From the IMG/VR virus record IMGVR_UViG_3300029305_003510, positions 32,001 through 96,000 of that record: a stretch of 64,000 nt of DNA; one strand, 5' to 3'. Both the position numbers and the translations under genes were made by a program. Positions within the stretch are counted from its first letter, which is position 1, and the number at the start of each line of letters is the position of its first letter. The notes under the pieces are model-generated. The model ran no database searches. It was not told where the DNA came from and saw only the letters and a list, made by a program, of their open reading frames with translations. The stretch comes from a virus (lineage: Duplodnaviria; Caudoviricetes). Positions 1-64,000 of the stretch are shown piece by piece.

Positions 1-683
1 TCATCGATGAGATTCTTACGTGCTCTCATAATATCATCTTTATCTCGCTTGTAAGTAGTAATCTGTTCGATATACTTATCAAGAGTCTGATGATCGATGG
101 TTACTATCACAGGCTTACCACGAACGCGTTTTTCAACAATCTTTTTCGTAGAACTACGCAGATCAAAGGGATCAGGTGTAGTTCCCAGAACTTCCTTACC
201 AAAAGATTGCAGAAGCTTATCGATACGAGATCCTACTTTCTCGGAAGTGAGATTTCCAGATCGAATATCATCATGAAGTTTAATGATATCTTTCTCGATA
301 CCAGAGGTAGTACGAATAGCATGAGGATAATCACGAACTTCAGGATATTCAAATGTCTCATGCTTAATAGGCTCTTTCGTTTTATCTAATCTATCAAGAA
401 TAACTTCTCGATATTTCTCGAGAAGCTTTACATTGTTCAAATAATAATTATTAAGAACAGAAAGTACCCGCTGGACCAGTTTAAGAAGAGTCTCTTTCAC
501 ATTCTCTAAAATTTCGTAAAACATTGAATGGGTATAGGTTGTTGCTGTAGAAATAATTCTTGCTTCGCCCAAACCAGAACCGAGCGCATCAATGCAACTC
601 TCTACGATATCTAATTTTTCATATGTTTCAACCACAGCTAGATGATTTGTAATCCCACACTGTGTCATAAACTTTGTTGTCAT
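1..683 (-). CDS. Partial (runs off left edge) putative internal head/virion protein, probable paralog of the two proteins at 2181-4579
   Basis: Absent from the ORF track because it is truncated. Manual translation from ATG at 683 (SD GAGGAGG upstream) gives MTTKFMTQCGITNHLAVVETYEKLDIVESCIDALG...ILENVKETLLKLVQRVLSVLNNYY..., open to position 1. It has an amphipathic helix like its neighbours and VVE/IVE/LGE motifs. Confidence 0.8.
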   Translation of the reverse strand, partial: MTTKFMTQCGITNHLAVVETYEKLDIVESCIDALGSGLGEARIISTATTYTHSMFYEILENVKETLLKLVQRVLSVLNNYYLNNVKLLEKYREVILDRLDKTKEPIKHETFEYPEVRDYPHAIRTTSGIEKDIIKLHDDIRSGNLTSEKVGSRIDKLLQSFGKEVLGTTPDPFDLRSSTKKIVEKRVRGKPVIVTIDHQTLDKYIEQITTYKRDKDDIMRARKNLID

Positions 684-755
684 CGGAAATATAACCTCCT
701 CTTATTGTGCTTATAAAAATGTCATTATTATTCCTGATTTGAGCGGAAATTGAGA

Positions 756-766
756 TATATACTATA
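756..766 (+). promoter_or_regulatory. Putative early (virion RNAP) promoter motif TATATACTATA
   Basis: The same motif recurs at 44468-44478 (+), 46748-46758 (+, TATATATTATA) and 56857-56867 (-), each just upstream of non-structural genes. Confidence 0.55.
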
Positions 767-834
767 TTTGTAGAAAGAGGAATTTGAAATAATTCCAAGA
801 CCAAATATGTAAAAGAAAGTTGAGGTACAAAGAA

Positions 835-1032
835 ATGACTCGAACTGAAATTAATACTTGGAAGAATTCTGAGATTGCTCGTATTGAGCGTGAGACTGCT
901 AGTAAAATGGCAAAAGACAAAACGGTCCATCAGGACCGCATGAGCCTCATCAAAGCAATGGGAGAAGCCGCTCAGCGCGGTGATTTTGATCTGATGGTTG
1001 AAATTAAGGGCAAGTTGGCTATGTGCCACTGA
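835..1032 (+). CDS. Small hypothetical protein
   Basis: ORF 820..1032; ATG at 835 follows a GAGGT SD and lies downstream of the early-type motif. Confidence 0.65.
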   Translation: MTRTEINTWKNSEIARIERETASKMAKDKTVHQDRMSLIKAMGEAAQRGDFDLMVEIKGKLAMCH

Positions 1033-1066
1033 ACCTATATAAACAAAAAATAAAGGAGAATCATTT

Positions 1067-2119
1067 ATGGAAAACCTTACTACAAAGATCAACGCAAATG
1101 TCCGTGCTCTTCTGCAGAACTATTACCATGAGGGTAACATCAAGGCAGCTACTAGACTCCGCACTGCACTGTATGATGTCTATGATAGCGACGCAGTCGA
1201 CAAACTTGTCGTTTCGATCTATGATCAGTGTGAAAGCAATGTACTCTATCCCGAAGACCACGACTTCGCCATCCTCGGTACCAATATCAATTTCATCAAG
1301 ATCATGTGCTCTATCATTCAGGATATCACGGAGTATTCCGATGACGATGATTGGGCGCTGGATCTGATCAAACGTGCACTGCATTTTGTTCCTACTCGTG
1401 AATATGCTTTGCAGTATCTCGAGAGTGACATTGAAATCGGTATGCGTTTCACCGACATTCTGCGTGAACTCATCGATGAGATTGAGGCCGATAAAGACAC
1501 ACCCAAGGATACTCAATGCTACATTCACGTAAGGCAAACACTGGCGCTTTTCAATGATGTATATGAAGCACGAAATCATATCTTCGAAGTCGATCCCAAG
1601 ATCATAGCTGAAATCAAAGAAGTTCTCTTCAACGAGGAGACTGAGGTACAAGTCTTTGAGATTTGGGATCAGCTCCACTATAAGTACAATGGAGCAACGG
1701 CTAACCATGTAATCGTTGAAATCATGGATGGATATATCGCAACCGCCAATTATGATGGGCTGTATAATATCCTTCTGCAGGGATTTGATGAGATCGAATA
1801 TTTCAATGACGAGATTGTCGATGCACCTATTCGAGCTCTCAAGTATGTGATGACATTACCCGCAACACAAGAGACTGCTGAGTTATTCAATATCTGTTTC
1901 ACTGCTATCAGAGATTTGCTTGGAAGCATGGATGAATATGGCGATGAGACCGATGTTACCTATGTTGCAAAGCTTGAAACAAATCTCTCTGAGATGAAGT
2001 CTGATATTTTCAAGCACATCACCGATGAAAACGATTATCATGATCTCATGGATCTGGTCAACGAAACCAAATGCTATCTTGCCAATGAAGATGACGACGA
2101 GGATGAAGACCTCTACTAA
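1067..2119 (+). CDS. Acidic, helical hypothetical protein
   Basis: 350-aa ORF, AAGGAG SD, followed by a terminator hairpin. Confidence 0.85.
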   Translation: MENLTTKINANVRALLQNYYHEGNIKAATRLRTALYDVYDSDAVDKLVVSIYDQCESNVLYPEDHDFAILGTNINFIKIMCSIIQDITEYSDDDDWALDLIKRALHFVPTREYALQYLESDIEIGMRFTDILRELIDEIEADKDTPKDTQCYIHVRQTLALFNDVYEARNHIFEVDPKIIAEIKEVLFNEETEVQVFEIWDQLHYKYNGATANHVIVEIMDGYIATANYDGLYNILLQGFDEIEYFNDEIVDAPIRALKYVMTLPATQETAELFNICFTAIRDLLGSMDEYGDETDVTYVAKLETNLSEMKSDIFKHITDENDYHDLMDLVNETKCYLANEDDDEDEDLY

Positions 2120-2133
2120 GTCGCAAAGAGAAT

Positions 2134-2166
2134 ACACCCCGGGATTGCTCCCGGGGTGTTTCTTTT
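2134..2166. terminator. Intrinsic terminator between convergent genes
   Basis: ACACCCCGGGA-ttgc-TCCCGGGGTGT stem plus T-rich tail. Confidence 0.85.
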
Positions 2167-2180
2167 ACTCCAAATGGAGA

Positions 2181-3353
2181 TTACTTATTGCCCTTGAAAC
2201 CAGCAAACTTGGTCAGGACATTCATGTAGTCACTGGTCATACTCTGAACCAGGCTGGTGTGCAGCTGACGAGCAGAGTTCGCAGTGGTCTCATACATAGT
2301 GGTCTGCTTCATGATCAGATCATAGTAAGCCTTATAACCCTCACGCAGAACACGAACAACCTCAGCGGGATACTTATCCTCATCCTTGATGTTCAGATCG
2401 CTGCCGATCTTCTCCAGAGCAGCCTTGTAATCAACCAGATCCTTCAGATGCTTCTCATACACCTTCTTGATAGCTTCAATAGCCTTGCCGCTATCCTTAA
2501 CAGCATTCAGCATCTTACCAGCATCGCCACCGACCTTAGTCTCAACCTTCTCGGCACCACGAGCCTTCTTAGTGACCTCAGCCCAGATAACATCGACGGA
2601 AGAAGCGCTGCCAACACCGAAGATACCAGAAGCAGTCTTAGCGAAGTTCTTCTCGAAATCTTCGCGCTCCTTCTTAAACTCACCGGCCAGCTTATCTTCA
2701 TCAGCGACATAGGACTTCACGCCCTCAGAATCAGCATCAGTGGGATTCTTCTTAGTACCCTTAAACTCAGCAGCACCAGCGATCATATTCTTACCGAAAT
2801 CGCTGATACCCTTAGCCTTCTTATCGCCCTGCTGAACAACCTCACGCCAGTCATCAACCAGCTTACCAACATTGGCAGCCAGCTCACCATTAGCACCGAG
2901 ATAGTCAGGATTCCAGCGATAGCACTCAACGGAGAAATCGCTGTAACCGGGCTGACGCTGAGCAGCCTGAATCTTGGGCTCCATGATCTTGACCCACTTA
3001 TCGGTCTTACCGGTCATCTTATAGAAGTAGGCCTTGATCTTCTCGATGATACCCTTGACCATAGAAATGATCTTATTGAAGAACTTGATTACGCCTTCCT
3101 TAATGGTGGTGAACACATTCTCATGCAGAGTGTCAACACGATCAGGAGCGGTCATAGCAGCTTCGGCCAGGAGCTCATCAGTAGAAACGATGATCTCACG
3201 CATATCAGCAGCCTCGGACATGATACGATAGTTCATGTCGGCGGTGCATTCATTCAGATTGTCGGTGCCAAATTCATACGCCGCAATGGGACTATGAGCA
3301 GCACCAGCGCTTTCCACAAGGGCCTGTGCCAGGCCAAAGGGAGTAATAGCCAT
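2181..3353 (-). CDS. Putative internal head (inner-body-like) virion protein
   Basis: 390 aa, strong codon bias (AAG/CTG). Acidic N-terminus with repeated LVE/LNE/MSE/LAE/LHE motifs, then an amphipathic helix IKEGVIKFFNKIISMVKGIIEKIK typical of jumbo-phage head protein paralogs. Confidence 0.65.
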   Translation of the reverse strand: MAITPFGLAQALVESAGAAHSPIAAYEFGTDNLNECTADMNYRIMSEAADMREIIVSTDELLAEAAMTAPDRVDTLHENVFTTIKEGVIKFFNKIISMVKGIIEKIKAYFYKMTGKTDKWVKIMEPKIQAAQRQPGYSDFSVECYRWNPDYLGANGELAANVGKLVDDWREVVQQGDKKAKGISDFGKNMIAGAAEFKGTKKNPTDADSEGVKSYVADEDKLAGEFKKEREDFEKNFAKTASGIFGVGSASSVDVIWAEVTKKARGAEKVETKVGGDAGKMLNAVKDSGKAIEAIKKVYEKHLKDLVDYKAALEKIGSDLNIKDEDKYPAEVVRVLREGYKAYYDLIMKQTTMYETTANSARQLHTSLVQSMTSDYMNVLTKFAGFKGNK

Positions 3354-3394
3354 AGTGTACGTACCTCCTTATAGTTTATCCAAAGTGGCGTTAA

Positions 3395-4579
3395 TTACAG
3401 CGCAAAGTCCATGATTACGTCGAAATCGTCGATATCGGACGCATCATTGTTGTTGGACTTGGTGTCCTTCCAGCTCAGCATCTTGCCGAACATAGCCTTG
3501 GCCTGGTCATTACGAGTCTTGAAGAAGTTATACTTCAGGCTCTTAACCTTATTGATAACAGCATAGGTATCGCTGACACAGGACATATAGACGCTATAGT
3601 AGGAAGAAACCAGAGACAGAGCGTTGGCATTAGCACTCTTATCTTCCTTATCGCTGTTGAACTTATCGATATCGGACTGGATCTGAGAAGTCTCGCCATC
3701 CAGGTCGCTATAGTAGTTCTTAGCAGCCTGCTCGATACGGACATACTCATCCTTGATAGCAGCCAGATCAGTAGGATCCTGCAGAATCTTGCCCAGAGCG
3801 CCCAGATCAAAGCCCTTCTGACCATGCTTGATATCAATCTTCTCACCATACAGCTTAGAGCGACAATCAGCCTCCCAGCCATCCTTGGCCAGATTCATAC
3901 CGGTCAGCTCTTTCGCGACATTGTAAGCACGATCAGCAGAAGACAGGTTGGTTAGACGATCAATATAAGCCTTGGCAGACTTCTCACCAGCAGAACCGGA
4001 CTTAATCTCACCGCTGTGTTCAGTCCAGAATTTCTTGGGAGAATCGAACTTACCGCCGGTGGCCTTAGCCATCAGGCTCTCGATACCCTCGCGGGACTCA
4101 AAGCCAGAGGGCTCAGCAAAAATCTTATCCTTGGTCATGATGTCATAGCCATTATAAACCAGACCATCATACTTCTTACCCTGGAGCAGCTTACTATCCT
4201 TATACTTCTCCCACAGCTGCTTACCAGTAAGTTTGATTTTATCGATCTGCAGCTTCAGCTTATTGATAATAGAGCGCAGGAACTTCAGGATCTTATCGAA
4301 GAAAGCTTTGATCTTCTTCTTGATATCCTCAAAGGACATCTCAACGATGGGCCCAAACTCGGGCTCATAGCCGCCAGAAATAGCATTGATAGTGGCCTCG
4401 ACGAGAGCTTCATTCTGCGCATTGCGCTGCTCGAGGAAGCTCATCTGGCTCTCAACGATGACCACAGGCAGGGTGTTAATAGCCTCATCCAGAGACATCT
4501 CCGGCATTTCATCGGTATAAGAACCACCGTTGAAGCCAGCGGCAGACTCTGTGAGCGCCATCAGCTCGTTAATTCTCAT
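3395..4579 (-). CDS. Putative internal head virion protein (paralog of 2181-3353)
   Basis: 394 aa with the same architecture (LTE/IVE/LVE motifs; IKKKIKAFFDKILKFLRSIINKLK); late promoter upstream. Confidence 0.65.
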   Translation of the reverse strand: MRINELMALTESAAGFNGGSYTDEMPEMSLDEAINTLPVVIVESQMSFLEQRNAQNEALVEATINAISGGYEPEFGPIVEMSFEDIKKKIKAFFDKILKFLRSIINKLKLQIDKIKLTGKQLWEKYKDSKLLQGKKYDGLVYNGYDIMTKDKIFAEPSGFESREGIESLMAKATGGKFDSPKKFWTEHSGEIKSGSAGEKSAKAYIDRLTNLSSADRAYNVAKELTGMNLAKDGWEADCRSKLYGEKIDIKHGQKGFDLGALGKILQDPTDLAAIKDEYVRIEQAAKNYYSDLDGETSQIQSDIDKFNSDKEDKSANANALSLVSSYYSVYMSCVSDTYAVINKVKSLKYNFFKTRNDQAKAMFGKMLSWKDTKSNNNDASDIDDFDVIMDFAL

Positions 4580-4658
4580 AACAGTTTTTGCCTCCTTGTG
4601 TTTCAGAGTGGATTGTATTGTTATTGGGTTCGGGTTTCTTTCGACGTGAAAGCACGTT

Positions 4659-4670
4659 TATAACAATGTT
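4659..4670 (-). promoter_or_regulatory. AR9-like late promoter AACA-N6-TA (AACATTGTTATA)
   Basis: Matches the AR9 non-virion RNAP late consensus; recurs upstream of many structural genes. Confidence 0.65.
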
Positions 4671-4738
4671 TGGGGTAATTGTTAAGAAAAGTACAGAATC
4701 GGAGTTATTTTTGTATATGAACATAGCCTAAGGGGTAG

Positions 4739-5782
4739 TTAGGCCATCTTCAGCGTATTGAGAAGAAGTTCAGTATAACTCTTGATAGCATTCTCATGAG
4801 CTACACACTTCCTCAACTGTGTGGCCATAGTCATAACCACAACAGTGCCGATAGCAAAGATATTCACAGTCTGCATCAGAGCTACTTTCATAGTCTCTGC
4901 AGCTTTCTGCATATCGTAACCTTCACCATCAGTGATAGAACAGATCGAGTCATAGCAACTCATAGATATGTTCCGAAGAGTATGAGAGACCAGTCGCAAG
5001 AGAACGCGAACAATGTCTTCTTCATCACCACGATAAGGCCTCTCATCAGGATTACCATAACGCTGACCGGACATCAGGTCATTGAAATCAATACCCTGAC
5101 TTTCAACTGCCTCCAGACGGGACATGCGGTCCATATCTTTATAGACACAGTTGATGAGATCAACCATACCTTCAAAGGATCTTACTACACCGCTCTGGCG
5201 ACCATAGTCTTCACCATAGAAGGGCTTCAGCGTACTGGCCATAATAGGATCACGCAGCATCTCAGGACGATTAGAAAACAGGTTTACAAAATTGCGAGTT
5301 TCCCACATATTATTGAATGCAGGCATCGCATTGTAATTGTAACGACTGTGTTCAATACCCTGCTGCCGAATGAATTCTACATTCTTCATGAACAACCCAA
5401 CATGATGATTGAACGAATCCATAGTCGGGCTGTTAGGCCCATTATAGAGATCCAGCATTGCCTTCTGTTTAACGGCAGTACAGCGAATGATATTTGCAAC
5501 ATTACTTGCAACTTCAGCAACTCTCTCGAATTTACCAACCTGCATGTTAATGTCTTCATCGCCATATGTCATATTCAACAGAGGTGCAATCTGCTCTTCA
5601 TAAACAGGACCAAGTTTTCCGATTACCCACATAACAGGATCCCTGCTATGAGCTTCCCGGATCATTTCGGTAGACTGCTGTGCAGACACTGGAGCAGGAG
5701 GTCGAACAGCATCGTCAAACTCGCTCACGGACTCACACATCATAAATGCGCCACCCGGATACAAAGAATAATTCGGATACAT
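4739..5782 (-). CDS. Hypothetical protein, probable virion/head component
   Basis: 347-aa ORF, AAGGAGG SD, lies in the head-protein operon. Confidence 0.8.
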   Translation of the reverse strand: MYPNYSLYPGGAFMMCESVSEFDDAVRPPAPVSAQQSTEMIREAHSRDPVMWVIGKLGPVYEEQIAPLLNMTYGDEDINMQVGKFERVAEVASNVANIIRCTAVKQKAMLDLYNGPNSPTMDSFNHHVGLFMKNVEFIRQQGIEHSRYNYNAMPAFNNMWETRNFVNLFSNRPEMLRDPIMASTLKPFYGEDYGRQSGVVRSFEGMVDLINCVYKDMDRMSRLEAVESQGIDFNDLMSGQRYGNPDERPYRGDEEDIVRVLLRLVSHTLRNISMSCYDSICSITDGEGYDMQKAAETMKVALMQTVNIFAIGTVVVMTMATQLRKCVAHENAIKSYTELLLNTLKMA

Positions 5783-5797
5783 CTTCTTCCTCCTTTC

Positions 5798-6817
5798 TTA
5801 CAGCATCAGATCACCAGCAGTGAATGCGCCGGGATCACGGACAATGGGGCTATTCTGATCAACTCGCAGAGTTGCATTCTCCCTACGCTTCTGAACAGCG
5901 ACCATACTATTGGTAGTATCCATCTTAACAGCAACGCGATTCTTCCACTTCTCGAGTTTCTGCACGATCTTCTTCTGTCGAGCAATAACCTTCTTACTAC
6001 CACGACCACCTTCCAGTGATTCAATATTGGTATTAATCAGGTCAACCTGCAGAGAGAGCATATCAGAAATTTTTACTCGATTATAGTAGATAGAATAAAT
6101 AATTTCGCGAATCATAATAATGATACGAGGAATCATTGCAATCACAAAACCTACACCGATCACGGCTGCTGCAACTCCAGCCAGCGTGACACTTTCAGAC
6201 ATAGCCTTCTTCGTGCCAGTCTGTTCATATGACTGCAGGAGCTTGGTATAAGTATCAAGATCGCTGGATGCTGCCAGGATATTCTTGATATGAACATGTT
6301 TGATCGTGCCAGGAATTTCATCATAGAGGACCTGGCAATCGGTCTCAGTTTCTGTGGTAACAAACCGAATCGTATTACTCACCAGAATACCAACAGAATA
6401 CAGACATGCTGCAACCAGAGAGGTATACAACAGCTGAATCAAACCATTACCAGCCTGATACTGAGAACGATATTCATTTCGATTATTGGAGAGATGAGAC
6501 ATAACTCGTTTGACCGCTTCGCATACTTTCAGGTATTTCTCAGCGCCAGGATCAGTGCTGCTCTGATAAATGTTGGACAGAGTCGTAACATTTTCCAAAA
6601 TCATAGCCTTGTATTTGAAACGATCGATATCGCCGGCAGATTTCTCAATCTCACCAAAGTCCAGGGAATTATACTTATCTGTAATGAATTTCATCATCGC
6701 AGTAAGTACATCATCTGTAACCTGTACTTTTGCCTCCTCAGACAAGGCGAAGAAGTCTACACGATTGACTTCAATCGCAGCCTCAGTCAGCAACTTTGCA
6801 TAATCTAACTGAACCAT
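5798..6817 (-). CDS. Hypothetical protein, probable virion component
   Basis: 339-aa ORF with LTE/LSE/MSE motifs, in the same operon. Confidence 0.8.
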   Translation of the reverse strand: MVQLDYAKLLTEAAIEVNRVDFFALSEEAKVQVTDDVLTAMMKFITDKYNSLDFGEIEKSAGDIDRFKYKAMILENVTTLSNIYQSSTDPGAEKYLKVCEAVKRVMSHLSNNRNEYRSQYQAGNGLIQLLYTSLVAACLYSVGILVSNTIRFVTTETETDCQVLYDEIPGTIKHVHIKNILAASSDLDTYTKLLQSYEQTGTKKAMSESVTLAGVAAAVIGVGFVIAMIPRIIIMIREIIYSIYYNRVKISDMLSLQVDLINTNIESLEGGRGSKKVIARQKKIVQKLEKWKNRVAVKMDTTNSMVAVQKRRENATLRVDQNSPIVRDPGAFTAGDLML

Positions 6818-6834
6818 AATGACTTCTCCCTCCT

Positions 6835-9159
6835 TTATCTGGAAATAGACCGATACAGTTCCCGCAACATGCGATCCGACGACTGCTGCTCGCGCTCCAA
6901 CATCGCATAGGTATACTGCTGGAAGTCTCCGCCATGTCCATCATAGGTGATATAACACATCTCATTCGCCTGATCAAGAATCACGAAACCGAGCAAGAAG
7001 CTGGCATCCATGATCATATTGACATGATCCTGGGTCATAATATCAATGCCATATTCATCCTTGATATACTGTACCTCATTCATAGTCAAAACGACAGACC
7101 CATTCGGAGTATATTCCTTCATGAGATAAGGTACAGACATTTTGGACCAACGCTTGCGTCTGCGGAATGCAGCACCCCACTGACGTGCACCACCAGTACG
7201 ACTGTTGAGCGCATCAACTTTCAGTTCCTTAAAACCGAAAAGCAGATCAGCGAGAGATTTCTCTTCGCCACTGATATACTTTACGAAGCGAAGGAACTTA
7301 CGTTTATTGATAATGCAATTATACAGATCATTGATCAGATCAATGGCGGGAACCTTGCGGATATGGACCTTGATACCAACAAGAACATCACGGGTCACTA
7401 CTTGTTCAGTCTCATCGACAATGAAACCGATTGATGCCTTTGTATAGGTAGGAATCGCTTCATTGGATTTCTTCATATCCATATCGGTGAAGATCTCTTT
7501 ATCGAAAGTCTTATGACCGGTATAGCCATTTCGCATTGCAGCACGACCAATATTGACACCGGATGCAGGTCTGCGAGAATCAAACGTAAGACCATCAGTA
7601 TCAATATCGCCACGAGGATCTTGAGGACCTTTATTTTGACGCTCATCACGAAGTTTATCTTCAAGATCTTTTATTTTCTTATCTCTGCGATCAATTTCTC
7701 TCTCATGACCCTTTTTCTCTTTCTCGTATCTCTTTTCTGTCATATAGAGTTGCGAATGATGCTGCTGCGTTTGTTTCTCCATACCTTTCTTGAGGTTTCT
7801 ATTTTCACGACTCTGCTTATTGTACTCTTCTGAATCTACGATTATGTAAGCAGGTTCATGTTTAGCCTCAGTAAGAATAAAAACATCACTATCAGGAGCA
7901 GACAGAGATTCATCAATAGCCGTGATGCAATGTTCGATTGTGTTCAGATCCATTTCGGACAGAACGGGAATGCCGCTTTCCTCGAGTTTCTTGTCAGCCG
8001 CAGGATCGGGCAATCCTTTGCGTTTTCTGAGTTCAGAACGTCGCTTATCAACCAGCTTCAAACGCTTATTGATAATCTTGATGTAAGCGCCATACTGTTT
8101 CATGAACGCTTTAGGGTTAGAGATTGTGGCCCCATTGAACCTGATAGACAGTTTCTTATTGGTGCCATTCTTCTCATTCTCTTTATACTTCTTTTTATAT
8201 CTGGTTAGATACTTTGCATATTTATGCTTCAACTTATTTAGCTTTGATTCAAGACTGTTAAGCTTAGTGAGACTGGAACAAGACAGGATCTTATTCTCGG
8301 AAACGGATTCCAGCGAGAACATGATCGAGTCAATGGCAGATTTGACATTACCTTCAGAGAGAAGACCATCAATTTCAGGATATTCATCTTCAAGATCGCC
8401 TTCTTCATCGCCAATATCAATACCAGTGACTCTCTTGATAATCTCTTCATCACTCATCAGTTCAAGATCATCATCGCCAGTATCGAGCATATCAGCAGTA
8501 GCCTCACCGAGGAAGCCCCATGTATCAAGTTCTCGCATGTTTTCGAGGTACTGCTCCTGCAGTGTCCGAGTTAATGGATCGATCGGATCAGCAGAGTACA
8601 TATCATTTAAAGAAATCGTTTCAGAGATGACGTTAATGTAATTCGAACAGTTCTTCTTGGACTTTTCCCAGCATTCCAACAGGAAATCCTGAAGCGCTGC
8701 CAGATCAGCATTCGTCGGCTCAGATGCAGATTCTTCAAGTGTACTTACGAGACCAAGCGCCTTATTCAACACAGGACCAGATCCAGCATTGATGCCCATA
8801 TTTTGGTGGAACTGGGACAGATAGGCTTCAATGGACGCCTGATCATCAGATCGGATGCGGTGGAACGGCATCAGACTAATACAGGTGACCACAAAGGTCG
8901 CATAAGACTTTTCCAGCACTCTACTGATCATACCCATTTCTTCGGGTGTTACCTGATCAGATGTTACTGTCGGAAAATAAAAAATTGAATTCGAGCTATA
9001 CGCCGAGATAGATCGGATATGATTCCGATTCAGATTGACGCTAAACTTTTGTTTGGTTCCTTTGCCCGAAACGTCTATGGATGACAACATCGAGAAAAGT
9101 TCAGTGATCATCAGCACATTTCTCCCTTCTTTGCAGATTTGTACATGTTGCCAAACCAC
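6835..9159 (-). CDS. Large hypothetical virion protein (true start probably ~9118)
   Basis: 774-aa ORF with acidic linker regions and a coiled-coil segment; SD-like GAAGGGAG before an internal GTG/ATG; late-promoter variant AACAAATACTATA upstream. Confidence 0.8.
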   Translation of the reverse strand: MVWQHVQICKEGRNVLMITELFSMLSSIDVSGKGTKQKFSVNLNRNHIRSISAYSSNSIFYFPTVTSDQVTPEEMGMISRVLEKSYATFVVTCISLMPFHRIRSDDQASIEAYLSQFHQNMGINAGSGPVLNKALGLVSTLEESASEPTNADLAALQDFLLECWEKSKKNCSNYINVISETISLNDMYSADPIDPLTRTLQEQYLENMRELDTWGFLGEATADMLDTGDDDLELMSDEEIIKRVTGIDIGDEEGDLEDEYPEIDGLLSEGNVKSAIDSIMFSLESVSENKILSCSSLTKLNSLESKLNKLKHKYAKYLTRYKKKYKENEKNGTNKKLSIRFNGATISNPKAFMKQYGAYIKIINKRLKLVDKRRSELRKRKGLPDPAADKKLEESGIPVLSEMDLNTIEHCITAIDESLSAPDSDVFILTEAKHEPAYIIVDSEEYNKQSRENRNLKKGMEKQTQQHHSQLYMTEKRYEKEKKGHEREIDRRDKKIKDLEDKLRDERQNKGPQDPRGDIDTDGLTFDSRRPASGVNIGRAAMRNGYTGHKTFDKEIFTDMDMKKSNEAIPTYTKASIGFIVDETEQVVTRDVLVGIKVHIRKVPAIDLINDLYNCIINKRKFLRFVKYISGEEKSLADLLFGFKELKVDALNSRTGGARQWGAAFRRRKRWSKMSVPYLMKEYTPNGSVVLTMNEVQYIKDEYGIDIMTQDHVNMIMDASFLLGFVILDQANEMCYITYDGHGGDFQQYTYAMLEREQQSSDRMLRELYRSISR

Positions 9160-9286
9160 AACTCGTACATTTATAGTATTTGTTGAAGTAAATCAAAAAA
9201 GAACATATAAACCCTCCCAAATGGGAGGGTTTTCTTATCAGTAAAAGAAAACGGGGCATTGAATCCCGTTTTCTTTTTTATCTTAA

Positions 9287-9811
9287 TCAGTCTTCATCCC
9301 AGCGAGGCGCAATTCTGAATCCTCTACCAGGCTGAACTTCAAGATCTATACCTCCGAACTTTTTCTTCTTCGGCTTTGTATAATCGCGTTTCCCTCCCTG
9401 AATCCGATAGAACCTTGGATCCTTACCGATGGATAAACCAATACCATGATCAAATGGAGAATCATCATCATCTTCGTATATATAATCGTCTTCATCAAGA
9501 TCATCTTCAGAATCAAAATAGTCGTCATCTTCACTAAAATCTGATGCAGCTAATAATTCACCATGTAATGATGTGATCAAACGATCTGCAACACGAGCAG
9601 ATGCTTCCAAAGTATTGATCATTTCGGCAGCAACTTTTAGTTCATCTTCCAGCATCTTAATTTTCTTACTGGATTTCTTCTTCAAGGTTTCATATTGGGT
9701 TTTCCAATATTCAACTTCATTGGGCTCGCTCTTCGAAACAGTATAAACTGTTTTTGTATCTTCACGTGGAATAAGTTGCATGAAATTATCATGCTTCTTT
9801 GATTTGCTCAT
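9287..9811 (-). CDS. Hypothetical coiled-coil/acidic protein carrying an N-terminal DNFMQLIPR tag
   Basis: 174-aa ORF, AGGAGGAG SD. Confidence 0.8.
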   Translation of the reverse strand: MSKSKKHDNFMQLIPREDTKTVYTVSKSEPNEVEYWKTQYETLKKKSSKKIKMLEDELKVAAEMINTLEASARVADRLITSLHGELLAASDFSEDDDYFDSEDDLDEDDYIYEDDDDSPFDHGIGLSIGKDPRFYRIQGGKRDYTKPKKKKFGGIDLEVQPGRGFRIAPRWDED

Positions 9812-9941
9812 TGCGTACTCCTCCTAATTAGTTGCACCGATATTTTGATCTCGTTCTCTTTCGCATACATAGGTGCAAACGGGCAACTATTAGTAAAAGT
9901 TTTACAACTCCTTTCCACTACAAGTATAATATGTACGTGCT

Positions 9942-10505
9942 TTAAGAGTTGCCCAATTTGCTTGATACTGCTTTTTGCGCGCCCTGATATTTGCCAGTAT
10001 ACAAAGTATCGATCTTACCATGCGGAGTTAAGAAATACACTTGCGCAATAGAAAGATTCGGATAAATCTTAGTGGGGTATGTGACCTTAATCTGTAGAGT
10101 CCATACACCACCAAAACCAATATCTCCAAAACCTGCTTCCTGATGAACCGCGATTCCGAGACGACCGATAGAAGACCGACCGGTAATAATCGGTTCAAAA
10201 TAATCAGTCTTCACGACTTCTTTAGTAGGAACAAGATATAGCATCCCAGGTCGGAGAATAAAACCTTCTTCAGGATCAATCTGAAAAGTCTCCGTATCTT
10301 GGAAGGTTGACTTATCTTTTAAGTCAATCAATGTAAGATTCCGATATACAGTAACAGTATCACCACACCGAAGATTATAACTGTTGGGATTCAAATAAAC
10401 GGGGTCGTAATCAGAAATAAAAATTCGACCAGCTCGAATTTGCTTAGCAATCTCACTCCCGGTTAAAACGCCGCCGGAGAAGTTTACTCTATCTAATAAA
10501 CCCAT
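9942..10505 (-). CDS. dcd: dCTP deaminase (trimeric dUTPase/dCTP deaminase family)
   Basis: Motifs LNPNSYNLR, GRSSIGRLG, GFGDIGFGG-WTL, IAQVYF, YxGKYQG. Confidence 0.85.
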   Translation of the reverse strand: MGLLDRVNFSGGVLTGSEIAKQIRAGRIFISDYDPVYLNPNSYNLRCGDTVTVYRNLTLIDLKDKSTFQDTETFQIDPEEGFILRPGMLYLVPTKEVVKTDYFEPIITGRSSIGRLGIAVHQEAGFGDIGFGGVWTLQIKVTYPTKIYPNLSIAQVYFLTPHGKIDTLYTGKYQGAQKAVSSKLGNS

Positions 10506-10590
10506 AGAGATATCACCATACCTTTCTTATATAACTGTAAGCAATCGAATCAGTAAAGAATTGCTATAAATGTCTTATTTGATAGGCTCG

Positions 10591-10602
10591 AACATCGATA
10601 TA
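10591..10602 (+). promoter_or_regulatory. Late promoter AACATCGATATA
   Basis: AACA-N6-TA upstream of the baseplate operon. Confidence 0.65.
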
Positions 10603-10658
10603 AATTGGATTAACATATAAATCCATGTTTCCTGTCAGAGAAGAGGTGAAATATCAAA

Positions 10659-11981
10659 TTGGCTATTACAGACAAAAGCGATCTGACAAGATTGATCGGA
10701 ACAGCGGCACGCGCTGTATCATCATCTACAGACATTGTAGAGAATCCCAATTCGAATGAAGAAACTCTTATAGAAGCAAAACGAGAACAAGTTTCTGTAA
10801 ATAGTAAAGCACGTTCCATTTATAATACCAAAGCAAATGAGCGAGCAACTATCAATAGAACAATTCCCAAATTGCTTTCTGGTCTCGGTACGAGTGCTGC
10901 TGAAAAAACTCCAGACTTTGACACTTTGGCAAAACAGTATAAAATTCAATACGGACAATCTTATGCGGATTTCACTGATCTGATTGACCATTTCAATCTT
11001 TCACGTCTTCCAAGTTATGAGTCCGTACCGATGCCCTTTATTGGGCATATTATTATGACCCGCCCAAGTCTCTATGTACAACCTTCTACTTCTACATCGT
11101 CTTATAGTGAGTCCAACAGTATTGCTGAAGCACCGAATATGATAAAAAACTTCAACGCATTGAAGAATCATCCAAAGACTTCAGCATTTGTGAATGATGC
11201 ATATGGCCAAAAATTATTGAAGATGCTGAGTGAAAGCAGCAATAGTTATTACATGCCAGTATTCACAACTCGTGCTGCTAGCTATAGCGTAAATGATGTA
11301 CAGTTAAAGACAGTTGAAAAAGGTCAAACATACTATGGTCATACCATTAAATATGCTCACTATAATGAAGAGCATAAGTTTGGTGGATCTATTTCCATCG
11401 ACTTCCGCAATGATTATTATTACAGTATACTGAAGACTGTGTATATTTGGATGGCATATATCGATATCGTATCTCGTGGTGAAATTGTAAAACCGTCCTA
11501 TATTAGCCAAATGAATGGTATTCTGGATTATTGCGGATCAATATATTATCTTGTAACAGATATGAGCATGAGTAAATTGCAGTATTGGGAAAAGCTGACA
11601 GGAGTATTCCCTAGGTCTGCACCCTTCTCTATCTTCAGTTACAATGATATGCCTGGTGTAGAAGATAAGATTTCTATCGAATTTGATTATGGTATGAAAT
11701 CAGATCCTTGTGACCCGAATGTCCTATTTGATCTCAATATGCTTTCCGCCAACTCGTATACACAGGCAGCAAACTTCATGCGATACGGACCCGCGTATCT
11801 GAATCAGCAAAAGACTATCAATTATGCAGATGTAAATCGAAAGTCTGATTGGTCTAAAGCCGTTCGTGCAGATAACTTCAAGGGACCTTTCGGACTTGGT
11901 GATGCTTTTGCTGCAAAACCAATCATTCAAGCAGTGAAGAATGGTAGCACTTTGAACTACTATCTACACTGGCTGCGTTAA
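10659..11981 (+). CDS. Putative baseplate/tail-tube-like structural protein
   Basis: 440 aa; IIMTRPSL and KLTGVFPRSAP motifs resemble tube/initiator proteins of large myophages; late promoter. Confidence 0.55.
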   Translation: MAITDKSDLTRLIGTAARAVSSSTDIVENPNSNEETLIEAKREQVSVNSKARSIYNTKANERATINRTIPKLLSGLGTSAAEKTPDFDTLAKQYKIQYGQSYADFTDLIDHFNLSRLPSYESVPMPFIGHIIMTRPSLYVQPSTSTSSYSESNSIAEAPNMIKNFNALKNHPKTSAFVNDAYGQKLLKMLSESSNSYYMPVFTTRAASYSVNDVQLKTVEKGQTYYGHTIKYAHYNEEHKFGGSISIDFRNDYYYSILKTVYIWMAYIDIVSRGEIVKPSYISQMNGILDYCGSIYYLVTDMSMSKLQYWEKLTGVFPRSAPFSIFSYNDMPGVEDKISIEFDYGMKSDPCDPNVLFDLNMLSANSYTQAANFMRYGPAYLNQQKTINYADVNRKSDWSKAVRADNFKGPFGLGDAFAAKPIIQAVKNGSTLNYYLHWLR

Positions 11982-12010
11982 TTTTATAAACAGGAGGTGA
12001 AATGTAGTTC

Positions 12011-14659
12011 ATGGCTGACAACACAACTGTCCGTAAATTAATAAATCGTGTTGACATTCTAAAGGATTTAACCGAGAATGTAACTCCGATCTATTATCCT
12101 AAGGAATCTTTGGATAAGAATCGTACAGGCTTGTATGGTATGCTGATGGAAGCAATGGCAAATTCCATTGAAGATACTGTGACGCTTGAGCAACGTCGCG
12201 CATCAGATTATTGTCCAGAGCTTTCTACAAGCGAAATCCATGTCAACCAGACTGCAAAGATTCGAGGTGTTGGCATCAATCGGGCAACGCCTGGTAAATG
12301 TTATGCATTACTTGGTGTTCTGAAAAGTGATATTCTTGCTAAGGGCACAACTTATGGTAATGAGATTCGCTTTATCATCGATAGACGCTCTACGATCTTG
12401 TATGGTGGTATTAATTTTTCTCTTGAAGATGATATCATCATCAGAGCAGTAAAACGTGGATCCAGTTATCTGTATACAGCAAACTATACAGGTGAACATT
12501 CTACATATGAATCTTATATTCAAATGTACGAATATGTTAATACACATGGTGAAGAGCTTGTTGCAATGATCTGTCAGATCTATCAGTGTAAATATAACAT
12601 CAGCGACAAGCACGTTACTGATGACATCGAATTTCTTTATGATGGACTGTATTTCGATTATGATAATCGACTGGCAGATTTTGAGGTATACTTCAAACGC
12701 TCTACGAATGATCCTTATACAAAAGTAGAAATGGATCACTATCTCACAATGGCTACTAACTCCAAGTGTCTTTATTATAATGATGACGAAGCTAATCTTC
12801 TTCGCATTATGAATAATCCTGCGCTGAATATTGGTATTAATGCTACGATTCGCGTAGAGATCAAAGAGACTCTTGGTGAAGATGGTCATGTGACGCTGGA
12901 TAATACCACTTCCGCATCTTTCGCTATGTATCAGGATGCCGCATATAACTACAGTGGTGTGCATGTGTTCATTACTATGCTTACAGACACTGTCGCGGCT
13001 GACAATGGAGATACCCTGACAGATGTCAAAAAGAGATTGATCGATGAGAAAACTCGTCGAGATAATATTACCACTGAGCACGATATCATCACATACATTA
13101 ATGATATTGATGCTAACGTACAGCTTGTTAAGAAGCGTAACGATATTCAGGATCGTAACTATTTCATGTACGTTTTGATGCGTTACGGTGACAGGAAGCT
13201 TGCTCCTGCAACTACAAAGAGATTAAATCTTACAGGTGTGCGCACTGTACAGGATTTTGGAGACTTTGACATCTATAACAGTACAGTAGATCGTAAGATT
13301 ATTCATGCTTACAACAAGTTCAAACTACATGTGGTAGACGGTGAGCCTGATCAGGACTATGTCACAAAATGTCCGATCAATGAGAATGAACCTAATACGT
13401 ACTATTTAACTTGTCCGTATATGATTCTCATCAATGATCTAAATATCGCGTCCTACTACTTCACCAGTGTGGATGAGTCTGTTGTATTAAGCATGAAGAT
13501 CGCAAACAATCTTTTCCCCTTCCAGATGATCAGTAGATCTGTAGATGTATTCCGTGATGCACATAATCCTGATACACATGACATCTATAGATTTACAATT
13601 AAAGGATCACTAAATACCGAAAATGACTCTCTGTTGGTTGATGATGAAGGAAACATTATTGATAGAGAGGCAGTCATATGTCATCTCTTCTTCCCACTGG
13701 AAGGTAGTCCTATCGCATATTTACCTATGACGATCGATAGCTATAATCAACAAACCCGTGAATTCACTTTCACTGGCACAATTCGCACCAATGACTATAT
13801 TACCGAAGTTGATAAGCTTGAGATTATAGAAGGTCTTTATGCAATTGGGTCTGATAAAAGATACAACTCAGTTATCGATTTCAAAGACGCATCTTTCCAA
13901 GTAAGTTTCATGTTTAAACAGGATGATCCTGATGGTATCTATATGAGGGATGATAGTGTCTATACGATGCTTCCAAGCTCTTATACCGACGGGTACGTTC
14001 TGATGAATTCTTACTACAATAATCCGAATAATCTTTACAATCTCATTTTGGAATTCAGCAAGTTCAGTAGATCTCCTACAATCGTCTCTAAAGTGAGCGA
14101 TACGAACTATGATTATTCGGTTGGATCTGTCCCATTCTTTGAGTTTGAATTCGGTAAGACTCACACCGCGGAGCTATTTGATACGTTCAAACATATGACA
14201 ATTGTGTACGGCTCTCTGTTAAAATTGACTACCGATTTCGAGATCGCATTGAAGTTTATCGCAACATATGGACCGTCGAAATATATCACCGTAACTGGTG
14301 GGAGGATGGAAGATGGTGGTGAAGTTACTGCATATCTGAATAATCTCACGCCTACGATTTATTTCAAGGTCTATGGTCTCGGCGCTCCCGTAGATGAGAT
14401 TCGACAATTCATCTATGAATATCTACGTGACACCTACATTGTAGATACACAGGTGTTCATGTCGAATGTATGTACTATGGTAGAGAGTAAGTTCTCCTCT
14501 GTGCGATCAATCAAGTATATGGGAATCGATAATTTCAACGGCTCTTATCAGGAATTCACATATCTAAAACCTGCATTTGTTAGCCGTGATATCGTTACTC
14601 GATATATCCCTGAACAACTTAATGTGACTAACATCCAGATTGAACTGGATGAAACTTAA
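12011..14659 (+). CDS. Putative baseplate wedge protein (T4 gp6-like)
   Basis: 882 aa, beta-rich; RDNITTEHD motif like the 'R.VT..DY' of gp6/baseplate-J proteins; gene context. Confidence 0.55.
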   Translation: MADNTTVRKLINRVDILKDLTENVTPIYYPKESLDKNRTGLYGMLMEAMANSIEDTVTLEQRRASDYCPELSTSEIHVNQTAKIRGVGINRATPGKCYALLGVLKSDILAKGTTYGNEIRFIIDRRSTILYGGINFSLEDDIIIRAVKRGSSYLYTANYTGEHSTYESYIQMYEYVNTHGEELVAMICQIYQCKYNISDKHVTDDIEFLYDGLYFDYDNRLADFEVYFKRSTNDPYTKVEMDHYLTMATNSKCLYYNDDEANLLRIMNNPALNIGINATIRVEIKETLGEDGHVTLDNTTSASFAMYQDAAYNYSGVHVFITMLTDTVAADNGDTLTDVKKRLIDEKTRRDNITTEHDIITYINDIDANVQLVKKRNDIQDRNYFMYVLMRYGDRKLAPATTKRLNLTGVRTVQDFGDFDIYNSTVDRKIIHAYNKFKLHVVDGEPDQDYVTKCPINENEPNTYYLTCPYMILINDLNIASYYFTSVDESVVLSMKIANNLFPFQMISRSVDVFRDAHNPDTHDIYRFTIKGSLNTENDSLLVDDEGNIIDREAVICHLFFPLEGSPIAYLPMTIDSYNQQTREFTFTGTIRTNDYITEVDKLEIIEGLYAIGSDKRYNSVIDFKDASFQVSFMFKQDDPDGIYMRDDSVYTMLPSSYTDGYVLMNSYYNNPNNLYNLILEFSKFSRSPTIVSKVSDTNYDYSVGSVPFFEFEFGKTHTAELFDTFKHMTIVYGSLLKLTTDFEIALKFIATYGPSKYITVTGGRMEDGGEVTAYLNNLTPTIYFKVYGLGAPVDEIRQFIYEYLRDTYIVDTQVFMSNVCTMVESKFSSVRSIKYMGIDNFNGSYQEFTYLKPAFVSRDIVTRYIPEQLNVTNIQIELDET

Positions 14660-14683
14660 AAGTCAAGGAGGCAATGATAAGTC

Positions 14684-15481
14684 ATGAGAAAGATTTCTTA
14701 CCCTGAATACAAGAGACGTGTATTCAATGAAGCTCTTCTGGAATGTTTCTGTCAGATTCATGGACAGGTTCTGAATGGCGACTGCGCTGAAGATCAAATG
14801 TGTGATGAGCGTTTGGCTGGTATGGCTAAACGTCTCTGCCACACTTTCTTCGAGGATGAGTTGAAGCTGAAGACTTCTACCATCAGCCAGACCAAGGCCC
14901 GTATCTCTGAAGCGGCTGAGTTCATCAAGGACTGTGCCGATACTGCTGAAGAGATCGCTGAGAAAAAGGCTGATCTGGCCGAAGAGGAGAAGATCGAGGT
15001 TACCGATGAGGATAATATCGAACTGTCTCCTGAAGAGGAAGGTGTTATTGCTCAGCTGTTCGATAGTAAAGCTCCTACCCCTCAGGTTAACGCTATCCGC
15101 GATGCTACTGTGAAGGCTCTGCTTGCTGAGGATCGTAAGGCCGAAGAGATCCGTCAGTCTATTGATATTGCACAATCCAAGGTTGCGGCTGGTGCTGCAC
15201 CTGAGACTCTGGAAGAGACTGTGAATCGTCTGAATAAGATTGGTCCTACTTCTCTGATGAATGCGATCATGAACAATGTATCCGCTGCAGCTATCAAGGA
15301 TATTAATGAGAGTGGTAGATTCAGTTCTGTCGGTAAAGCTCTCTCTGAGAATGCTGATGAGATCAAAAGTCGTGCAGTTGCTATTTACGCACTGTATGAG
15401 ACCTCCAGTGTTCTGGGTATTCATAAATATACCAGCGCTGAAGTGAAGAAGCTGGCTCTGGATATTTTCTATGAAAAGTAA
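14684..15481 (+). CDS. Putative head/scaffold-like virion protein
   Basis: 265 aa, acidic and helical, with many FNE/ISE/LEE/INE/LSE motifs; strong SD. Confidence 0.6.
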   Translation: MRKISYPEYKRRVFNEALLECFCQIHGQVLNGDCAEDQMCDERLAGMAKRLCHTFFEDELKLKTSTISQTKARISEAAEFIKDCADTAEEIAEKKADLAEEEKIEVTDEDNIELSPEEEGVIAQLFDSKAPTPQVNAIRDATVKALLAEDRKAEEIRQSIDIAQSKVAAGAAPETLEETVNRLNKIGPTSLMNAIMNNVSAAAIKDINESGRFSSVGKALSENADEIKSRAVAIYALYETSSVLGIHKYTSAEVKKLALDIFYEK

Positions 15482-15488
15482 AAACAAG

Positions 15489-15515
15489 GAACCCCGAGGT
15501 TATTCCTCGGGGTTC
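15489..15515. terminator. Bidirectional intrinsic terminator
   Basis: GAACCCCGAGG-ttatt-CCTCGGGGTTC between convergent genes. Confidence 0.8.
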
Positions 15516-16027
15516 TTGTAATTTACATTCTCAGAAATCAGTTTCTTAGGAGTCGTATCAGCAGGGTCATAATATCTCAACTGGCCTGCCATCTTAGCGA
15601 TACTCCATGCTTCATATCGATCAACAAATCTTCCAGATGTTGTCAGGAATCCTTGTTCCTCTCGATCCATATCACGATCAGTTTTATACAATTCCATGTT
15701 TGCGAAAGATTCGATACATTGACCATGGTTGCCGCCTATTACGTACTTGGCAGTATCTTCGCCTTTGATGTAATATTTGATAGCAGCGCACATAATGTAT
15801 TCAGGTTCAACGATCTTTGTGAATCTCTTCATCTGATAACCATCTCGCTCCACCACTTCATTCCACATATTAGCAGGACGAACATAGATAGGTTTATCGC
15901 CATATAAAGCCTGATAGACAACCATATCTTCCATAGTCTCACTATGCTTTGCAATAGCGATGACCTTATAAAGATTACCTTTAAAATGTCGGTATTTACT
16001 ACCGATACTGATTTCATTAAAAGTCAT
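15500..16027 (-). CDS. DUF1653-like domain fused to a second phage hypothetical domain
   Basis: YRHFKGNLYKV..AKHSET.E.MVVYQALYG...YVRP is the DUF1653 signature; C-terminal part CAAI...GFLTTSGRFVDR. Confidence 0.8.
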   Translation of the reverse strand: MTFNEISIGSKYRHFKGNLYKVIAIAKHSETMEDMVVYQALYGDKPIYVRPANMWNEVVERDGYQMKRFTKIVEPEYIMCAAIKYYIKGEDTAKYVIGGNHGQCIESFANMELYKTDRDMDREEQGFLTTSGRFVDRYEAWSIAKMAGQLRYYDPADTTPKKLISENVNYKNPEE

Positions 16028-16060
16028 ATTAAAATCCCTCTTTCGGGTTTATTGTATTTA

Positions 16061-16147
16061 TGGTGGAGGATAAGGAACTCGAATCCTTATGAAATTACTT
16101 TCACTAGACCCTGAATCTAGCGCGTCTGCCAATTCCGCCAATCCTCC
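16061..16147 (-). tRNA. tRNA-Leu (anticodon CAG), CCA encoded
   Basis: Acceptor stem GGAGGAT/ATCCTCC followed by A-CCA; D arm GGCGGAATTGGCAGACGC; anticodon arm CTAGA-TTCAGGG-TCTAG; long variable arm; T arm AAGGA-TTCGAGT-TCCTT. Confidence 0.93.
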
Positions 16148-16197
16148 ACATTTAATATATGTGTACTACTCAAGCCTTCTTCCAACAAGTAGTACGT

Positions 16198-16268
16198 GCA
16201 TCAGTCCGATCCGTATTTACAGCCCGGTCTAGGCTTTTCAGTCATAAGACTACTTAGCATGCCGATGC
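16198..16268 (-). ncRNA. Candidate small multi-stem RNA between tRNA-like elements
   Basis: Closing stem GCATCGG/CTGATGC with internal hairpins AGTC-TTAT-GACT and AGCCT-AGACC-GGGCT. Confidence 0.35.
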
Positions 16269-16275
16269 GTCCCTG

Positions 16276-16381
16276 TGCATAAAGTGGGATTCGAACCCAC
16301 GGGCCCGGAGGTATAGGATCTATAGGCATCCACCTATCAGGCTCTAGCCAAGTCAACATTAAACCACTCTGTCATTTATAC
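16276..16381 (-). ncRNA. tRNA-like RNA with canonical acceptor, D and T arms but an aberrant expanded anticodon region
   Basis: Acceptor GTATAAA/TTTATGC; D arm ACA-GAGTGGTTTAA-TGT; T arm GTGGG-TTCGAAT-CCCAC; ~54-nt central region without a 7-nt anticodon loop. Confidence 0.6.
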
Positions 16382-16400
16382 ATATTTAAAAGAATTCACC

Positions 16401-16665
16401 GTGTGCCTGTTTACCTATATTTCTGTCACCCAGTGCCGGCGACGTACTTTATAGCCAGGCTTCAGCAATACAGGGCACTACTCCCGTAAAGCCCAGGGGC
16501 ACGGCTACTCTACTCCCTGAAGATCGACTAGCTTTATCTCACGATCAAAGTGATCCCGCCCAGCTACCCATTCACCGTAGGATCTTAAAGCTGCGCCTCC
16601 CATTAGGTGCGACCTAAATATACCGGATTTCACTCCGATACCCTTACAGCAGGAAAGAGGCATAT
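16401..16665 (-). ncRNA. Candidate ~265-nt structured RNA
   Basis: GC-rich, no ORF; ends pair (ATGCCTCTTTCCT / AGGTAAACAGGCAC); internal hairpin TATCGGA-GTGAAA-TCCGGTA. Confidence 0.4.
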
Positions 16666-16669
16666 ATGT

Positions 16670-16765
16670 AAAACCGCTTAGATTATCACATTTGTTGCTC
16701 GCATAGGAGCGATGTCGTTATTAGATGCCAGCAAGTGGCACAATCTCATTTATACAAACAGTTTT
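16670..16765 (-). ncRNA. Candidate ~95-nt multi-branch RNA
   Basis: Closing stem AAAACTGTTTG/TAAGCGGTTTT; inner AGATTG/TAATCT; hairpins TGCCA-CTTGC-TGGCA and GCTC-CTATGC-GAGC. Confidence 0.4.
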
Positions 16766-16786
16766 CAGCGATGTTACATTCAAACG

Positions 16787-17032
16787 GATGTAGGTATGGA
16801 TTTGCACCATACATAAGCACACTTCCTTCTGACGATAAAATCGTTCATGGGCTAACAGGCGTCACCATGATCGGATGGATTACCACTACTTGCGATTAGC
16901 CGGGTCTACCATACCTGCACTCTTACCGACATCACAGTAGTTTGGGTATTGTGCTCTTACCTTTAAGCGTCTACTTGTTGTCACCAATAGCAGTGACTTT
17001 ACCACAATTAGTGTCTATTCCGCCACTACATC
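16787..17032 (-). ncRNA. tRNA-Leu-scaffolded ncRNA (~246 nt) with large inserts in the D loop and anticodon region
   Basis: Acceptor GATGTAG/CTACATC; TGGCGGAATAG...GTAGACGC split D arm; T arm GTATGG-TGCAAAT-CCATAC; late-promoter variant AACAATATTTATA at 17038-17050. Confidence 0.6.
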
Positions 17033-17049
17033 ACGATTATAAATATTGT

Positions 17050-17430
17050 TTAGGTGTCAATCTCAATATAAATGAGTCGACCAGTGCGACTGATATCAAA
17101 GATCTCTTTGATAAAATCCTCATTGATTGTAGAAGAGTCATATGCAAACTCATAATTCTCGGAGATATAATCAAGAACCTCATCGATCTTGTCATCCATC
17201 AGTTCCTCAATTACATCGGCCATAGTTTTACTGAGTTCTTTATCAGTGATGTTGATATCTTTCTTTCTACGAAGAATAAAACCAGAATTCTTTGTCGTCT
17301 GAAGCTCAACAACATCACCATAATCTTCACAAATCGCTTTTGTTACCGATTTGGCAAGATCCTTCATATCATACAACGTCAGCAAAGTGTGCATCACCGA
17401 CAGATGCACATATTTGTCATTCATTTTCAT
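17050..17430 (-). CDS. Hypothetical protein
   Basis: 126-aa acidic ORF. Confidence 0.7.
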   Translation of the reverse strand: MKMNDKYVHLSVMHTLLTLYDMKDLAKSVTKAICEDYGDVVELQTTKNSGFILRRKKDINITDKELSKTMADVIEELMDDKIDEVLDYISENYEFAYDSSTINEDFIKEIFDISRTGRLIYIEIDT

Positions 17431-17552
17431 ATTTAGTATACCCCCAAAAGTTTCTTTGAAAAATTGGAATCCCTCAGCGATTCCTAAATATACATTATGT
17501 CTTGAAACTAAAAACTGAAGTGATGAATCTATATCGCTGTTAATAATTCTTT

Positions 17553-18233
17553 TTATACTTCTCCTATTTTCTGGAGAACAATCCTACCAACGGAGATTCC
17601 TTCTTTGATTGTTTTACGGCTCTTCAATTTCTTATAAATGTAATCAGATTCATGCTTCACTAAATATCTAACTGTGATTTCCACACGAGGAAGCAAACTG
17701 TACCATTTACTAATCTCTCCTCGCCAGAAGATATCATCATCTGCAATTAGTACATCAGTGAGCATATCAGTATAGCACTTCTCAATGTTATCATAATCTG
17801 GTTTATCAACTGGATTTAATAATTGCGCCTCAAATAAAATCACCTCATCTGGTGGAACTTTGTTTGGCATTTCAAGGAAAATATTAAAAGATATCTCCGC
17901 AGGAGTGTTGATCATATGCAATGTATCAACAACCTGTTTCATTGCTTTTTCAAAATACTTTTTATTCGCAGATGCATTCGGAGAAAACGTGTGTCCATTG
18001 GCAGTGCGAGGCCTGTCTGTCTTCATAGGATACTCATACAGCACTATTCGAATGGATTCATATTCCCGTTCTTTCATGATAAGAAGTGCCTTCTCACGGG
18101 CTTTCTTGATCCATTTATCTGGATTCTTCTGTGTAGAAAGATATTGACGCACACGCTCTGTTGCATCAGTAATTCGATCATGATACTTTGCATCGTATTC
18201 GGCAAGTTTCTGATCTCGAGATTTAATCTTCAT
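17553..18233 (-). CDS. rusA: RusA-like Holliday junction resolvase
   Basis: RPR motif, KPDYDNIEK..TD.L...LIADDD, K.YS..PRVEI. Confidence 0.85.
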   Translation of the reverse strand: MKIKSRDQKLAEYDAKYHDRITDATERVRQYLSTQKNPDKWIKKAREKALLIMKEREYESIRIVLYEYPMKTDRPRTANGHTFSPNASANKKYFEKAMKQVVDTLHMINTPAEISFNIFLEMPNKVPPDEVILFEAQLLNPVDKPDYDNIEKCYTDMLTDVLIADDDIFWRGEISKWYSLLPRVEITVRYLVKHESDYIYKKLKSRKTIKEGISVGRIVLQKIGEV

Positions 18234-18325
18234 AACGAAGTACCACCTTCATCATTATTATATTTTTATCTCTGTGATCAAAAGATAACGAGACGGACAG
18301 TAAGCCCGTCTCGTTTTTCTTATTC

Positions 18326-19930
18326 TTATACGTTCTTCGTATACTGCAGAGAAATCCAACCGCCGGTATTAAGTCTACCCCAGCCGTTCTTCTCTTCAAC
18401 GATCTGATATACACCGCGATCTCGAATACACTGTGCAACTTTATAAGTAGTACCAGGACCAGTACGAACATTCAGTGCAGTTGCAGTAACACGGACATTA
18501 CGAGGCAGTGCATTTTCATTGGAAACAGATACAGCTTCAGCGATATCCTTAGCATCAACCCAGCCGTACACGTTGGAGCCTCCACCAGAAATAGCCACTA
18601 GATGATACGGATGTTTGCCCTTTGCATAAATTTGCGTAATCTTGGCTTTACCAGGCTTACAAGCAGGACCGGAAGTAGCATTGGCAGAACTGAAATGCTT
18701 GGTACCAATGAAGTTGACGATAGCACCAACCTTCAGATCCGTCGCAGTGTTAGTAGTGGTTCCAGAAGGAATGGTAGTTGTCGTAGTAGACTTCGCGTAC
18801 TTGTTGTAATAGTTCTGACCATACTCCGCACGCTTCTTCTGAACAGACTCGCTCTGGTTTGCCGGACGTTCAAATTTCAAAAGAACGACATCAGAAGCCT
18901 CACGAACAGAGGTAGCATTCTTCAAAACCTTCAGCACAGCTGCATAAGATTCAGACATTTCCTTCATAAGGAAATCACACTGCATCTTCCAGTCACCGAT
19001 ACTCTTCTTGACAGACTTCGCATATTTCAGAAGATTATCCTTACGAGACCAGTAAGTCCACTGAGCAAGACCATATCCCGCAGAGTCTTTCCCAAAGTTT
19101 TTATACTTTCCGTTATCAACGGCTTCCGTATAAGAAGCATCAGTATAACCAAGCTTCTTCTCGAACGTATTCTGAAGATTATTGGAACGCAGACCAGATT
19201 CTGCATACAGGTTGCCCATAAGACCGGCAACACCAAAAGCGTTCCCAATCTTAGAAAGCAGATAGTCATACATAGACTTCTCATCCGCAGCAGAACCAGT
19301 GCTTACTGTACCAGATACAGTAGTAGCGGTATTAGAAGTGCTAGGCGTAGTAGCTGCAACAGTCTGATCACTGTAATCAATGTACGGAAGCTTGCCGTGC
19401 TTAGTCCATACACGAGCATTATAACCAGCCTTGTTACCAATATTACCAACAGCGGTAATCTGGACGTTATTGCTCCAACGAGGAGTGCACTCCACTGCAA
19501 GTCCATTACCAATGTATACACCGATATGACCAGCGCACCAGACCGCCTCGCCAGGAACCATGTTATCCCAACCGGTGGTAGATACACCTGTACATACTTT
19601 GATCATCTGATCTGCGCCAATATCAGGTACACCATTGCTGGTATAGGTAGCTCCGCCATAAATTTTGCTAGCATCACCGAACCATCCCCACAGAATACCT
19701 TTAATGAGACAGACACAGTCAAATCCAAAGGTATCAGAAGATGCTGCGTTGATCATAGCTTTGCGACTCGCCTGCGCATTATAGTTATTATGAGCACCAT
19801 TATTAATGTAACGATTTTTATTCGTTGCATTCATTGGTGCACCAAAACAGCCAATAACATACAGAGTCTTGTGATTCTTAGCGACATCGACCAGTTTGTC
19901 GATGAAAACTTTAGATTTCATAGCACTCAT
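18326..19930 (-). CDS. Modular endolysin: NlpC/P60-CHAP-like domain + phage tail-lysozyme domain + SH3b-type cell-wall binding domains
   Basis: FDCVCLIKGILWG and GHIGVYIG; AGLMGNLYAESG...GYGLAQWT...FERPA; C-terminal LNVRTGPGT...GWGRL..GGWISL. Confidence 0.85.
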   Translation of the reverse strand: MSAMKSKVFIDKLVDVAKNHKTLYVIGCFGAPMNATNKNRYINNGAHNNYNAQASRKAMINAASSDTFGFDCVCLIKGILWGWFGDASKIYGGATYTSNGVPDIGADQMIKVCTGVSTTGWDNMVPGEAVWCAGHIGVYIGNGLAVECTPRWSNNVQITAVGNIGNKAGYNARVWTKHGKLPYIDYSDQTVAATTPSTSNTATTVSGTVSTGSAADEKSMYDYLLSKIGNAFGVAGLMGNLYAESGLRSNNLQNTFEKKLGYTDASYTEAVDNGKYKNFGKDSAGYGLAQWTYWSRKDNLLKYAKSVKKSIGDWKMQCDFLMKEMSESYAAVLKVLKNATSVREASDVVLLKFERPANQSESVQKKRAEYGQNYYNKYAKSTTTTTIPSGTTTNTATDLKVGAIVNFIGTKHFSSANATSGPACKPGKAKITQIYAKGKHPYHLVAISGGGSNVYGWVDAKDIAEAVSVSNENALPRNVRVTATALNVRTGPGTTYKVAQCIRDRGVYQIVEEKNGWGRLNTGGWISLQYTKNV

Positions 19931-19970
19931 GATATATAGTCTCCTTTCATAAGCTTATATAAGAGTTCTA

Positions 19971-22244
19971 TCACACCCCGAAAAGACCAGCTCTGGCACT
20001 TACTCTGGCCAATTTATTGGAAATGTTGGCCATGAAGTTACTGCCAAGAGAACCAAACACACTCAGCTGACTGGATGCAAATAGAGATAATCTTTCAGCA
20101 ATAGAAATACGATTCATATTCACACCAGAAAGAGTTCCAATAAGATCCATCAGACCAGTGTTATTCATGAAGCATTTAATATTACCAGTAAGACCATCAC
20201 CATAAAATTCAGTCATAGAAAGTGTATGATAAAGATCTTTGAAGCTAATAGAAACATCCATCTGTGTGGGAATACCATCTTCAGAGATCATATCGCCATC
20301 TCCAAATCTCTTCCAGGTGATAGACTCAATGATGCCCATTTCCACATTAAAATATCCCTTAGAGTATGCACGAATCAAGAAAGGTGCACTATACTGAGAA
20401 GTATTCTTATCAGATTTAGGAGCAGCAAGAGCAAAGAGATGGAAAAATGGCACAAGTACATAGCGCCATTTACAGAATGCAGTAGCATATGGTGCGATGA
20501 AATGCATGTCGATATCATACGATCTAGAATGACTAGAATCACCCCAAATCTCAGGAAAACGCATATTCATACCATGAAGTGTATTTTCACCCCATACAGT
20601 AATACGATCTATTACGTTCTGCAAACCTGCAAGCGCTCCTATATTCAACTGTGATGTAGCTTGCTGCACATAGTTGGCTGAATCAAAGATCTCATTTGCA
20701 CCAGATCCAGTATAACCAGTAATAAACTCTAACTCACGAGCCTTGGATGAGAGATCATTGAAGAATGAAGCAAACTGTGAATCTGCTGTAGAGTTCTGAA
20801 TTGTATCACTGACCGAGGACTGAGGATCGAATGCGAATGACACACCAGCGGATAGACCCATAACCTGTTCGAAAATAGAGAAGTCCTGTTCGGCTGCAGT
20901 GTTATAATCTCCCCAGTCAAAATCAGAACAAGATTTACCATGGTATCGAACCTTTCCGAGCCCCATCAATTGTGCTGATGTTCTACAGAGAGAATTTACA
21001 TACTTATAGTATTTAGCCGTATCTACTTCCATACTATAATAATTATAGTCACCCTCAATATCATTCAGACCCTCAAGAATGCTGCCGTATTCTGTGTCAC
21101 TTTGTGCAGAAAACATCGGCATAAACGTATTCTTTACATTATTCACAGTTTCAGATACATATCCGCCTACACCTTTTTTGACAGATGTAAGGAATTTAGG
21201 TCTGCCGGGAGCGAGTACGACAATCGGCATATTAGCAGCAATATCTTTTGCAAAAGACCTGCCATATGCATCGACATTACCACTAGCCACAGCGCCATAT
21301 GTATCGGCACTACTATCCATATTCGACTTGCCCCGATAGGTTCCATCATACGCAAGAGTATCACGTCTATCTGTAATAAACGTATACTGGAAAGGCATAC
21401 CGTGGACAAAGAGCATACGACCAATAGGAATACTCATCATAGAGCTATCCACATAAGCACTATAGTCATATCCATATGCTTCATACAGTGCCTCCATGTT
21501 CGCATTCATATCCATCTGATTGATGACAACATCATCTTCACCAGCAGCATCACCATCCACACTAAAATCAGGAACATCAACACTATCACCATCTGGTGTT
21601 GTTACGGTATTGGGATCCTGCTCAACTGTATTTTCGCCAGCAGTATAAGTACCAGCAGAAGCGGTCATCATACGAGCGGTTCTCAAATATGGATTATTAT
21701 ATCGAATAGTAACACCATCAGGTGATTGCACTGCGCGATCTAAGGTAATCCACATTCCAACAACGGTCTGGTCGGCACTGGCAGACTGTGCAATATGGTA
21801 TCGGGTTTCAATCATACCATTGATATTAACTTCAATCTTTTTATCACACATTAACCTATCACCAATGATCAAACCATTGGATTCAGCCGAAGATCCGCTA
21901 TATGAAGAAAATACTTTCGCTCCAGATGCTTTAATGATAAGTTCTACCTGCACAGGAATAGCTCCGTTGGCTTCTACTTCCGGAATGATCTCCTCTTCAT
22001 CCAGAATTGGCATTACTTGCAGCATTGTAGCAGGGCACCAATATCCAACAGGAACATTCTCATCATTAGAACTCTCACTAATATAAAAGAGCTCCAAAGT
22101 ACCAGAGATAAACTGCTTTCTAGAATAAAACTCTGTACCTTCAGGGAGTAATACTGTGGATGGTACGGTATCATACACGGAGTGAAACAGTCGTGTAGTT
22201 CGGATACATTTACATACCATTGAATTTGTTACAAAATCGGCCAT
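19971..22244 (-). CDS. Putative baseplate hub/tail-tube initiator-like structural protein
   Basis: 757 aa; FPEIWGDS, PFLIRAYSKG..N..MGII.SI, G.PT.MDVSISFKDL resemble gp48/gp54-type proteins; directly downstream of the tape measure gene. Confidence 0.55.
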   Translation of the reverse strand: MADFVTNSMVCKCIRTTRLFHSVYDTVPSTVLLPEGTEFYSRKQFISGTLELFYISESSNDENVPVGYWCPATMLQVMPILDEEEIIPEVEANGAIPVQVELIIKASGAKVFSSYSGSSAESNGLIIGDRLMCDKKIEVNINGMIETRYHIAQSASADQTVVGMWITLDRAVQSPDGVTIRYNNPYLRTARMMTASAGTYTAGENTVEQDPNTVTTPDGDSVDVPDFSVDGDAAGEDDVVINQMDMNANMEALYEAYGYDYSAYVDSSMMSIPIGRMLFVHGMPFQYTFITDRRDTLAYDGTYRGKSNMDSSADTYGAVASGNVDAYGRSFAKDIAANMPIVVLAPGRPKFLTSVKKGVGGYVSETVNNVKNTFMPMFSAQSDTEYGSILEGLNDIEGDYNYYSMEVDTAKYYKYVNSLCRTSAQLMGLGKVRYHGKSCSDFDWGDYNTAAEQDFSIFEQVMGLSAGVSFAFDPQSSVSDTIQNSTADSQFASFFNDLSSKARELEFITGYTGSGANEIFDSANYVQQATSQLNIGALAGLQNVIDRITVWGENTLHGMNMRFPEIWGDSSHSRSYDIDMHFIAPYATAFCKWRYVLVPFFHLFALAAPKSDKNTSQYSAPFLIRAYSKGYFNVEMGIIESITWKRFGDGDMISEDGIPTQMDVSISFKDLYHTLSMTEFYGDGLTGNIKCFMNNTGLMDLIGTLSGVNMNRISIAERLSLFASSQLSVFGSLGSNFMANISNKLARVSARAGLFGV

Positions 22245-22274
22245 ATTCTATCTCCTTTCCACAAAATAAAAAGA

Positions 22275-22306
22275 AGAGGGACACAGGGTGATACCTGTGT
22301 CCCTCT
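22275..22306 (-). terminator. Terminator/attenuator hairpin after the tape-measure gene
   Basis: AGAGGGACACAGG/CCTGTGTCCCTCT stem, T-run on the minus strand. Confidence 0.75.
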
Positions 22307-22325
22307 CGACATCTTGAACGCCCGG

Positions 22326-25300
22326 TTATATGCTTGTCAACCGGTTAATGGTTAGTGCTCCAACATCCTCGGGATTCTTATCACCATTGGGATAATGAGG
22401 CTGAACCGTAGGGAGACTAGAGTTTGAGTTGATGGAAGATGTGCTATCATCAGCAGTTTTCTCTGTATTCTTACTGATCTTAGTAAGCAGATCCACCATC
22501 GTTGCCATACTAGCAGCAATAACTTGCAGTGCATCAGTGTACTCACCGGGGGCTCCACCAGAAGAACTAGCACCAACAGCTTCAGTAATTTTCTCAGTAA
22601 GAGTGGCAACTGTGCTGTCAGTCTGAGCTTCATCACGAGCTTTATCGAACTGTGCATTAATTCTGCGTACATCAGCCATGATAGCAGAATGACTATCAGA
22701 CATATCCGCAACACCACGACCCCAACCTGGACCAGCACCGGTAGTGGGATTATCGACATTCGCATAGGTATTATAGATCTGTGCGGCGGATTGTGCACGA
22801 GCAGCAAGCTGTTCCTGACCCTTACTGGTACTAGACCAACCACTGTACATCTCAAAGTTATCCAGACCAATCTGAGCGCCATGTTCGGGAGATGTTGCTT
22901 GATTCAATTTCTCTTTAAGTCCGGAGAAAGATGTAGATGTCTCATGCTCAAAGAACTTCAGCTGTGTAGATAGTTCACGCCAGTCAAGGTTGTTATCAAC
23001 CGCAAACTTGAACAAATTATAACCGCGAGGACCAGTCCACTGTGCAAGGCCGATACCTGGATAATAGTTACCATCAGAGCCCTTATATGCGCCTCTATTG
23101 ATACTAATATCAGAGTTATCATATGCGCGGAAAAGTCTCTCAGTCCAATCGTTCAAAGCCGCATTACTGGACAGAACCTGATCATGTCCGGGGAATCCAG
23201 ACAGATAGTCACCTTCAACTCGAGCTGAAGTATTGCCAGATTCATGTTGCCAGCAACCCATAATACCTGCAGCACCTTCAGGTGTGTAACCTTCTTTCTG
23301 CAGATAGTTCCAAATCTCAGATTTATGCTGAGTAGGATCAGTCTTACCGGCAGATGCGCCGAAACTAAAGTTTGTGCCGCCAACAACACCACCGCTAGAA
23401 CCAACTTTACGTCCAGTCGTGACAGTATTGCCATTTTCGTCTACAGTCTCACTACTGAGAGTTCCACCGAGAAGCACGGTCATAATGTCATCCATCTGAC
23501 TACCGATACTACTGAATACGGTACTGAGAGCAGACATAGTATCCATACCAGTCACATCAGGTATACTGCTCCCTGTAGAAGAATATGCTGTTGTCGATCC
23601 AACTACAGCGGTGCCACCCAAACTTGTACCACCAACCATAGCTCGTTGACTCATATCCAAGGGCAGTAGATTATCAATCGATCCCTTACCGTCCTTGGTG
23701 AATGCCCAGAAGTTTTTACCCTCACTTGCAAAAATACTAGGATCCCAAACTTTCTCAGTTCTTGTTGTAGATGCAGGATCATTTACAAGGATCATTCCAT
23801 TTCTCGTACCAACGAGATCGATAAAATGTCCACCATTTGTAAAATGACCTTTACTCATACTAGCAAGAATTGGAACACCAGATGCGAGTGTATCAACAAG
23901 TTGACTGGCAGGAACAGTCTTGATATCAAGACCATATTCTTCAGCAAGTGCAGGGAATAATGCCCATGCTGTGCCGTTATTAGATGTGCGATGGCCGTGT
24001 GCAACAGACCAATCAGCAACACCAGGGGGATCTGCAGGAATACCAAACGATCTAAGAATCATGGCAGCAGACGTGGGACCACATGCAGAAGACTTCATTG
24101 TCTGACTGGAATCCCCGATACTGGAATACATCTTAGTTGCCCAACGAGAGTCGCCCTGGAGATAAAACGGAAAATTATTCTTATACTCTACACTGGTATC
24201 AACATTTGCATCTGTAGCATTCTCGGGAGTTGCTTCATCATCAGCGCCATATCGTTCGGGGCCGCCCTTACCATAGGAGTAAATCGCATTCTTGGTATTA
24301 TCTAACAGGCCCTTCATTGTTGTAGATTTCCGACTACCGGTCAGAGGATCAACGAGACCAACTCCGCCCTTGCCAGTCATCCTATCCGCAACCATGTAGT
24401 GCATATTCTTACCATATGCGCCACCCTTACCCATTACAACAACAGGCTGACCTTTACGCAGATTTGCTGCCATTGCATTGGAATTTACAGGACCTTCAGA
24501 CATACCATAGCCGTGAGATGCAGCATATTGACCAAAGAACGCAGGATTGGTTCCACCATCAGAAGCTCGCATACCCATGCTGTAACTCATACGATTCGCT
24601 TCACCGGGAGTAGAGCCTCGCGCACCGTAAGCGGAAGACACCATAGCAGCAGCAGTAGGGCCGCAACCAGCCTTAGCCATAGCTTGAGAGTCCTGATTCC
24701 ACTTTCCAGAGCGCTGGCTCATAGGAGTGACAGATCCAGTTCCCCATTCAGAGATATCATAACCATCACCGCCACCAAACCAACCCTTCACTGTGCTCCA
24801 TGCATTAGACGCGCCAGTCTTGATCTTATTCCAAACGCCGGATGCGCCAGATTTAATTCTACTCCACATAGAGGTATCCCCAGACTTCGCAGCACTGGAC
24901 GCAACTGCAGCAGTTGCCATTGCAGAACTGATAGAAGCATTAGAACCTTCAGTCTCTTTCATATCAGCAATCAAAGAAGAACCGAGCCCTTCACCGATAA
25001 TACCGAAAATATTCGGAAGCTTCGATTTATCTTTATAGATATCCTGCATCATATTGATCAGTGATTGACCGATACCAAATCCAGCATTTATGATAGTTTC
25101 ACTAAGCTGTTTGGGGTTCTTGATAAACTCAGTAACCTTACCAATGATACCACCGTTTCCGTCAGCACCAGTAACAGAAGCTACCTTATCTTTCACTGCA
25201 CTGGCAATACGAGAAATAATGCCTTGCTGCGCAACTGCAACGCCAGACGGCACTCCCATTCCCCATTCACCATATCCAGGACCGCTACCAAAGATTCCGC

Positions 25301-28300
25301 CAAACCAATTACCAACCGCAGATGCGCCAGATTTAATACCTTCCCAAGCTTTTGTGGCACCTGTTGCAATAGCATTACCGGCCTTTTTAGCACCAGAAGA
25401 TATCGCATCTCCTGCTTTCTGGAAAATATTCTTACGTTCCGAGCCATCAGCATTGTACTTCTTAGCATACTCGTCGACAGTAAGAGATGCATTATTCTCT
25501 GCATTATAGGTATCCGTGGCAGTCTGAAGTTCGGCCTGCTTCTTAGCGAGTTCAGCCTTACCATCTTCATCCTGGAAGATATTGTAGACAGCCTGAACTA
25601 TCTTGTCCATGAACAAAGAAGCAGCAACGCTCAGGAATCCGCCAACACCAGGAATCAGAGAAAGTAATCCACCAAGGGTATTACAGAGACCTGCTGTTAA
25701 ACGCATACCGAGAGTTACATCCTCACCGAAAACATTAAAGTATTTACGAGCATTACCCATGCCACTTGTAAAATCAACGATAGCAAAACCGATAGCAAGA
25801 ATACCACCAGTACCAAAAGCGGCAATTTGCTTAATCGTAGACTTCAGTGTTGACTTTGCACCATCCTTCAATGCCTTCTCAAGAACTTCGCCACTCAGCA
25901 TTGCAACTAGCTTGGATCCCACCTGACCAATCTTTTTAGAGAGTTTGCCAAATGCAGCTTTAACTGTCTTATTGCTCAACAAAGTATCGATCAACTTCTT
26001 AATAGCACTCTTGACAGGACCGGTATCCGTAGCAGCTTCAGCAGCTTCTTTCGCTACAGCGCCAGCTGCAGCTTTTGTACTCTTTCCTGCAGCTATACCA
26101 CCGAGCTTCTCACTCAAACCAGTCATTAGAGAACCGACCTTCTGTGAAGCTTTCGCGCCAAAGTTCATAAGACCATCTTTAACAGCAGTCACACCTTCGA
26201 CAACTTTGCCTCCAACAGCTTTAGCACCATCGGCAACAGCACTACCTCTAATCATATCAAAGAGGCCAGTAACACCAGTTTTCGCATTATCAACAACACC
26301 ACCTACAACTTGACCAATTTTAGTATTGCCAAGCCATTCGACAGCATTACCAATAGCGTTCTTAGTGCCCTGAATGCCTCTACCGATGAAACCACCAGCT
26401 CTGCTGGATCTAGTAGCACCTTCAGCAACATCATCGGGATGAATAATTCCTCGAACGAAATCTCCAACCCTACCAAGACGAGTAGCCGCTTTAGCAGTTT
26501 TTGTCCAGGTCTTAGTACCCCTACGAGTAAGAGAATGAACAGCTTTTTCAGATGCCTCGCCGGCAATCTCTTTCGCAGCATTAGAATCGGACAGCGCAGA
26601 AACGATCTGATTCGGGCTCAGCTTATTCAGACCCAATCCTCTCAAAAGATTAATTCCGAAATTTTCAAGACCCCAAGCCTTATTACCCTTATCACTGAAC
26701 ATATGGAACATGAACGGCAGACCAACAGAAGCAATACCGGACAGTAATCCACCCTTACCGAGCAGGAAGTCCAGAATTCCGTTAGAAGATTTCTCTTCAC
26801 CATCGCCTCCACCAGCTGCAACCAGTTGCCCATTTGCATTCATTTGCTGAGCTGCCATAACAGCTTCAGCTTCTTCCTGTGTCTGAGCAGACTGAATCAT
26901 TTTATCATACTCTTCTGCAGGAGTAGCAGAGGACTCTGCGGATCTATCAGCAGATAGATACTTGCGCTTCCATCTACGGAACCGATCAGCTGCTGCTCTT
27001 GCGGCATTCTTTACATGATCAAGAGGGTTTGGTTTATTCGGCCCGCCACCAGCAGAAGGTGTTCCACTTCCAGGAGCTTTAGGCGCACCAGGCGCTTGTT
27101 TGTTATCATTCGCTGCAGGAAGACCAGGAAGATTGCCAGAATCACCACTAGAGGTAGGTGCATCCTGATCAGAATCAGTACCGTTATCGGTATTGAACTT
27201 AGCGCTCTTCTCTACACCGAGGATATAGACAGGAATTGCATGATTGGATAATTTTCTGGCCATTCCGTTAATAACCGTTACATACGGGAATGGGATACGG
27301 GCATCGCCTCCGATAGCAACAGGTGTTAGACCCTTAACCTCATCAAGATATCCACCATCAATAATGAAGGAACCGATCTTCTTGATTTTGGTTTTGATCT
27401 TATCTACACCTTCACCATCTTCATCATCACCCTTACCAGTGATTTTATTCCAAACCCATTTAACTCCTTTTCCTACACCCTTAGCCGCAAACTTGATACC
27501 CTTGCCTATTCCCTTTCCGACAAACTTCATGCCATCCCAGGCAAGTTTCGCAACATCGGGAGCGATAGCTGCTGCAGTCTCAACAAGACCTCGCACAACG
27601 GAAGAAATACCAAGTATACCATCTTTTAGTACACCAGTAAGTGTACCAAGGATATCACCAAGCGCTTTACCGATACCTTCACCGGCAGCTTTTATCGTTT
27701 TGCCTACACCGACAAGGATTTCTCCAACACCTTGTGCAGCACCCTTCAAAAGTTCGCCGATTGCAGAACCAATCGTCTTAGTAATGCTCCACATGGTTTT
27801 CGCAGCGCCAACAACGCCATCCTTCAACGCTCCAACAGCTTTTCCAAGCAAACGGAACGGATGCATGACAGTATCGATAACTTTACCGACACGTTCTTTG
27901 ACACCACTGAAAACATCGCTTACGGTTTCGGCTACACGATCATAGATCTTACCGAAAATAGTCCGACGCTTCTTTACCTTCTTACTACCTTCCATCTCCT
28001 CGGGAAGTTCTTCATCAGAAAGCTTTCCAAACTTCTTATCGAGAAGTGTTTTGATATAGGCAATATTCCAACCAGTACCACCAAGCTGGCCCTTAATCTC
28101 ACTATAGATCTTGGGGATATCTTTGGTATGCTTGGAGATTGTCTCAAGATATTCATTATCAGACTTCTTTGCTTTGTGTCGTTTAGTAGGAGCTTCCCTA
28201 TCAGCTTTCGCTTTAGATTCACGATCAGCTTTTATCTTTTCAGATTCAGCCTTATCTCTATCTCTTTGAGCAGCTTTATCAGCGCGCTCTTTATCACGCA

Positions 28301-31300
28301 ACTTCTTTCGTTCAGACTGACTATCTCTCTTTTTCTGCTCCTTAGGATCCTCTACAGACTTCCAGTCAGCATCCACATAACTAGGATCTGTATCCGGCAC
28401 CCACTGTCCACCAGGAATGAATCGACCATTCGCATCTCTGTTCTGGACATACTTCATTCCAGCATAAGGATCAGTAGCAGTATTGTCTGTAGATGCATCA
28501 GGAGCTTGTTCGGCTCCAGGTGCAGGTTTAGACCCACCTTTAATCTTATTCCAAGTATCACGGAAGGTTTGTTTCAGTCTCCCGCCGAGTCCTCGACTCT
28601 GTTGTTTCGCTTCTTCCTCAGACGGAGGCTTTTTTCCGAAAAACTGTCCAAAGAATCCACGAACAGTGCCTGTCATATGACCAATAGTCTCTTTCGCTTC
28701 ATTAATCTTCTGCTCTCGTTCAAGTCGAGCCTGTTCTTTCTTATCAGCGCGAGCTTTCTCTTTGCGCTCTTCCGGGGTTTCACCGCCAACCTTACCAGTA
28801 ACAATAAACTCCAATGCTTTAAACGGCGCAGAGATAATATTACCGATAGCCTTACCAATAGCGCTAAAGATTTTGTTAGTTGCATTCTCAAGAGGAGTAA
28901 TTACTTTCTCTTTAAAGAACTCACCAAGAGGCTTACCAACATGTTTCTCAAAAACATTATCGAAGCTCTCTTTAATCTTATCGCCAATATTATGGAAAGA
29001 CTCTTTGATTCGTTCTCCCGCTTCATGCATTTGCTCCTTCAAAGGCTCAATGGAACGGGAAAACGGGCCGACTACATTCTTATCAAACCATTCTCCAACA
29101 GATTTACCCATCTGGTTAATCTTGTTAGACATGGGTGTAAGAATTTTATCTTTCGTAAAATCGAACGCTTTACCGAACAGACCACCTTGGCGTTTCTTGA
29201 CAGTCTTGGTAATTTTATTACCATTTTCATCAGTGGACTCTTCAGTAACATCAGCTTCCTCGCCGAAGAAGAATGAATTGATCTTCTCAGCATTCAGTGC
29301 TCCTGTAAGACCGCCTAAGAATCCGAAGATAGGACCACCGGGAATCAAAGACAGACCGGGAATAATACCGAGACTGGAAATGAGTCCCCAAGCACCAGCA
29401 CCCAGTGTAGCCCCACCAAGAGCGGCTGGGGCTCTATCTTTTATTTCCTTCTTAACCTTCTCTCTGAACTCTTTGCTGATTAAACCAGATTTAGGATCTT
29501 CGATATTACCGAACAAAAGTTCTCGCATCTGATGAGATGCAGTGGTCATTCCACCAAGTGCGCCAATAACTCCGCCAAGCAGAGGACCACCGGGTAAGAA
29601 CATACTACCAATGACACCGATAGCAGCACCTTTACCCATAGCAGGCGCATACTGTTTGAATGCATCAGTAACAGTACGATCAATAAGGCCAGACTTAGTC
29701 TGTTTCTTTCGCGTGACCTTCTTACCAGTAAGAGGATCCACCACCGGCTTCATCCGACCTGGATTCTTGGGATCTGGCATCATGACATCTTCAACATCAT
29801 CACCAAATTCACCAAACAGGAAAGACTTTAGCTTATCAGAACCAGCAACAAGACTGGCTCCACTACCAAGAACCATTCCCAGAATAGGGCCACCAGGTAA
29901 AAAGAGACTTCCGAGAAGACCCGCACCAGCGCCAATGACCATATCAGGAAAAGCTTTATTAACTTCATCTTTAACAAGCTTAAACTTCTCCCGAGAACCG
30001 TGGTCATCGCCATTAGCATCTGGACCAAAAAGCATATCAGTGAAATCATCGGTAGCTTTCTTTATCTTACCACCAATGCCGTAGTAGCCCATATAGTCCT
30101 CGCCATTCTCACCATGTACATACTTTACACCTTTACGAGGACTATCCGCAGCTTCGCCCCAGAGGAGCCTGTCGATTAAACCAGCACCTTCAGTTTTGGT
30201 TCCATCTTTAATACCGCGAACTTTACCTCGTATTTGGTTATATGCATCACTAAAACGGCCACCACTATATTCACCAGTGAAATTGCCCTCTTCGTCAAGA
30301 ACTTTATTACCGATAAACTTGGACTTAATGCGACCGCCGAATTCTTTAGCTCGATTCTTAACCGGATCCACAACTTTCTCAAAGAGTCGATTTTTAATCC
30401 TTGGGATCAAACCGGTCTCTTTATTGAAAAGAGAATCCTTTAACGGTTCACCAATGTGTTCAGCAAACCAACTTCTTGCATCCATCCAGTGCGCCTTTAC
30501 CGAAGCAGTTACAGTGCGCATAAGACTGGGTACTTCATCAGTGCTATTAAGATACGATTCCGCATCTTCACCGTAGATGATCTTAAATAAGAATGCATCA
30601 ATGGTCTCAAGCCCCTGATTCATAAGAGCGAACGGAGCTTTTGTCATTGCACCCTTTAGATTATCTAAGAAGCCCTTATCTGGACTAATTCCCAAACGCT
30701 CTTTAAACTTATCACTATGAGAAGTGATTAGTCTACGAGTAGCCTCAATCTGAGGATTGTCCGATGTCCCAGGAGCCGTATTCTTTATCTGTAATGCTTC
30801 CTGGTATGCCATAATCGTTTCGAGAGGTGTATCCTTATCAATAATAAGTTCGTCAAGAGAACGAACCTTATCAATTTCAGCCTGCCTCTTTTGTCTATCG
30901 CTACGCTCACGACGCTCACGTTCCTGACGCCGAGCAGTTGCACCATTTTCCGCTTGCACTTTTCTATCAAGACTATCACGAACAGTTTGAGCATCTTTGA
31001 GAGCTTCTGTAAGCATCGGGTTACCAGATGTGCTTACATTGCCAGTTTCATTACCGATAATGTAAGTGTATGTGATAATACCTCGGCGCAATGTTGTAAG
31101 AATATCATTTGCAATGATATTAGTAGCATTTACGCCTCCCATTGTCAAGTTCCGAGCATGTGCTTTCTTGACAATATCATCACGCTCATCTTCCGTTAAA
31201 CCATATCGACGTCTCTTAGACTCATACTCAAGACTATTTGCAGTCTCTTTATCGAGCATTCCAGAGAAGATAATACCAAGACCACTTGTAGCAAGCTCGT

Positions 31301-33041
31301 TGTTTCTTGTGGCACTCGCCCTATTACGAGCAGTTCTAGCGCTTGCAATTTCATTGGCAAGCATCATTTGCTCATGCCTGGGCATCTTTTGCAAGATAGA
31401 ACTTATCACACTAGCATAGATATCCTTATTAGGACTATCCGGCATCTGTTCGAGGAACTGCTCTCGCGTAGCGGCATTTCCTCTTGTAAATTTCCGAGGA
31501 TCAATGAAATTATTATCCTCCGCCTGCTTCTGCATCCAGAGATACATATACTGACGAAAATCTTCATCCATCTTCGGATCTTTAAATCGTACAGATTCGC
31601 CACGTCTCTGGAAATTAGAAGCGGCGCTTCCCATACGTCCAACCAGATCATTAGAGGTATGATGCTCTTTTGCATACACCTCGGTAGCTTTCATCAGCTT
31701 TCCTGTGCTATAATCATACATACTCACAGGGTCACCAGAGACTGCACTATAAATACGAGACAGCCACATAGGGATGACCTGTTCAACTGCATGTACAGTC
31801 TTATTGGTCAAAACAGCTTGACCGGTAGGATTCTTTAATGTAGTATCGATACCGTGGCGAGATCGCACATTAGAACCGAGTAGACCAAAAATAAAATCGG
31901 AGATTTTTCCTCCGCCCTCTTCAACCGGTTTAGAAAAGTTTCGACCTCTATCAGCCCATTTAGCTAAAAGTGCAGGAAAGAATGACTCCAAATACTTACC
32001 TGTCTGATCCATTGTCTGCTTTAAATAAGCAGGAAGCATCGCAGAAAGTACCTGGTCCGTAATAAGCTGTAACGGGTTATCGCCAGCAGCTCCAAGAATA
32101 GTCTTTAAATCCATGCCACCAGTTGCCATACTAAGCATACTGGAAATACCATATTTCTCGTCAGCATTTTTCTTAATGGTTTTTAGCCAATTCTTGATAT
32201 TCAACTCACCATGAACACCAAATAGCTCTTCATCTTTTGGTGCCTCAAACTTCTCCGGTGCAGCCGGAGTTGTGTTGGTTTTAATCTGCGTAAGCAGATC
32301 CGTGATTGTCTGTAGCTGACCCATCATCTGCTGGTGTGCTTCACGATTTACTTCCAGCATAGATGTTGCAAAAGAGTTCACCGCTTGCAATGTTGCCGCC
32401 TGTTGGGTGACCATGTTCTGAGCAGCATTCATCATTTGTGCATGCTGCTTCAAAGACATACGAATATTCGTTTGTGCATTTGCATTATTCGTATGAACCA
32501 TGGCTTGTGTAGCGGTACTAATAGCGCTGATTGTTGCATCGGTACGAATATCAGCACCACGTTCCTGCACTTCGACAAGTTTTACTTCTTTCTCGAATGC
32601 GGGATCTACTTCAGGTTCGACATATTCTCCATCTTCATCGAACCCGGTCATGTCAACATCACCAAAACTATCCAACAGGGAATCAATATTTGCACCCCAT
32701 TCGGATCGATCTCGGTTAGCAACATAAAGATCTCCAGACTTTAAATCCGACAATGCGTTATTCGCAAATTTAGATAGAGCTTGGAAATTATCCGAATGCA
32801 TTGCACGGTCGACGCTCTTATTTAAGCTATCTACAGGATTGCGTAGAAAGCGGGCAGTATCTTCAATTAGATCACGGTTGGTGTCAACCATGCCTGCCAA
32901 TGTGGGCATCGACATATTTACGACTTCAGTACCAGATGCGAGGAATAATTTTGCCGTTCCTGTAAAATATTTGCCACCTTTGGTAGCGATGCCTTTCAGG
33001 CGCTGGCGAACATCTTTCACCATCTTATCATTCTCGGCCAA
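22326..33041 (-). CDS. Tape-measure-like tail protein with two C39-like peptidase domains and a C-terminal phage tail-lysozyme domain
   Basis: 3571 aa, Gly/Ala-rich amphipathic repeats (PGGP.LG x3); GCGPTAAAMV...HYMV and ACGPTSAAMI...GHFI; GAAGIMG...ESG...GIGLAQWT; TTG start, late promoter upstream. Confidence 0.8.
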   Translation of the reverse strand: MAENDKMVKDVRQRLKGIATKGGKYFTGTAKLFLASGTEVVNMSMPTLAGMVDTNRDLIEDTARFLRNPVDSLNKSVDRAMHSDNFQALSKFANNALSDLKSGDLYVANRDRSEWGANIDSLLDSFGDVDMTGFDEDGEYVEPEVDPAFEKEVKLVEVQERGADIRTDATISAISTATQAMVHTNNANAQTNIRMSLKQHAQMMNAAQNMVTQQAATLQAVNSFATSMLEVNREAHQQMMGQLQTITDLLTQIKTNTTPAAPEKFEAPKDEELFGVHGELNIKNWLKTIKKNADEKYGISSMLSMATGGMDLKTILGAAGDNPLQLITDQVLSAMLPAYLKQTMDQTGKYLESFFPALLAKWADRGRNFSKPVEEGGGKISDFIFGLLGSNVRSRHGIDTTLKNPTGQAVLTNKTVHAVEQVIPMWLSRIYSAVSGDPVSMYDYSTGKLMKATEVYAKEHHTSNDLVGRMGSAASNFQRRGESVRFKDPKMDEDFRQYMYLWMQKQAEDNNFIDPRKFTRGNAATREQFLEQMPDSPNKDIYASVISSILQKMPRHEQMMLANEIASARTARNRASATRNNELATSGLGIIFSGMLDKETANSLEYESKRRRYGLTEDERDDIVKKAHARNLTMGGVNATNIIANDILTTLRRGIITYTYIIGNETGNVSTSGNPMLTEALKDAQTVRDSLDRKVQAENGATARRQERERRERSDRQKRQAEIDKVRSLDELIIDKDTPLETIMAYQEALQIKNTAPGTSDNPQIEATRRLITSHSDKFKERLGISPDKGFLDNLKGAMTKAPFALMNQGLETIDAFLFKIIYGEDAESYLNSTDEVPSLMRTVTASVKAHWMDARSWFAEHIGEPLKDSLFNKETGLIPRIKNRLFEKVVDPVKNRAKEFGGRIKSKFIGNKVLDEEGNFTGEYSGGRFSDAYNQIRGKVRGIKDGTKTEGAGLIDRLLWGEAADSPRKGVKYVHGENGEDYMGYYGIGGKIKKATDDFTDMLFGPDANGDDHGSREKFKLVKDEVNKAFPDMVIGAGAGLLGSLFLPGGPILGMVLGSGASLVAGSDKLKSFLFGEFGDDVEDVMMPDPKNPGRMKPVVDPLTGKKVTRKKQTKSGLIDRTVTDAFKQYAPAMGKGAAIGVIGSMFLPGGPLLGGVIGALGGMTTASHQMRELLFGNIEDPKSGLISKEFREKVKKEIKDRAPAALGGATLGAGAWGLISSLGIIPGLSLIPGGPIFGFLGGLTGALNAEKINSFFFGEEADVTEESTDENGNKITKTVKKRQGGLFGKAFDFTKDKILTPMSNKINQMGKSVGEWFDKNVVGPFSRSIEPLKEQMHEAGERIKESFHNIGDKIKESFDNVFEKHVGKPLGEFFKEKVITPLENATNKIFSAIGKAIGNIISAPFKALEFIVTGKVGGETPEERKEKARADKKEQARLEREQKINEAKETIGHMTGTVRGFFGQFFGKKPPSEEEAKQQSRGLGGRLKQTFRDTWNKIKGGSKPAPGAEQAPDASTDNTATDPYAGMKYVQNRDANGRFIPGGQWVPDTDPSYVDADWKSVEDPKEQKKRDSQSERKKLRDKERADKAAQRDRDKAESEKIKADRESKAKADREAPTKRHKAKKSDNEYLETISKHTKDIPKIYSEIKGQLGGTGWNIAYIKTLLDKKFGKLSDEELPEEMEGSKKVKKRRTIFGKIYDRVAETVSDVFSGVKERVGKVIDTVMHPFRLLGKAVGALKDGVVGAAKTMWSITKTIGSAIGELLKGAAQGVGEILVGVGKTIKAAGEGIGKALGDILGTLTGVLKDGILGISSVVRGLVETAAAIAPDVAKLAWDGMKFVGKGIGKGIKFAAKGVGKGVKWVWNKITGKGDDEDGEGVDKIKTKIKKIGSFIIDGGYLDEVKGLTPVAIGGDARIPFPYVTVINGMARKLSNHAIPVYILGVEKSAKFNTDNGTDSDQDAPTSSGDSGNLPGLPAANDNKQAPGAPKAPGSGTPSAGGGPNKPNPLDHVKNAARAAADRFRRWKRKYLSADRSAESSATPAEEYDKMIQSAQTQEEAEAVMAAQQMNANGQLVAAGGGDGEEKSSNGILDFLLGKGGLLSGIASVGLPFMFHMFSDKGNKAWGLENFGINLLRGLGLNKLSPNQIVSALSDSNAAKEIAGEASEKAVHSLTRRGTKTWTKTAKAATRLGRVGDFVRGIIHPDDVAEGATRSSRAGGFIGRGIQGTKNAIGNAVEWLGNTKIGQVVGGVVDNAKTGVTGLFDMIRGSAVADGAKAVGGKVVEGVTAVKDGLMNFGAKASQKVGSLMTGLSEKLGGIAAGKSTKAAAGAVAKEAAEAATDTGPVKSAIKKLIDTLLSNKTVKAAFGKLSKKIGQVGSKLVAMLSGEVLEKALKDGAKSTLKSTIKQIAAFGTGGILAIGFAIVDFTSGMGNARKYFNVFGEDVTLGMRLTAGLCNTLGGLLSLIPGVGGFLSVAASLFMDKIVQAVYNIFQDEDGKAELAKKQAELQTATDTYNAENNASLTVDEYAKKYNADGSERKNIFQKAGDAISSGAKKAGNAIATGATKAWEGIKSGASAVGNWFGGIFGSGPGYGEWGMGVPSGVAVAQQGIISRIASAVKDKVASVTGADGNGGIIGKVTEFIKNPKQLSETIINAGFGIGQSLINMMQDIYKDKSKLPNIFGIIGEGLGSSLIADMKETEGSNASISSAMATAAVASSAAKSGDTSMWSRIKSGASGVWNKIKTGASNAWSTVKGWFGGGDGYDISEWGTGSVTPMSQRSGKWNQDSQAMAKAGCGPTAAAMVSSAYGARGSTPGEANRMSYSMGMRASDGGTNPAFFGQYAASHGYGMSEGPVNSNAMAANLRKGQPVVVMGKGGAYGKNMHYMVADRMTGKGGVGLVDPLTGSRKSTTMKGLLDNTKNAIYSYGKGGPERYGADDEATPENATDANVDTSVEYKNNFPFYLQGDSRWATKMYSSIGDSSQTMKSSACGPTSAAMILRSFGIPADPPGVADWSVAHGHRTSNNGTAWALFPALAEEYGLDIKTVPASQLVDTLASGVPILASMSKGHFTNGGHFIDLVGTRNGMILVNDPASTTRTEKVWDPSIFASEGKNFWAFTKDGKGSIDNLLPLDMSQRAMVGGTSLGGTAVVGSTTAYSSTGSSIPDVTGMDTMSALSTVFSSIGSQMDDIMTVLLGGTLSSETVDENGNTVTTGRKVGSSGGVVGGTNFSFGASAGKTDPTQHKSEIWNYLQKEGYTPEGAAGIMGCWQHESGNTSARVEGDYLSGFPGHDQVLSSNAALNDWTERLFRAYDNSDISINRGAYKGSDGNYYPGIGLAQWTGPRGYNLFKFAVDNNLDWRELSTQLKFFEHETSTSFSGLKEKLNQATSPEHGAQIGLDNFEMYSGWSSTSKGQEQLAARAQSAAQIYNTYANVDNPTTGAGPGWGRGVADMSDSHSAIMADVRRINAQFDKARDEAQTDSTVATLTEKITEAVGASSSGGAPGEYTDALQVIAASMATMVDLLTKISKNTEKTADDSTSSINSNSSLPTVQPHYPNGDKNPEDVGALTINRLTSI

Positions 33042-33071
33042 TACGTTTCACCTACTTTCTACAGGGTATAG

Positions 33072-33083
33072 TATAGGAATGTT
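33072..33083 (-). promoter_or_regulatory. Late promoter AACATTCCTATA
   Basis: AACA-N6-TA ~30 nt upstream of the tape-measure start. Confidence 0.65.
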
Positions 33084-33141
33084 CGGCCTAAACCATATAC
33101 CGGCTAGTATAACATAAATAGTTTGATGAAAAAATAAAAGC

Positions 33142-33169
33142 AAATGGGAGCCCATATGGGCTCCCATTT
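33142..33169. terminator. Hairpin terminator
   Basis: AAATGGGAGCCC-atat-GGGCTCCCATTT. Confidence 0.75.
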
Positions 33170-33251
33170 TTCTGTATACATATTATATTCATAATGATAG
33201 AATCGAGACCGTTGTGAACTTGCTGGATGTCGACAGCATTCAGCAAAATCC

Positions 33252-33566
33252 ATGTTCACAGAAGGAGATGATCTGAAGGCGCATACTCTCCAAAAGTTGC
33301 ATGCTCGGAACCAGCGTGTTGCTCCCTGTTTAGAAGAATTGCTTCTTCCAGGGTATACACTGGATGATATTTCTGAAACAGCTAAGACTAACGAGTGGAA
33401 CGTGGTGCGGTATATTGAAACCGAGCCATTGGACCCATTCAGAGTCTTCGTAACCCGTATGGCTTTGGCCAACGGCGTAAGTAAACTTACTTTAGCTCAA
33501 TCCTATCACTATGGATGTTATCCGGGAAGTATATTTCAACTTCCCGGGTACATCTTTATTCACTGA
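33252..33566 (+). CDS. Small hypothetical protein
   Basis: 104-aa ORF after an AT-rich promoter-like stretch; weak SD. Confidence 0.45.
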   Translation: MFTEGDDLKAHTLQKLHARNQRVAPCLEELLLPGYTLDDISETAKTNEWNVVRYIETEPLDPFRVFVTRMALANGVSKLTLAQSYHYGCYPGSIFQLPGYIFIH

Positions 33567-33873
33567 TGGAATTTTCTTTTTCTAGCAATGACTCCATCTC
33601 AGATTTAGTACCGATGCCTCTGATCGATCCAAATTTCTCGCCACGCCAAAACCGAAAACCGCCACACTTTTCACTGAATCGCATTAACTTTACAAACTGA
33701 ATAGTTTCATTTTCATTCTCTCGTAACATGGGATAAAGTCCAACGATATCACCAGTTTCAGTATCAAGCTGAACTTGTGCTAAGAATACAAAGGTACCGT
33801 CGTCTTCAGCACGACCGTTTAGCATGTCGAGCACTCGTTGAATAACGCTCTTAACAACGTCTGAGATGATCAT
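33556..33873 (-). CDS. Hypothetical protein
   Basis: 105-aa ORF directly following 33880..34383. Confidence 0.7.
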   Translation of the reverse strand: MIISDVVKSVIQRVLDMLNGRAEDDGTFVFLAQVQLDTETGDIVGLYPMLRENENETIQFVKLMRFSEKCGGFRFWRGEKFGSIRGIGTKSEMESLLEKENSISE

Positions 33874-33879
33874 ATGTAT

Positions 33880-34383
33880 TTAACCCTTCTTAGCCTGCTT
33901 CTTCTGCAGAGCCAGAGCGCGGTCAACCACACTCTTCTTATAAGTTACCTTACCGGTATGAGCGCCAGAACGCTCCATCTTCTTTACGGTCAGCTGCAGC
34001 ATCTTCTCACGGAACATGCGCATATTCTTCCCGCATTCGGTATAGATGTACATAGCCTCATCCACAGCATCAGTGACCCACTCAACATCTCGAGCGCCGT
34101 ATTCGAAGCTGTCAATGATCTTGCTACGCTCACCGGCATCGGTAACACCAGCATGCTTCAGCATCTTGTCCATGAACTTCTGCAGACCTGCACCAATGTC
34201 GCACTCTTCCTCAAGCAGAGCGTCATTGCGCAGGAGATACTTCTTAGCCTTGAAGTCCTTATCAGACAGAACTGCATAGACCAGAGTCTGGAAGTCAGAC
34301 TTAGAGAACCTGCTGGACGGATTCTTCTTCAGCTCGTCAACGATCGTATTAACCGCTACGGCCACATTCTTCTTTTCGCTCAT
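33880..34383 (-). CDS. Highly expressed hypothetical protein (basic C-terminus, possibly DNA-binding)
   Basis: 167 aa, strong codon bias, AAGGAGG SD. Confidence 0.8.
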   Translation of the reverse strand: MSEKKNVAVAVNTIVDELKKNPSSRFSKSDFQTLVYAVLSDKDFKAKKYLLRNDALLEEECDIGAGLQKFMDKMLKHAGVTDAGERSKIIDSFEYGARDVEWVTDAVDEAMYIYTECGKNMRMFREKMLQLTVKKMERSGAHTGKVTYKKSVVDRALALQKKQAKKG

Positions 34384-34466
34384 TGTTATAGTTCCTCCTT
34401 AATATTCATTTACATTGGGGAATATGGTTATGGTATTTCTAAACGAGGACTATTTCGCCTCGGGAT

Positions 34467-34757
34467 TCACCCTCCAATAATCACATCACCGCTACCATCT
34501 CGCACAGATCCACCAATCGAGACAGCATCACCGACTCTGGCTGCAGGTCTACCGTTGATAAAAACGCTACTACTACCAGCGGAGATTGTGTCAGAATGTC
34601 CAGGATGTACTAAACACCCGTGAGATGCATAGCTATCTCCGACACGACCTGCACCAAGTCCATTGATCAGTACATCACTGCTTGCTGTGACAAGAGGGAC
34701 AGGAGCACACATATCATGTCCGGTGTTAGAATCACCCAATCTTGTAGCACTTGGCAT
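34467..34757 (-). CDS. PAAR-domain tail-spike tip protein
   Basis: ATRLGD..GH, VLING..AGRVGD....H, VFINGRPAARVGD, GS.DV.IGG. Confidence 0.95.
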   Translation of the reverse strand: MPSATRLGDSNTGHDMCAPVPLVTASSDVLINGLGAGRVGDSYASHGCLVHPGHSDTISAGSSSVFINGRPAARVGDAVSIGGSVRDGSGDVIIGG

Positions 34758-34770
34758 GGAATATACCCCC

Positions 34771-35073
34771 TTAGTTCAAACGAACTATACCACCCTGAGT
34801 TGTAAAGTTTCCGGTAATCGTAACATCAGCTTTAATGTCGATCTTATTTGCATTGATTGTCATATTCTCACACTCAATGTGAATATCACGAGCATTTAAG
34901 TTGAGATCACGAATTTTCAGAATTACATCCAGAGAAGTAAAATCAACACTATCCGGAACGATAATGACCATCTTCTCAGCCTCGTAGATGAGAACGGTCT
35001 TTCCACCCATTCCTTCAAGTTCGGTTCGATATAATCCTTTTAGCGTTGATGCGGGTACACCACTTTCATACAT
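34771..35073 (-). CDS. Putative baseplate spike-associated beta-strand repeat protein
   Basis: Alternating I-x-I beta repeats ending GGIVRLN, adjacent to PAAR. Confidence 0.55.
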   Translation of the reverse strand: MYESGVPASTLKGLYRTELEGMGGKTVLIYEAEKMVIIVPDSVDFTSLDVILKIRDLNLNARDIHIECENMTINANKIDIKADVTITGNFTTQGGIVRLN

Positions 35074-35096
35074 GGTATCACCTCCAATATACCAGG

Positions 35097-35462
35097 TTAG
35101 GCTCTGGGGACAAGAACCATAAACCCATCTGTATCACGAACGCCCTCTTTAGTCTTCTTGATCTTCTTATCTTTCACACGCTGATTATAATTAGCTCGGA
35201 TCTTGCCGATCAGATCACTAACCTCAGCGGCACCAGCGTTAATGATTACAGACAGAATCTCTTCATCTCTGGCCTCTTTTCCGTATACAGGAATAGCCAG
35301 CAGAGCCACAATCAGGTCACGATTAACATCTTTCATCACAACCTGAGTAGTCTTTTTACTCTCAGACTTTGCAAGCAACATTGCACGTACATCTGCAGCC
35401 ATATCAATATTCATCCTTTCTCTCGGAGTTATTATTTTGTCTGCTGATAAATCAATAAACAA
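35097..35462 (-). CDS. Hypothetical protein with C-terminal RDTDGFMVLVPR tag
   Basis: 121-aa ORF (true start probably at MNIDM). Confidence 0.75.
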   Translation of the reverse strand: MFIDLSADKIITPRERMNIDMAADVRAMLLAKSESKKTTQVVMKDVNRDLIVALLAIPVYGKEARDEEILSVIINAGAAEVSDLIGKIRANYNQRVKDKKIKKTKEGVRDTDGFMVLVPRA

Positions 35463-35499
35463 TGATCTCTTGTGGGTTTAGTAATATTTTAGCACCTCG

Positions 35500-35511
35500 A
35501 ACACCACTATA
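35500..35511 (+). promoter_or_regulatory. Late promoter AACACCACTATA
   Basis: AACA-N6-TA upstream of the RNAP beta-like gene. Confidence 0.65.
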
Positions 35512-35568
35512 ACGTATACAAATATTGTGTGCTGATTGAATCCTGAAACGAAAGGTTGTGAAGATAAC

Positions 35569-38500
35569 ATGGTAAGGGTTGACTATCTGGACCCTTTTAT
35601 GGTTTACCAGACGAAGCCGCCTGTCATTATGCCTGAAACCCAGGGGGATCGTAAGAAGGATCAGGCATATGTCGTAATTGCGCCCACGATTGAACAGGAG
35701 CTTCAATTCCTTTCAACAAATAAGGTGCTATCTTTCCGTTATTTATCGAAGTATTTTGTAGAGAAAAGATGGGACACAAAACTGTATGGAGCCGGACGAG
35801 TAATCACGCTTCCCAATAAAGATGGGGAGCTTTCTAATCTTCTGGGCAGATATCACACAGGAAATCTCAAAGATCTTGATGAAGTCACATCTTTCCTCCC
35901 CACAAATAAAACTGATCTTCTAAAACGTCTGAACGTATTGGTTGAAGTCAACCACGTAACCAATGGTGTATTGACTAACCCGAAAGATAATCGAATTCTC
36001 CGCATGAAAGTTCAAGATTTGATCAAAGAACTTAGTCGGGTAATCGAAATTGACTATCTTGGACCTTATCAGAGAACCATTATTATCCCCATGGAACTCT
36101 GGTTTGATGCTGAGGAATATAACGCACCAGCAAATCTCATGAAACCTATTAGCAAGAATCCTATGGGCGTCTTTCTCGGGATGCTTACCGATGTAAATAC
36201 TCTCAGAAAATTCGGTAATATCATGCTGGTTGATGGTAATTACGTGCTGAAGATGAATGCTGATAGTATTCCTGATAAAGAAAAGGATGACCCGAAAGAG
36301 TTCATCGAAGAGCAAATTACTGCTTTCATGAGGAAAGCTCGTAAGCGTAATCCGGCATATCTTGCTCCTATTAAAGAAATGGACGGAGAAGATGATCCTT
36401 CTACCGTTTCTCTTGCAGTTGCAGCGGAGAAAACACGTAAAGAAATGACAGCTGATAAAGCTATCGAGGCAATCAAAGCTGATCCAGATAAAGTATCTCC
36501 GGAAAAGAAAGAAGCGATTGCTAAAAAGGTTGAAGAGAAAATTGCAGCAAAGCCTGCCAGCAGTTCCTCTTCACCAGCTCCTGCAATGGTTGATGAGTAT
36601 GATAGTGGCACTGATCCTGAGGATGAACTCATTCGTCTGGATGAAGATCTTCCTAAGATTGAGTTCGATAAACCTGGTGAAGCCGATGTTATTCTCTCTG
36701 CAAAAATGTCTGGTAGATCTGTTGCATCTGAGAAACGTAATGAGATGCTGAAAGATAAGTATCGTGAACTTAAGTTCGGTGCTACATCTATGATGGATCT
36801 CATTGAAACTGAAACTGCCGCAGAGATTCCGGTTATCGAAACAAAAGCGCGTACGATTAATCCGGCTCTAAAGAAGCTCTCTGCTCAGCGGTTTGAAGAG
36901 ACCTATGATAAGACCCTGATGCAGCATGACCTTGTCAGTATTCTTCTTCATTTCTCCGGTGTACGTCCTGCAATGTATTTGAATAAAGATATCGAGATCG
37001 AAGATGTTTCGTCCAGAACTGATCGTGTATTAAAATACACGGTTACATTCGAAGATGAAGATCGTAAACGTCATCGGTTCTCATTCAAATTGCCGAAGAT
37101 GTATAAGCATAAATATCTCTTCTTAAATGGACAGGAACTTACGATTACTCATCAGAAGCTGCCATTCCCGATTACAAAAGTTCAGGCTGATCGTTGTCAG
37201 TTGGTAACTAACTACAATAAGATCTTCGTATATCGATATGGTACTGCGCTTTCTCCGAGAATCATTCGACTGAAGAAAATCTTAAGTGGTGAAAATCTTC
37301 CTAACTGTGTCATTCGTAAGGGTGATTGTACATCGATGAACAAATCCCGTCTTACCACGATTGAGTTTGATGAACTTGCAAGCAATTTCGTGAAAATTCA
37401 GATTGGTAAAATGAATGACAATATTTCGTTCTTGTTCGATCCTGATGCTACTAGCGTCATGTTTGATGAGAGAAAAATGCCGACTAAAGTTGATTCTGTT
37501 ACCAGTGATGAACTCGATAAAATCGAAGATAAGACCTTGTTCCCCATTGCTCTCAGAAAAACCAAATCTTCCAATCAGTCTGTAGTGATTCAGTATTGGT
37601 TGTCTGGCACAACCAATCAGGTTTATGATGATAAGGGGATAAAACAGGGTGAACTCTCTGACTTTCTGATTCAGAATCTGATTGAATTCAATCCAAATCT
37701 TGAGAAAGATTTTGCTGATACCAGTGCTGGTAGTAAGTTCATGTATTCTCGTGTAAGGATCATGTCTCAAGATATTCCGCTGATTCTTGTCATGGGTGCA
37801 GCTGATCCTAATGGTCTTATTGGTGCACTAGAGAAGAGTAAGATCAACTACCAATTTGTTGAGAAACGTCCTACCGTTGATAAAAACGTCACTGGCGTCA
37901 TTCCTTTCGCGGATGGGTATTTCGTTTTCGATCGATATCCTTATGAGAACTCTCTGCTGCTTAATGGTCTTTCTACGTTCCCGTCTAAGGAGTATAACTT
38001 TTATGATATGAACATGAGAGACACTTATGTAGATATTTTCGATCTCATGTGTGGACAGAGAACTCTTGCAGATAACCTGCCTGCATTTAACTATATGATG
38101 ATCGATCCCATCACAAAAGAAGTTCTCAATAAGTTGGATATGCCTACAGATTTTGTAACCTTGCTTCATTTCTGTAATGGCGTATTGGCTGACAATTCTT
38201 TCCAGATTGACTCGAACTATGAGAACAGCCGTATTCGCTCTAACGAGATTATTATGGCACATCTCTACAGAGAACTGGCTGTTGCATGGTCCAATTATCG
38301 ATCTGGTAGAACTGACACTTTTTCTATTCCTGAAGATATTATCCTTAAACTTTTACTCACGTCTAAGATCGTGGACCCGAAGTCGAAGTTGAATATCTCG
38401 CTGGAACTTGAAAATGATCGCAATGTGAAACTTAAGGGTCCAAGTGGTATGAATGAAGACCATTCGTTTACGATTGAAAAGCGTGCATATCATCCTACTA

Positions 38501-39888
38501 TGCGTGGCGTCGTTGCTACAAATAGTACACCTTCTGGTGAAGTTGGTATCAATCGACATATGGTTACTAATGCGAATCTGAAAGATGCTCGCGGTTTTAT
38601 CGAAATTAAGAAAGATTCGTATGATGGTACTGAGCTGCTATCTCCCGGTGAGATGCTTCAGCCTTTTGGTCCTGAATCCGCCGATATTGAGCGTCTTTGT
38701 ATGTCAATTTCGCAGTCCAAACATCTCGTACCCGTTGCTTCGCAGTGCTCTTGTCCTGTGTCTTATGATATGGAGCGTATTGCACCATACATGAGTAATG
38801 ATTTTGCGTTTACGGCAAAACAAGATGGTAAAGTAGTAGAGATCTCTGAGGATCTTATGATCGTTCAGTATACTGATGGAAGTTTCGATGATATTGACCT
38901 CTCTGAACATCCAGCTCGTAATACTGATGGTGGTTTCTATATCATGAATAAGATGGATGCTAGACTGAAAGTCGGTAATCGGTTCAAAGCTGGCGATATT
39001 CTAGCTTTTGATAAAAAGACTATCAACGATCTTGATTTCTTCGGTGATCCCTGTGCTAACGTCGGCACACTTGCACGTGTTGCTTTCGAATCTAATGGTT
39101 CAGTCTTTGAAGACTCCGGATATATTACCGATGACTTTGCTCACCGATTTGCAACACAGATCACAAAGCAGAAGCGAGTTATTCTCTCTAAGTATGCTAA
39201 TATCAAATATATTGCTAAGATTGGACAGAAAGTCCAAGCAAATGATCCCATCTTAGCGTTTGATGATACGAAAGATGAATTCTCGTCTCAGCTTCTGGCT
39301 TCTATCACTGATCAGCTTGCCGATGAAGATGAAGTGATTGCTACCAGTGCACCTGTTATCAGTAAGTATACTGGAACAATTAAGGACATTCAGATCATCT
39401 ATACTGTTCCACTGGAAGATATGTCACCGAGTCTCCGGAAGGTTGTTGACAGTTATGCTAAAGATGCATCTAAACGCGAAAAAGTTGTCGGCAAATATCG
39501 TGACATCCGCGATGCGAACACTATCATGAAATCTTCCGAGATGGCTATTCCTGATTCCCGTGGTAAGGTTGCTGGCACTAAGATTAATGAAGGTGTTATC
39601 ATTGACTTCTACATCGAATATGAAGATGTTGCCGGTAATGGTGATAAGGGTTCTATCACTGCTCTGAAATTTACTGTCTGTAATGTAGTGCCGTCAGAGC
39701 TTGCCGGATATACTGAATTCAATCCTGATCGAAAGATTGAAGTATATGTGGCATCGTTTGGCGCATTCAAACGAATGGTTGCGGACGTTGAGAAGATTGG
39801 TATTCTGACTAAAGTTCTTGTCGAGAGTAAGAGAATGCTTAAAGACGAATATAGTCAGAAAATCAAAGATGCATTGAAAAAGAAATAA
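35569..39888 (+). CDS. Phage multisubunit RNA polymerase beta-like subunit (split beta; probably virion RNAP) with a long N-terminal extension
   Basis: GPSGMN, TPSGEVGI (cf. TPEGPNIG), ERLCMSISQSKH (cf. NRALMGANMQRQ), FEDSGYI (cf. FEDAI), GDK...ALK (cf. GDK..GRHGNKG); lacks the beta C-terminal clamp part. Confidence 0.85.
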   Translation: MVRVDYLDPFMVYQTKPPVIMPETQGDRKKDQAYVVIAPTIEQELQFLSTNKVLSFRYLSKYFVEKRWDTKLYGAGRVITLPNKDGELSNLLGRYHTGNLKDLDEVTSFLPTNKTDLLKRLNVLVEVNHVTNGVLTNPKDNRILRMKVQDLIKELSRVIEIDYLGPYQRTIIIPMELWFDAEEYNAPANLMKPISKNPMGVFLGMLTDVNTLRKFGNIMLVDGNYVLKMNADSIPDKEKDDPKEFIEEQITAFMRKARKRNPAYLAPIKEMDGEDDPSTVSLAVAAEKTRKEMTADKAIEAIKADPDKVSPEKKEAIAKKVEEKIAAKPASSSSSPAPAMVDEYDSGTDPEDELIRLDEDLPKIEFDKPGEADVILSAKMSGRSVASEKRNEMLKDKYRELKFGATSMMDLIETETAAEIPVIETKARTINPALKKLSAQRFEETYDKTLMQHDLVSILLHFSGVRPAMYLNKDIEIEDVSSRTDRVLKYTVTFEDEDRKRHRFSFKLPKMYKHKYLFLNGQELTITHQKLPFPITKVQADRCQLVTNYNKIFVYRYGTALSPRIIRLKKILSGENLPNCVIRKGDCTSMNKSRLTTIEFDELASNFVKIQIGKMNDNISFLFDPDATSVMFDERKMPTKVDSVTSDELDKIEDKTLFPIALRKTKSSNQSVVIQYWLSGTTNQVYDDKGIKQGELSDFLIQNLIEFNPNLEKDFADTSAGSKFMYSRVRIMSQDIPLILVMGAADPNGLIGALEKSKINYQFVEKRPTVDKNVTGVIPFADGYFVFDRYPYENSLLLNGLSTFPSKEYNFYDMNMRDTYVDIFDLMCGQRTLADNLPAFNYMMIDPITKEVLNKLDMPTDFVTLLHFCNGVLADNSFQIDSNYENSRIRSNEIIMAHLYRELAVAWSNYRSGRTDTFSIPEDIILKLLLTSKIVDPKSKLNISLELENDRNVKLKGPSGMNEDHSFTIEKRAYHPTMRGVVATNSTPSGEVGINRHMVTNANLKDARGFIEIKKDSYDGTELLSPGEMLQPFGPESADIERLCMSISQSKHLVPVASQCSCPVSYDMERIAPYMSNDFAFTAKQDGKVVEISEDLMIVQYTDGSFDDIDLSEHPARNTDGGFYIMNKMDARLKVGNRFKAGDILAFDKKTINDLDFFGDPCANVGTLARVAFESNGSVFEDSGYITDDFAHRFATQITKQKRVILSKYANIKYIAKIGQKVQANDPILAFDDTKDEFSSQLLASITDQLADEDEVIATSAPVISKYTGTIKDIQIIYTVPLEDMSPSLRKVVDSYAKDASKREKVVGKYRDIRDANTIMKSSEMAIPDSRGKVAGTKINEGVIIDFYIEYEDVAGNGDKGSITALKFTVCNVVPSELAGYTEFNPDRKIEVYVASFGAFKRMVADVEKIGILTKVLVESKRMLKDEYSQKIKDALKKK

Positions 39889-39892
39889 ACAA

Positions 39893-39923
39893 ATACGAGG
39901 GTGGGACTGTCCCACCCTCGTAT
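39893..39923. terminator. Bidirectional terminator
   Basis: ATACGAGGGTGGGA/TCCCACCCTCGTAT between convergent genes. Confidence 0.8.
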
Positions 39924-39936
39924 ACTTTTTATATCA

Positions 39937-40818
39937 TCATTTCTTGTGTTTACCCACACGATACGCTGCTGTAATCGTATTACGCATCAACATTGCACGT
40001 GTCATTAATCCAATTCCACCAGGAACAGGAGTGTACCATAATGCATTCTTATATGTATCAGGATGAAAATCACCACACAAATTTCCATCAGCATCTCGAT
40101 TAATACCAACGTCAATAATACCAAATTCGCGATCTGTCGGCACCATATCCGGTGTAATGAAATTCGGCTTACCGACAGCGCTTACAATGATATTCGAATG
40201 TGTTGTATGCTCTTTAAGCTCCAGCGTATGAGAATGGCACACAGTGACAGTTGCATTCTTTTGCATAAATAACTGAGCCAAAGGTTTACCGACAATATCA
40301 GACCTACCGATAATTGTCACATTATAACCATGAATCATATCCAGATTATAGTATTCGAGAAGCTTCCAAATACCGGCAACAGTACACGGCAGCATATACT
40401 CATGCGGTGAGTTATCTGCATACAGAAGTCCCATATTCTCGGTAGTAATACCGTCCACATCTTTGATGGGTGAAATAGTGTTAATGATAGCAGCTCTATC
40501 ACCAGCGCTATAGAACATAGTTGGCAAAGGGAGTTGAACCATAATACCGCTAATCATATCATCCTCATTTAAGGCTTTGATGATAGAAATGATATCATTT
40601 GTGTAATTCTTATCACCGGGAAAAGAGTACACTATAGTTACAATTCCGCATTTACGAGCATCAGCTTCTTTATTTCGTACATAGATATCAGATGCAGCAT
40701 TCACACCAACCTTGATGATAGCGAGACGCGGTCTTACTGTGAACCTCTCTGCATGATCTCTAGTATCTTCCAAGATTTCGTTGGCGCACTCTTTTGCAAA
40801 TAAAATCTGCGAATTCAT
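39937..40818 (-). CDS. folD: Bifunctional methylenetetrahydrofolate dehydrogenase/cyclohydrolase
   Basis: YVRNK, GIMVQLPLP, KDVDG, PCT..GI, IIGRSDIVGKP, NATVTVCH, IDVGIN, TPVPGGIG. Confidence 0.95.
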   Translation of the reverse strand: MNSQILFAKECANEILEDTRDHAERFTVRPRLAIIKVGVNAASDIYVRNKEADARKCGIVTIVYSFPGDKNYTNDIISIIKALNEDDMISGIMVQLPLPTMFYSAGDRAAIINTISPIKDVDGITTENMGLLYADNSPHEYMLPCTVAGIWKLLEYYNLDMIHGYNVTIIGRSDIVGKPLAQLFMQKNATVTVCHSHTLELKEHTTHSNIIVSAVGKPNFITPDMVPTDREFGIIDVGINRDADGNLCGDFHPDTYKNALWYTPVPGGIGLMTRAMLMRNTITAAYRVGKHKK

Positions 40819-40822
40819 ATTC

Positions 40823-41221
40823 TTATTCCTCCTCAGAGGTAGTTTTATCCATTACATATCGCTGAGAAACAACGTCATCGGTAAATACTTGATATCCCAT
40901 TCCGGGTTCCTTGATCAACCATTCACCTTCTGCTACAACCAGGAGACGATTAGTATCTTTATTGGATACGACAAGAGTCGGATGCGTCATCCCGTTGATT
41001 TCAGGATTATCATTACCGCTAACCTGACTCTTATTGCGACTAATCATATGCCCTTCGATACCGATAGGATCACCATTAGTCAAAGCGTAGAAATCGTCTC
41101 CGATCCAATTCAGAATATCGAAAAGATTGGAGAGACGGAACTGCACGCCTTCATGTGCAGTGTGGCGAACTTCCAGGGGTCTGATGGTAGATACATTCAT
41201 ACTAGTTGCGATCATTTCCAT
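40823..41221 (-). CDS. Hypothetical protein
   Basis: 132-aa ORF, AGGAGG SD. Confidence 0.75.
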   Translation of the reverse strand: MEMIATSMNVSTIRPLEVRHTAHEGVQFRLSNLFDILNWIGDDFYALTNGDPIGIEGHMISRNKSQVSGNDNPEINGMTHPTLVVSNKDTNRLLVVAEGEWLIKEPGMGYQVFTDDVVSQRYVMDKTTSEEE

Positions 41222-41235
41222 AGTTAATTACCTCC

Positions 41236-41904
41236 TTAGAATTGGTACAGATCGTAAGCTTTCATAAAGTCATTCATATCAGACTTATAAGTTTCAACAG
41301 ATCCATCTCGTTTATAAACGAGAATCTTGAATTTGAAATCATAGTCTGTATACGCACAACATTGAGCCTGTATCTCATAAACACCCTCCACACCTTTTCG
41401 GTGGAAGTTTATGAAATTGGCAAGCTCATTAATATTATCAATGACAGTATCAGTTTGGTATACGTCCATTACCTCAACTTCACCGTCATATGATGCACGG
41501 AGTTTAAAACTGATAGCAATCTTATCAATCTCCATCAGTCTTAGATATGCTTTTAGAGAAATACGCATATACATATGCTCAGTTGCATTAACCAGCACAT
41601 ATAGATCATCATACTTTTTCTGAAGCTCTTTCAACTTCTTGAGATCAAATCGAGTGCTACTAATAATAACCTTGGGTTTACCATCTTTACTATAAATAGC
41701 AAGATTGTCAAACTTCACAAAATGGAAGTCCTTTACAAAACGGCTGGACTTCCATTTCTTGAGTTTCTTCCAAAGCCAATGCTTCCAAGAACCCTTCTTA
41801 AACTCAGGAGCTTTAATCTCTTTCTCTTTTGATTTCTTATCTTTCTTCGATTTCTCTTCACTCTTACGCGGAACGAGAGTGAAGAACTCATCTTTCTTGC
41901 TCAC
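41236..41904 (-). CDS. Hypothetical protein with N-terminal DEFFTLVPR tag
   Basis: 222-aa ORF overlapping the upstream stop codon (translational coupling). Confidence 0.8.
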   Translation of the reverse strand: MSKKDEFFTLVPRKSEEKSKKDKKSKEKEIKAPEFKKGSWKHWLWKKLKKWKSSRFVKDFHFVKFDNLAIYSKDGKPKVIISSTRFDLKKLKELQKKYDDLYVLVNATEHMYMRISLKAYLRLMEIDKIAISFKLRASYDGEVEVMDVYQTDTVIDNINELANFINFHRKGVEGVYEIQAQCCAYTDYDFKFKILVYKRDGSVETYKSDMNDFMKAYDLYQF

Positions 41905-42626
41905 AACGTCACCCTTCCTTTCTCGTCTACGTTGATATTGAGTAAATCAAAAATCTTCTGAGGATTACCAGCTACGACATCGTATGTATAGTCATCATAC
42001 ACAACAATAGCTTTCAATGTTATAGTAACCACCTCAAGATGCTCTTTATTACACATTTTAATATAGCGATCAATATTTACGTACATCATACGCTGAATGA
42101 TCTCAAGAGCTTGTTTTAATTCAGATGGCGTATCTATAATGAGATACGGAAATGATGAATTATCTGTATCAGTTGCCAGATGATCTAACACTTTACTTTT
42201 ACCACCAATATCCATCTCAGCTCTGACCCGACACATAATACCAACACGTTTGATATGTCGAACTTTTCTAGAACATTCACATTTAGCAAATGTTCCGGAA
42301 GATCGTTTCCAGTCAATAGTCTTCCCTACATTATTCCAAGCTTTATTTTGCCAAGCTTTCCGATTATATGCAGTGACTAATCTTTTAAACCCGGTATTAT
42401 TCTGATAGTCGCTAGCATAAATACGATATGTAGTAGCTCTGGTGTTCTGTTCACCTGGAGATACTCGGCCTTTCGGATAATATAAATAATTATCACCAAC
42501 AGGTAGACCTTTTCTGGGAGATGCGATTTCACCAGGTTCATTCTTAGAATCAAATGATATATCTGATCCAATTCGTTTTAGAATAATGAACCCATCGTCA
42601 TCTCGATATTGACTCTTTTTACTCAC
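41901..42626 (-). CDS. Hypothetical basic protein with N-terminal RDDDGFIILKRI tag
   Basis: 241-aa ORF, GGAGG SD. Confidence 0.8.
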   Translation of the reverse strand: MSKKSQYRDDDGFIILKRIGSDISFDSKNEPGEIASPRKGLPVGDNYLYYPKGRVSPGEQNTRATTYRIYASDYQNNTGFKRLVTAYNRKAWQNKAWNNVGKTIDWKRSSGTFAKCECSRKVRHIKRVGIMCRVRAEMDIGGKSKVLDHLATDTDNSSFPYLIIDTPSELKQALEIIQRMMYVNIDRYIKMCNKEHLEVVTITLKAIVVYDDYTYDVVAGNPQKIFDLLNINVDEKGRVTL

Positions 42627-42808
42627 ACAACTTCCTCCAATTTCCGCAGAATTATATCATCGTCTGTATATGTTTCAGAAAAGAATAAACTCAGAGGTTT
42701 AGCGCATAGGTTCTACTTATAGGTAGATAGAATATGCTTATAGCATAAACATAAAGGTAGAATAAAGAGAAGAAAGTAATATAAAGAAAGAGAAAATAAG
42801 AGATTTAA

Positions 42809-42941
42809 TGTTTTTCGGTGGACAGCTCTTAAAGAGCGCAGTGGAGGTTCTCCGTGGCCTCCTCAAAAGGCCTAAGGAGAATCGCGAAACGAGCAAATAA
42901 ATAACCGGAGCCCACTTAATTTCTTAGTCCACCGAAAAACA
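42809..42941. repeat. Perfect 15-bp long-range inverted repeat enclosing nested hairpins
   Basis: TGTTTTTCGGTGGAC (42809-42823) / GTCCACCGAAAAACA (42927-42941). Confidence 0.85.
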
Positions 42942-42954
42942 AAGCAAGCAAAAA

Positions 42955-42993
42955 GAATAATACATGTAAACATTGCGTTTACATGTATTATTC
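42955..42993. repeat. Perfect 17-bp inverted repeat with a 5-nt loop
   Basis: GAATAATACATGTAAAC-attgc-GTTTACATGTATTATTC; each arm contains the palindrome TACATGTA. Confidence 0.9.
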
Positions 42994-43119
42994 AAATTTT
43001 GAGATAAAATTATTAAAATTTCTAAATAAATCAAAAATTACTATTCGATAATACAGATAACAACTAGATAAATAATCATCTGAATCTATCAGAAATGAAA
43101 GGAGTTATTTGATAATACT

Positions 43120-43686
43120 ATGATTAACATCATAACTTCTAATCCAACAATTATTAAGAATATACAAGACTATACAGATAACTTCATCGTCGTACATTTG
43201 ATGGAATGTACTCTGATTCCGTTATCTGTTCAAACCAGTGGATACAAGTTTAATATCTATCATCAAGATGGAATAGATTTATCAGAATATGAAGAATATA
43301 AAAGTTCTTCTAATCTGAGATTTGAATTTATTCCTGTGCGAGCTATTTCAGAAGCTCTAGACAAAATCATTGAGACTATCGCACGGGAAGAAGAGCAAGC
43401 ACGAACCGAGGCTGAAAAATTCAATGAAAATCAAGAAGAACTGATGATAGCCTCGGTCGTTGACATGAGTTGGAATAAACTCGGGATAAACTACATCAAC
43501 AATAGACTCGCTCAGCATGATTGCGAGTCCTCCTGTCTGAATTTATATCAGTATCTTCGGGTGGGATCTATTCAGAGTCTAGCCGACATACTGAAAGGTC
43601 GGCTCCAAAGTGATTTTGTTTATCCCGAAGATCCTGTTGCATTTAGTTACGCAATCATGCGAGTCCTGAATGGGGTGAGCATGTGA
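43120..43686 (+). CDS. Hypothetical protein
   Basis: 188-aa ORF, AAAGGAG SD, AACAACTAGATA late motif at 43059-43070. Confidence 0.75.
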   Translation: MINIITSNPTIIKNIQDYTDNFIVVHLMECTLIPLSVQTSGYKFNIYHQDGIDLSEYEEYKSSSNLRFEFIPVRAISEALDKIIETIAREEEQARTEAEKFNENQEELMIASVVDMSWNKLGINYINNRLAQHDCESSCLNLYQYLRVGSIQSLADILKGRLQSDFVYPEDPVAFSYAIMRVLNGVSM

Positions 43687-44420
43687 GAATACCACATATC
43701 AATAAACTACGACTCGAATCAATAGATAAAGCACCTTCGGCCGAGATTGAAGTTGCTATTGAACCAAGTGTATACCTCGACGATCTCGGCCTCTTTGAAG
43801 ACAAGAAAGAATATATCAAATGGGTTATTCGAATGAAGAAGCTCATACGAGATTCTTTCGAGTATGAAGAGTTGATTTATTTCCTGAAGAGAAAGAGAGG
43901 AATGGATCGATGCGGTGTACATCCAAACCAGACGATATGGGATGGATTCCGCATTGAATTACATCATACACCTTTCTGTTTGGAAGATATTGTACATATC
44001 GTGACAAATAAGAGAAAGCAGCGCGGAGAATCCATGAAGATGGGTGATATCGCCCATGAGATCATGGAATTACATTATCTTGGTCTGGTTGGACTATATC
44101 CACTCTGTATGATTTGTCACTATTTCTGCCACTCGGATGAGGGTGACTCTCTATTTATTCCACTTGAAAATGTTTTCGGTGATCCAGAAAAATTCTATGA
44201 AATGTATAGGCCATATGCCACGGAAGGTATACAGACGAAGTGGAATAACTTGGTTCAGTTGAATAAAGGATATCATCTGATAACAGAAACCATTCCGATC
44301 GAACTTCAGAAGAAATACATTTACGTAAAACCCACAGATAAGAAGGGTAAGAAAGCTGATTTTGAAGTGGTCAGCACTACCAAGTTGGTGGATTTTATCA
44401 ATGAGATCAATAAGAAATAA
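43683..44420 (+). CDS. Conserved jumbo-phage HNH-like protein (paralog of 51131-51775)
   Basis: C..., IELHH.PF.L.DI, H...VGL.PLC..CH..CH pattern. Confidence 0.55.
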   Translation: MRIPHINKLRLESIDKAPSAEIEVAIEPSVYLDDLGLFEDKKEYIKWVIRMKKLIRDSFEYEELIYFLKRKRGMDRCGVHPNQTIWDGFRIELHHTPFCLEDIVHIVTNKRKQRGESMKMGDIAHEIMELHYLGLVGLYPLCMICHYFCHSDEGDSLFIPLENVFGDPEKFYEMYRPYATEGIQTKWNNLVQLNKGYHLITETIPIELQKKYIYVKPTDKKGKKADFEVVSTTKLVDFINEINKK

Positions 44421-44423
44421 AGA

Positions 44424-44453
44424 ATGAGTGAGATGTTAAATCGTCTCACTCAT
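44424..44453 (+). terminator. Intrinsic terminator
   Basis: ATGAGTGAGATG/CGTCTCACTCAT plus T-run. Confidence 0.75.
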
Positions 44454-44511
44454 CTTTCTTTTTCGCCTATATACTATAATGATGAAGATTATAGAAGAAA
44501 GGAGGACATGT

Positions 44512-45147
44512 ATGGGCAATTCGCCAGAGTATATTGTCTTCACAGATGCGTCATTGAGACGAAATAAGACAAGATCCTATTGTGCTTTCGGTGTTGTTGT
44601 ATTAAATCTAAAGACACTGGAATACGCCTCATTTGGGGCAGAGTTAGGAAGCCGCACAGTTACGTTTGGAGAGGGCTGGGCGGTGTATCGTGGAATTCAA
44701 GCTGTCTGTAATATCGTTGATAAGAAACGGAAAGATCCCATACAGATTTTAGTGGTGACGGACAGTAAGCTTACAGTGAAAGTTTTAAGTGAGTATATCC
44801 CGTTTGTGTGGGATACAAAAAATTGGGAGAACTGGAAGAAAGTAGATGGTTCTCCAGTAAAGAATCAAGGATTATATCGAAAGATAGTGGCATTGATTAA
44901 TGATCATCCCGAGATCCATCCTCGCATTGCTCATATCAATTCTCATCAGTCAGATAATGATTGGGAGAAGATTCAGAGTAAGTTGAAGAAGTATGGTATC
45001 AATGCTGACCCAAAAACAACACGTGTCTTTATGAATATGAATGATCTGGCAGATTCTATCTGTCAGGGCATCACAAAGAAGATGCGAGATGAAGAAGAGA
45101 AGACCGGTGAATTTATCCGGTTAATACCGAAAGGAGAACTAAAATGA
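44512..45147 (+). CDS. rnhA: Ribonuclease HI-like protein with C-terminal GEFIRLIPK tag
   Basis: FTDAS, GE..AV, TDSK, WKK.DG.PVKN..L, HINSH, N..AD; ATG at 44512 after AGGAGG. Confidence 0.85.
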   Translation: MGNSPEYIVFTDASLRRNKTRSYCAFGVVVLNLKTLEYASFGAELGSRTVTFGEGWAVYRGIQAVCNIVDKKRKDPIQILVVTDSKLTVKVLSEYIPFVWDTKNWENWKKVDGSPVKNQGLYRKIVALINDHPEIHPRIAHINSHQSDNDWEKIQSKLKKYGINADPKTTRVFMNMNDLADSICQGITKKMRDEEEKTGEFIRLIPKGELK

Positions 45148-45533
45148 GAATGTTATTGGTAGGCCAAGCTAAAGATAGTAATGACATCGTCTATGGTGTA
45201 TCTCTTAACGGAAAAACTCTTGTAGAAATACTCGGAACATCACAAGGACCAATCACTCCTGCTGAATTAGTTCGGATCTGCAAAGAAAATGATTGTAAGA
45301 TTACAGCCGAACAGTATTTCACATATGCGAGCCTATTTATTAGGGTTATGACCGCACATCAATATGTATCATGGACAAGAGAGTCTATGAATGGTATTAT
45401 TGCAATGATGCAAGATGAGGATTGTGAGGGTATGTTGGATGAGTTTTTCAATTCTGACAACTATCCTCTCATGGAAGATCTTATGGGAGTCTTTGCTGAT
45501 ACTGACACATATCAGATTGTCCCGAAGGATTAA
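45144..45533 (+). CDS. Hypothetical protein
   Basis: 129-aa ORF coupled to the RNase H gene. Confidence 0.75.
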   Translation: MRMLLVGQAKDSNDIVYGVSLNGKTLVEILGTSQGPITPAELVRICKENDCKITAEQYFTYASLFIRVMTAHQYVSWTRESMNGIIAMMQDEDCEGMLDEFFNSDNYPLMEDLMGVFADTDTYQIVPKD

Positions 45534-45578
45534 ATCTTCGAGTATAAATTATATAGACAGAGGAGGTGAAGCCCGTGT

Positions 45579-46439
45579 ATGACAGAACCTAAGAGAAGAA
45601 GTTGCGCAAGTAGACTTCATGCATTACAAGATGATTTCGGTTTGTCGGAAAAAGAACTTAAACAAGCCGTACGAGAGGTATCAAGACCTCGTGAAGTAAA
45701 ACTTCCAACCTTCCATGAGAAGGTTTCGAAGAAAGAAAAGATGCGCCGGGAACTTGAAACGCCCGGAAACAAACAGCATAAGTATATGATTGCTTACTGG
45801 TATTTGGAGGAATACCTTGAGCCTGAATATTCCCATGATGTGTATCGTAAGCATCAAGATTTCAAAGATTTGATTCAGTATGCTTATGAACAGGCTATGG
45901 GTGTAATACAGATAGGAACATACATCGTTAATACTGACCTTAATCCTCTTACAGCATTTCCTGATCCGCCGGATGATGAATTGGATATTCCTGAAATTCA
46001 ATGGAATGAGTTTGATGTATATTGTAAGAAGCATCCATTGAAAGGTGGAGCCAAAGATATCTTCAAACGGCGTAAGAGATTTAAGAAATATTTGCATAAG
46101 AGACGTGGTCGTTATTATTCCAAGAAGAGAATGCGAATGTATGATCCCTTGTTCGCAATGACAGTCGTGGACGAGAAAGAAATGCTTAAAAATCTCGAAC
46201 GCATAACCCGTGAAAATGAACTTCGTGTGAAAAAGTTCCATGAGATGTTGGATTCTCTTGTATCTGATAGATCGATTGGAGCAGAAGCCATGAAGAAGTT
46301 CGATAAGCAAACTAAAGATATTATGTCCCAGCATCGAAAACGATTGAACTCATTCATGAAACAAATTGGACAGAAACCTACACCAGTGACGTTCGATTTT
46401 GATGATGAGCCCTCAATTACCTATGATGGTTGGGATTGA
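45579..46439 (+). CDS. Hypothetical basic protein
   Basis: 286-aa ORF, GGAGGTG SD. Confidence 0.8.
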   Translation: MTEPKRRSCASRLHALQDDFGLSEKELKQAVREVSRPREVKLPTFHEKVSKKEKMRRELETPGNKQHKYMIAYWYLEEYLEPEYSHDVYRKHQDFKDLIQYAYEQAMGVIQIGTYIVNTDLNPLTAFPDPPDDELDIPEIQWNEFDVYCKKHPLKGGAKDIFKRRKRFKKYLHKRRGRYYSKKRMRMYDPLFAMTVVDEKEMLKNLERITRENELRVKKFHEMLDSLVSDRSIGAEAMKKFDKQTKDIMSQHRKRLNSFMKQIGQKPTPVTFDFDDEPSITYDGWD

Positions 46440-46456
46440 TGAGGGGTGAATAATAA

Positions 46457-46729
46457 ATGAAGATGGTATATGAGCCAGGAGAGAAAGAGCAATTTTCTAA
46501 TATGAAGAGTTACTTGTTCAATGAATCTCTTTCTGAGCGGATTTATAGCTTAGATTTTAAAGTAACGAATCCAGCTTTAGCCGAGTATATTCTGATAGCT
46601 ATGATGAATGGAAAATTGTCAGAAGTTGATATAGGTATTGATATACAGAGCATCAATATCATGTCACTGGCTGAGACAAAGATCCTGAAAGAAAAGCTTC
46701 ATCAAATGATTGAAGATCTTATGCCTTAG
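46457..46729 (+). CDS. Small hypothetical protein
   Basis: 90-aa ORF, GGGGTG SD. Confidence 0.7.
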   Translation: MKMVYEPGEKEQFSNMKSYLFNESLSERIYSLDFKVTNPALAEYILIAMMNGKLSEVDIGIDIQSINIMSLAETKILKEKLHQMIEDLMP

Positions 46730-46789
46730 ACGGATCTCAGTTTTGTGTATATATTATAATAGGGATAAAAGACAAAGTGAGGTCATTCT

Positions 46790-48502
46790 ATGGCTAAGAA
46801 AAATAAGATCAAAAAAGATTCAAGTAACAAGAATAGTAAGAACGAATCCAAGCTCTCTAAGAAACGATTGCTCAGTAGCGAATACGAGCAGTATAAGCGG
46901 ATTGGAGAAATTGACCGTTCCCAAAATTGGTTGGAGTTATTTACTCCAACCGTGGTCCAAGACCTTTTCGAAATCATGCACTCCTGTTCGGATAATCAGC
47001 TCAAATCTGATTATATTCGTAAGGAGTTAGCATATTATGGATTCGAGCCCGTCGGACTCGGAACCAATATTTATACTATGCACAATCCGGCATATCCTGG
47101 AGTAATATTCAAATTTGCTCTGGATGACAATGGTTTGGCAGATAACTTCAATGACACATTACTGCAGGACCTTGTCAATGATTTTCTGGTGAACGAGTGT
47201 GGCGATAAGCCAAGATATACTCGAGTAGTAGCCAGACATCCGTCTGCAATCGTATCTGTACAAGAGCGCAAAGTTGTGGTTGCAGATCAAGATCGTATGG
47301 ACACATTTCGTGGAAGTATCCTTAAAACTCTACAGAAATTGTCCATGAAGTTTATGATCATCGATCTTTCACCATCGTTATATCACCTGAATTATGGTAT
47401 TGACCGTAATGGTGATTGGTGTTTTGTCGATGCGTCAGATCTCTATCCATTAGCAAATATCGATAAAAAGGTTCGATGTAACAAAGCTGTTGGATGGAAT
47501 GATAAGAAGCGCGAGGTGAGACGTTGTGGTGGACGTTTAAGATATAACGAAGACTTCAGCAATATCATCTGTGAAAACTGTGGGACAGAGTTTCTGCCAT
47601 TAGAGATTCGACCCAAAGATAAGGAGGAAAAAGGACGAATGGCAAATAGTATTTGCGATGGTATCTCGATCGAAGAGAGAGAAGAGATGCGCAGAGCCGA
47701 GATGAGAGAAATTCTCGGCGAAACTCCCCAGGATATTGACGATATGGACACCGAAGAGACGGTTGAGGAAACCTCTCGGAATCATATCGAACAGCCTGCG
47801 GCGAAGAATCCTCTGCCCACTAAGCAGAGACCTGCTACAATCTTCGTAACGCCTGCACCTGCTAGCGAAGATGATGACGACGATGGCGTAGAAGCGCCGG
47901 TTGTTCGTGAACCCAGCGAAGAGGTACGTCAAGAGACATCTACATCCTTCTCTGAATATCTGGGACGTAGACCTACTCCCGAGGTATTGGATGAGGATGA
48001 CTATGAAGAAGATCCTCTTGGAAATGATGAGGAAGATGAGCATGTTGTGCTCGCATATGCTCGTGAAGGAACTGAGTTTCCTGATCCTGACATGGAGGAA
48101 GATAATGATTCTGATGAGGACGAAGACGAGTCCGATGATGTAGAGGATGAATCTGATTCCATGGAGCCTGTTGATGAAGAAGATGCGACTGAGGAAGAGC
48201 TGGAACCGGTTGAACCTAAGATCACATACTCTGTCGTCAATTATGATCCCAAACATGCGCTCGGTTCACATATCGGACTGACTGACAGTGGCACTTTCCC
48301 TGGAATCCTGATGCATATCGAAGGTGACTTCGAGGAAGCATTCAAGGAGTACGGTCTCAGTCTGTATGTGAAGATCGGCGACGACTCTACGATTACTCAG
48401 GCAATCAGTGCAGAGGTATTCCGTAAGATCCTGGCTGATGTAGTTCCTGAGATCATTGAAGAACAGGAAGCCTATGAGCGTAGCCGTAAGGCGTATTATT
48501 AA
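46790..48502 (+). CDS. Protein-kinase-like domain + Zn-ribbon + long acidic disordered tail
   Basis: G.GTN loop, VIFKFALD lysine, DLS....NYG catalytic loop, FVD motif; C..CGG...C..CG; D/E-rich C-terminal half. Confidence 0.6.
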   Translation: MAKKNKIKKDSSNKNSKNESKLSKKRLLSSEYEQYKRIGEIDRSQNWLELFTPTVVQDLFEIMHSCSDNQLKSDYIRKELAYYGFEPVGLGTNIYTMHNPAYPGVIFKFALDDNGLADNFNDTLLQDLVNDFLVNECGDKPRYTRVVARHPSAIVSVQERKVVVADQDRMDTFRGSILKTLQKLSMKFMIIDLSPSLYHLNYGIDRNGDWCFVDASDLYPLANIDKKVRCNKAVGWNDKKREVRRCGGRLRYNEDFSNIICENCGTEFLPLEIRPKDKEEKGRMANSICDGISIEEREEMRRAEMREILGETPQDIDDMDTEETVEETSRNHIEQPAAKNPLPTKQRPATIFVTPAPASEDDDDDGVEAPVVREPSEEVRQETSTSFSEYLGRRPTPEVLDEDDYEEDPLGNDEEDEHVVLAYAREGTEFPDPDMEEDNDSDEDEDESDDVEDESDSMEPVDEEDATEEELEPVEPKITYSVVNYDPKHALGSHIGLTDSGTFPGILMHIEGDFEEAFKEYGLSLYVKIGDDSTITQAISAEVFRKILADVVPEIIEEQEAYERSRKAYY

Positions 48503-48599
48503 GTGATTACTGGCTGGAAATTAAATATAACCAGTCATGATCATAGATATCCCCGCAACCCCATACCATTCTGTAAACTAAATTAAGGAGGAATTAATA

Positions 48600-49667
48600 A
48601 TGGTATTCATTCTGAACGAACAGAAGGCCACCAAGATTTTCGAGAACTATCGGAATGTGGCCGCCTTTACCCTGTCCAAGGGCCTGAAGGGTGCAACCAT
48701 CGGTGATCTGGAGGTTTCCTACGAGAAGCTGAATTTCCTGCCCGATGAGGACACTATCAACGCGATCAAGTCCGGCGACATGAAGCTGAAGAAGGTCATC
48801 AAGAAGGCCCTCAAGGCTCTGTATTCTCCCAGCATGGATAATGCGGCTATTGGTCTGGGCATGACTCAGCTGGTCACTATCCTGTCCAATAATCGTAAGG
48901 CTAAGCGCGGTCCCGCTGTTCTGGTCTTCGTGACTGACGAGGAGGATACTGCTCGCAACAAGATCATGACCAAGTATATCACTGCTCTTCTGAATGCTTT
49001 TGGTCTCAATCCCATCACTAAGGGCAAGGTTGTCAATAAGCTGTTCAAGAAGCGCAAGAAGGCTAAGGAGAAGGTCATTGAGTTCTCCAAGAAAAAGGAT
49101 TCCGGCTGCAATCTGTCCCGCAAGGGTGTTGAGCTGAAGCGTATCAATTACGTCTTCTATGAGCTGGAGATGCGTCAGTCTGCTATGACCAATATGGATC
49201 TGCGTGATATGGATAGCAGCGCTGCTGAAGCCTGCACCAAGAGCCTGCTGAAGGTTTATACCGCGGAGAACCTGAAGGAAGTGGACAAGAAGATTGCTAA
49301 GCGTTTGGCCAAGAAGGATAAGACCGCGGTTAAGGCTTATCAGAGCTTGAATGAGATCCTGGTCTCTATGAACGCTGATCTGAAGATGCCCAAGGTCAAG
49401 TTTGGCCAGAAGAAGAAGAAGGGCAAGGCTGTTGGTCCTAAGGTCAATACCAAGAAGTTCAAGAAGTTCTTCACCAAGAAGCGTAATCGCGGCATGCTGC
49501 TGCTGATCTATGCTCACACCCTGGCTGTAATGCTGGGCCTGGAGATTGGTTCCAAGGACTACAACTCCTACATGAAGGGTGTTTGCAACTCCTTCAAGGA
49601 GGGCTTCGGTAAGGAGTTTACCGCAGCTGCGACCGCTTATGCCAAGGGCGAGAACGCTGTCGGTTAA
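48600..49667 (+). CDS. Very highly expressed Lys-rich hypothetical protein
   Basis: 355 aa, extreme AAG/CTG codon bias, AAGGAGG SD, own terminator at 49685-49715. Confidence 0.85.
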   Translation: MVFILNEQKATKIFENYRNVAAFTLSKGLKGATIGDLEVSYEKLNFLPDEDTINAIKSGDMKLKKVIKKALKALYSPSMDNAAIGLGMTQLVTILSNNRKAKRGPAVLVFVTDEEDTARNKIMTKYITALLNAFGLNPITKGKVVNKLFKKRKKAKEKVIEFSKKKDSGCNLSRKGVELKRINYVFYELEMRQSAMTNMDLRDMDSSAAEACTKSLLKVYTAENLKEVDKKIAKRLAKKDKTAVKAYQSLNEILVSMNADLKMPKVKFGQKKKKGKAVGPKVNTKKFKKFFTKKRNRGMLLLIYAHTLAVMLGLEIGSKDYNSYMKGVCNSFKEGFGKEFTAAATAYAKGENAVG

Positions 49668-49734
49668 TTAAATCCGATTGGCAGAAAGAGCGGGGTCTAT
49701 GTGGCCTCGCTCTTTTTCTATTTCATAGCAGGAG

Positions 49735-50580
49735 GTGAGGACAATAGCCTTCATATATGAAGATCCGAATAGAGATCGACAAGGTTTCTATAAATTGAAA
49801 CGAACCTATAGCGATCTGTATAAGAAAGTAAATTATACAACACCTGTACAGATGGTGCAGAACAGAATCATTGAGTATGATATTAAATCTGCAAATATCA
49901 GCATGCTTCGACAAGCGGGTGTGGTTAAAAGTTCTACATTGGATGAATTAGAGAAACTCCCTAAGAAAGACCGACAAGTATTAATCGGTAAAATGCAGAA
50001 ACTTGACCCGAAACTGAAGAAGGTTATTGCCCGTGGAATCATTCAGGCTAAACATGATTTATTCCAAGCAAATGGAATCCAGGATAGTGAAGTGTTATCT
50101 ATTAAAAATGATGCACTTTTCATCGCTGGAAGGCGTTTGAAATATACAAAGTTTGGTGAGGTTGAGTTTAGGCCTAAGAACACGTATTCTTTCTATATCA
50201 AAATTGAAGGGATTGAGTTCTATTATGATTCTAAAAATGATATAGTTGCTGTTAAAGGTGTGAATGATTCAATAGTTGAACATCCAGATCATCAGGAAGG
50301 TATGATTCGATTCTTTGCAAAAGTTATGAAATTCATGGTATATGATCATCGTGATGCTTTGCGAAGATATCTGATTGAATTTTCTGATGACTATAAGAAC
50401 AAACGCCTTCCGGTACAATACTATCGTGAGTTTGGTAGCGCTAATATTTACCGGACAAATATGGGCATCGCTGAATATAGTTTTAATTTGGTTGCTGCAG
50501 GCGAAGATGATAAAGAGATCATCAATGGTGTGTTCAATTATATGAAGTTTGTACTTCCACTTATACAGACATTTATTTAG
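49735..50580 (+). CDS. Minimal family-B DNA polymerase palm-like protein with N-terminal RDRQGFYKLKR tag
   Basis: IIEYDIKSAN (motif A-like) and SIKNDALF (motif C-like); no exonuclease domain. Confidence 0.5.
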   Translation: MRTIAFIYEDPNRDRQGFYKLKRTYSDLYKKVNYTTPVQMVQNRIIEYDIKSANISMLRQAGVVKSSTLDELEKLPKKDRQVLIGKMQKLDPKLKKVIARGIIQAKHDLFQANGIQDSEVLSIKNDALFIAGRRLKYTKFGEVEFRPKNTYSFYIKIEGIEFYYDSKNDIVAVKGVNDSIVEHPDHQEGMIRFFAKVMKFMVYDHRDALRRYLIEFSDDYKNKRLPVQYYREFGSANIYRTNMGIAEYSFNLVAAGEDDKEIINGVFNYMKFVLPLIQTFI

Positions 50581-50596
50581 GAGGTGTAATCGCATT

Positions 50597-51082
50597 ATGA
50601 TCTCTGGATTAGTTCTTGCATACATCTGGGCTGCGGTTATTTTCGTAGTAGGAATTATTCTGATGGTATGTGGCTTTATCTTTATGAAACATGCTCGCAG
50701 GTATAAAAAGATGCAAGAAGAGCTTGTCAAGAAAGTTGAGATTCGAACGAAGAAGGAGTATAATAAGATCGCTTTGATGTCTCCTAAGGATCTCAATACC
50801 TATTTGACACAAACATTTGCTAAGATGCTCGAGGTTGAGTCTCAAGCACATATCAGTGAGAAGGATTTTGAAGCCACTACAAAACTCTTTGCATATAGTT
50901 TGGCCGCGCTGGTAGATTTTCTTGGGCCTGAGACGATTGACGCGATTGATTACTATTACGGCAAAGACTACGTGCAGAGATGGGCACAGTATTCGTATCG
51001 CTTGATTGAAGCTCGAAGACTTACTGACAGTGTGGTAAATAAAGCGATGATGTATGAATCGCTTACTAACCATATGGTATAG
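50597..51082 (+). CDS. Hypothetical membrane-anchored protein
   Basis: N-terminal hydrophobic helix; ATG after GGAGGTG. Confidence 0.75.
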   Translation: MISGLVLAYIWAAVIFVVGIILMVCGFIFMKHARRYKKMQEELVKKVEIRTKKEYNKIALMSPKDLNTYLTQTFAKMLEVESQAHISEKDFEATTKLFAYSLAALVDFLGPETIDAIDYYYGKDYVQRWAQYSYRLIEARRLTDSVVNKAMMYESLTNHMV

Positions 51083-51130
51083 TAAAAATAAGAGAGGAGT
51101 GGACCGTCTATGGCCCACTCCTTATTCTTT

Positions 51131-51775
51131 TTATTTGAAACTTTTTAACTGATCGGCAACATCAAACAATCCTTGATCAAGAGATTTACCATCGGCATTT
51201 TTACATTCATCGATATATCGTTGAATATATCGAAAATGTTCGCGCTCCATACCATCACCCCATCTATCGATAAAGCGATCCAGTCTGCCCCATGTGGCTT
51301 TAATATCAATGAAGATTCCCTTATTACTCTTTTTATTATGAGCACCACCAATATGAACCGGTTTAGAGAGCATGACAATCATGATATTATCGGCCTCGTG
51401 TTCAGCCAGTACCAAATCGGCGATCTTAAATGTAGTGATATCTGTATCACCTCTGAGAAGACAAGCACGTAGCACAATATCACAAATATCAAAAAGATTA
51501 AAAATTGGTCCATGATGCATTTCAATTTTTAGCTTAGGTGCTTCTGTAGGAAGATTTCCCATGATAACGCATTTATCCAGTCCACCTTCTTTAAGCTTAT
51601 GGATGTAATCACTATAGCGGTCATCATCCCGGACCATAGCTTCACAGCCTTTTACATATTTTTCATACCGATCATAATCTTCAAGAAGATCTCTTTTTTC
51701 TGCTTCAAAGGAGATATATTCTTTAGCATTTTTACCGAGGCCATGTATTTTAAGGGGTTCAAATTTAGAAGACAC
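51131..51775 (-). CDS. Conserved jumbo-phage HNH-like protein (paralog of 43683-44420)
   Basis: IEMHH.P.FNL.DI, H....I.IV.LSK.VH; GTG start after AAGGAGG; late promoter AACACCCCTATA at 51806-51817. Confidence 0.55.
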   Translation of the reverse strand: MSSKFEPLKIHGLGKNAKEYISFEAEKRDLLEDYDRYEKYVKGCEAMVRDDDRYSDYIHKLKEGGLDKCVIMGNLPTEAPKLKIEMHHGPIFNLFDICDIVLRACLLRGDTDITTFKIADLVLAEHEADNIMIVMLSKPVHIGGAHNKKSNKGIFIDIKATWGRLDRFIDRWGDGMEREHFRYIQRYIDECKNADGKSLDQGLFDVADQLKSFK

Positions 51776-52010
51776 AAAAGACTCCTCCTTCTTTTGCAAC
51801 ATATTTATAGGGGTGTTGTCGCGTTTTTGAAGGATGACATCTTGTAGTATGACTATATGACCTCTTCACAGATTGTCGGAATGTTACTGGGTGCAGCTAT
51901 GTGCGTTCTGACGCGGCTTTTTGGCATGGACATATATTCTTCTCCGTTTTGTTTCTGCCTGTGTTTTTGTCAGGTGATTTCCAATTCTTTTCTCTTTCCT
52001 TTGTTGAGTG

Positions 52011-52047
52011 ATAACAGGAGTACCTTTAGGGGAGGTACTCCTGTTAT
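52011..52047. terminator. 15-bp hairpin
   Basis: ATAACAGGAGTACCT/AGGTACTCCTGTTAT plus T-run. Confidence 0.7.
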
Positions 52048-52069
52048 TTTCGTATTTATCGATACAGAA

Positions 52070-52081
52070 AACATCACTATA
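52070..52081 (+). promoter_or_regulatory. Late promoter AACATCACTATA
   Basis: AACA-N6-TA. Confidence 0.65.
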
Positions 52082-52133
52082 ATCGGTAGAGACCGTGATT
52101 TGCGATGATTTATACAGAAAGGAGGAGTATCTG

Positions 52134-54311
52134 TTGACTTATGATTTTCTCGAGTCTCTATATGCAGATGTACTATCGATTGTAAAAGGTCTGGTGGTAA
52201 AACGCGTAGACCTTGCTCGTGAGAATGAGACTATTGATACGGTCAGAGCATTTGAGACTTATCTGGCCTGTGTAAATGGGACTCGTTATTTTTATACTTT
52301 CAAAGAGTATGAATTGGAAATTTTAGAGAAGTATATGCCGAAAACACAAGCAGTAGCCTGCCATCTGGATGCAAACAAAATCCCAGAGGAGCTGCGCGAG
52401 GCTATTGTGAACGATCAGGCTAAGTATGTATTGGACACATACGTTGAGCGAAATGAATATTACCGAATGCTAATTGGTCTTCCTCGGCTGGATGATACTC
52501 AATGGATATATGTCCGCAATCAAAGAGATATTCCCAGGGATGTGCCGATTCATCAGATGTCGATTGACCAAATTTCTCAGCTTGAAGTTCGAGGAGTATT
52601 AGATCAGTTGAAAGCTGATAATCCCAGTGCAGACTATCTGAATTATCTTGGTGTGAACTCTGTTGATTTGATTGAAGCACGGTTGGCAAAACCCTTTGAA
52701 ATTCTTCGGATGGGTAGTACAACAAATGTTCGAGTAATGGATATGTTCCAGAAGGAGTATTACTTTGCTCGACGTTATATCATGTCTACGATCTATCATA
52801 GAGAACAAATCACTACTAAGACTCTATATGATCCGACGATCGGTGTTTTGATGTTGACGCTGGCTATTCGCAATACATTAGTACCTGATGAAAAAGCTTA
52901 CCTTAATTTTGAAGAGATTCTTGACGCAATTCTGGAATCTTATGGGATGTTAAGGTATTTCCAGAAGTTTCCATTTACTTATAAGCAGAGACTAGTTCTT
53001 GCTATGGACCGTCTGCTGAAAGTAAAAGGAACTGATGGCGTGCTTGTTGATGTCTGTAAGTTGTTTTCGCAGGATGACCTGATTGCTAATCGGTATTTTC
53101 TTATGAAGACACAACCTAAAGACATTGATGGTAATATCAGTTTCACTGGAGATCCAAATCAGGACTATCGTCTTGATTTCATCAGAGCCGAAATTCAAGA
53201 GCATGATATCAATACACAGGAAGAAAATCGACTCTCATATGACACTGTCACTGACAATGACTTTCTTTGGCAGCTTACTCCTGAAGAGAAAGAGGAGATT
53301 CTTCTTACTGATTTTAATCTGATGATGACGAAGTATGTTGACGTAGAAGTTGCATACGAAGTCACGTCCCTTGTATTTGAAGTTTGTTGTTTTATTAATC
53401 TTATCTTGTATGCCAGAGATAACATTGCAAAGGTGACAATGGTCAATACTTATGCAACTTCTGGTAAGTGTACGTTATTCACGATGATGAACTTCCTTTT
53501 GGCTGCTATGGCTAAGAGGGCTCATTTTGATGGAAATATTGTATACGAGCCTACACAGATTGCAGAGATCTGGAGATTCAATTATGATGATATCGAGGAG
53601 CAAGTCCGAGAGATTGTTAATAAGTATGAATTACAGATTGATGTGGACCGTGTCCTGGTTGAAGGATTTGATATGGAACTTGCCAAACCCCTTGGGAGGA
53701 CAGATTCCCCTGATATTCTGTCCATATATGTAAAGAATCGAGCACTCTTCGATGCGATATTGGATGAGATGCATAAAACGAATGATATCCGACAATATAT
53801 TGCGTTATCTAACTGTAAGGATATTTTCTTTACATCTTCTAAGGAGCGTGAAACTTTCATCAAGCTTGATGGGACATATGCAGAAACATACTATGAAATG
53901 TTGGAAGATCTTGATCCAAAATTAGCAAGAAAGCTTGATAGCATCGAAGATGAGGATGCACTGAATGGTCTGCTAGTGTATATTCTGGAGAAGCTGGAAG
54001 ATCTATTTAACTCAGATGAGCTGAAATATCTATTCCTTAATACTCCTACTGTATACGCATCACTGATTGGTCGATATATCCGAATGGCGATTAATGTCTT
54101 CAAGGCGTCTTCCGTCCAGCTTCGCTCTATTAATATTTTCTTCTATCTTGGAGATAGAGATCCTATTCGTGTGATTGATGGTAAAGTTGTACATAAGAAG
54201 TATCCAATCAATGAATGGATTCATGTACAAGATACCGTAAGTACACATAAAACCATATTCCTGAATGAATATATAGCAGTAGGTGATAAGGCCTACGCAA
54301 ATATCGAGTAA
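52134..54311 (+). CDS. Putative baseplate wedge protein (gp7/gpI-like)
   Basis: LLKVKGT..V..V..LF motif typical of baseplate wedge proteins; TTG start after AAGGAGG; late promoter. Confidence 0.55.
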   Translation: MTYDFLESLYADVLSIVKGLVVKRVDLARENETIDTVRAFETYLACVNGTRYFYTFKEYELEILEKYMPKTQAVACHLDANKIPEELREAIVNDQAKYVLDTYVERNEYYRMLIGLPRLDDTQWIYVRNQRDIPRDVPIHQMSIDQISQLEVRGVLDQLKADNPSADYLNYLGVNSVDLIEARLAKPFEILRMGSTTNVRVMDMFQKEYYFARRYIMSTIYHREQITTKTLYDPTIGVLMLTLAIRNTLVPDEKAYLNFEEILDAILESYGMLRYFQKFPFTYKQRLVLAMDRLLKVKGTDGVLVDVCKLFSQDDLIANRYFLMKTQPKDIDGNISFTGDPNQDYRLDFIRAEIQEHDINTQEENRLSYDTVTDNDFLWQLTPEEKEEILLTDFNLMMTKYVDVEVAYEVTSLVFEVCCFINLILYARDNIAKVTMVNTYATSGKCTLFTMMNFLLAAMAKRAHFDGNIVYEPTQIAEIWRFNYDDIEEQVREIVNKYELQIDVDRVLVEGFDMELAKPLGRTDSPDILSIYVKNRALFDAILDEMHKTNDIRQYIALSNCKDIFFTSSKERETFIKLDGTYAETYYEMLEDLDPKLARKLDSIEDEDALNGLLVYILEKLEDLFNSDELKYLFLNTPTVYASLIGRYIRMAINVFKASSVQLRSINIFFYLGDRDPIRVIDGKVVHKKYPINEWIHVQDTVSTHKTIFLNEYIAVGDKAYANIE

Positions 54312-54331
54312 AGAGAGGTGCACAATTACTC

Positions 54332-55219
54332 ATGGCTAATATTAAAATTCGTGGCGATCATATGACCGTGCTTGATACTGTGCATGATGATTCTGGTCGT
54401 CTTTTGGCTGAAGCAAGGCCTCATGAAGTCATTGGCGAGGTGGAAATCATTTTGGCTTCCAAATATGGCGGTAAAACGATTTTCACTCGTTCTCTGAGAC
54501 GCAATGATCTGCTCGTTACTGGTGCAGTATTCTTGTCTGAAAAGGTGAACAATATTCGTTCTACTTTTAAGACTACTCCAATTGATTTGGAGCTCGGTGT
54601 TCACACAATTGAGGAGATCGATACTTCTTCTGATACTGTACCGTTGGAGAAGATCGTTGGCATCATGGTCGGTAATGGTGGTTGTGGTGATACCTATAAT
54701 ACAGTACATAAAGTTCATCGCACGGATCGTACTGTACCCGGCATGCTCCCCCTTCGGGTTGTACCTTTGGAGCATGATCTGGAAGGCGCTACACGCAATC
54801 GTTACCTCCTGCGTGTAGTAAAGGGCGACTATGCTTATTACTACGGTAAGAAGTTTACCGTTGAGCGTGAGATCAATGTCCAATATGAAGATGGCACGAC
54901 CGTTCCTACAAACGTAGATATCATCGGCGATTCTAACGGGAAGTATATCAAGACTTTCACTAAGTATTCTGCGACATTGGATGAGACGGATATTCGTGAA
55001 GGTTTTAAGATCAGTCAGGGAAGTACCATGCGGTCGTTGGTAAATTCTGTTGGTCTGATGACAGGTTATATCGGAGAGGCGTCTGATTCCAAAGAAAAGG
55101 GCGGAAATGTTGAGGAAGTCTTCAATGCCCGAATGATGACTACTCTGAACATGGAGAACAATGAATTGAAAGATTCTGAGGCGACAGTTACTTTTATCTA
55201 TCGTCTCTATTTCACTTAA
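54332..55219 (+). CDS. Putative baseplate/tail-attachment structural protein
   Basis: 295 aa, beta-rich, ends in TFIYRLYF; lies in the late operon. Confidence 0.5.
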   Translation: MANIKIRGDHMTVLDTVHDDSGRLLAEARPHEVIGEVEIILASKYGGKTIFTRSLRRNDLLVTGAVFLSEKVNNIRSTFKTTPIDLELGVHTIEEIDTSSDTVPLEKIVGIMVGNGGCGDTYNTVHKVHRTDRTVPGMLPLRVVPLEHDLEGATRNRYLLRVVKGDYAYYYGKKFTVEREINVQYEDGTTVPTNVDIIGDSNGKYIKTFTKYSATLDETDIREGFKISQGSTMRSLVNSVGLMTGYIGEASDSKEKGGNVEEVFNARMMTTLNMENNELKDSEATVTFIYRLYFT

Positions 55220-55236
55220 TGAGGAGGGATTGACCA

Positions 55237-56481
55237 ATGGCGGAAAGGATTCTCAACGAGGCTCAGCAGAAAGAGCTGTTCCGCCTCATCGGTGATCCTG
55301 AAAAGTTGGATGCTCATATCATTGCAAATTTATTTGCTTATATGAAAGATGGCGGTATTAAGTATCATCCTGATGATATTATTACCATTGGACCAAATGA
55401 GTCGAAGTTTGTAAAACCCAATACGAAGACTACAATCGGTATCTATCTAGCAAATAAGTATATCTGGGAAGATCTGGCCATCTTCGGGTATATCAATAAA
55501 CCCGTTACTGGCAAGGTAAATGGCAAGATTGATACCGCAATGGCAAAAGCTTTGATGTCTGGTGATATTACACGGGAGCAATATGGTCGTTATATTGATC
55601 GTACACAGTGGTTATATGGTGGTCCTCTTGCTTTTATTATCAATACTTCCTTATCGGAAACTTTGATCACTCTTCCTCCGGCTGCTAAAGCTCAGAAGAA
55701 GAAGCTCCTTGAAGAAAATCGAGAAGGCATTGAAGCGAATGATCCTCAGGTGTCTACTCATATTGAACATGAAGTTGTTAAGACTGCATTGGATGAAATG
55801 AGGAAAAAGAATGACCCTGCTATGGCATTGTTTGATGCCGGTTGCGGTATTGATCCATATAACCAATATAAGACAATTATGGTTATGAAGGGTGCTGTTC
55901 AGGATAATACAGGCGAATCTCCTACGGGATATAAGGTCATTACATCTAACTATGATACCGGTATCACTAAAGAAGATATGCCGAAAATCGCTGATACAGT
56001 TGTTACGTCATCCTATTCTTCTGGCGTTGCTACACAGGACTCCGGTACAAACGGAAAGAAATATAACGCTTTGTTTCAGCGAGTTCGACTTCAAAAGCGC
56101 GGTTCTGATTGTAGCACAACCGAGACGATTGCCGTTGATATCACAAAGGATAATGCAGACGACTATACCTGGCGGTATATCGTCGAAGGTAGTTCTAACG
56201 GTAGTAAGGGCAAACTTGTGATGCTTACTCCAGAAAATATTGACTCCTACATCGGCAAGACAGTAAAGATGCGCACCGGTATCTACTGTAAGGCGAAAGA
56301 CCCTGAGTATTGTTCTTGCTGTATTGGCGACAGACCATATCGTATCGGTGTGCGTAATATTGGGTTTACGTTTATGACTATTTCAGGCTCTACCTTAAAT
56401 GCTTCCTTGAAGCGTAAACATGACGTAAGCGTGAAGTTATATCCGATACAGATATCCGATGTGATGAAATATGTGATGTAA
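55237..56481 (+). CDS. Phage RNA polymerase beta'-like subunit fragment (bridge helix/Zn-binding region)
   Basis: GVATQDSG (cf. ALKTADSG bridge helix), DCSTT (cf. DCGT), VKMRTG.YC.....YCSCC.G (cf. VRS..C....C..CYG). Confidence 0.8.
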   Translation: MAERILNEAQQKELFRLIGDPEKLDAHIIANLFAYMKDGGIKYHPDDIITIGPNESKFVKPNTKTTIGIYLANKYIWEDLAIFGYINKPVTGKVNGKIDTAMAKALMSGDITREQYGRYIDRTQWLYGGPLAFIINTSLSETLITLPPAAKAQKKKLLEENREGIEANDPQVSTHIEHEVVKTALDEMRKKNDPAMALFDAGCGIDPYNQYKTIMVMKGAVQDNTGESPTGYKVITSNYDTGITKEDMPKIADTVVTSSYSSGVATQDSGTNGKKYNALFQRVRLQKRGSDCSTTETIAVDITKDNADDYTWRYIVEGSSNGSKGKLVMLTPENIDSYIGKTVKMRTGIYCKAKDPEYCSCCIGDRPYRIGVRNIGFTFMTISGSTLNASLKRKHDVSVKLYPIQISDVMKYVM

Positions 56482-56593
56482 TAAATCCCCACTGGTCTTA
56501 ATTGATCAGTGGGGTAACATTTTGTATGAAAGGCGGAGAAAAAGAATCGGATGAAGGTTACCGATTCTTTGAGATGTGTTATGTTGATGGAAG

Positions 56594-56785
56594 TTATCCG
56601 ACAACAATGCGACCCATATTGCCATATAAAGGCTCAGGACCAGGTTTACGATATTCAACAACAGGGAGCTCATCACTCAAATCTGTGTTGAAATTGTCGA
56701 TTTTCATGTGTTCACAACATTCTTTTAAATGCATAAACGTCTCGACCAATCATTCCATCGAAGGATATTCCGCGTTGGTTCCCAT
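56594..56785 (-). pseudogene. Small ORF interrupted by an in-frame TGA at codon 12
   Basis: Strong SD (AAGGAGGAG) and early motif upstream; translates as MGTNAEYPSME*LVETF...IVVG*. Confidence 0.45.
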
Positions 56786-56980
56786 AATATCTCCTCCTTT
56801 CATACATAAAATGGAGAGAGGGTAGTGTCAGTACCCTCTCTCCATGCCTTCATTATTATAGTATATATGCGAAAGTTATGTTAAATTGGAAAAGTGCAGA
56901 GAGCCCAAATTGGGCTCTCTATTTTATTCTTAGCAGTTTCCTAACTTAGGTATAACACCCACTCGAAGGAGGTAATTATA

Positions 56981-57646
56981 TTGCTTGCGCACAAGGTAAA
57001 TGAAGATGCACGACTGTTTTTCTTTGAGGTAAAATATCCTGAAGAATACGGTGTATGGTACCCCACATATGATCAGGATATCGAATATCTGAAATCTCGA
57101 ATCCTGACTTATCGTTCCGCTCATACGACTGAGATGGATATGGAGACCAGTCAGTATTATGAAGGTGCAAAAACGCTCATTGAAGTTTTCGATCTGTTCA
57201 TGGCTACCGGCATCGCAACTATCTGTAAAGATATGAATGTACTGATCGAGAATATCAAAGAGCCGGAACATTTTGATCATGCAGAAGTTCAGTTTCATAT
57301 GATCTATGATCAAACACAGGTTGATGATAACGGGAAAATGACAAGTTCTGCTAAAGGTGATTATAAAATCACTCTTATCTATACTCGTGAAACCAATAAT
57401 CCCTGTGGTATTTTCCTGATCTATGGAGAGAATCTCGATAATGGTAATACCTTTACCGTTGGAGATACTCTGGTATCTAAAATCGGGCTGACTACTGATC
57501 ATTTAAACTGGTTGGACGAGGGTGCAAAATGTTTTCCTGCTGGTCCGATTCTGAAGTATAGTGAGAACTTTCCTATATATGCTACACTAGCTAATCAGAT
57601 CATGGATCGTCTGAAGGATACGTTAGATATTATTGTGTATGATTAA
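56981..57646 (+). CDS. Hypothetical protein
   Basis: 221-aa ORF, AAGGAGG SD, TTG start. Confidence 0.8.
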   Translation: MLAHKVNEDARLFFFEVKYPEEYGVWYPTYDQDIEYLKSRILTYRSAHTTEMDMETSQYYEGAKTLIEVFDLFMATGIATICKDMNVLIENIKEPEHFDHAEVQFHMIYDQTQVDDNGKMTSSAKGDYKITLIYTRETNNPCGIFLIYGENLDNGNTFTVGDTLVSKIGLTTDHLNWLDEGAKCFPAGPILKYSENFPIYATLANQIMDRLKDTLDIIVYD

Positions 57647-57663
57647 TAAGAATTGAGAGGTGA

Positions 57664-58383
57664 ATGGTTTTGACTGATATGAAGTCGATTACAGTCATTA
57701 AACGTGATGGTCGTGAGGTTGAATTCAATTACGATCGTATTACGAAAGCTATCAAGTCAGCAATGATTGCTGTGAATCCGCAGGGTTATATTAATGGTAT
57801 TCCAGTTGAGCTTGCTGCTGCGAATGTCAAAGACGATGTTGTTTACGATATCGAGAAGTCCTTGCGATCTGATGCAGATAAAAAGATCACTGTAGAAGCA
57901 ATCCAGGATCTCGTTGAAGAAGCTCTTATTCGTTTAGGCTATTCTGATATTGCCAGAGCGTACATCATCTATAGACAGAATCGTAATCGTGCACGCAATT
58001 ATAAATCTGATATGATGAATATTATGCGTGAGATTACATATTCTGATGCTGTTGATGCTGATATTAAACGCGAGAATGGTAATATCAATGCTGACTCTCC
58101 TATGGGAGCTATGCTCAAGTATGGTTCTGAAGTATCCAAACAGTTTGCGCATCAGGATCTTCTTACACCCGAACATAGCAAGGCTCATATGGAGGGAGAC
58201 TGTCAAATACATGATTTGGATTTCCTTGCTACTGGTACATTGACTTGTAATCAGATTGATATTATCGAACTTTTTAAGGATGGGTTTTCTACAGGGCACG
58301 GATATCTTAGAGAACCTGGTTCGATTCGATCTTATGCAGCTCTTGCATGTATTGCGATTCAGGCAGAGCAGAATGATATGCAT
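57664..58383 (+). CDS. nrdD: Anaerobic (class III) ribonucleotide reductase large subunit, exon 1 (with ATP cone)
   Basis: VIKRDG ATP cone, ENGN, H..G..IHDLDF, TC.QI, QAEQNDMH. Confidence 0.93.
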
Positions 58384-59456
58384 TTCGGTGTGTAAATTTA
58401 CATTATTTCATTTTGATTAATGTAATATTTATATAATGTGGTGCCGCCATATAGGAAACTTATGGTGGAAACTCCGTAAACCTGTGATCCGCAGGGTGTG
58501 AAGATAACGAATAGTTACATCAGGAAATGGGTGTTTAATATCTTTGCTAACCGGGAACTGCAAGTGTGACGACTTGTTAATCCGGTGCCACGTTCAAATT
58601 TATTTATACCATCACATTCATATTCTATAGGAAAGGAGGGTGCATTATGAGCAAAGTTCAGGTTAATACATTATGGTCATTGGAAAACATAAAAGACCAA
58701 TACATATTTGATACTGAAACTCTTGATATTACAAATATATGGAGTGGCAGAATTATTTCTGTGTATATAGATAAACGTGGATATCCTGCTGTATCTATGA
58801 GTTTGAAAAATCCAACAAAAACTGGCAGAAGATATGCTAATGTAAAATATCATAAAATTATTGCATTAGCATGTATAAACAATGGTCCATATAAGCTCAT
58901 TGAACATCTTGATGATAATCCATTAAACTTTCATCCGAGCAATCTTAAGTTTTCAACTCAAACCGAAAATGCAAAAACTATGCGTGCAAATGGAATCAAT
59001 AATCATATTGATTCAATCTTTGAGTTGATGCTAACAGATGGAACGAAGTATATTGGAACAACAAAAGAGATTTCAGAGCAAAGCGGTATTCGCAGAGGCG
59101 CCATATATGATAAGATGTATCAGCGATATGATAAATCTCATACAAGGACTCAGCGAAAATATAATATACAACACGTTAAACTTCTCTATTCTGGGAATGA
59201 GCGGAGGAACGCTACAAAGAAAGAAAAGGTGCTACGGGAAAGGGATAGTGATGGGTTCCTTATCCTACATAGAATTAATAATTTGAACAGGTTCAGAGAC
59301 TAACGAAAGGATAGCCGGCGCATAAGGTTTGAGTCTTATCAACTCTTAACGGCGAGTAACCGAGTAGTGTTAGCTCCGAGATGGATACGGGAGCGAAAAT
59401 GGAGGGCCCTAACTAGGTGAAGCTAGAGGGCTGAGATATAGTCCGTTGGCCCGACG
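58384..59456 (+). mobile_element. Group I intron in nrdD carrying an HNH homing endonuclease
   Basis: P1 ATGCAT|TTCG-GTGTGT with U.G at the splice site; R element TCAGAGACTA, S element AGATATAGTCC (P7 GACTA/TAGTC); terminal G; splicing restores NDMH|GGQS. Confidence 0.9.
58647..59303 (+). CDS. Intron-encoded HNH homing endonuclease with C-terminal RDSDGFLILHRI tag
   Basis: GY..V.L, HKIIA, EH.DDN.LN...SNL...T..EN. Confidence 0.85.
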   Translation: MSKVQVNTLWSLENIKDQYIFDTETLDITNIWSGRIISVYIDKRGYPAVSMSLKNPTKTGRRYANVKYHKIIALACINNGPYKLIEHLDDNPLNFHPSNLKFSTQTENAKTMRANGINNHIDSIFELMLTDGTKYIGTTKEISEQSGIRRGAIYDKMYQRYDKSHTRTQRKYNIQHVKLLYSGNERRNATKKEKVLRERDSDGFLILHRINNLNRFRD

Positions 59457-61151
59457 GGTGGGCAATCTATACCAAACTTTGAATACGGTCTTGCAATCGG
59501 TGTGCATAAAAGTTTTCGCAAGGCTATTATTCAGAAAATTCTTGATTATCTCAATATCATTGCAGGCATTGAGTATCAGTCTTTGAAGACTGAAATTAAA
59601 GCCAGTGTTGATCACTACATTGCTAATGGTGTCAAGCTGAATGAGTATGTTGCGGAAGAAAACATGTCCAAGGATCCTTCTAGGATTATAGCAATCTCTG
59701 ATATTATTCGCAATTATACCAATACGGATATTAGTTTTGATACGGCTAGCAATATTCTTAAAAGTGCAATTCGGACTGTTGTTGATGAAACACATCAGGC
59801 CACTGAAGCTGTTATCCATAATCTTAACAGTATGCATTCTCGTGCTGGCGCACAGGTACCATTTTCTTCTTTGAACTATGGCACGGATACCACAGATGCT
59901 GGTAGACTTGTTATTAGAGAAACTTTGAATGCTGTAAATGAAGGTCTCGGTAACGGTGAAACGGCAATCTTCCCCATCTCTATTTTCCGAGTAAAAGATG
60001 GAATCAATTTTAAACCCGGGGATCCTAATTACGATCTCTATAGATATTCTATGGAGGTTACTGCTAAGAGACTATTCCCGAATTATGAGTTTCTTGATGC
60101 ACCGTTCAATCTGCAGTATTATGTAGAAGGTAAACCTGAAACATACGTTGCTACGATGGGATGTAGGACTCGTGTTATGGGCAATATCAACGGTCCTGAG
60201 ATCTCTCATGGTCGTGGTAATCTGTCTTTTACAACCATCAACCTTCCCCGTCTTGCGATCAAGGCTGAAAAGAATATTGATAAATTCTTTGATGAGCTTG
60301 CTCATATGCTTCAGCTCGTCGAAGAACAGTTATATTTAAGATATAAATACCAGAGTACAAAGAAAGTTCTTAATTTCCCATTCCTTATGGGTGAGAGTCT
60401 TTGGTTGGATTCTGATAAACTTGAATACAATGATAGCGTGAAGGAAGTTCTCAAGCATGGCACATTAAGTATTGGGTTTATCGGCCTCGCCGAGGCTCTG
60501 GTAGCTTTGATTGGTAAGCATCATGGTGAGTCCAAAGAAGCTCAAGAACTCGGTCTTAAGATCATTGGGTTTATGCGCAAGTGGTGTGATGATGCAAGTC
60601 AGAGACATTACTTAAACTACAGTCTTCTGCAAACCCCGGCCGAAGGGCTTTCTGGAAGATTTACTCGTCTTGATAGAAAACGCTATGGCATTATTCCCGG
60701 TGTAACTGATAGAGAATACTATACTAATTCGAGTCATGTACCCGTTTACTATGAGATTAATGCTTTTGATAAGATTGCTATCGAAGCGCCATATCATGCT
60801 CTGTGTAATGCAGGACATATTGCATATATCGAGATGGATGGAGATCCCAGTAAGAATGTCGATGCAATCGAGCAGATTCTTGCCCATATGAAGAATTGTG
60901 GTATCGGATATGGATCTATCAACCATCCTGTCGACTATGATCCTGTCTGTGGTTACACTGGTATCATTGATGATGTATGCCCTCGCTGTGGTAGACGCGA
61001 AGGTGAACCTGTGGCAGTAGATAAGCTTCGTCATCTGGGTGTGTGGAAGCATCATGCAGCGGATCCGATTGCATATCGTCCGGATCCCAACGAGGAAGCT
61101 GATAAAATTCCAAATATTTTCGTATACACACCGAAGAAGGAGAATGAATGA
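59457..61151 (+). CDS. nrdD: NrdD exon 2; ends after the CxxC Zn site and lacks the glycyl-radical loop
   Basis: GGQSIPNF, HNLNSMHSRAGAQVPFSS, IFPI, MGCRT, GRGNL..TTINLP, TPAEGL, YYTNS, C..CG..CP.CG. Confidence 0.93.
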   Translation, partial: GGQSIPNFEYGLAIGVHKSFRKAIIQKILDYLNIIAGIEYQSLKTEIKASVDHYIANGVKLNEYVAEENMSKDPSRIIAISDIIRNYTNTDISFDTASNILKSAIRTVVDETHQATEAVIHNLNSMHSRAGAQVPFSSLNYGTDTTDAGRLVIRETLNAVNEGLGNGETAIFPISIFRVKDGINFKPGDPNYDLYRYSMEVTAKRLFPNYEFLDAPFNLQYYVEGKPETYVATMGCRTRVMGNINGPEISHGRGNLSFTTINLPRLAIKAEKNIDKFFDELAHMLQLVEEQLYLRYKYQSTKKVLNFPFLMGESLWLDSDKLEYNDSVKEVLKHGTLSIGFIGLAEALVALIGKHHGESKEAQELGLKIIGFMRKWCDDASQRHYLNYSLLQTPAEGLSGRFTRLDRKRYGIIPGVTDREYYTNSSHVPVYYEINAFDKIAIEAPYHALCNAGHIAYIEMDGDPSKNVDAIEQILAHMKNCGIGYGSINHPVDYDPVCGYTGIIDDVCPRCGRREGEPVAVDKLRHLGVWKHHAADPIAYRPDPNEEADKIPNIFVYTPKKENE

Positions 61152-61666
61152 GTAAGATCAGAGTAGCGGGTGTGATTGAGAATTCTACTGTTGACGGCCC
61201 CGGATTCCGCACAGTAATTTTTACTCAAGGATGTCCGCATCATTGTGAAGGGTGTCATAATCCGGAAACCTGGTCTTGTGATGGTGGGACTTTAATTGAA
61301 GTGAAAGATCTTGCTGATCTTATCATGAAAAATCCATATTGTACTGCAATCACATTATCTGGTGGCGAACCAATGAGTCAAGCTGCTGAATTGTGTGAAT
61401 TGTTGGATGTGTTTGAAAGTGCTGGTAAGAGCTATCATGTGATGACTTTTACTGGATATACATTTGAACACCTGTGGGATAGTGGTTCCAACCACATGAA
61501 AGAACTAATTTCTCGATCTGATCTAGTGGTCGATGGGCCATTCATTATGACTGAGAAATCGTTGGAATTGTACTACCGAGGTTCGCGGAATCAACGAATT
61601 TTGGAAGGAAAGTCCTCGATCATGTTAGGTCGGCCGGTGCTTGCAAAGATCGGAGATCAGATCTAG
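61148..61666 (+). CDS. nrdG: Anaerobic RNR activating enzyme (radical SAM)
   Basis: VDGPG.R, QGC.HHC.GCHNP, LSGGEP, TGYT, DG.F, RGS.NQR. Confidence 0.95.
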   Translation: MSKIRVAGVIENSTVDGPGFRTVIFTQGCPHHCEGCHNPETWSCDGGTLIEVKDLADLIMKNPYCTAITLSGGEPMSQAAELCELLDVFESAGKSYHVMTFTGYTFEHLWDSGSNHMKELISRSDLVVDGPFIMTEKSLELYYRGSRNQRILEGKSSIMLGRPVLAKIGDQI

Positions 61667-61706
61667 AAAGACTTATAAATTCTACTTCGAAGGAGTGTTT
61701 TGCTAC

Positions 61707-62884
61707 ATGAAGACTTTTGTAAGAAATGGTATTGAAATGGTTGGCGAAGGAGTTCGCTTTGATCGTATCAGGCGTGTTACCGGTTGACCTACCAAATAGG
61801 CCGGTGCCCATGGTGACATGGGGCAATAAAATCCATTAAACTGTCGGGGACGATCCTTAGAGCTCTGAATACTAAGTATATGCAGTGATGTATATATGGC
61901 AAAGTGTAACGGCTTTGGTATAGTAACAACGTCAGAGATTGGACAATCCGCAGCGAAACCTCTGTTTATTTCAGAGGGACGTTCAACGATTATAATATGG
62001 AGAGTTTAGCTATGAGTAAAAAACCAGAAATAAAACCTACTGATAATGAAATTGAATATGTTACAGAATGGTATGGTATAAAGAAGGCTGCAGAAATTGC
62101 GGATGATCTTGAAATCTCTGTGAATCGTGTATATAATATTTGCAGATTTATAGGATTTAAACATTTAAATCGCAATTTCCTAATAATGTATGATCAGGAG
62201 CAAATTATCCTCGGTGGAATTCTCGGTGATGGTAATATTAAACGCAATGGTAGTAATTATTACTATCGAGAATCTCATTCCGAAAAAGAGAAAGAATACT
62301 GCTACTGGAAATTTAAGATGCTAGAAAACTTGGCGTCTAAACGAGGGTTCGGTATTTCCGATAAACGTGATGGACAATATGGTTTTCAAACAATAAACTC
62401 ACCAGCATTTAAGAAATATAAGAAAATGTCTAAAAGTGAGGTTATTGATAACTTAGATATACTAGGGGCTTTGGTATATTTTCTCGATGATGGATGGATG
62501 AAATCTACCGGGTTTTGTTTGTCTACAGGCATACTCGATGAAAATGAGCGTGAATTATTAAAGGCCAAACTTGATAAACTATTTAGAATCGATTGTCACC
62601 TTATTGGCAATGAGACTTTATCAGTAACAAAGAAAGATATTATTAAGTTAATTAAAGCGTTTAAGAAGTATATCCCTCATAACATTGATGTATACAGGAA
62701 GAAAGTGCAGCCGCTCATAGATAAATTTAAGGTATAATCTAATCCTCCCAGAAATGGAAGGCAGCCAATGTATCTGGTAGGCACATTGGATCGTTTTAAT
62801 GATGCGAAGCGTGCTGAAGAACATGATCGCGTGAAGCATTCTGTTGGCATGCCGCTTAAGTTACAGGTAGGTGAAAGTGCGTGA
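61707..62884 (+). CDS. Stand-alone NrdD glycyl-radical peptide (63 aa), spliced: exon 1 61707-61784, exon 2 62771-62884
   Basis: Spliced product MKTFVRNGIEMVGEGVRFDRIRRVTG|YLVGTLDRFNDAKRAEEHDRVKH... contains the NrdD R.xGYL radical motif; AAGGAG SD. Confidence 0.88.
61785..62770 (+). mobile_element. Group I intron carrying a LAGLIDADG homing endonuclease
   Basis: P1 ACCGGT/GCCGGT with U.G; P10 CCTACCA/TGGTAGG; Q AATCCGCAGC; R TCAACGATTA, S AAGGTATAATC; terminal G. Confidence 0.9.
61997..62737 (+). CDS. Intron-encoded LAGLIDADG homing endonuclease with N-terminal HTH-like region
   Basis: IILGGILGDG, H...K.Y..WK, ALVYFLDDG. Confidence 0.88.
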   Translation: MESLAMSKKPEIKPTDNEIEYVTEWYGIKKAAEIADDLEISVNRVYNICRFIGFKHLNRNFLIMYDQEQIILGGILGDGNIKRNGSNYYYRESHSEKEKEYCYWKFKMLENLASKRGFGISDKRDGQYGFQTINSPAFKKYKKMSKSEVIDNLDILGALVYFLDDGWMKSTGFCLSTGILDENERELLKAKLDKLFRIDCHLIGNETLSVTKKDIIKLIKAFKKYIPHNIDVYRKKVQPLIDKFKV

Positions 62885-63384
62885 ATGGTGCCGCTATTGA
62901 GGAACGTATCTGGGTCGTTCACAATGGCGCTACAACCACTACTACGCTAAGAGATCTTTATGCAGCTTATGTTGCCGGTCGACTGGGGGAATACCGCATT
63001 TATTATGTGGACCCTCAGTCGATCGAAGACTCTCGAAAAGATGATATGAAGAAACCTCTTGTTGGTACAATGAGTATTCTTGAAGTAATCAATAATGGGA
63101 TTCATCAGAAAGTGGTTGTTACGTCGGAGGATGATCTCACTGTTACAATGGGAGCAACTGGGACGTTGCTCGATTATGCTGACTGGGAGCCTACGCATCT
63201 TACTGTGAATTTTGCTCCGAATACGAAACATTTCGTTTCAGCACTGAGTGGAATTGGTGGGGCTCCTGGGGATAAGATCTTTATTCGCAAGATTAAGTCT
63301 TATCGAATGACAGGATCTTGTAATGTCGTTACATTACCAACACCCAATATGATTTCAGTGAACGGCTTTGTGGTTATGTGTTAA
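62881..63384 (+). CDS. Stand-alone degenerate Hint/intein-like domain protein
   Basis: Intein-like block spacing (IWVVHNG...LRDL; RIYYVD; VINNG...VVVTSEDD; KIKSY..TG..V..L..PN...NGFVV) but no catalytic Cys1, TxxH or His-Asn. Confidence 0.45.
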   Translation: MNGAAIEERIWVVHNGATTTTTLRDLYAAYVAGRLGEYRIYYVDPQSIEDSRKDDMKKPLVGTMSILEVINNGIHQKVVVTSEDDLTVTMGATGTLLDYADWEPTHLTVNFAPNTKHFVSALSGIGGAPGDKIFIRKIKSYRMTGSCNVVTLPTPNMISVNGFVVMC

Positions 63385-63416
63385 TTATTAATTGATTAAT
63401 ACTATAACTAATTTAT

Positions 63417-64000
63417 AAGCTCGAAGTTGCTAGCGGGCTATTGAGGTACGATTCGGTTGGGCTGCCCTGGCGGGGTGATATGTGGAATCATCCTGCCCTC
63501 GTGCGTGCATGTGGCGGCCCGTTGTGCCTTGCCATTTTAGGCGTCCGGTGATAGCGGGGAATTCACTCGGCGCTAATTCCAGCTCAGTACAGTCGTAGTG
63601 TCAACGCTGTATGGTCAGATTAGCGACACGCCGATAATAAGGTCTGGCTTTAGGCGGCTAATCATTGAATGTATACCAGAACCGAGCGCAGGATATAAAA
63701 TAAGAAATCCGGTAACAATGCTACAGGACAAGTAGTATGCGCCGATAGGACTCTATGAGCGAGAGTCCTAGTTACTGGTCTATTTGAGGATTGAGAGTCG
63801 AGAACTACATTGAGGCGAAACTGGGATCTTTTATTAATCCTGCTTAACTGTGGTATTTGGGCCAACGAATACGCGCTGGCAAGTCCTCGGTAAATTACGT
63901 CGGGATATATCAGATCTGACGGATGCGGTGTGGTAATGGCAGAGCTATTGTTCTAGGCCGTTATGTAAATGTGTCTCGACTCTCTTTCCTCGGTAGTATT
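63417..64000 (+). ncRNA. Candidate large structured ncRNA (>580 nt, continues beyond the window)
   Basis: ORF-poor and GC-rich. Helices 63459-63466/63513-63520, 63469-63479/63487-63497, 63746-63754/63762-63770, 63793-63803/63974-63984. Promoter variant AACTAATTTATA at 63406-63417. Confidence 0.55.

Follow-up and report, generated by a model that had tools for sequence, protein, structure and literature searches.

In eukaryotes and archaea, PCNA is bound through the PIP-box, a motif located at either end of clients that include polymerase, ligase, RNase H2, FEN1 and helicases. Herpesvirus UL42 and UL44 have the clamp fold, function without a loader and are bound by the extreme C-terminus of a B-family polymerase; to our knowledge, they are not hubs for some twenty clients with one motif. 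Jumbo phages of the PhiKZ/AR9 type were long thought to lack a sliding clamp. In T4, the C-terminus of gp43, a loop of the DNA ligase and the RNA polymerase-associated gp33 have a common gp45-binding motif of the LDFLF type (PMC6212786). In PhiKZ, RNase H forms a fusion with a clamp-like domain, and it is this domain that binds DNAP-C and stimulates synthesis (PMC13648687; 10.64898/2026.10.01.755736). PhiKZ Rhc is a single polymerase-bound subunit whose clamp-fold domain works as a monomer (PMC13648687).

The uncultured gut jumbo phage analysed here, searched across its whole 230,855-bp record (89% complete) with crude gene calls, carries a short peptide tag on approximately 20 otherwise unrelated proteins. 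The tag is enriched, terminal, appended to its carriers and conserved. It comprises 10-12 residues with the consensus [RK]-D-x-[DENQ]-G-F-x-x-L-x-[PR]-[RKT], and has a shorter core, F-x-x-L-x-[PR]-[RKI]. The expression D.[DENQ]GF..L occurs 15 times genome-wide compared to 0.14 times in shuffled proteins, and F..L[IVM]P[RKT] occurs eight times compared to 0.22. A position weight matrix of the tag (at least 15 bits) gave 24 matches in 72,204 gene-frame residues, one match in 186,793 residues of the other reading frames and 0.35 in shuffled proteomes; the matrix was trained on its own hits, and the plain expression counts are the independent test. Of 22 copies, 16 are no more than 40 residues away from a terminus, against an expectation of 25% (p = 3e-6). 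The enrichment over shuffled proteins and the terminal bias proposed in the first-pass annotation of this DNA are both borne out. Some copies are internal, for example at residue 126 of 279. The codons differ between copies, so the tag is not a DNA repeat, and the N-terminal copies are evidently translated, since orthologues start with an ATG immediately upstream of the tag. The tag behaves as a short linear motif under selection. A published description of it was not found in the literature.

The window, the whole 64,000-nucleotide stretch that was analysed, contains the seven peptides quoted in the first-pass annotation, and translation placed each at the position and on the strand reported; for RDTDGFMVLVPR, the earlier range of 35097-35138 had taken in an additional alanine and the stop codon. 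On the minus strand, RDDDGFIILKRI (42570-42605) forms residues 8-19 of a 241-aa protein (gene 41901-42626) that had no match in Pfam and PHROG searches and whose orthologue in the relative L031 has the N-terminal variant KTLTWTK. KDEFFTLVPR (41866-41895, minus strand) forms residues 4-13 of a 222-aa protein (gene 41236-41904), the orthologues of which start with MFDSDGYFHLEAK in L031 and MKMAETFKLIRKK in L035. HDNFMQLIPR (9764-9793, minus strand) forms residues 7-16 of a 174-aa charged protein (gene 9287-9811) with a near-copy, GFRIAPR, at its C-terminus. RDRQGFYKLKRT (49771-49806, plus strand) forms residues 13-24 of a 281-aa phrog_21037 protein (gene 49735-50580); its orthologues keep RDSDGFIVLKKT and GTDGFIHLTHK at the N-terminus, its AF2 model was below usable quality, and the "PolB-like" label of the first-pass annotation found no confirmation. 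Other copies are near C-termini. TGEFIRLIPK (45103-45132, plus strand) ends four residues before the C-terminus of RNase H (gene 44479-45147). This tag is outside the catalytic domain: the Pfam RNase_H match covers residues 17-159 and the tag begins at residue 209. RDSDGFLILHRI (59241-59276, plus strand) is in the C-terminal tail of an HNH endonuclease whose gene (58647-59303) is placed between two nrdD halves, and RDTDGFMVLVPR (35103-35138, minus strand) ends one residue before the C-terminus of a protein of 105-121 aa (gene 35097-35462).

The weaker matches listed earlier are also present. GRIVLQKI (17565-17588, minus strand) is three residues before the C-terminus of RusA (gene 17553-18233), beyond the Pfam RusA domain, which ends at residue 189. 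DTYQIVPK (45504-45527, plus strand), at the C-terminus of a 129-aa protein (gene 45144-45533), is a doubtful copy with spacing one residue shorter than the tag core. A further weak variant, GRPVLAKI (61628-61651, plus strand), which the first-pass annotation did not list, is near the C-terminus of an NrdG-type radical-SAM activase (gene 61148-61666). Two proteins that are not DNA enzymes, NrdG and a DHFR fusion, have possible weak copies.

The identifiable carriers act on nucleic acids and include selfish elements, as anticipated. Genome-wide, they comprise RNase H, two HNH endonucleases, a divergent DnaB-type helicase, an SF2 helicase, GyrA/ParC, an NAD ligase, a PC4-like protein, a DGR RT with two tag copies, a putative Avd, and a PHROG "polymerase" protein (phrog_2943) whose tail contains four copies in tandem. 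An all-against-all BLASTP search found no similarity between carriers outside the tag with one exception, a weak 81-residue N-terminal match between a 405-aa protein and the 281-aa protein. The tag is absent from the RNAP-type proteins examined in the window and from an SSB-like 326-aa protein, which has its own conserved acidic tail with a terminal Phe that differs from the tag. The canonical D-G-F form is also absent from both polymerase halves, DNAP-N and DNAP-C.

The tag is kept in nearly all of 120 helicase homologues with 61-100% identity, and an alignment of 90 of these shows conservation of 90% or more at D576, G579 and L583 within an otherwise variable tail. Orthologues in L031, L033, L035 and L036 have tags at the same protein ends, with the tag retained as the flanking tail drifts. 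Among RNase H relatives (E < 1e-14), the tag core is in 14 of 44 tails. The first-pass annotation had suggested that RNase H and HNH homologues of other phages be compared for absence of the tag, and it is indeed lacking in most of the more distant RNase H relatives (the core is in 3 of 65 tails) and has no clear copy in any of 11 relatives of the intron HNH endonuclease, some of them from similar jumbo phages; of these 12 proteins, only the window copy has a clear tag. The HNH relatives and a LAGLIDADG endonuclease in the window that lacks the tag argue against the tag being obligatory for access to DNA.

The most likely common receptor, on circumstantial evidence, is a 245-aa protein encoded outside the window (genome 173671-174408, minus strand), whose gene begins at the DNAP-N stop and overlaps it. 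Its AF2 model (pLDDT 90.4, pTM 0.85) has a clamp fold: the top PDB matches consist throughout of clamps (PCNA, 9-1-1, UL42 or beta), the best 50 of them PCNA or 9-1-1, at Z of 10-12, rmsd of about 4 A and approximately 200 of 245 residues aligned to the PDB clamps. Among viral structures, its matches include T4-type clamps, a 492-aa "ribonuclease H" of the phiKZ-like phage Noxifer and a processivity factor from a herpesvirus. In the relatives L038, L039 and L040, the DNAP-N gene is likewise followed by the gene for the clamp-like protein. Canonical clamp families were not detected in the genome, and PF09116 (gp45) had no match. With hhalign, no sequence similarity was found between the 245-aa protein and the clamp domain of PhiKZ gp155. 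The clamp loader model PF13177 had no match in the 89% complete record, and PF00004 matched just two Walker-A fragments and no loader. The P-loop gene after DNAP-C has dNMP kinase as its best match. Since no clamp loader was found, a loaded ring is doubtful; the protein may be either a ring or a monomer like PhiKZ Rhc. It diverges fast: in one relative its identity is 50%, compared with 87% for the helicase, and over this distance the tag remains stable.

Like a clamp-client motif, the tag is short and is found at the flexible termini of several replication and repair proteins that are unrelated to one another. Its consensus fits none of the published PIP, APIM, bacterial QL[SD]LF or T4 LDFLF motifs (the last as quoted in PMC6212786). 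As with the PIP-box and PCNA, a short motif is on disordered N- or C-terminal tails of unrelated enzymes, and the candidate receptor is predicted to have the PCNA fold. However, the tag is unrelated to Q-x-x-[LIVM]-x-x-[FY]-[FY], no RFC-like loader was found, and carriers include a retroelement and homing endonucleases. As with gp45 of T4 and RB69, there is a phage clamp-fold protein, the ligase and the PHROG "polymerase" protein are tagged, and the end of DNAP-C is tag-like; unlike that system, there is no gp45 sequence similarity, the motif is different, a gp44/62-type loader was not found, and the clients are far more numerous and diverse. The 245-aa protein, which has UL42 as one of its PDB matches, also resembles UL42/UL44 in that no loader was found and in that the extreme C-terminus of a B-family polymerase would bind it.

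A further counterpart is Rhc of PhiKZ and Goslar, the RNase H-clamp processivity subunit of their split PolB (PMC13648687; 10.64898/2026.10.01.755736). The phage has the same phiKZ-type replication module, a split divergent PolB (divDNApol) with a divergent DnaB (divDNAB), and likewise a clamp-fold protein tied to the polymerase. The Noxifer match is long enough for an RNase H-clamp fusion. In contrast to Rhc, the clamp-like protein stands alone here and RNase H is separate and ends in the tag; that RNase H and a clamp-like domain are one protein in PhiKZ, whereas in this phage RNase H is unfused and tagged, points to the clamp-like protein as the partner. A shared client tag was not found described for Rhc in the portions of these reports available (PMC13648687; 10.64898/2026.10.01.755736). 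In five lineages, a Gly/Ser linker of variable sequence precedes the last residues of DNAP-C, YY[TA][SN]I[IV]RI. This invariant tag-like end, YY-x-x-I-[IV]-R-I, is a core-only version, and besides DNAP-C just two proteins have the relaxed core at the extreme C-terminus.

We give an even chance to the proposal that the tag is a docking peptide tethering approximately 20 proteins to one phage partner, most likely the 245-aa PCNA-fold protein; both the single partner and its identity are what we infer. The peptide consists of an acidic turn (D-x-D-G), an aromatic residue and a leucine three apart (F-x-x-L), a Pro/Arg and a basic residue, and is placed on flexible N- or C-terminal tails of carriers that serve replication, repair and transcription or belong to the DGR retroelement and the homing endonucleases. 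Such a system would resemble the binding of PIP-box clients to PCNA or of T4 tails to gp45. With its own C-terminal YY-x-x-I-[IV]-R-I, the polymerase would grip the clamp-like subunit, the remaining enzymes would reach replicating DNA through the same clamp-like surface, and selfish elements would have copied the docking handle. Weighing against a clamp hub are the fast evolution of the 245-aa protein beside a stable tag, the possible weak copies on NrdG and the DHFR fusion, the mismatch between the tag and published clamp-client motifs, and that a monomeric subunit of the Rhc/UL42 type would less obviously serve twenty clients as a hub.

The first-pass annotation had interpreted the tag as a motif that binds one hub, either clamp, SSB or an import shell, and overall this interpretation is partly supported. 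The selected motif with drifting flanks stands, the shell and SSB options are not supported, and the clamp option has circumstantial evidence in the PCNA-fold neighbour, the DNAP-C tail and the PhiKZ fusion (PMC13648687), set against the missing canonical tag on the polymerase halves. It is unlikely, although a serious alternative, that the tag docks on another phage partner, such as the DnaB-like helicase, RNA polymerase, the SSB-like protein or an uncharacterised scaffold, with the clamp-like protein a polymerase subunit only. All the evidence for a common motif under selection is just as compatible with this, most genes in the genome lack annotation, the clamp-like protein diverges fast, and PhiKZ Rhc is a single polymerase-bound subunit and not a ring hub (PMC13648687). 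However, the helicase and the phrog_2943 protein are carriers themselves, and the acidic, Phe-ending tail of the SSB-like protein is typical of a tail donor, not a receptor. Of the candidates, only the clamp-like protein belongs to a fold that is known to accept client peptides, and both the polymerase C-terminal tail and the PhiKZ RNase H fusion point to it.

It is improbable that the tag is a localisation signal, acting by import or partitioning into a replication compartment or condensate and not onto a replisome protein. The carriers, which include selfish nucleases, the DGR RT, the putative Avd and a PC4-like ssDNA binder, suit a DNA compartment, and four tandem copies in one tail suit avidity-driven partitioning. 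The phiKZ-type divDNApol and divDNAB module also fits, and chimallivirus nucleus import, in a related jumbo phage group, has the same cargo class of DNA-acting proteins. Unlike in that system, chimallin was undetected here: PF25677 finds PhiKZ gp54 but has no match in the present genome even at an E-value cut-off of 10, although the record is 89% complete and the Phikzvirus-centred model may miss a very divergent shell protein. Moreover, DNAP-N, DNAP-C and the RNAP-type proteins examined in the window are all without the canonical tag. Recruitment of a host hub (beta clamp, SSB or chaperone) by a phage lacking its own loadable clamp is very improbable; a clamp loader and a canonical clamp family were both undetected, and the database names of relatives ("uncultured Duncaniella") suggest a Bacteroidales-type host, but the tag is unlike bacterial clamp-binding QL[SD]LF and the phage has its own clamp-fold protein. 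Least probable of all is that the tag has no docking role and is instead a degron, a site of proteolysis or modification, or a small structural hairpin that chance of descent has reused: the D-x-D-G turn and hydrophobic strand could make a beta-hairpin and some copies are internal, but conservation covers about 12 residues with no domain-sized block, the carriers are non-homologous, and a cleavage site would be odd 4-8 residues from the N-terminus of stable enzymes.

For the docking peptide, a broader reading is tentative, and we rate it somewhat short of an even chance: one clamp-derived polymerase subunit may be the common landing pad in PhiKZ/AR9-type jumbo phages, read by a proteome-wide docking code whose peptide homing endonucleases have copied. 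If true, this landing pad would serve replication, repair and transcription proteins as well as a diversity-generating retroelement, and the covalent RNase H-clamp fusion of PhiKZ would be a hard-wired version of the link that the tag provides.

The tag, a peptide of 10-12 residues near the ends of unrelated proteins of this uncultured gut jumbo phage, is a real short linear motif that extends across the clade. Translation recovered every peptide quoted in the first-pass annotation at its reported position and strand, and whole-genome counts bore out the claim that the tag is commoner than in shuffled sequence and biased to termini. Across the whole genome, there are 15 matches to the pattern D.[DENQ]GF..L and 8 to F..L[IVM]P[RKT], where shuffled proteins would give 0.14 and 0.22, respectively. 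A weight matrix found 24 copies in gene frames and 1 in other frames, which hold 2.6 times as much sequence, and of 22 copies, 16 are no more than 40 residues from a protein end (p = 3e-6). The consensus is [RK]-D-x-[DENQ]-G-F-x-x-L-x-[PR]-[RKT], with a short form, F-x-x-L-[IV]-P-[RK], that lacks the Gly. Codon choice varies between copies, indicating that the tag is not a DNA repeat. Gene calls were made for this analysis and are rough (225 genes, 90% of the genome covered).

In the window, the tag stands at the C-end of RNase H, in the C-tail of the HNH endonuclease encoded between the two nrdD halves, at the N-end of a phrog_21037 protein and on four proteins without an assigned function. 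Elsewhere in the genome it is found at the C-ends of a divergent DnaB-like helicase, a second HNH protein and a PC4-like protein, at the N-ends of GyrA/ParC and an SF2 helicase, in the N-region of NAD ligase, in two copies on the DGR reverse transcriptase, on the 326-aa protein adjoining that enzyme, and in four tandem copies within the last 100 residues of a phrog_2943 'polymerase' protein. The latter is a putative RNA polymerase, judging by its PHROG label and a SHxGR...PGLTG signature spotted by eye; it gave no tblastn match in 75 kb of PhiKZ (including gp55, gp68 and gp71-74), no BLASTP match to PhiKZ gp68 and no Rpb2_3 match. The tag was not found on structural proteins, NrdD, FolD, dCTP deaminase or the LAGLIDADG endonuclease, and its absence from the structural proteins and the LAGLIDADG enzyme agrees with the earlier reading. 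The strings ILRPGMLYLVPTKE, within dCTP deaminase, and VPVPDFNVLIPTVQ, within a 633-665-aa protein adjoining a tail-tube-like gene, are likely chance matches. Two RNAP beta-type proteins also lack the tag: a 414-aa protein (window 55237-56481) whose match is to the PhiKZ gp80 region (gp80 being a subunit of the virion RNAP), and a 1439-aa protein (window 35569-39888) with matches to RNAP beta PHROGs. One open frame runs uninterrupted for 3571 codons amid genes of virion type (window 22326-33041, minus strand).

Beyond the tag, carriers have nothing in common except for a weak match between the 405-aa (genome 25371-26588) and 281-aa (window 49735-50580) proteins, which extends from the tag onward for ~80 residues (26% identity, E = 0.004). 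These two may have a common N-terminal module, not the tag alone. The 281-aa protein, labelled 'PolB-like' in the first-pass annotation, has no match in Pfam or PDB, and its AF2 model, built from three sequences, reaches a pLDDT of only 52. The 241-aa carrier had no relatives in a scan of viral contigs.

The tag behaves as if under selection in several carriers. Of 120 helicase homologues, at 61-100% identity, almost every one retains it while the tail around it varies, and D576, G579 and L583 are each at least 90% conserved in a 90-sequence alignment. Some helicase relatives (P0060-P0068) have a second conserved peptide, F-x-[MV]-[ED]-[ED]-A-I-x-x-R-K-K-G, at the extreme C-end after the tag, and another set ends in S-[ML]-Y-R; both have the look of additional linear motifs. 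In four divergent contigs, the 222-aa and 281-aa proteins have orthologues that retain the N-end tag. Ordinary RNase H proteins end at the last helix of the catalytic domain, and relatives of the phage enzyme, down to ~30% identity, have the tail variants FRLVPRK, FMQLVPRR, FIQLRPK and HLKWKK. The strict core is present in 14 of 44 close versus 3 of 65 distant RNase H tails. Conservation did not extend to the intron HNH endonuclease; a clear copy is present in 0 of 11 relatives, and the tag there therefore looks recently added. The gene for this endonuclease (window 58647-59303) lies between two pieces of nrdD, encoding anaerobic ribonucleotide reductase (window 57664-58395 and 59502-61151), and nrdG follows (window 61148-61666). 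The arrangement of the nrdD locus (window 57664-61151) is that of an intron with a homing endonuclease.

Weaker variants occur at other C-ends. Of 15 L-x-K-I-G strings in the proteome, 3 are at a C-end, against ~0.2 expected: RusA (GRIVLQKIGEV, window 17565-17588), NrdG (GRPVLAKIGDQI, window 61628-61651) and a DHFR fusion protein (IYRKIGRT, genome 111917-113020). This string may be a degenerate tag extending to nucleotide-metabolism enzymes. NrdG of the related contig L038 lacks it.

Very probably, the tag serves to dock its carriers on a single common partner. The source record is linear, 230,855 bp and an estimated 89% complete, with the window at its bases 32001-96000. Its database relatives are contigs from metagenomes, 220-260 kb long, and one of them carries the label 'uncultured Duncaniella'. 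A megablast search with 8 kb of window sequence found nothing close among GenBank phages, and tblastn against the same phages gave no match for RNase H or for a 245-aa clamp-like protein. The replication module is that of phiKZ/AR9-type ('group 1') jumbo phages, with a split divergent B-family polymerase (halves DNAP-N and DNAP-C) and a divergent DnaB; this group has been described as lacking a classical clamp (PMC7824862).

The 245-aa protein, a clamp-fold protein and putative polymerase subunit, has roughly an even chance of being the tag's partner. Its gene (genome 173671-174408, minus strand) starts at the DNAP-N stop codon, and this gene order is retained in three relatives. The predicted fold (pLDDT 90) matched only DNA clamps among PDB structures (Z 10-12), and in a viral structure library it matched T4-type clamps, a herpesvirus processivity factor and a 'ribonuclease H' of the phiKZ-like phage Noxifer. 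A profile search against PDB sequences returned only noise, hhalign against PhiKZ gp155 found nothing, and in the genome no match was obtained with the profiles for gp45 (PF09116) or the beta clamp (PF00712). The 245-aa sequence diverges far more quickly than either the tag or the helicase, which counts against a partner role. A complex predicted from alignments of both partners, three clamp-like copies and residues 556-595 of the helicase, had a score of 0.00, below the cut-off, and was uninformative either way. Searching the genome with PF13177 and PF00004 for a clamp loader gave no hits or trivial ones, suggesting that the 245-aa protein may be a monomeric subunit of the Rhc/UL42 type, not a ring. 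A 341-aa P-loop protein after DNAP-C was rejected as a loader; its PHROG match is to a dNMP kinase, and it contains the motifs GKDT and IRE-x-E. For the other role first suggested for the tag, import into a phage compartment, a search of the genome for chimallin (PF25677) was negative.

In the L039 contig, a 181-aa protein encoded directly after the clamp-like gene (10921-11466, plus strand) has a clear tag, DKNGFARLIPK, at its end and a Cys-rich N-terminal sequence that looks by eye like that of a nuclease. In L040, a 179-aa protein encoded between both polymerase genes (7111-7650, minus strand) has a weak sigma-70 region 4 match and a tag-like C-end, NLNGFLLLMMR, reminiscent of the tails with which T4 late-transcription proteins bind the clamp.

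The full tag is missing from DNAP-C. In five lineages this half ends in an invariant YY[TA][SN]I[IV]RI, preceded by a variable Gly/Ser linker; the invariant sequence agrees with the core [FY]-x-x-[LI]-x-R-I of GFIILKRI and GFLILHRI. T4 and RB69 B-family polymerases have a clamp-binding peptide at the C-end (PMC6212786), and the tag-like end of DNAP-C occupies the same place. An internal DNAP-C string, RPEDGKISLRRTYK (21.6 bits), was not counted as a tag because it lacks an aromatic residue and is part of a folded block that is conserved. In L037 (226-529), a relative with 61% identity, the DNAP-C frame breaks off some 300 bases short of the DTDS catalytic motif and continues in a different frame, which could reflect an intron or a frameshift. 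Two genes after DNAP-C, an SSB-like, Gly/Gln-rich 326-aa protein (genome 182141-183121; also L039:2270-3259 and L040:1655-2653) has no tag and no family match. Its conserved acidic C-terminal tail, P-V-D-[IL]-N-L ... F, looks like the partner-binding tail of SSB.

According to two October 2026 preprints, PhiKZ Rhc joins RNase H and a clamp-like domain in one polypeptide, and the clamp-like domain sits as a single subunit on DNAP-C and boosts synthesis (PMC13648687; 10.64898/2026.10.01.755736). RNase H and the clamp-like protein are separate in this phage, and RNase H ends in the tag, as expected if the tag replaces the covalent link of PhiKZ. The proposed mechanism would be that of the PIP box and the gp45-binding tail, with a new sequence and receptor and an unusually wide client list. 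The motif fits none of the clamp-binding consensus sequences in print, and no published description of the tag was found in the literature.

For phages not yet culturable, the tag offers a ready-made means of pulling down and localising proteins. If the docking role is correct, it would show how the replisome is organised in a large group of uncultured gut jumbo phages without the textbook clamp and loader families, and a one-line sequence rule would flag unannotated proteins that work at phage DNA. It would also link the newly described Rhc processivity subunit of PhiKZ to a wider client network, and would provide a clear case of HNH endonucleases and a DGR taking on the docking peptide of their host phage.

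Follow-up and report, generated by a model that had tools for sequence, protein, structure and literature searches.

A large structured RNA between two conserved genes downstream of the RNR locus of uncultured jumbo phages, probably a stand-alone non-coding RNA gene of an uncatalogued family

Downstream of its RNR genes the phage studied here carries a long, GC-rich interval in which no gene is called, and the question is whether this interval is an RNA gene, the leader of the next gene, some form of intron or simply a spacer. The original prediction, made from the letters of the window, saw here a large, highly structured non-coding RNA cut off by the window edge; the window is the whole 64,000-nucleotide stretch of DNA that was analysed, bases 32001-96000 of a 230,855-bp virus record of 41.4% G+C and ~89% completeness. 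The 10 kb spanning the window end were taken as locus L002, in which a position equals the window position minus 60999. On the plus strand, nrdG is followed by a 986-nt group I intron with a LAGLIDADG ORF, a 167-aa ORF (the Hint-like gene), the gene-free interval and a 266-aa ORF (the coiled-coil gene). The interval between the two ORFs is 921 nt long and was left uncalled by gene callers in every copy. In L002 the ORF-free sequence ends at a terminator, a 15-bp hairpin followed by ATTTTATTTT (L002 3234-3266, ~window 64233-64265), which is present on the plus strand only and whose T-run reaches ~L002 3275. The feature is therefore real but truncated in the window, as had been suspected: the element runs from window position 63419 to ~64274, ~860 nt, with ~274 nt beyond the edge and its first two thirds inside, and it is single copy in its own genome.

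Metagenomic contigs with homologues were retrieved by looking up exact copies of the two flanking proteins and of proteins related to them. In 11 of 11 lineages sampled the Hint-like and coiled-coil genes have 436-1109 nt of non-coding sequence between them, irrespective of whether nrdG, a class II RNR or other genes precede this group, and the RNA always lies between the Hint-fold and the coiled-coil gene. Copies in L003, L006 and L007 are identical to the element of this genome, those in L004/L005 have 95% identity over the 5' 373 nt, L010 is 82-94% identical and L008 ~65% identical overall, with blocks of 70-85%. L050 has the core in common with it (nhmmer E 5e-5; covariance model E 8e-7). 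More distant are L019, L049, L015, L179/L180, L014 and perhaps L020, which score E 0.07-1.8 with the core model, below significance, and rest on synteny and motif order, whereas L016/L022 and L021 have the syntenic gap (516-654 nt) without recognisable similarity. Seven of the sampled lineages have the same core and the common ordered motifs AAAUCC, CUGGUC, GAGGCG and GGAUGYGG; in the distant ones the order reads TATAA box, AAAUCC(R)G, CUGGUC, GAGGCG, GGAUGYGG, GUGUA(A/G), U/G-rich block and terminator. Full-length close homologues number only three, with L050 in addition for the core. With nhmmer, a profile of three sequences reached L050 (E 5e-5) and a short stretch of L014 only, and the distant lineages stayed at E about 0.1-2 with a core model rebuilt to include L050 (R2).

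Searches of larger collections suggest a narrow distribution. The whole element gave no match by blastn ('distant') against 50,697 phage records, nor did 23 nt of the invariant 3' block in an exact scan of IMG/VR; single-protein searches of IMG/VR with both flanking proteins retrieved no related locus, and alignment-based scans retrieved only one locus each in IMG/VR and the JGI metagenomes. The core model R2 likewise had no match at E <= 1 in the genome of phage RaK2. The RNA family seems to be confined to this clade of uncultured jumbo phages. Two motif scans produced candidates that were rejected. The 26 IMG/VR matches to GGATGYGGTGTGG..GCAGA are regarded as chance because none of the 26 has an nhmmer match, and so are the single IMG/VR match and the >120 GTDB matches to a three-part core motif, since none scores beyond E 0.02 with R2 and the best ones lie in high-GC bacterial DNA.

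The stretch is non-coding. The plus strand of 63385-64000 is ORF-poor, as first described, with no ORF of at least 60 aa; its sole ORF, of 45 aa, is read in a different frame in L008, where 0 of 135 aligned columns share the codon phase. Substitutions are spread evenly across codon positions (20/15/22) in the region where all three close homologues have some ORF, alignment indels are of all lengths and conservation is blocky. No RT ORF is found in the interval. Beyond the window edge, a 71-aa ORF at L002 3085-3300 was rejected as a gene, its start being deleted in L010 and L008 having no ATG and a 2-nt insertion.

The features of the locus, together with the helices named below (Pb to Pm), are as follows.

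62881-63384 (L002 1882-2385), plus strand: 167-aa ORF
63385-63418, plus strand: AT-rich spacer that borders the conserved 5' block on its upstream side and contains a promoter-like TATAAG box (63414-63419)
63419-63445, plus strand: conserved 5' block GCUCGAAGUUGCU and 5' strand of long-range helix Pb (63435-63445)
63469-63499, plus strand: hairpin of block GAUAUGUGGAAUC, with the loop AUGUGGA unchanged among this genome, L004, L010 and L008 and a different stem in L008
63527-63634, plus strand: 5'-domain helices Pc and Pd and hairpin Pe; one- and two-sided changes keep the pairs in this genome, L004, L010 and L008
63527-63536/63550-63559, plus strand: Pc
63567-63579/63618-63634, plus strand: Pd
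63582-63596/63604-63615, plus strand: hairpin Pe, block AGCUCAGU
63641-63647/63676-63683, plus strand: helix Pf, 3 of 7 pairs changed on both sides
63682-63693, plus strand: conserved single-stranded block CCGAGCGCAGGA, kept in L050
63705-63782, plus strand: core three-way junction, AAAUCC, Pg enclosing Ph and Pi, then CUGGUCU
63709-63716/63771-63778, plus strand: Pg, of different sequence among this genome, L008, L050, L019, L015, L049 and L179
63718-63738, plus strand: hairpin Ph, loop GACAAG
63746-63770, plus strand: hairpin Pi
63784-63811, plus strand: 5' strand of long-range helix Pj, including GAGAGTCGAGA at 63793-63803
63812-63967, plus strand: multi-branched interior of the Pj domain, with GAGGCGAAA (63812-63820), the CUUUUAUU loop, GGAUGCGGUGUGG and hairpin Pl
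63933-63964, plus strand: hairpin Pl, GUAAUGGCAGAGC/GUUCUAGGCCGUUAU
63968-64000, plus strand: 3' strand of Pj (63968-63993; TCTCGACTCTC at 63974-63984) and first bases of a U-rich tract
L002 3001-3015: U-rich linker
L002 3035-3075: local three-way junction with GUGAUAGUUUCG
L002 3158-3181: hairpin Pm
L002 3195-3226: 32-nt block GCACUUCCUUGAGUAUGGUAUGUUUGCUUGUG, invariant in three homologues and the most conserved sequence of the element
L002 3307-4107, plus strand: 266-aa ORF

At its 5' end the element is set off from its surroundings by composition, and the abrupt switch that had drawn attention to the region was found again: in 200-nt windows the GC content goes from 0.37-0.405 (63200-63499) to 0.535 (63400-63599), with a genome mean of 0.414. 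The further reading of the boundary as an AR9-like late promoter, AACT-N6-TA, is not supported by comparison, as the AAC varies among relatives and only a TATAA(G/T/A) box in the AT-rich spacer is kept. Such a box stands in the spacer just before the conserved 5' block in 9 of the 11 lineages read, and the variants TATAGC and TATAGT occur in L014 and L016. Both AAC-N6-TA and TATAAG-type motifs are ~2-3-fold enriched in the intergenic DNA of the genome, an enrichment that AT-richness alone may give. We infer that the box acts as a promoter.

The best-supported helix of the element is the long-range pairing Pj, since its position is kept with unrelated sequences and the neighbouring junction covaries. 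The 11-bp pairing GAGAGTCGAGA/TCTCGACTCTC that the original prediction had pointed out (63793-63803 / 63974-63984) holds, and in a repeat search it grows to arms of 18 nt, 89% complementary and separated by 170 nt. In this genome the pairing beats 97 of 100 shuffles. When the CUGGUC anchor is fixed, the best stem starting within 25 nt of it beats 96-100% of shuffles in this genome, L008, L050, L014 and L015, and the position of Pj after the anchor is kept in these and in L179, although the paired sequences are unrelated:

Pj, this genome: GAGAGUCGAGA/UCUCGACUCUC
Pj, L008: UCGAAGAUAGAGGG/UCCUCUGUCUUCGG
Pj, L050: GUGGGUGAGAAG/CUUCUCACCCAC
Pj, L014: CCCAUGAUAAAG/CUUUAUCAUGGG
Pj, L015: GCUCCGGUGCAG/CUGCAUUGGAGC
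Pj, L179, by inspection: CCAACCCGGAUAUG/CGUAUUCGGGUUGG

The junction preceding Pj behaves in the same way. In the covariance-model alignment of the core, 10 of 24 pairs are changed on both sides, as compared with 4.9 +/- 1.4 in shuffles (0/500 reaching the observed number) and 1-3 in slid controls, and 90.7% of cells are paired as compared with 78.3% in shuffles; the covariance model (R1/R2) recovers L050 at E 8e-7. Independent single-sequence folds of the core from this genome, L010, L008, L050 and L015 give one architecture, in which AAAUCC is followed by Pg enclosing two or more hairpins, then CUGGUC, then Pj, which closes an extensive branched domain; the final hairpin of this domain directly adjoins the 3' strand of Pj. 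Within this domain the interior helices (consensus-fold helices 17-21) carry changes on both sides, and GAGGCG and GGAUGYGG recur in L019, L049, L015, L179 and L014. In L014 (3163-3570) a GNAT acetyltransferase gene is inserted between the Hint-like gene and a much reduced version of the RNA (~330 nt, 31% GC), in which the Ph hairpin loop, CUGGUC, the long helix and GGAUGUGGUGUGG are still present.

For the element as a whole we used RNAalifold on the alignment of this genome, L010 and L008 and kept helices of at least 4 bp, which gave 224 pairs in 26 helices, with the frequent G.U pairs that had been described for the window. In this consensus fold 39 of the 224 pairs are changed on both sides, against 14.8 +/- 2.8 in shuffles (0/500) and 3-8 when partners were slid by 1-3 columns, and standard pairs make up 92.1% of cells (86.9 +/- 0.6 in shuffles). 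Measured against column-shuffled alignments, the alignment-fold z-score is −6.0 for the plus strand and −7.1 for the minus strand; in folding energy the plus strand has an advantage of 60 kcal/mol, which is expected if the G.U pairs belong to it. All of these figures are biased upward, as the fold was computed from the very three sequences on which it was then scored. Other measures are weaker. The single-sequence fold has a modest z-score of −3.0, a second subfamily alignment reaches only −2.65, and when all 921 nt are folded by plain MFE, the predicted pairs persist in L008 no more often than by chance (68 of 158, 65 expected). Close variants (L004 and this genome, L022 and L016) are uninformative, with kept and broken pairs equal in number.

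Outside the core, the 5' strand of Pb finds its partner at L002 3058-3067, beyond the window, forming 10 pairs of which 6 are changed on both sides between this genome and L008. The AGCUCAGU hairpin recurs in L179 with compensating changes, and for the GAUAUGUGGAAUC hairpin RNAalifold offers an alternative, a long-range pairing with GUGAUAGUUUCG. A predicted pairing of 63419-63431 with the invariant 3' block would close the RNA from end to end; this helix is hypothetical, because it never varies and its duplex energies fail to beat shuffles. A U-rich tract follows the 3' strand of Pj in this genome, L010, L008, L014 and L050. In L002 the 15-mer TTTTATTT(C/T)ATCAAT forms a direct repeat, once after the 3' strand of Pj (3001-3015) and once after the terminator (3268-3282); the tract after Pj may be an internal termination or processing site, and a shorter form of ~630 nt is therefore possible.

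We compared the element with known RNA families by cmscan against Rfam 15 (4227 families). There was no match at gathering thresholds in the window, none at E <= 10 in 63000-64000, none at E <= 1 either in the element in L002 or in the homologous gaps of ten relatives. This holds for the models of GOLLD, which has a conserved 3' domain with pseudoknots, ROOL, OLE, RNase P, tmRNA and the group I and II introns and also for SRP RNA and 6S. Group I introns are recognised by a catalytic core (P3-P9) and by intron-less alleles of their host gene, group II introns by a domain V hairpin with the catalytic triad, often along with an RT ORF; with the group II models (RF00029 for domain V-VI, RF02001 and related ones) the E <= 10 search of 63000-64000 and the E <= 1 search of L002 were both negative. 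ARAGORN found no tRNA or tmRNA in L002 2300-3400. The region has consequently not turned out to be the 5' part of a group II intron or a member of another known family. Of the earlier suggestion that it belongs to a GOLLD/ROOL-type class or to a new one, the second part is supported by the extension, the homologues and the covariation, and the first is not, for want of any Rfam match.

GOLLD (RF01998) and ROOL (RF03087) resemble the element in some respects: they too are phage-encoded, several hundred to >800 nt long and multi-domain, with long-range helices and without a known partner or function. In GOLLD one part is universally conserved and another less so, both RNAs are often found near tRNA islands in phages and prophages, and both form RNA-only cages, homo-oligomeric assemblies having been seen by cryo-EM for these RNAs and for OLE (PMC12286853). 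The element differs from them in that no tRNA gene lies in the 1.1 kb scanned around it, its conserved motifs are others, its synteny is another (Hint-like gene, RNA, coiled-coil gene) and no model matches at E <= 10. Because every model-based test failed, the likeness is one of kind and not of membership. With OLE RNA (RF01071) the element has in common that it is a large, highly structured non-coding RNA defined by covariation. OLE, a bacterial RNA that long lacked a clear mechanism, is encoded in the chromosomes of extremophilic Firmicutes and acts together with the OapA/B/C proteins, whereas the present element is phage-borne, has different neighbours and has no Rfam match. Group I introns (RF00028), of which there are two in the same locus, are structured RNAs of similar size and are likewise found in the RNR neighbourhood, but the element has no exons to join, is present in all relatives, has its own terminator and has no model match, while the genuine intron 1.6 kb upstream scores 21 bits with RF00028.

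The neighbouring proteins give no hint of the function of the RNA. The 167-aa protein has a Hint (intein) fold, predicted with a pLDDT of 92, that Foldseek matches to the RadA and DnaB mini-inteins (E 1e-7, TM ~0.7). It is free-standing, lacks Cys1 and the terminal His-Asn and has a variable C-terminus, and it is probably not splicing-active. The 266-aa protein is predicted to fold into a 120-residue coiled coil and a small alpha/beta domain, and this fold has no significant structural match in the PDB; profile searches with both neighbours against PDB sequences also gave nothing significant. The central motif of the Hint protein recurs as a 27-fold repeat in a 3284-aa protein (P0016), and in L020 the Hint-like gene follows a class II RNR. 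Downstream of the 266-aa gene, between it and convergent minus-strand genes, a perfect 13-14-bp GC-rich hairpin with T-runs on both strands (L002 4089-4120) is likely a bidirectional terminator.

Some observations concern the RNR locus itself. After nrdG, a mini-gene of 63-64 aa encodes ...GEGVRFDRIRRVTGYLVGTLDRFNDAKR..., a glycyl-radical motif of NrdD type (window 61707-61784 and 62771-62881, L002 708-785 and 1772-1882; L008 3783-3974; L014 2306-2500). The large NrdD ORF ends after its Zn-ribbon (CGYTG..CPRCG) and lacks this motif, so that a small gene of its own, downstream of the activase, seems to encode the glycyl-radical domain. The mini-gene, whose stop is overlapped by the 167-aa ORF by 4 nt, is split exactly at RRVTG|YLVG by the 986-nt group I intron (window 61785-62770, L002 786-1771). 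This intron has weak RF00028 matches (21 bits), carries a LAGLIDADG endonuclease ORF at L002 998-1738 and is absent from L008 and L014. The nrdD gene is interrupted as well, at window ~58500-59500, where 243 aa, a 218-aa ORF and 549 aa stand in place of the one continuous 797-aa ORF of L008; this is a second, optional intron with an endonuclease-like ORF.

A non-coding stretch of conserved position with a covarying secondary-structure core, a terminator and no known-family match could also be a giant cis-acting 5' leader of the coiled-coil gene, which senses a signal or binds a factor and whose terminal hairpin is an attenuator controlling read-through. We regard this as the main rival because the terminator, whose place directly ahead of the next gene is conserved, sits 25-45 nt before the downstream start codon; in most lineages the spacing of ~25-45 nt leaves room for a ribosome-binding site and hardly for a promoter, and no promoter is obvious in it. 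A leader would also agree with the RNA remaining beside the coiled-coil gene even in L014, with its acetyltransferase gene inserted upstream of the RNA, and with the greatest conservation falling shortly ahead of the terminator, in a block of 32 nt that does not vary among three homologues. However, known leaders and riboswitches are several times shorter than ~860 nt, and by inspection we saw no conserved antiterminator pairing with the terminator stem; one candidate, CUACAG in hairpin Ph of this genome, is absent from L008. Moreover, L014 has an extended −10-like TGGTATAAT between terminator and gene, so that the downstream gene can have its own promoter there. A leader of this kind appears unlikely to us.

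The two other explanations are less probable still. A non-functional spacer, or an element acting at the level of DNA (origin, packaging or recombination site) whose RNA structure is incidental, would account for the L016 and L021 gaps without detectable similarity, for the modest single-sequence fold z-score (−3.0) and for the strong z-score of the minus strand (−7.1), which is what any helix-rich DNA would show. Yet compensatory changes preserve helices of otherwise unrelated sequence in six lineages, the G.U pairs and a terminator oriented one way only indicate that a single strand is transcribed, and conserved unpaired motifs hold their order over large divergence, and we consider such a reading improbable. 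A remnant or atypical variant of a mobile element, either a self-splicing one (a group I or II intron without an ORF) or one of another kind, comes to mind because this genome has two introns that encode homing endonucleases in the 4 kb upstream, and the Rfam group I model detects a real intron so weakly (21 bits) that a divergent one could be missed. Against this, there is no host gene to splice, the flanking ORFs being complete, separate and conserved, each with its own start and stop; the gap is found in every relative without an empty site, whereas the two real introns are absent from L008; and the element has its own terminator and no group I or II match at E <= 10. An intron is the least probable of these explanations and can be given very little weight.

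The evidence is best explained by a stand-alone gene for a structured non-coding RNA of ~860 nt, representing an uncatalogued family that is single-copy in a clade of uncultured jumbo phages, and we put the probability of this at roughly 70%. Transcription of such a gene would start just after the conserved TATAA(G/T) box in the AT-rich spacer and would stop at the strong intrinsic terminator, presumably independently of the downstream gene. The transcript would fold into several domains, beginning with a variable 5' domain and continuing with the conserved core, in which the three-way junction (AAAUCC-Pg-Ph-Pi-CUGGUC) would lead directly into Pj clamping a multi-branched domain of ~190 nt; a 3' domain with the almost invariant U/G-rich block would complete it. 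Since its modular make-up (a conserved core with a replaceable periphery), its size and its higher G+C resemble those of GOLLD and ROOL, a trans-acting scaffold is the most likely mode of action, and we propose that the RNA would be a stable one, RNA-only or protein-bound, made during infection.

More speculatively, the stand-alone RNA may belong to a new 'ornate' phage RNA class with an activity of its own, either a cage-like self-assembly or the core of a ribozyme or RNP together with the adjacent Hint-fold and coiled-coil proteins, an idea that we offer as tentative. If it were true, function would centre on the junction-plus-clamp core, and the outer domains, which can be swapped, would serve as decoration specific to each lineage. 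To our knowledge, very few natural RNAs of such size have conserved, intricate folds, and rRNA, RNase P, group I and II introns, OLE, GOLLD and ROOL have each revealed new biochemistry or, recently, RNA-only cages. The present element adds to them a family from uncultured jumbo phages with a covariation-supported core, open to synthesis and direct study.
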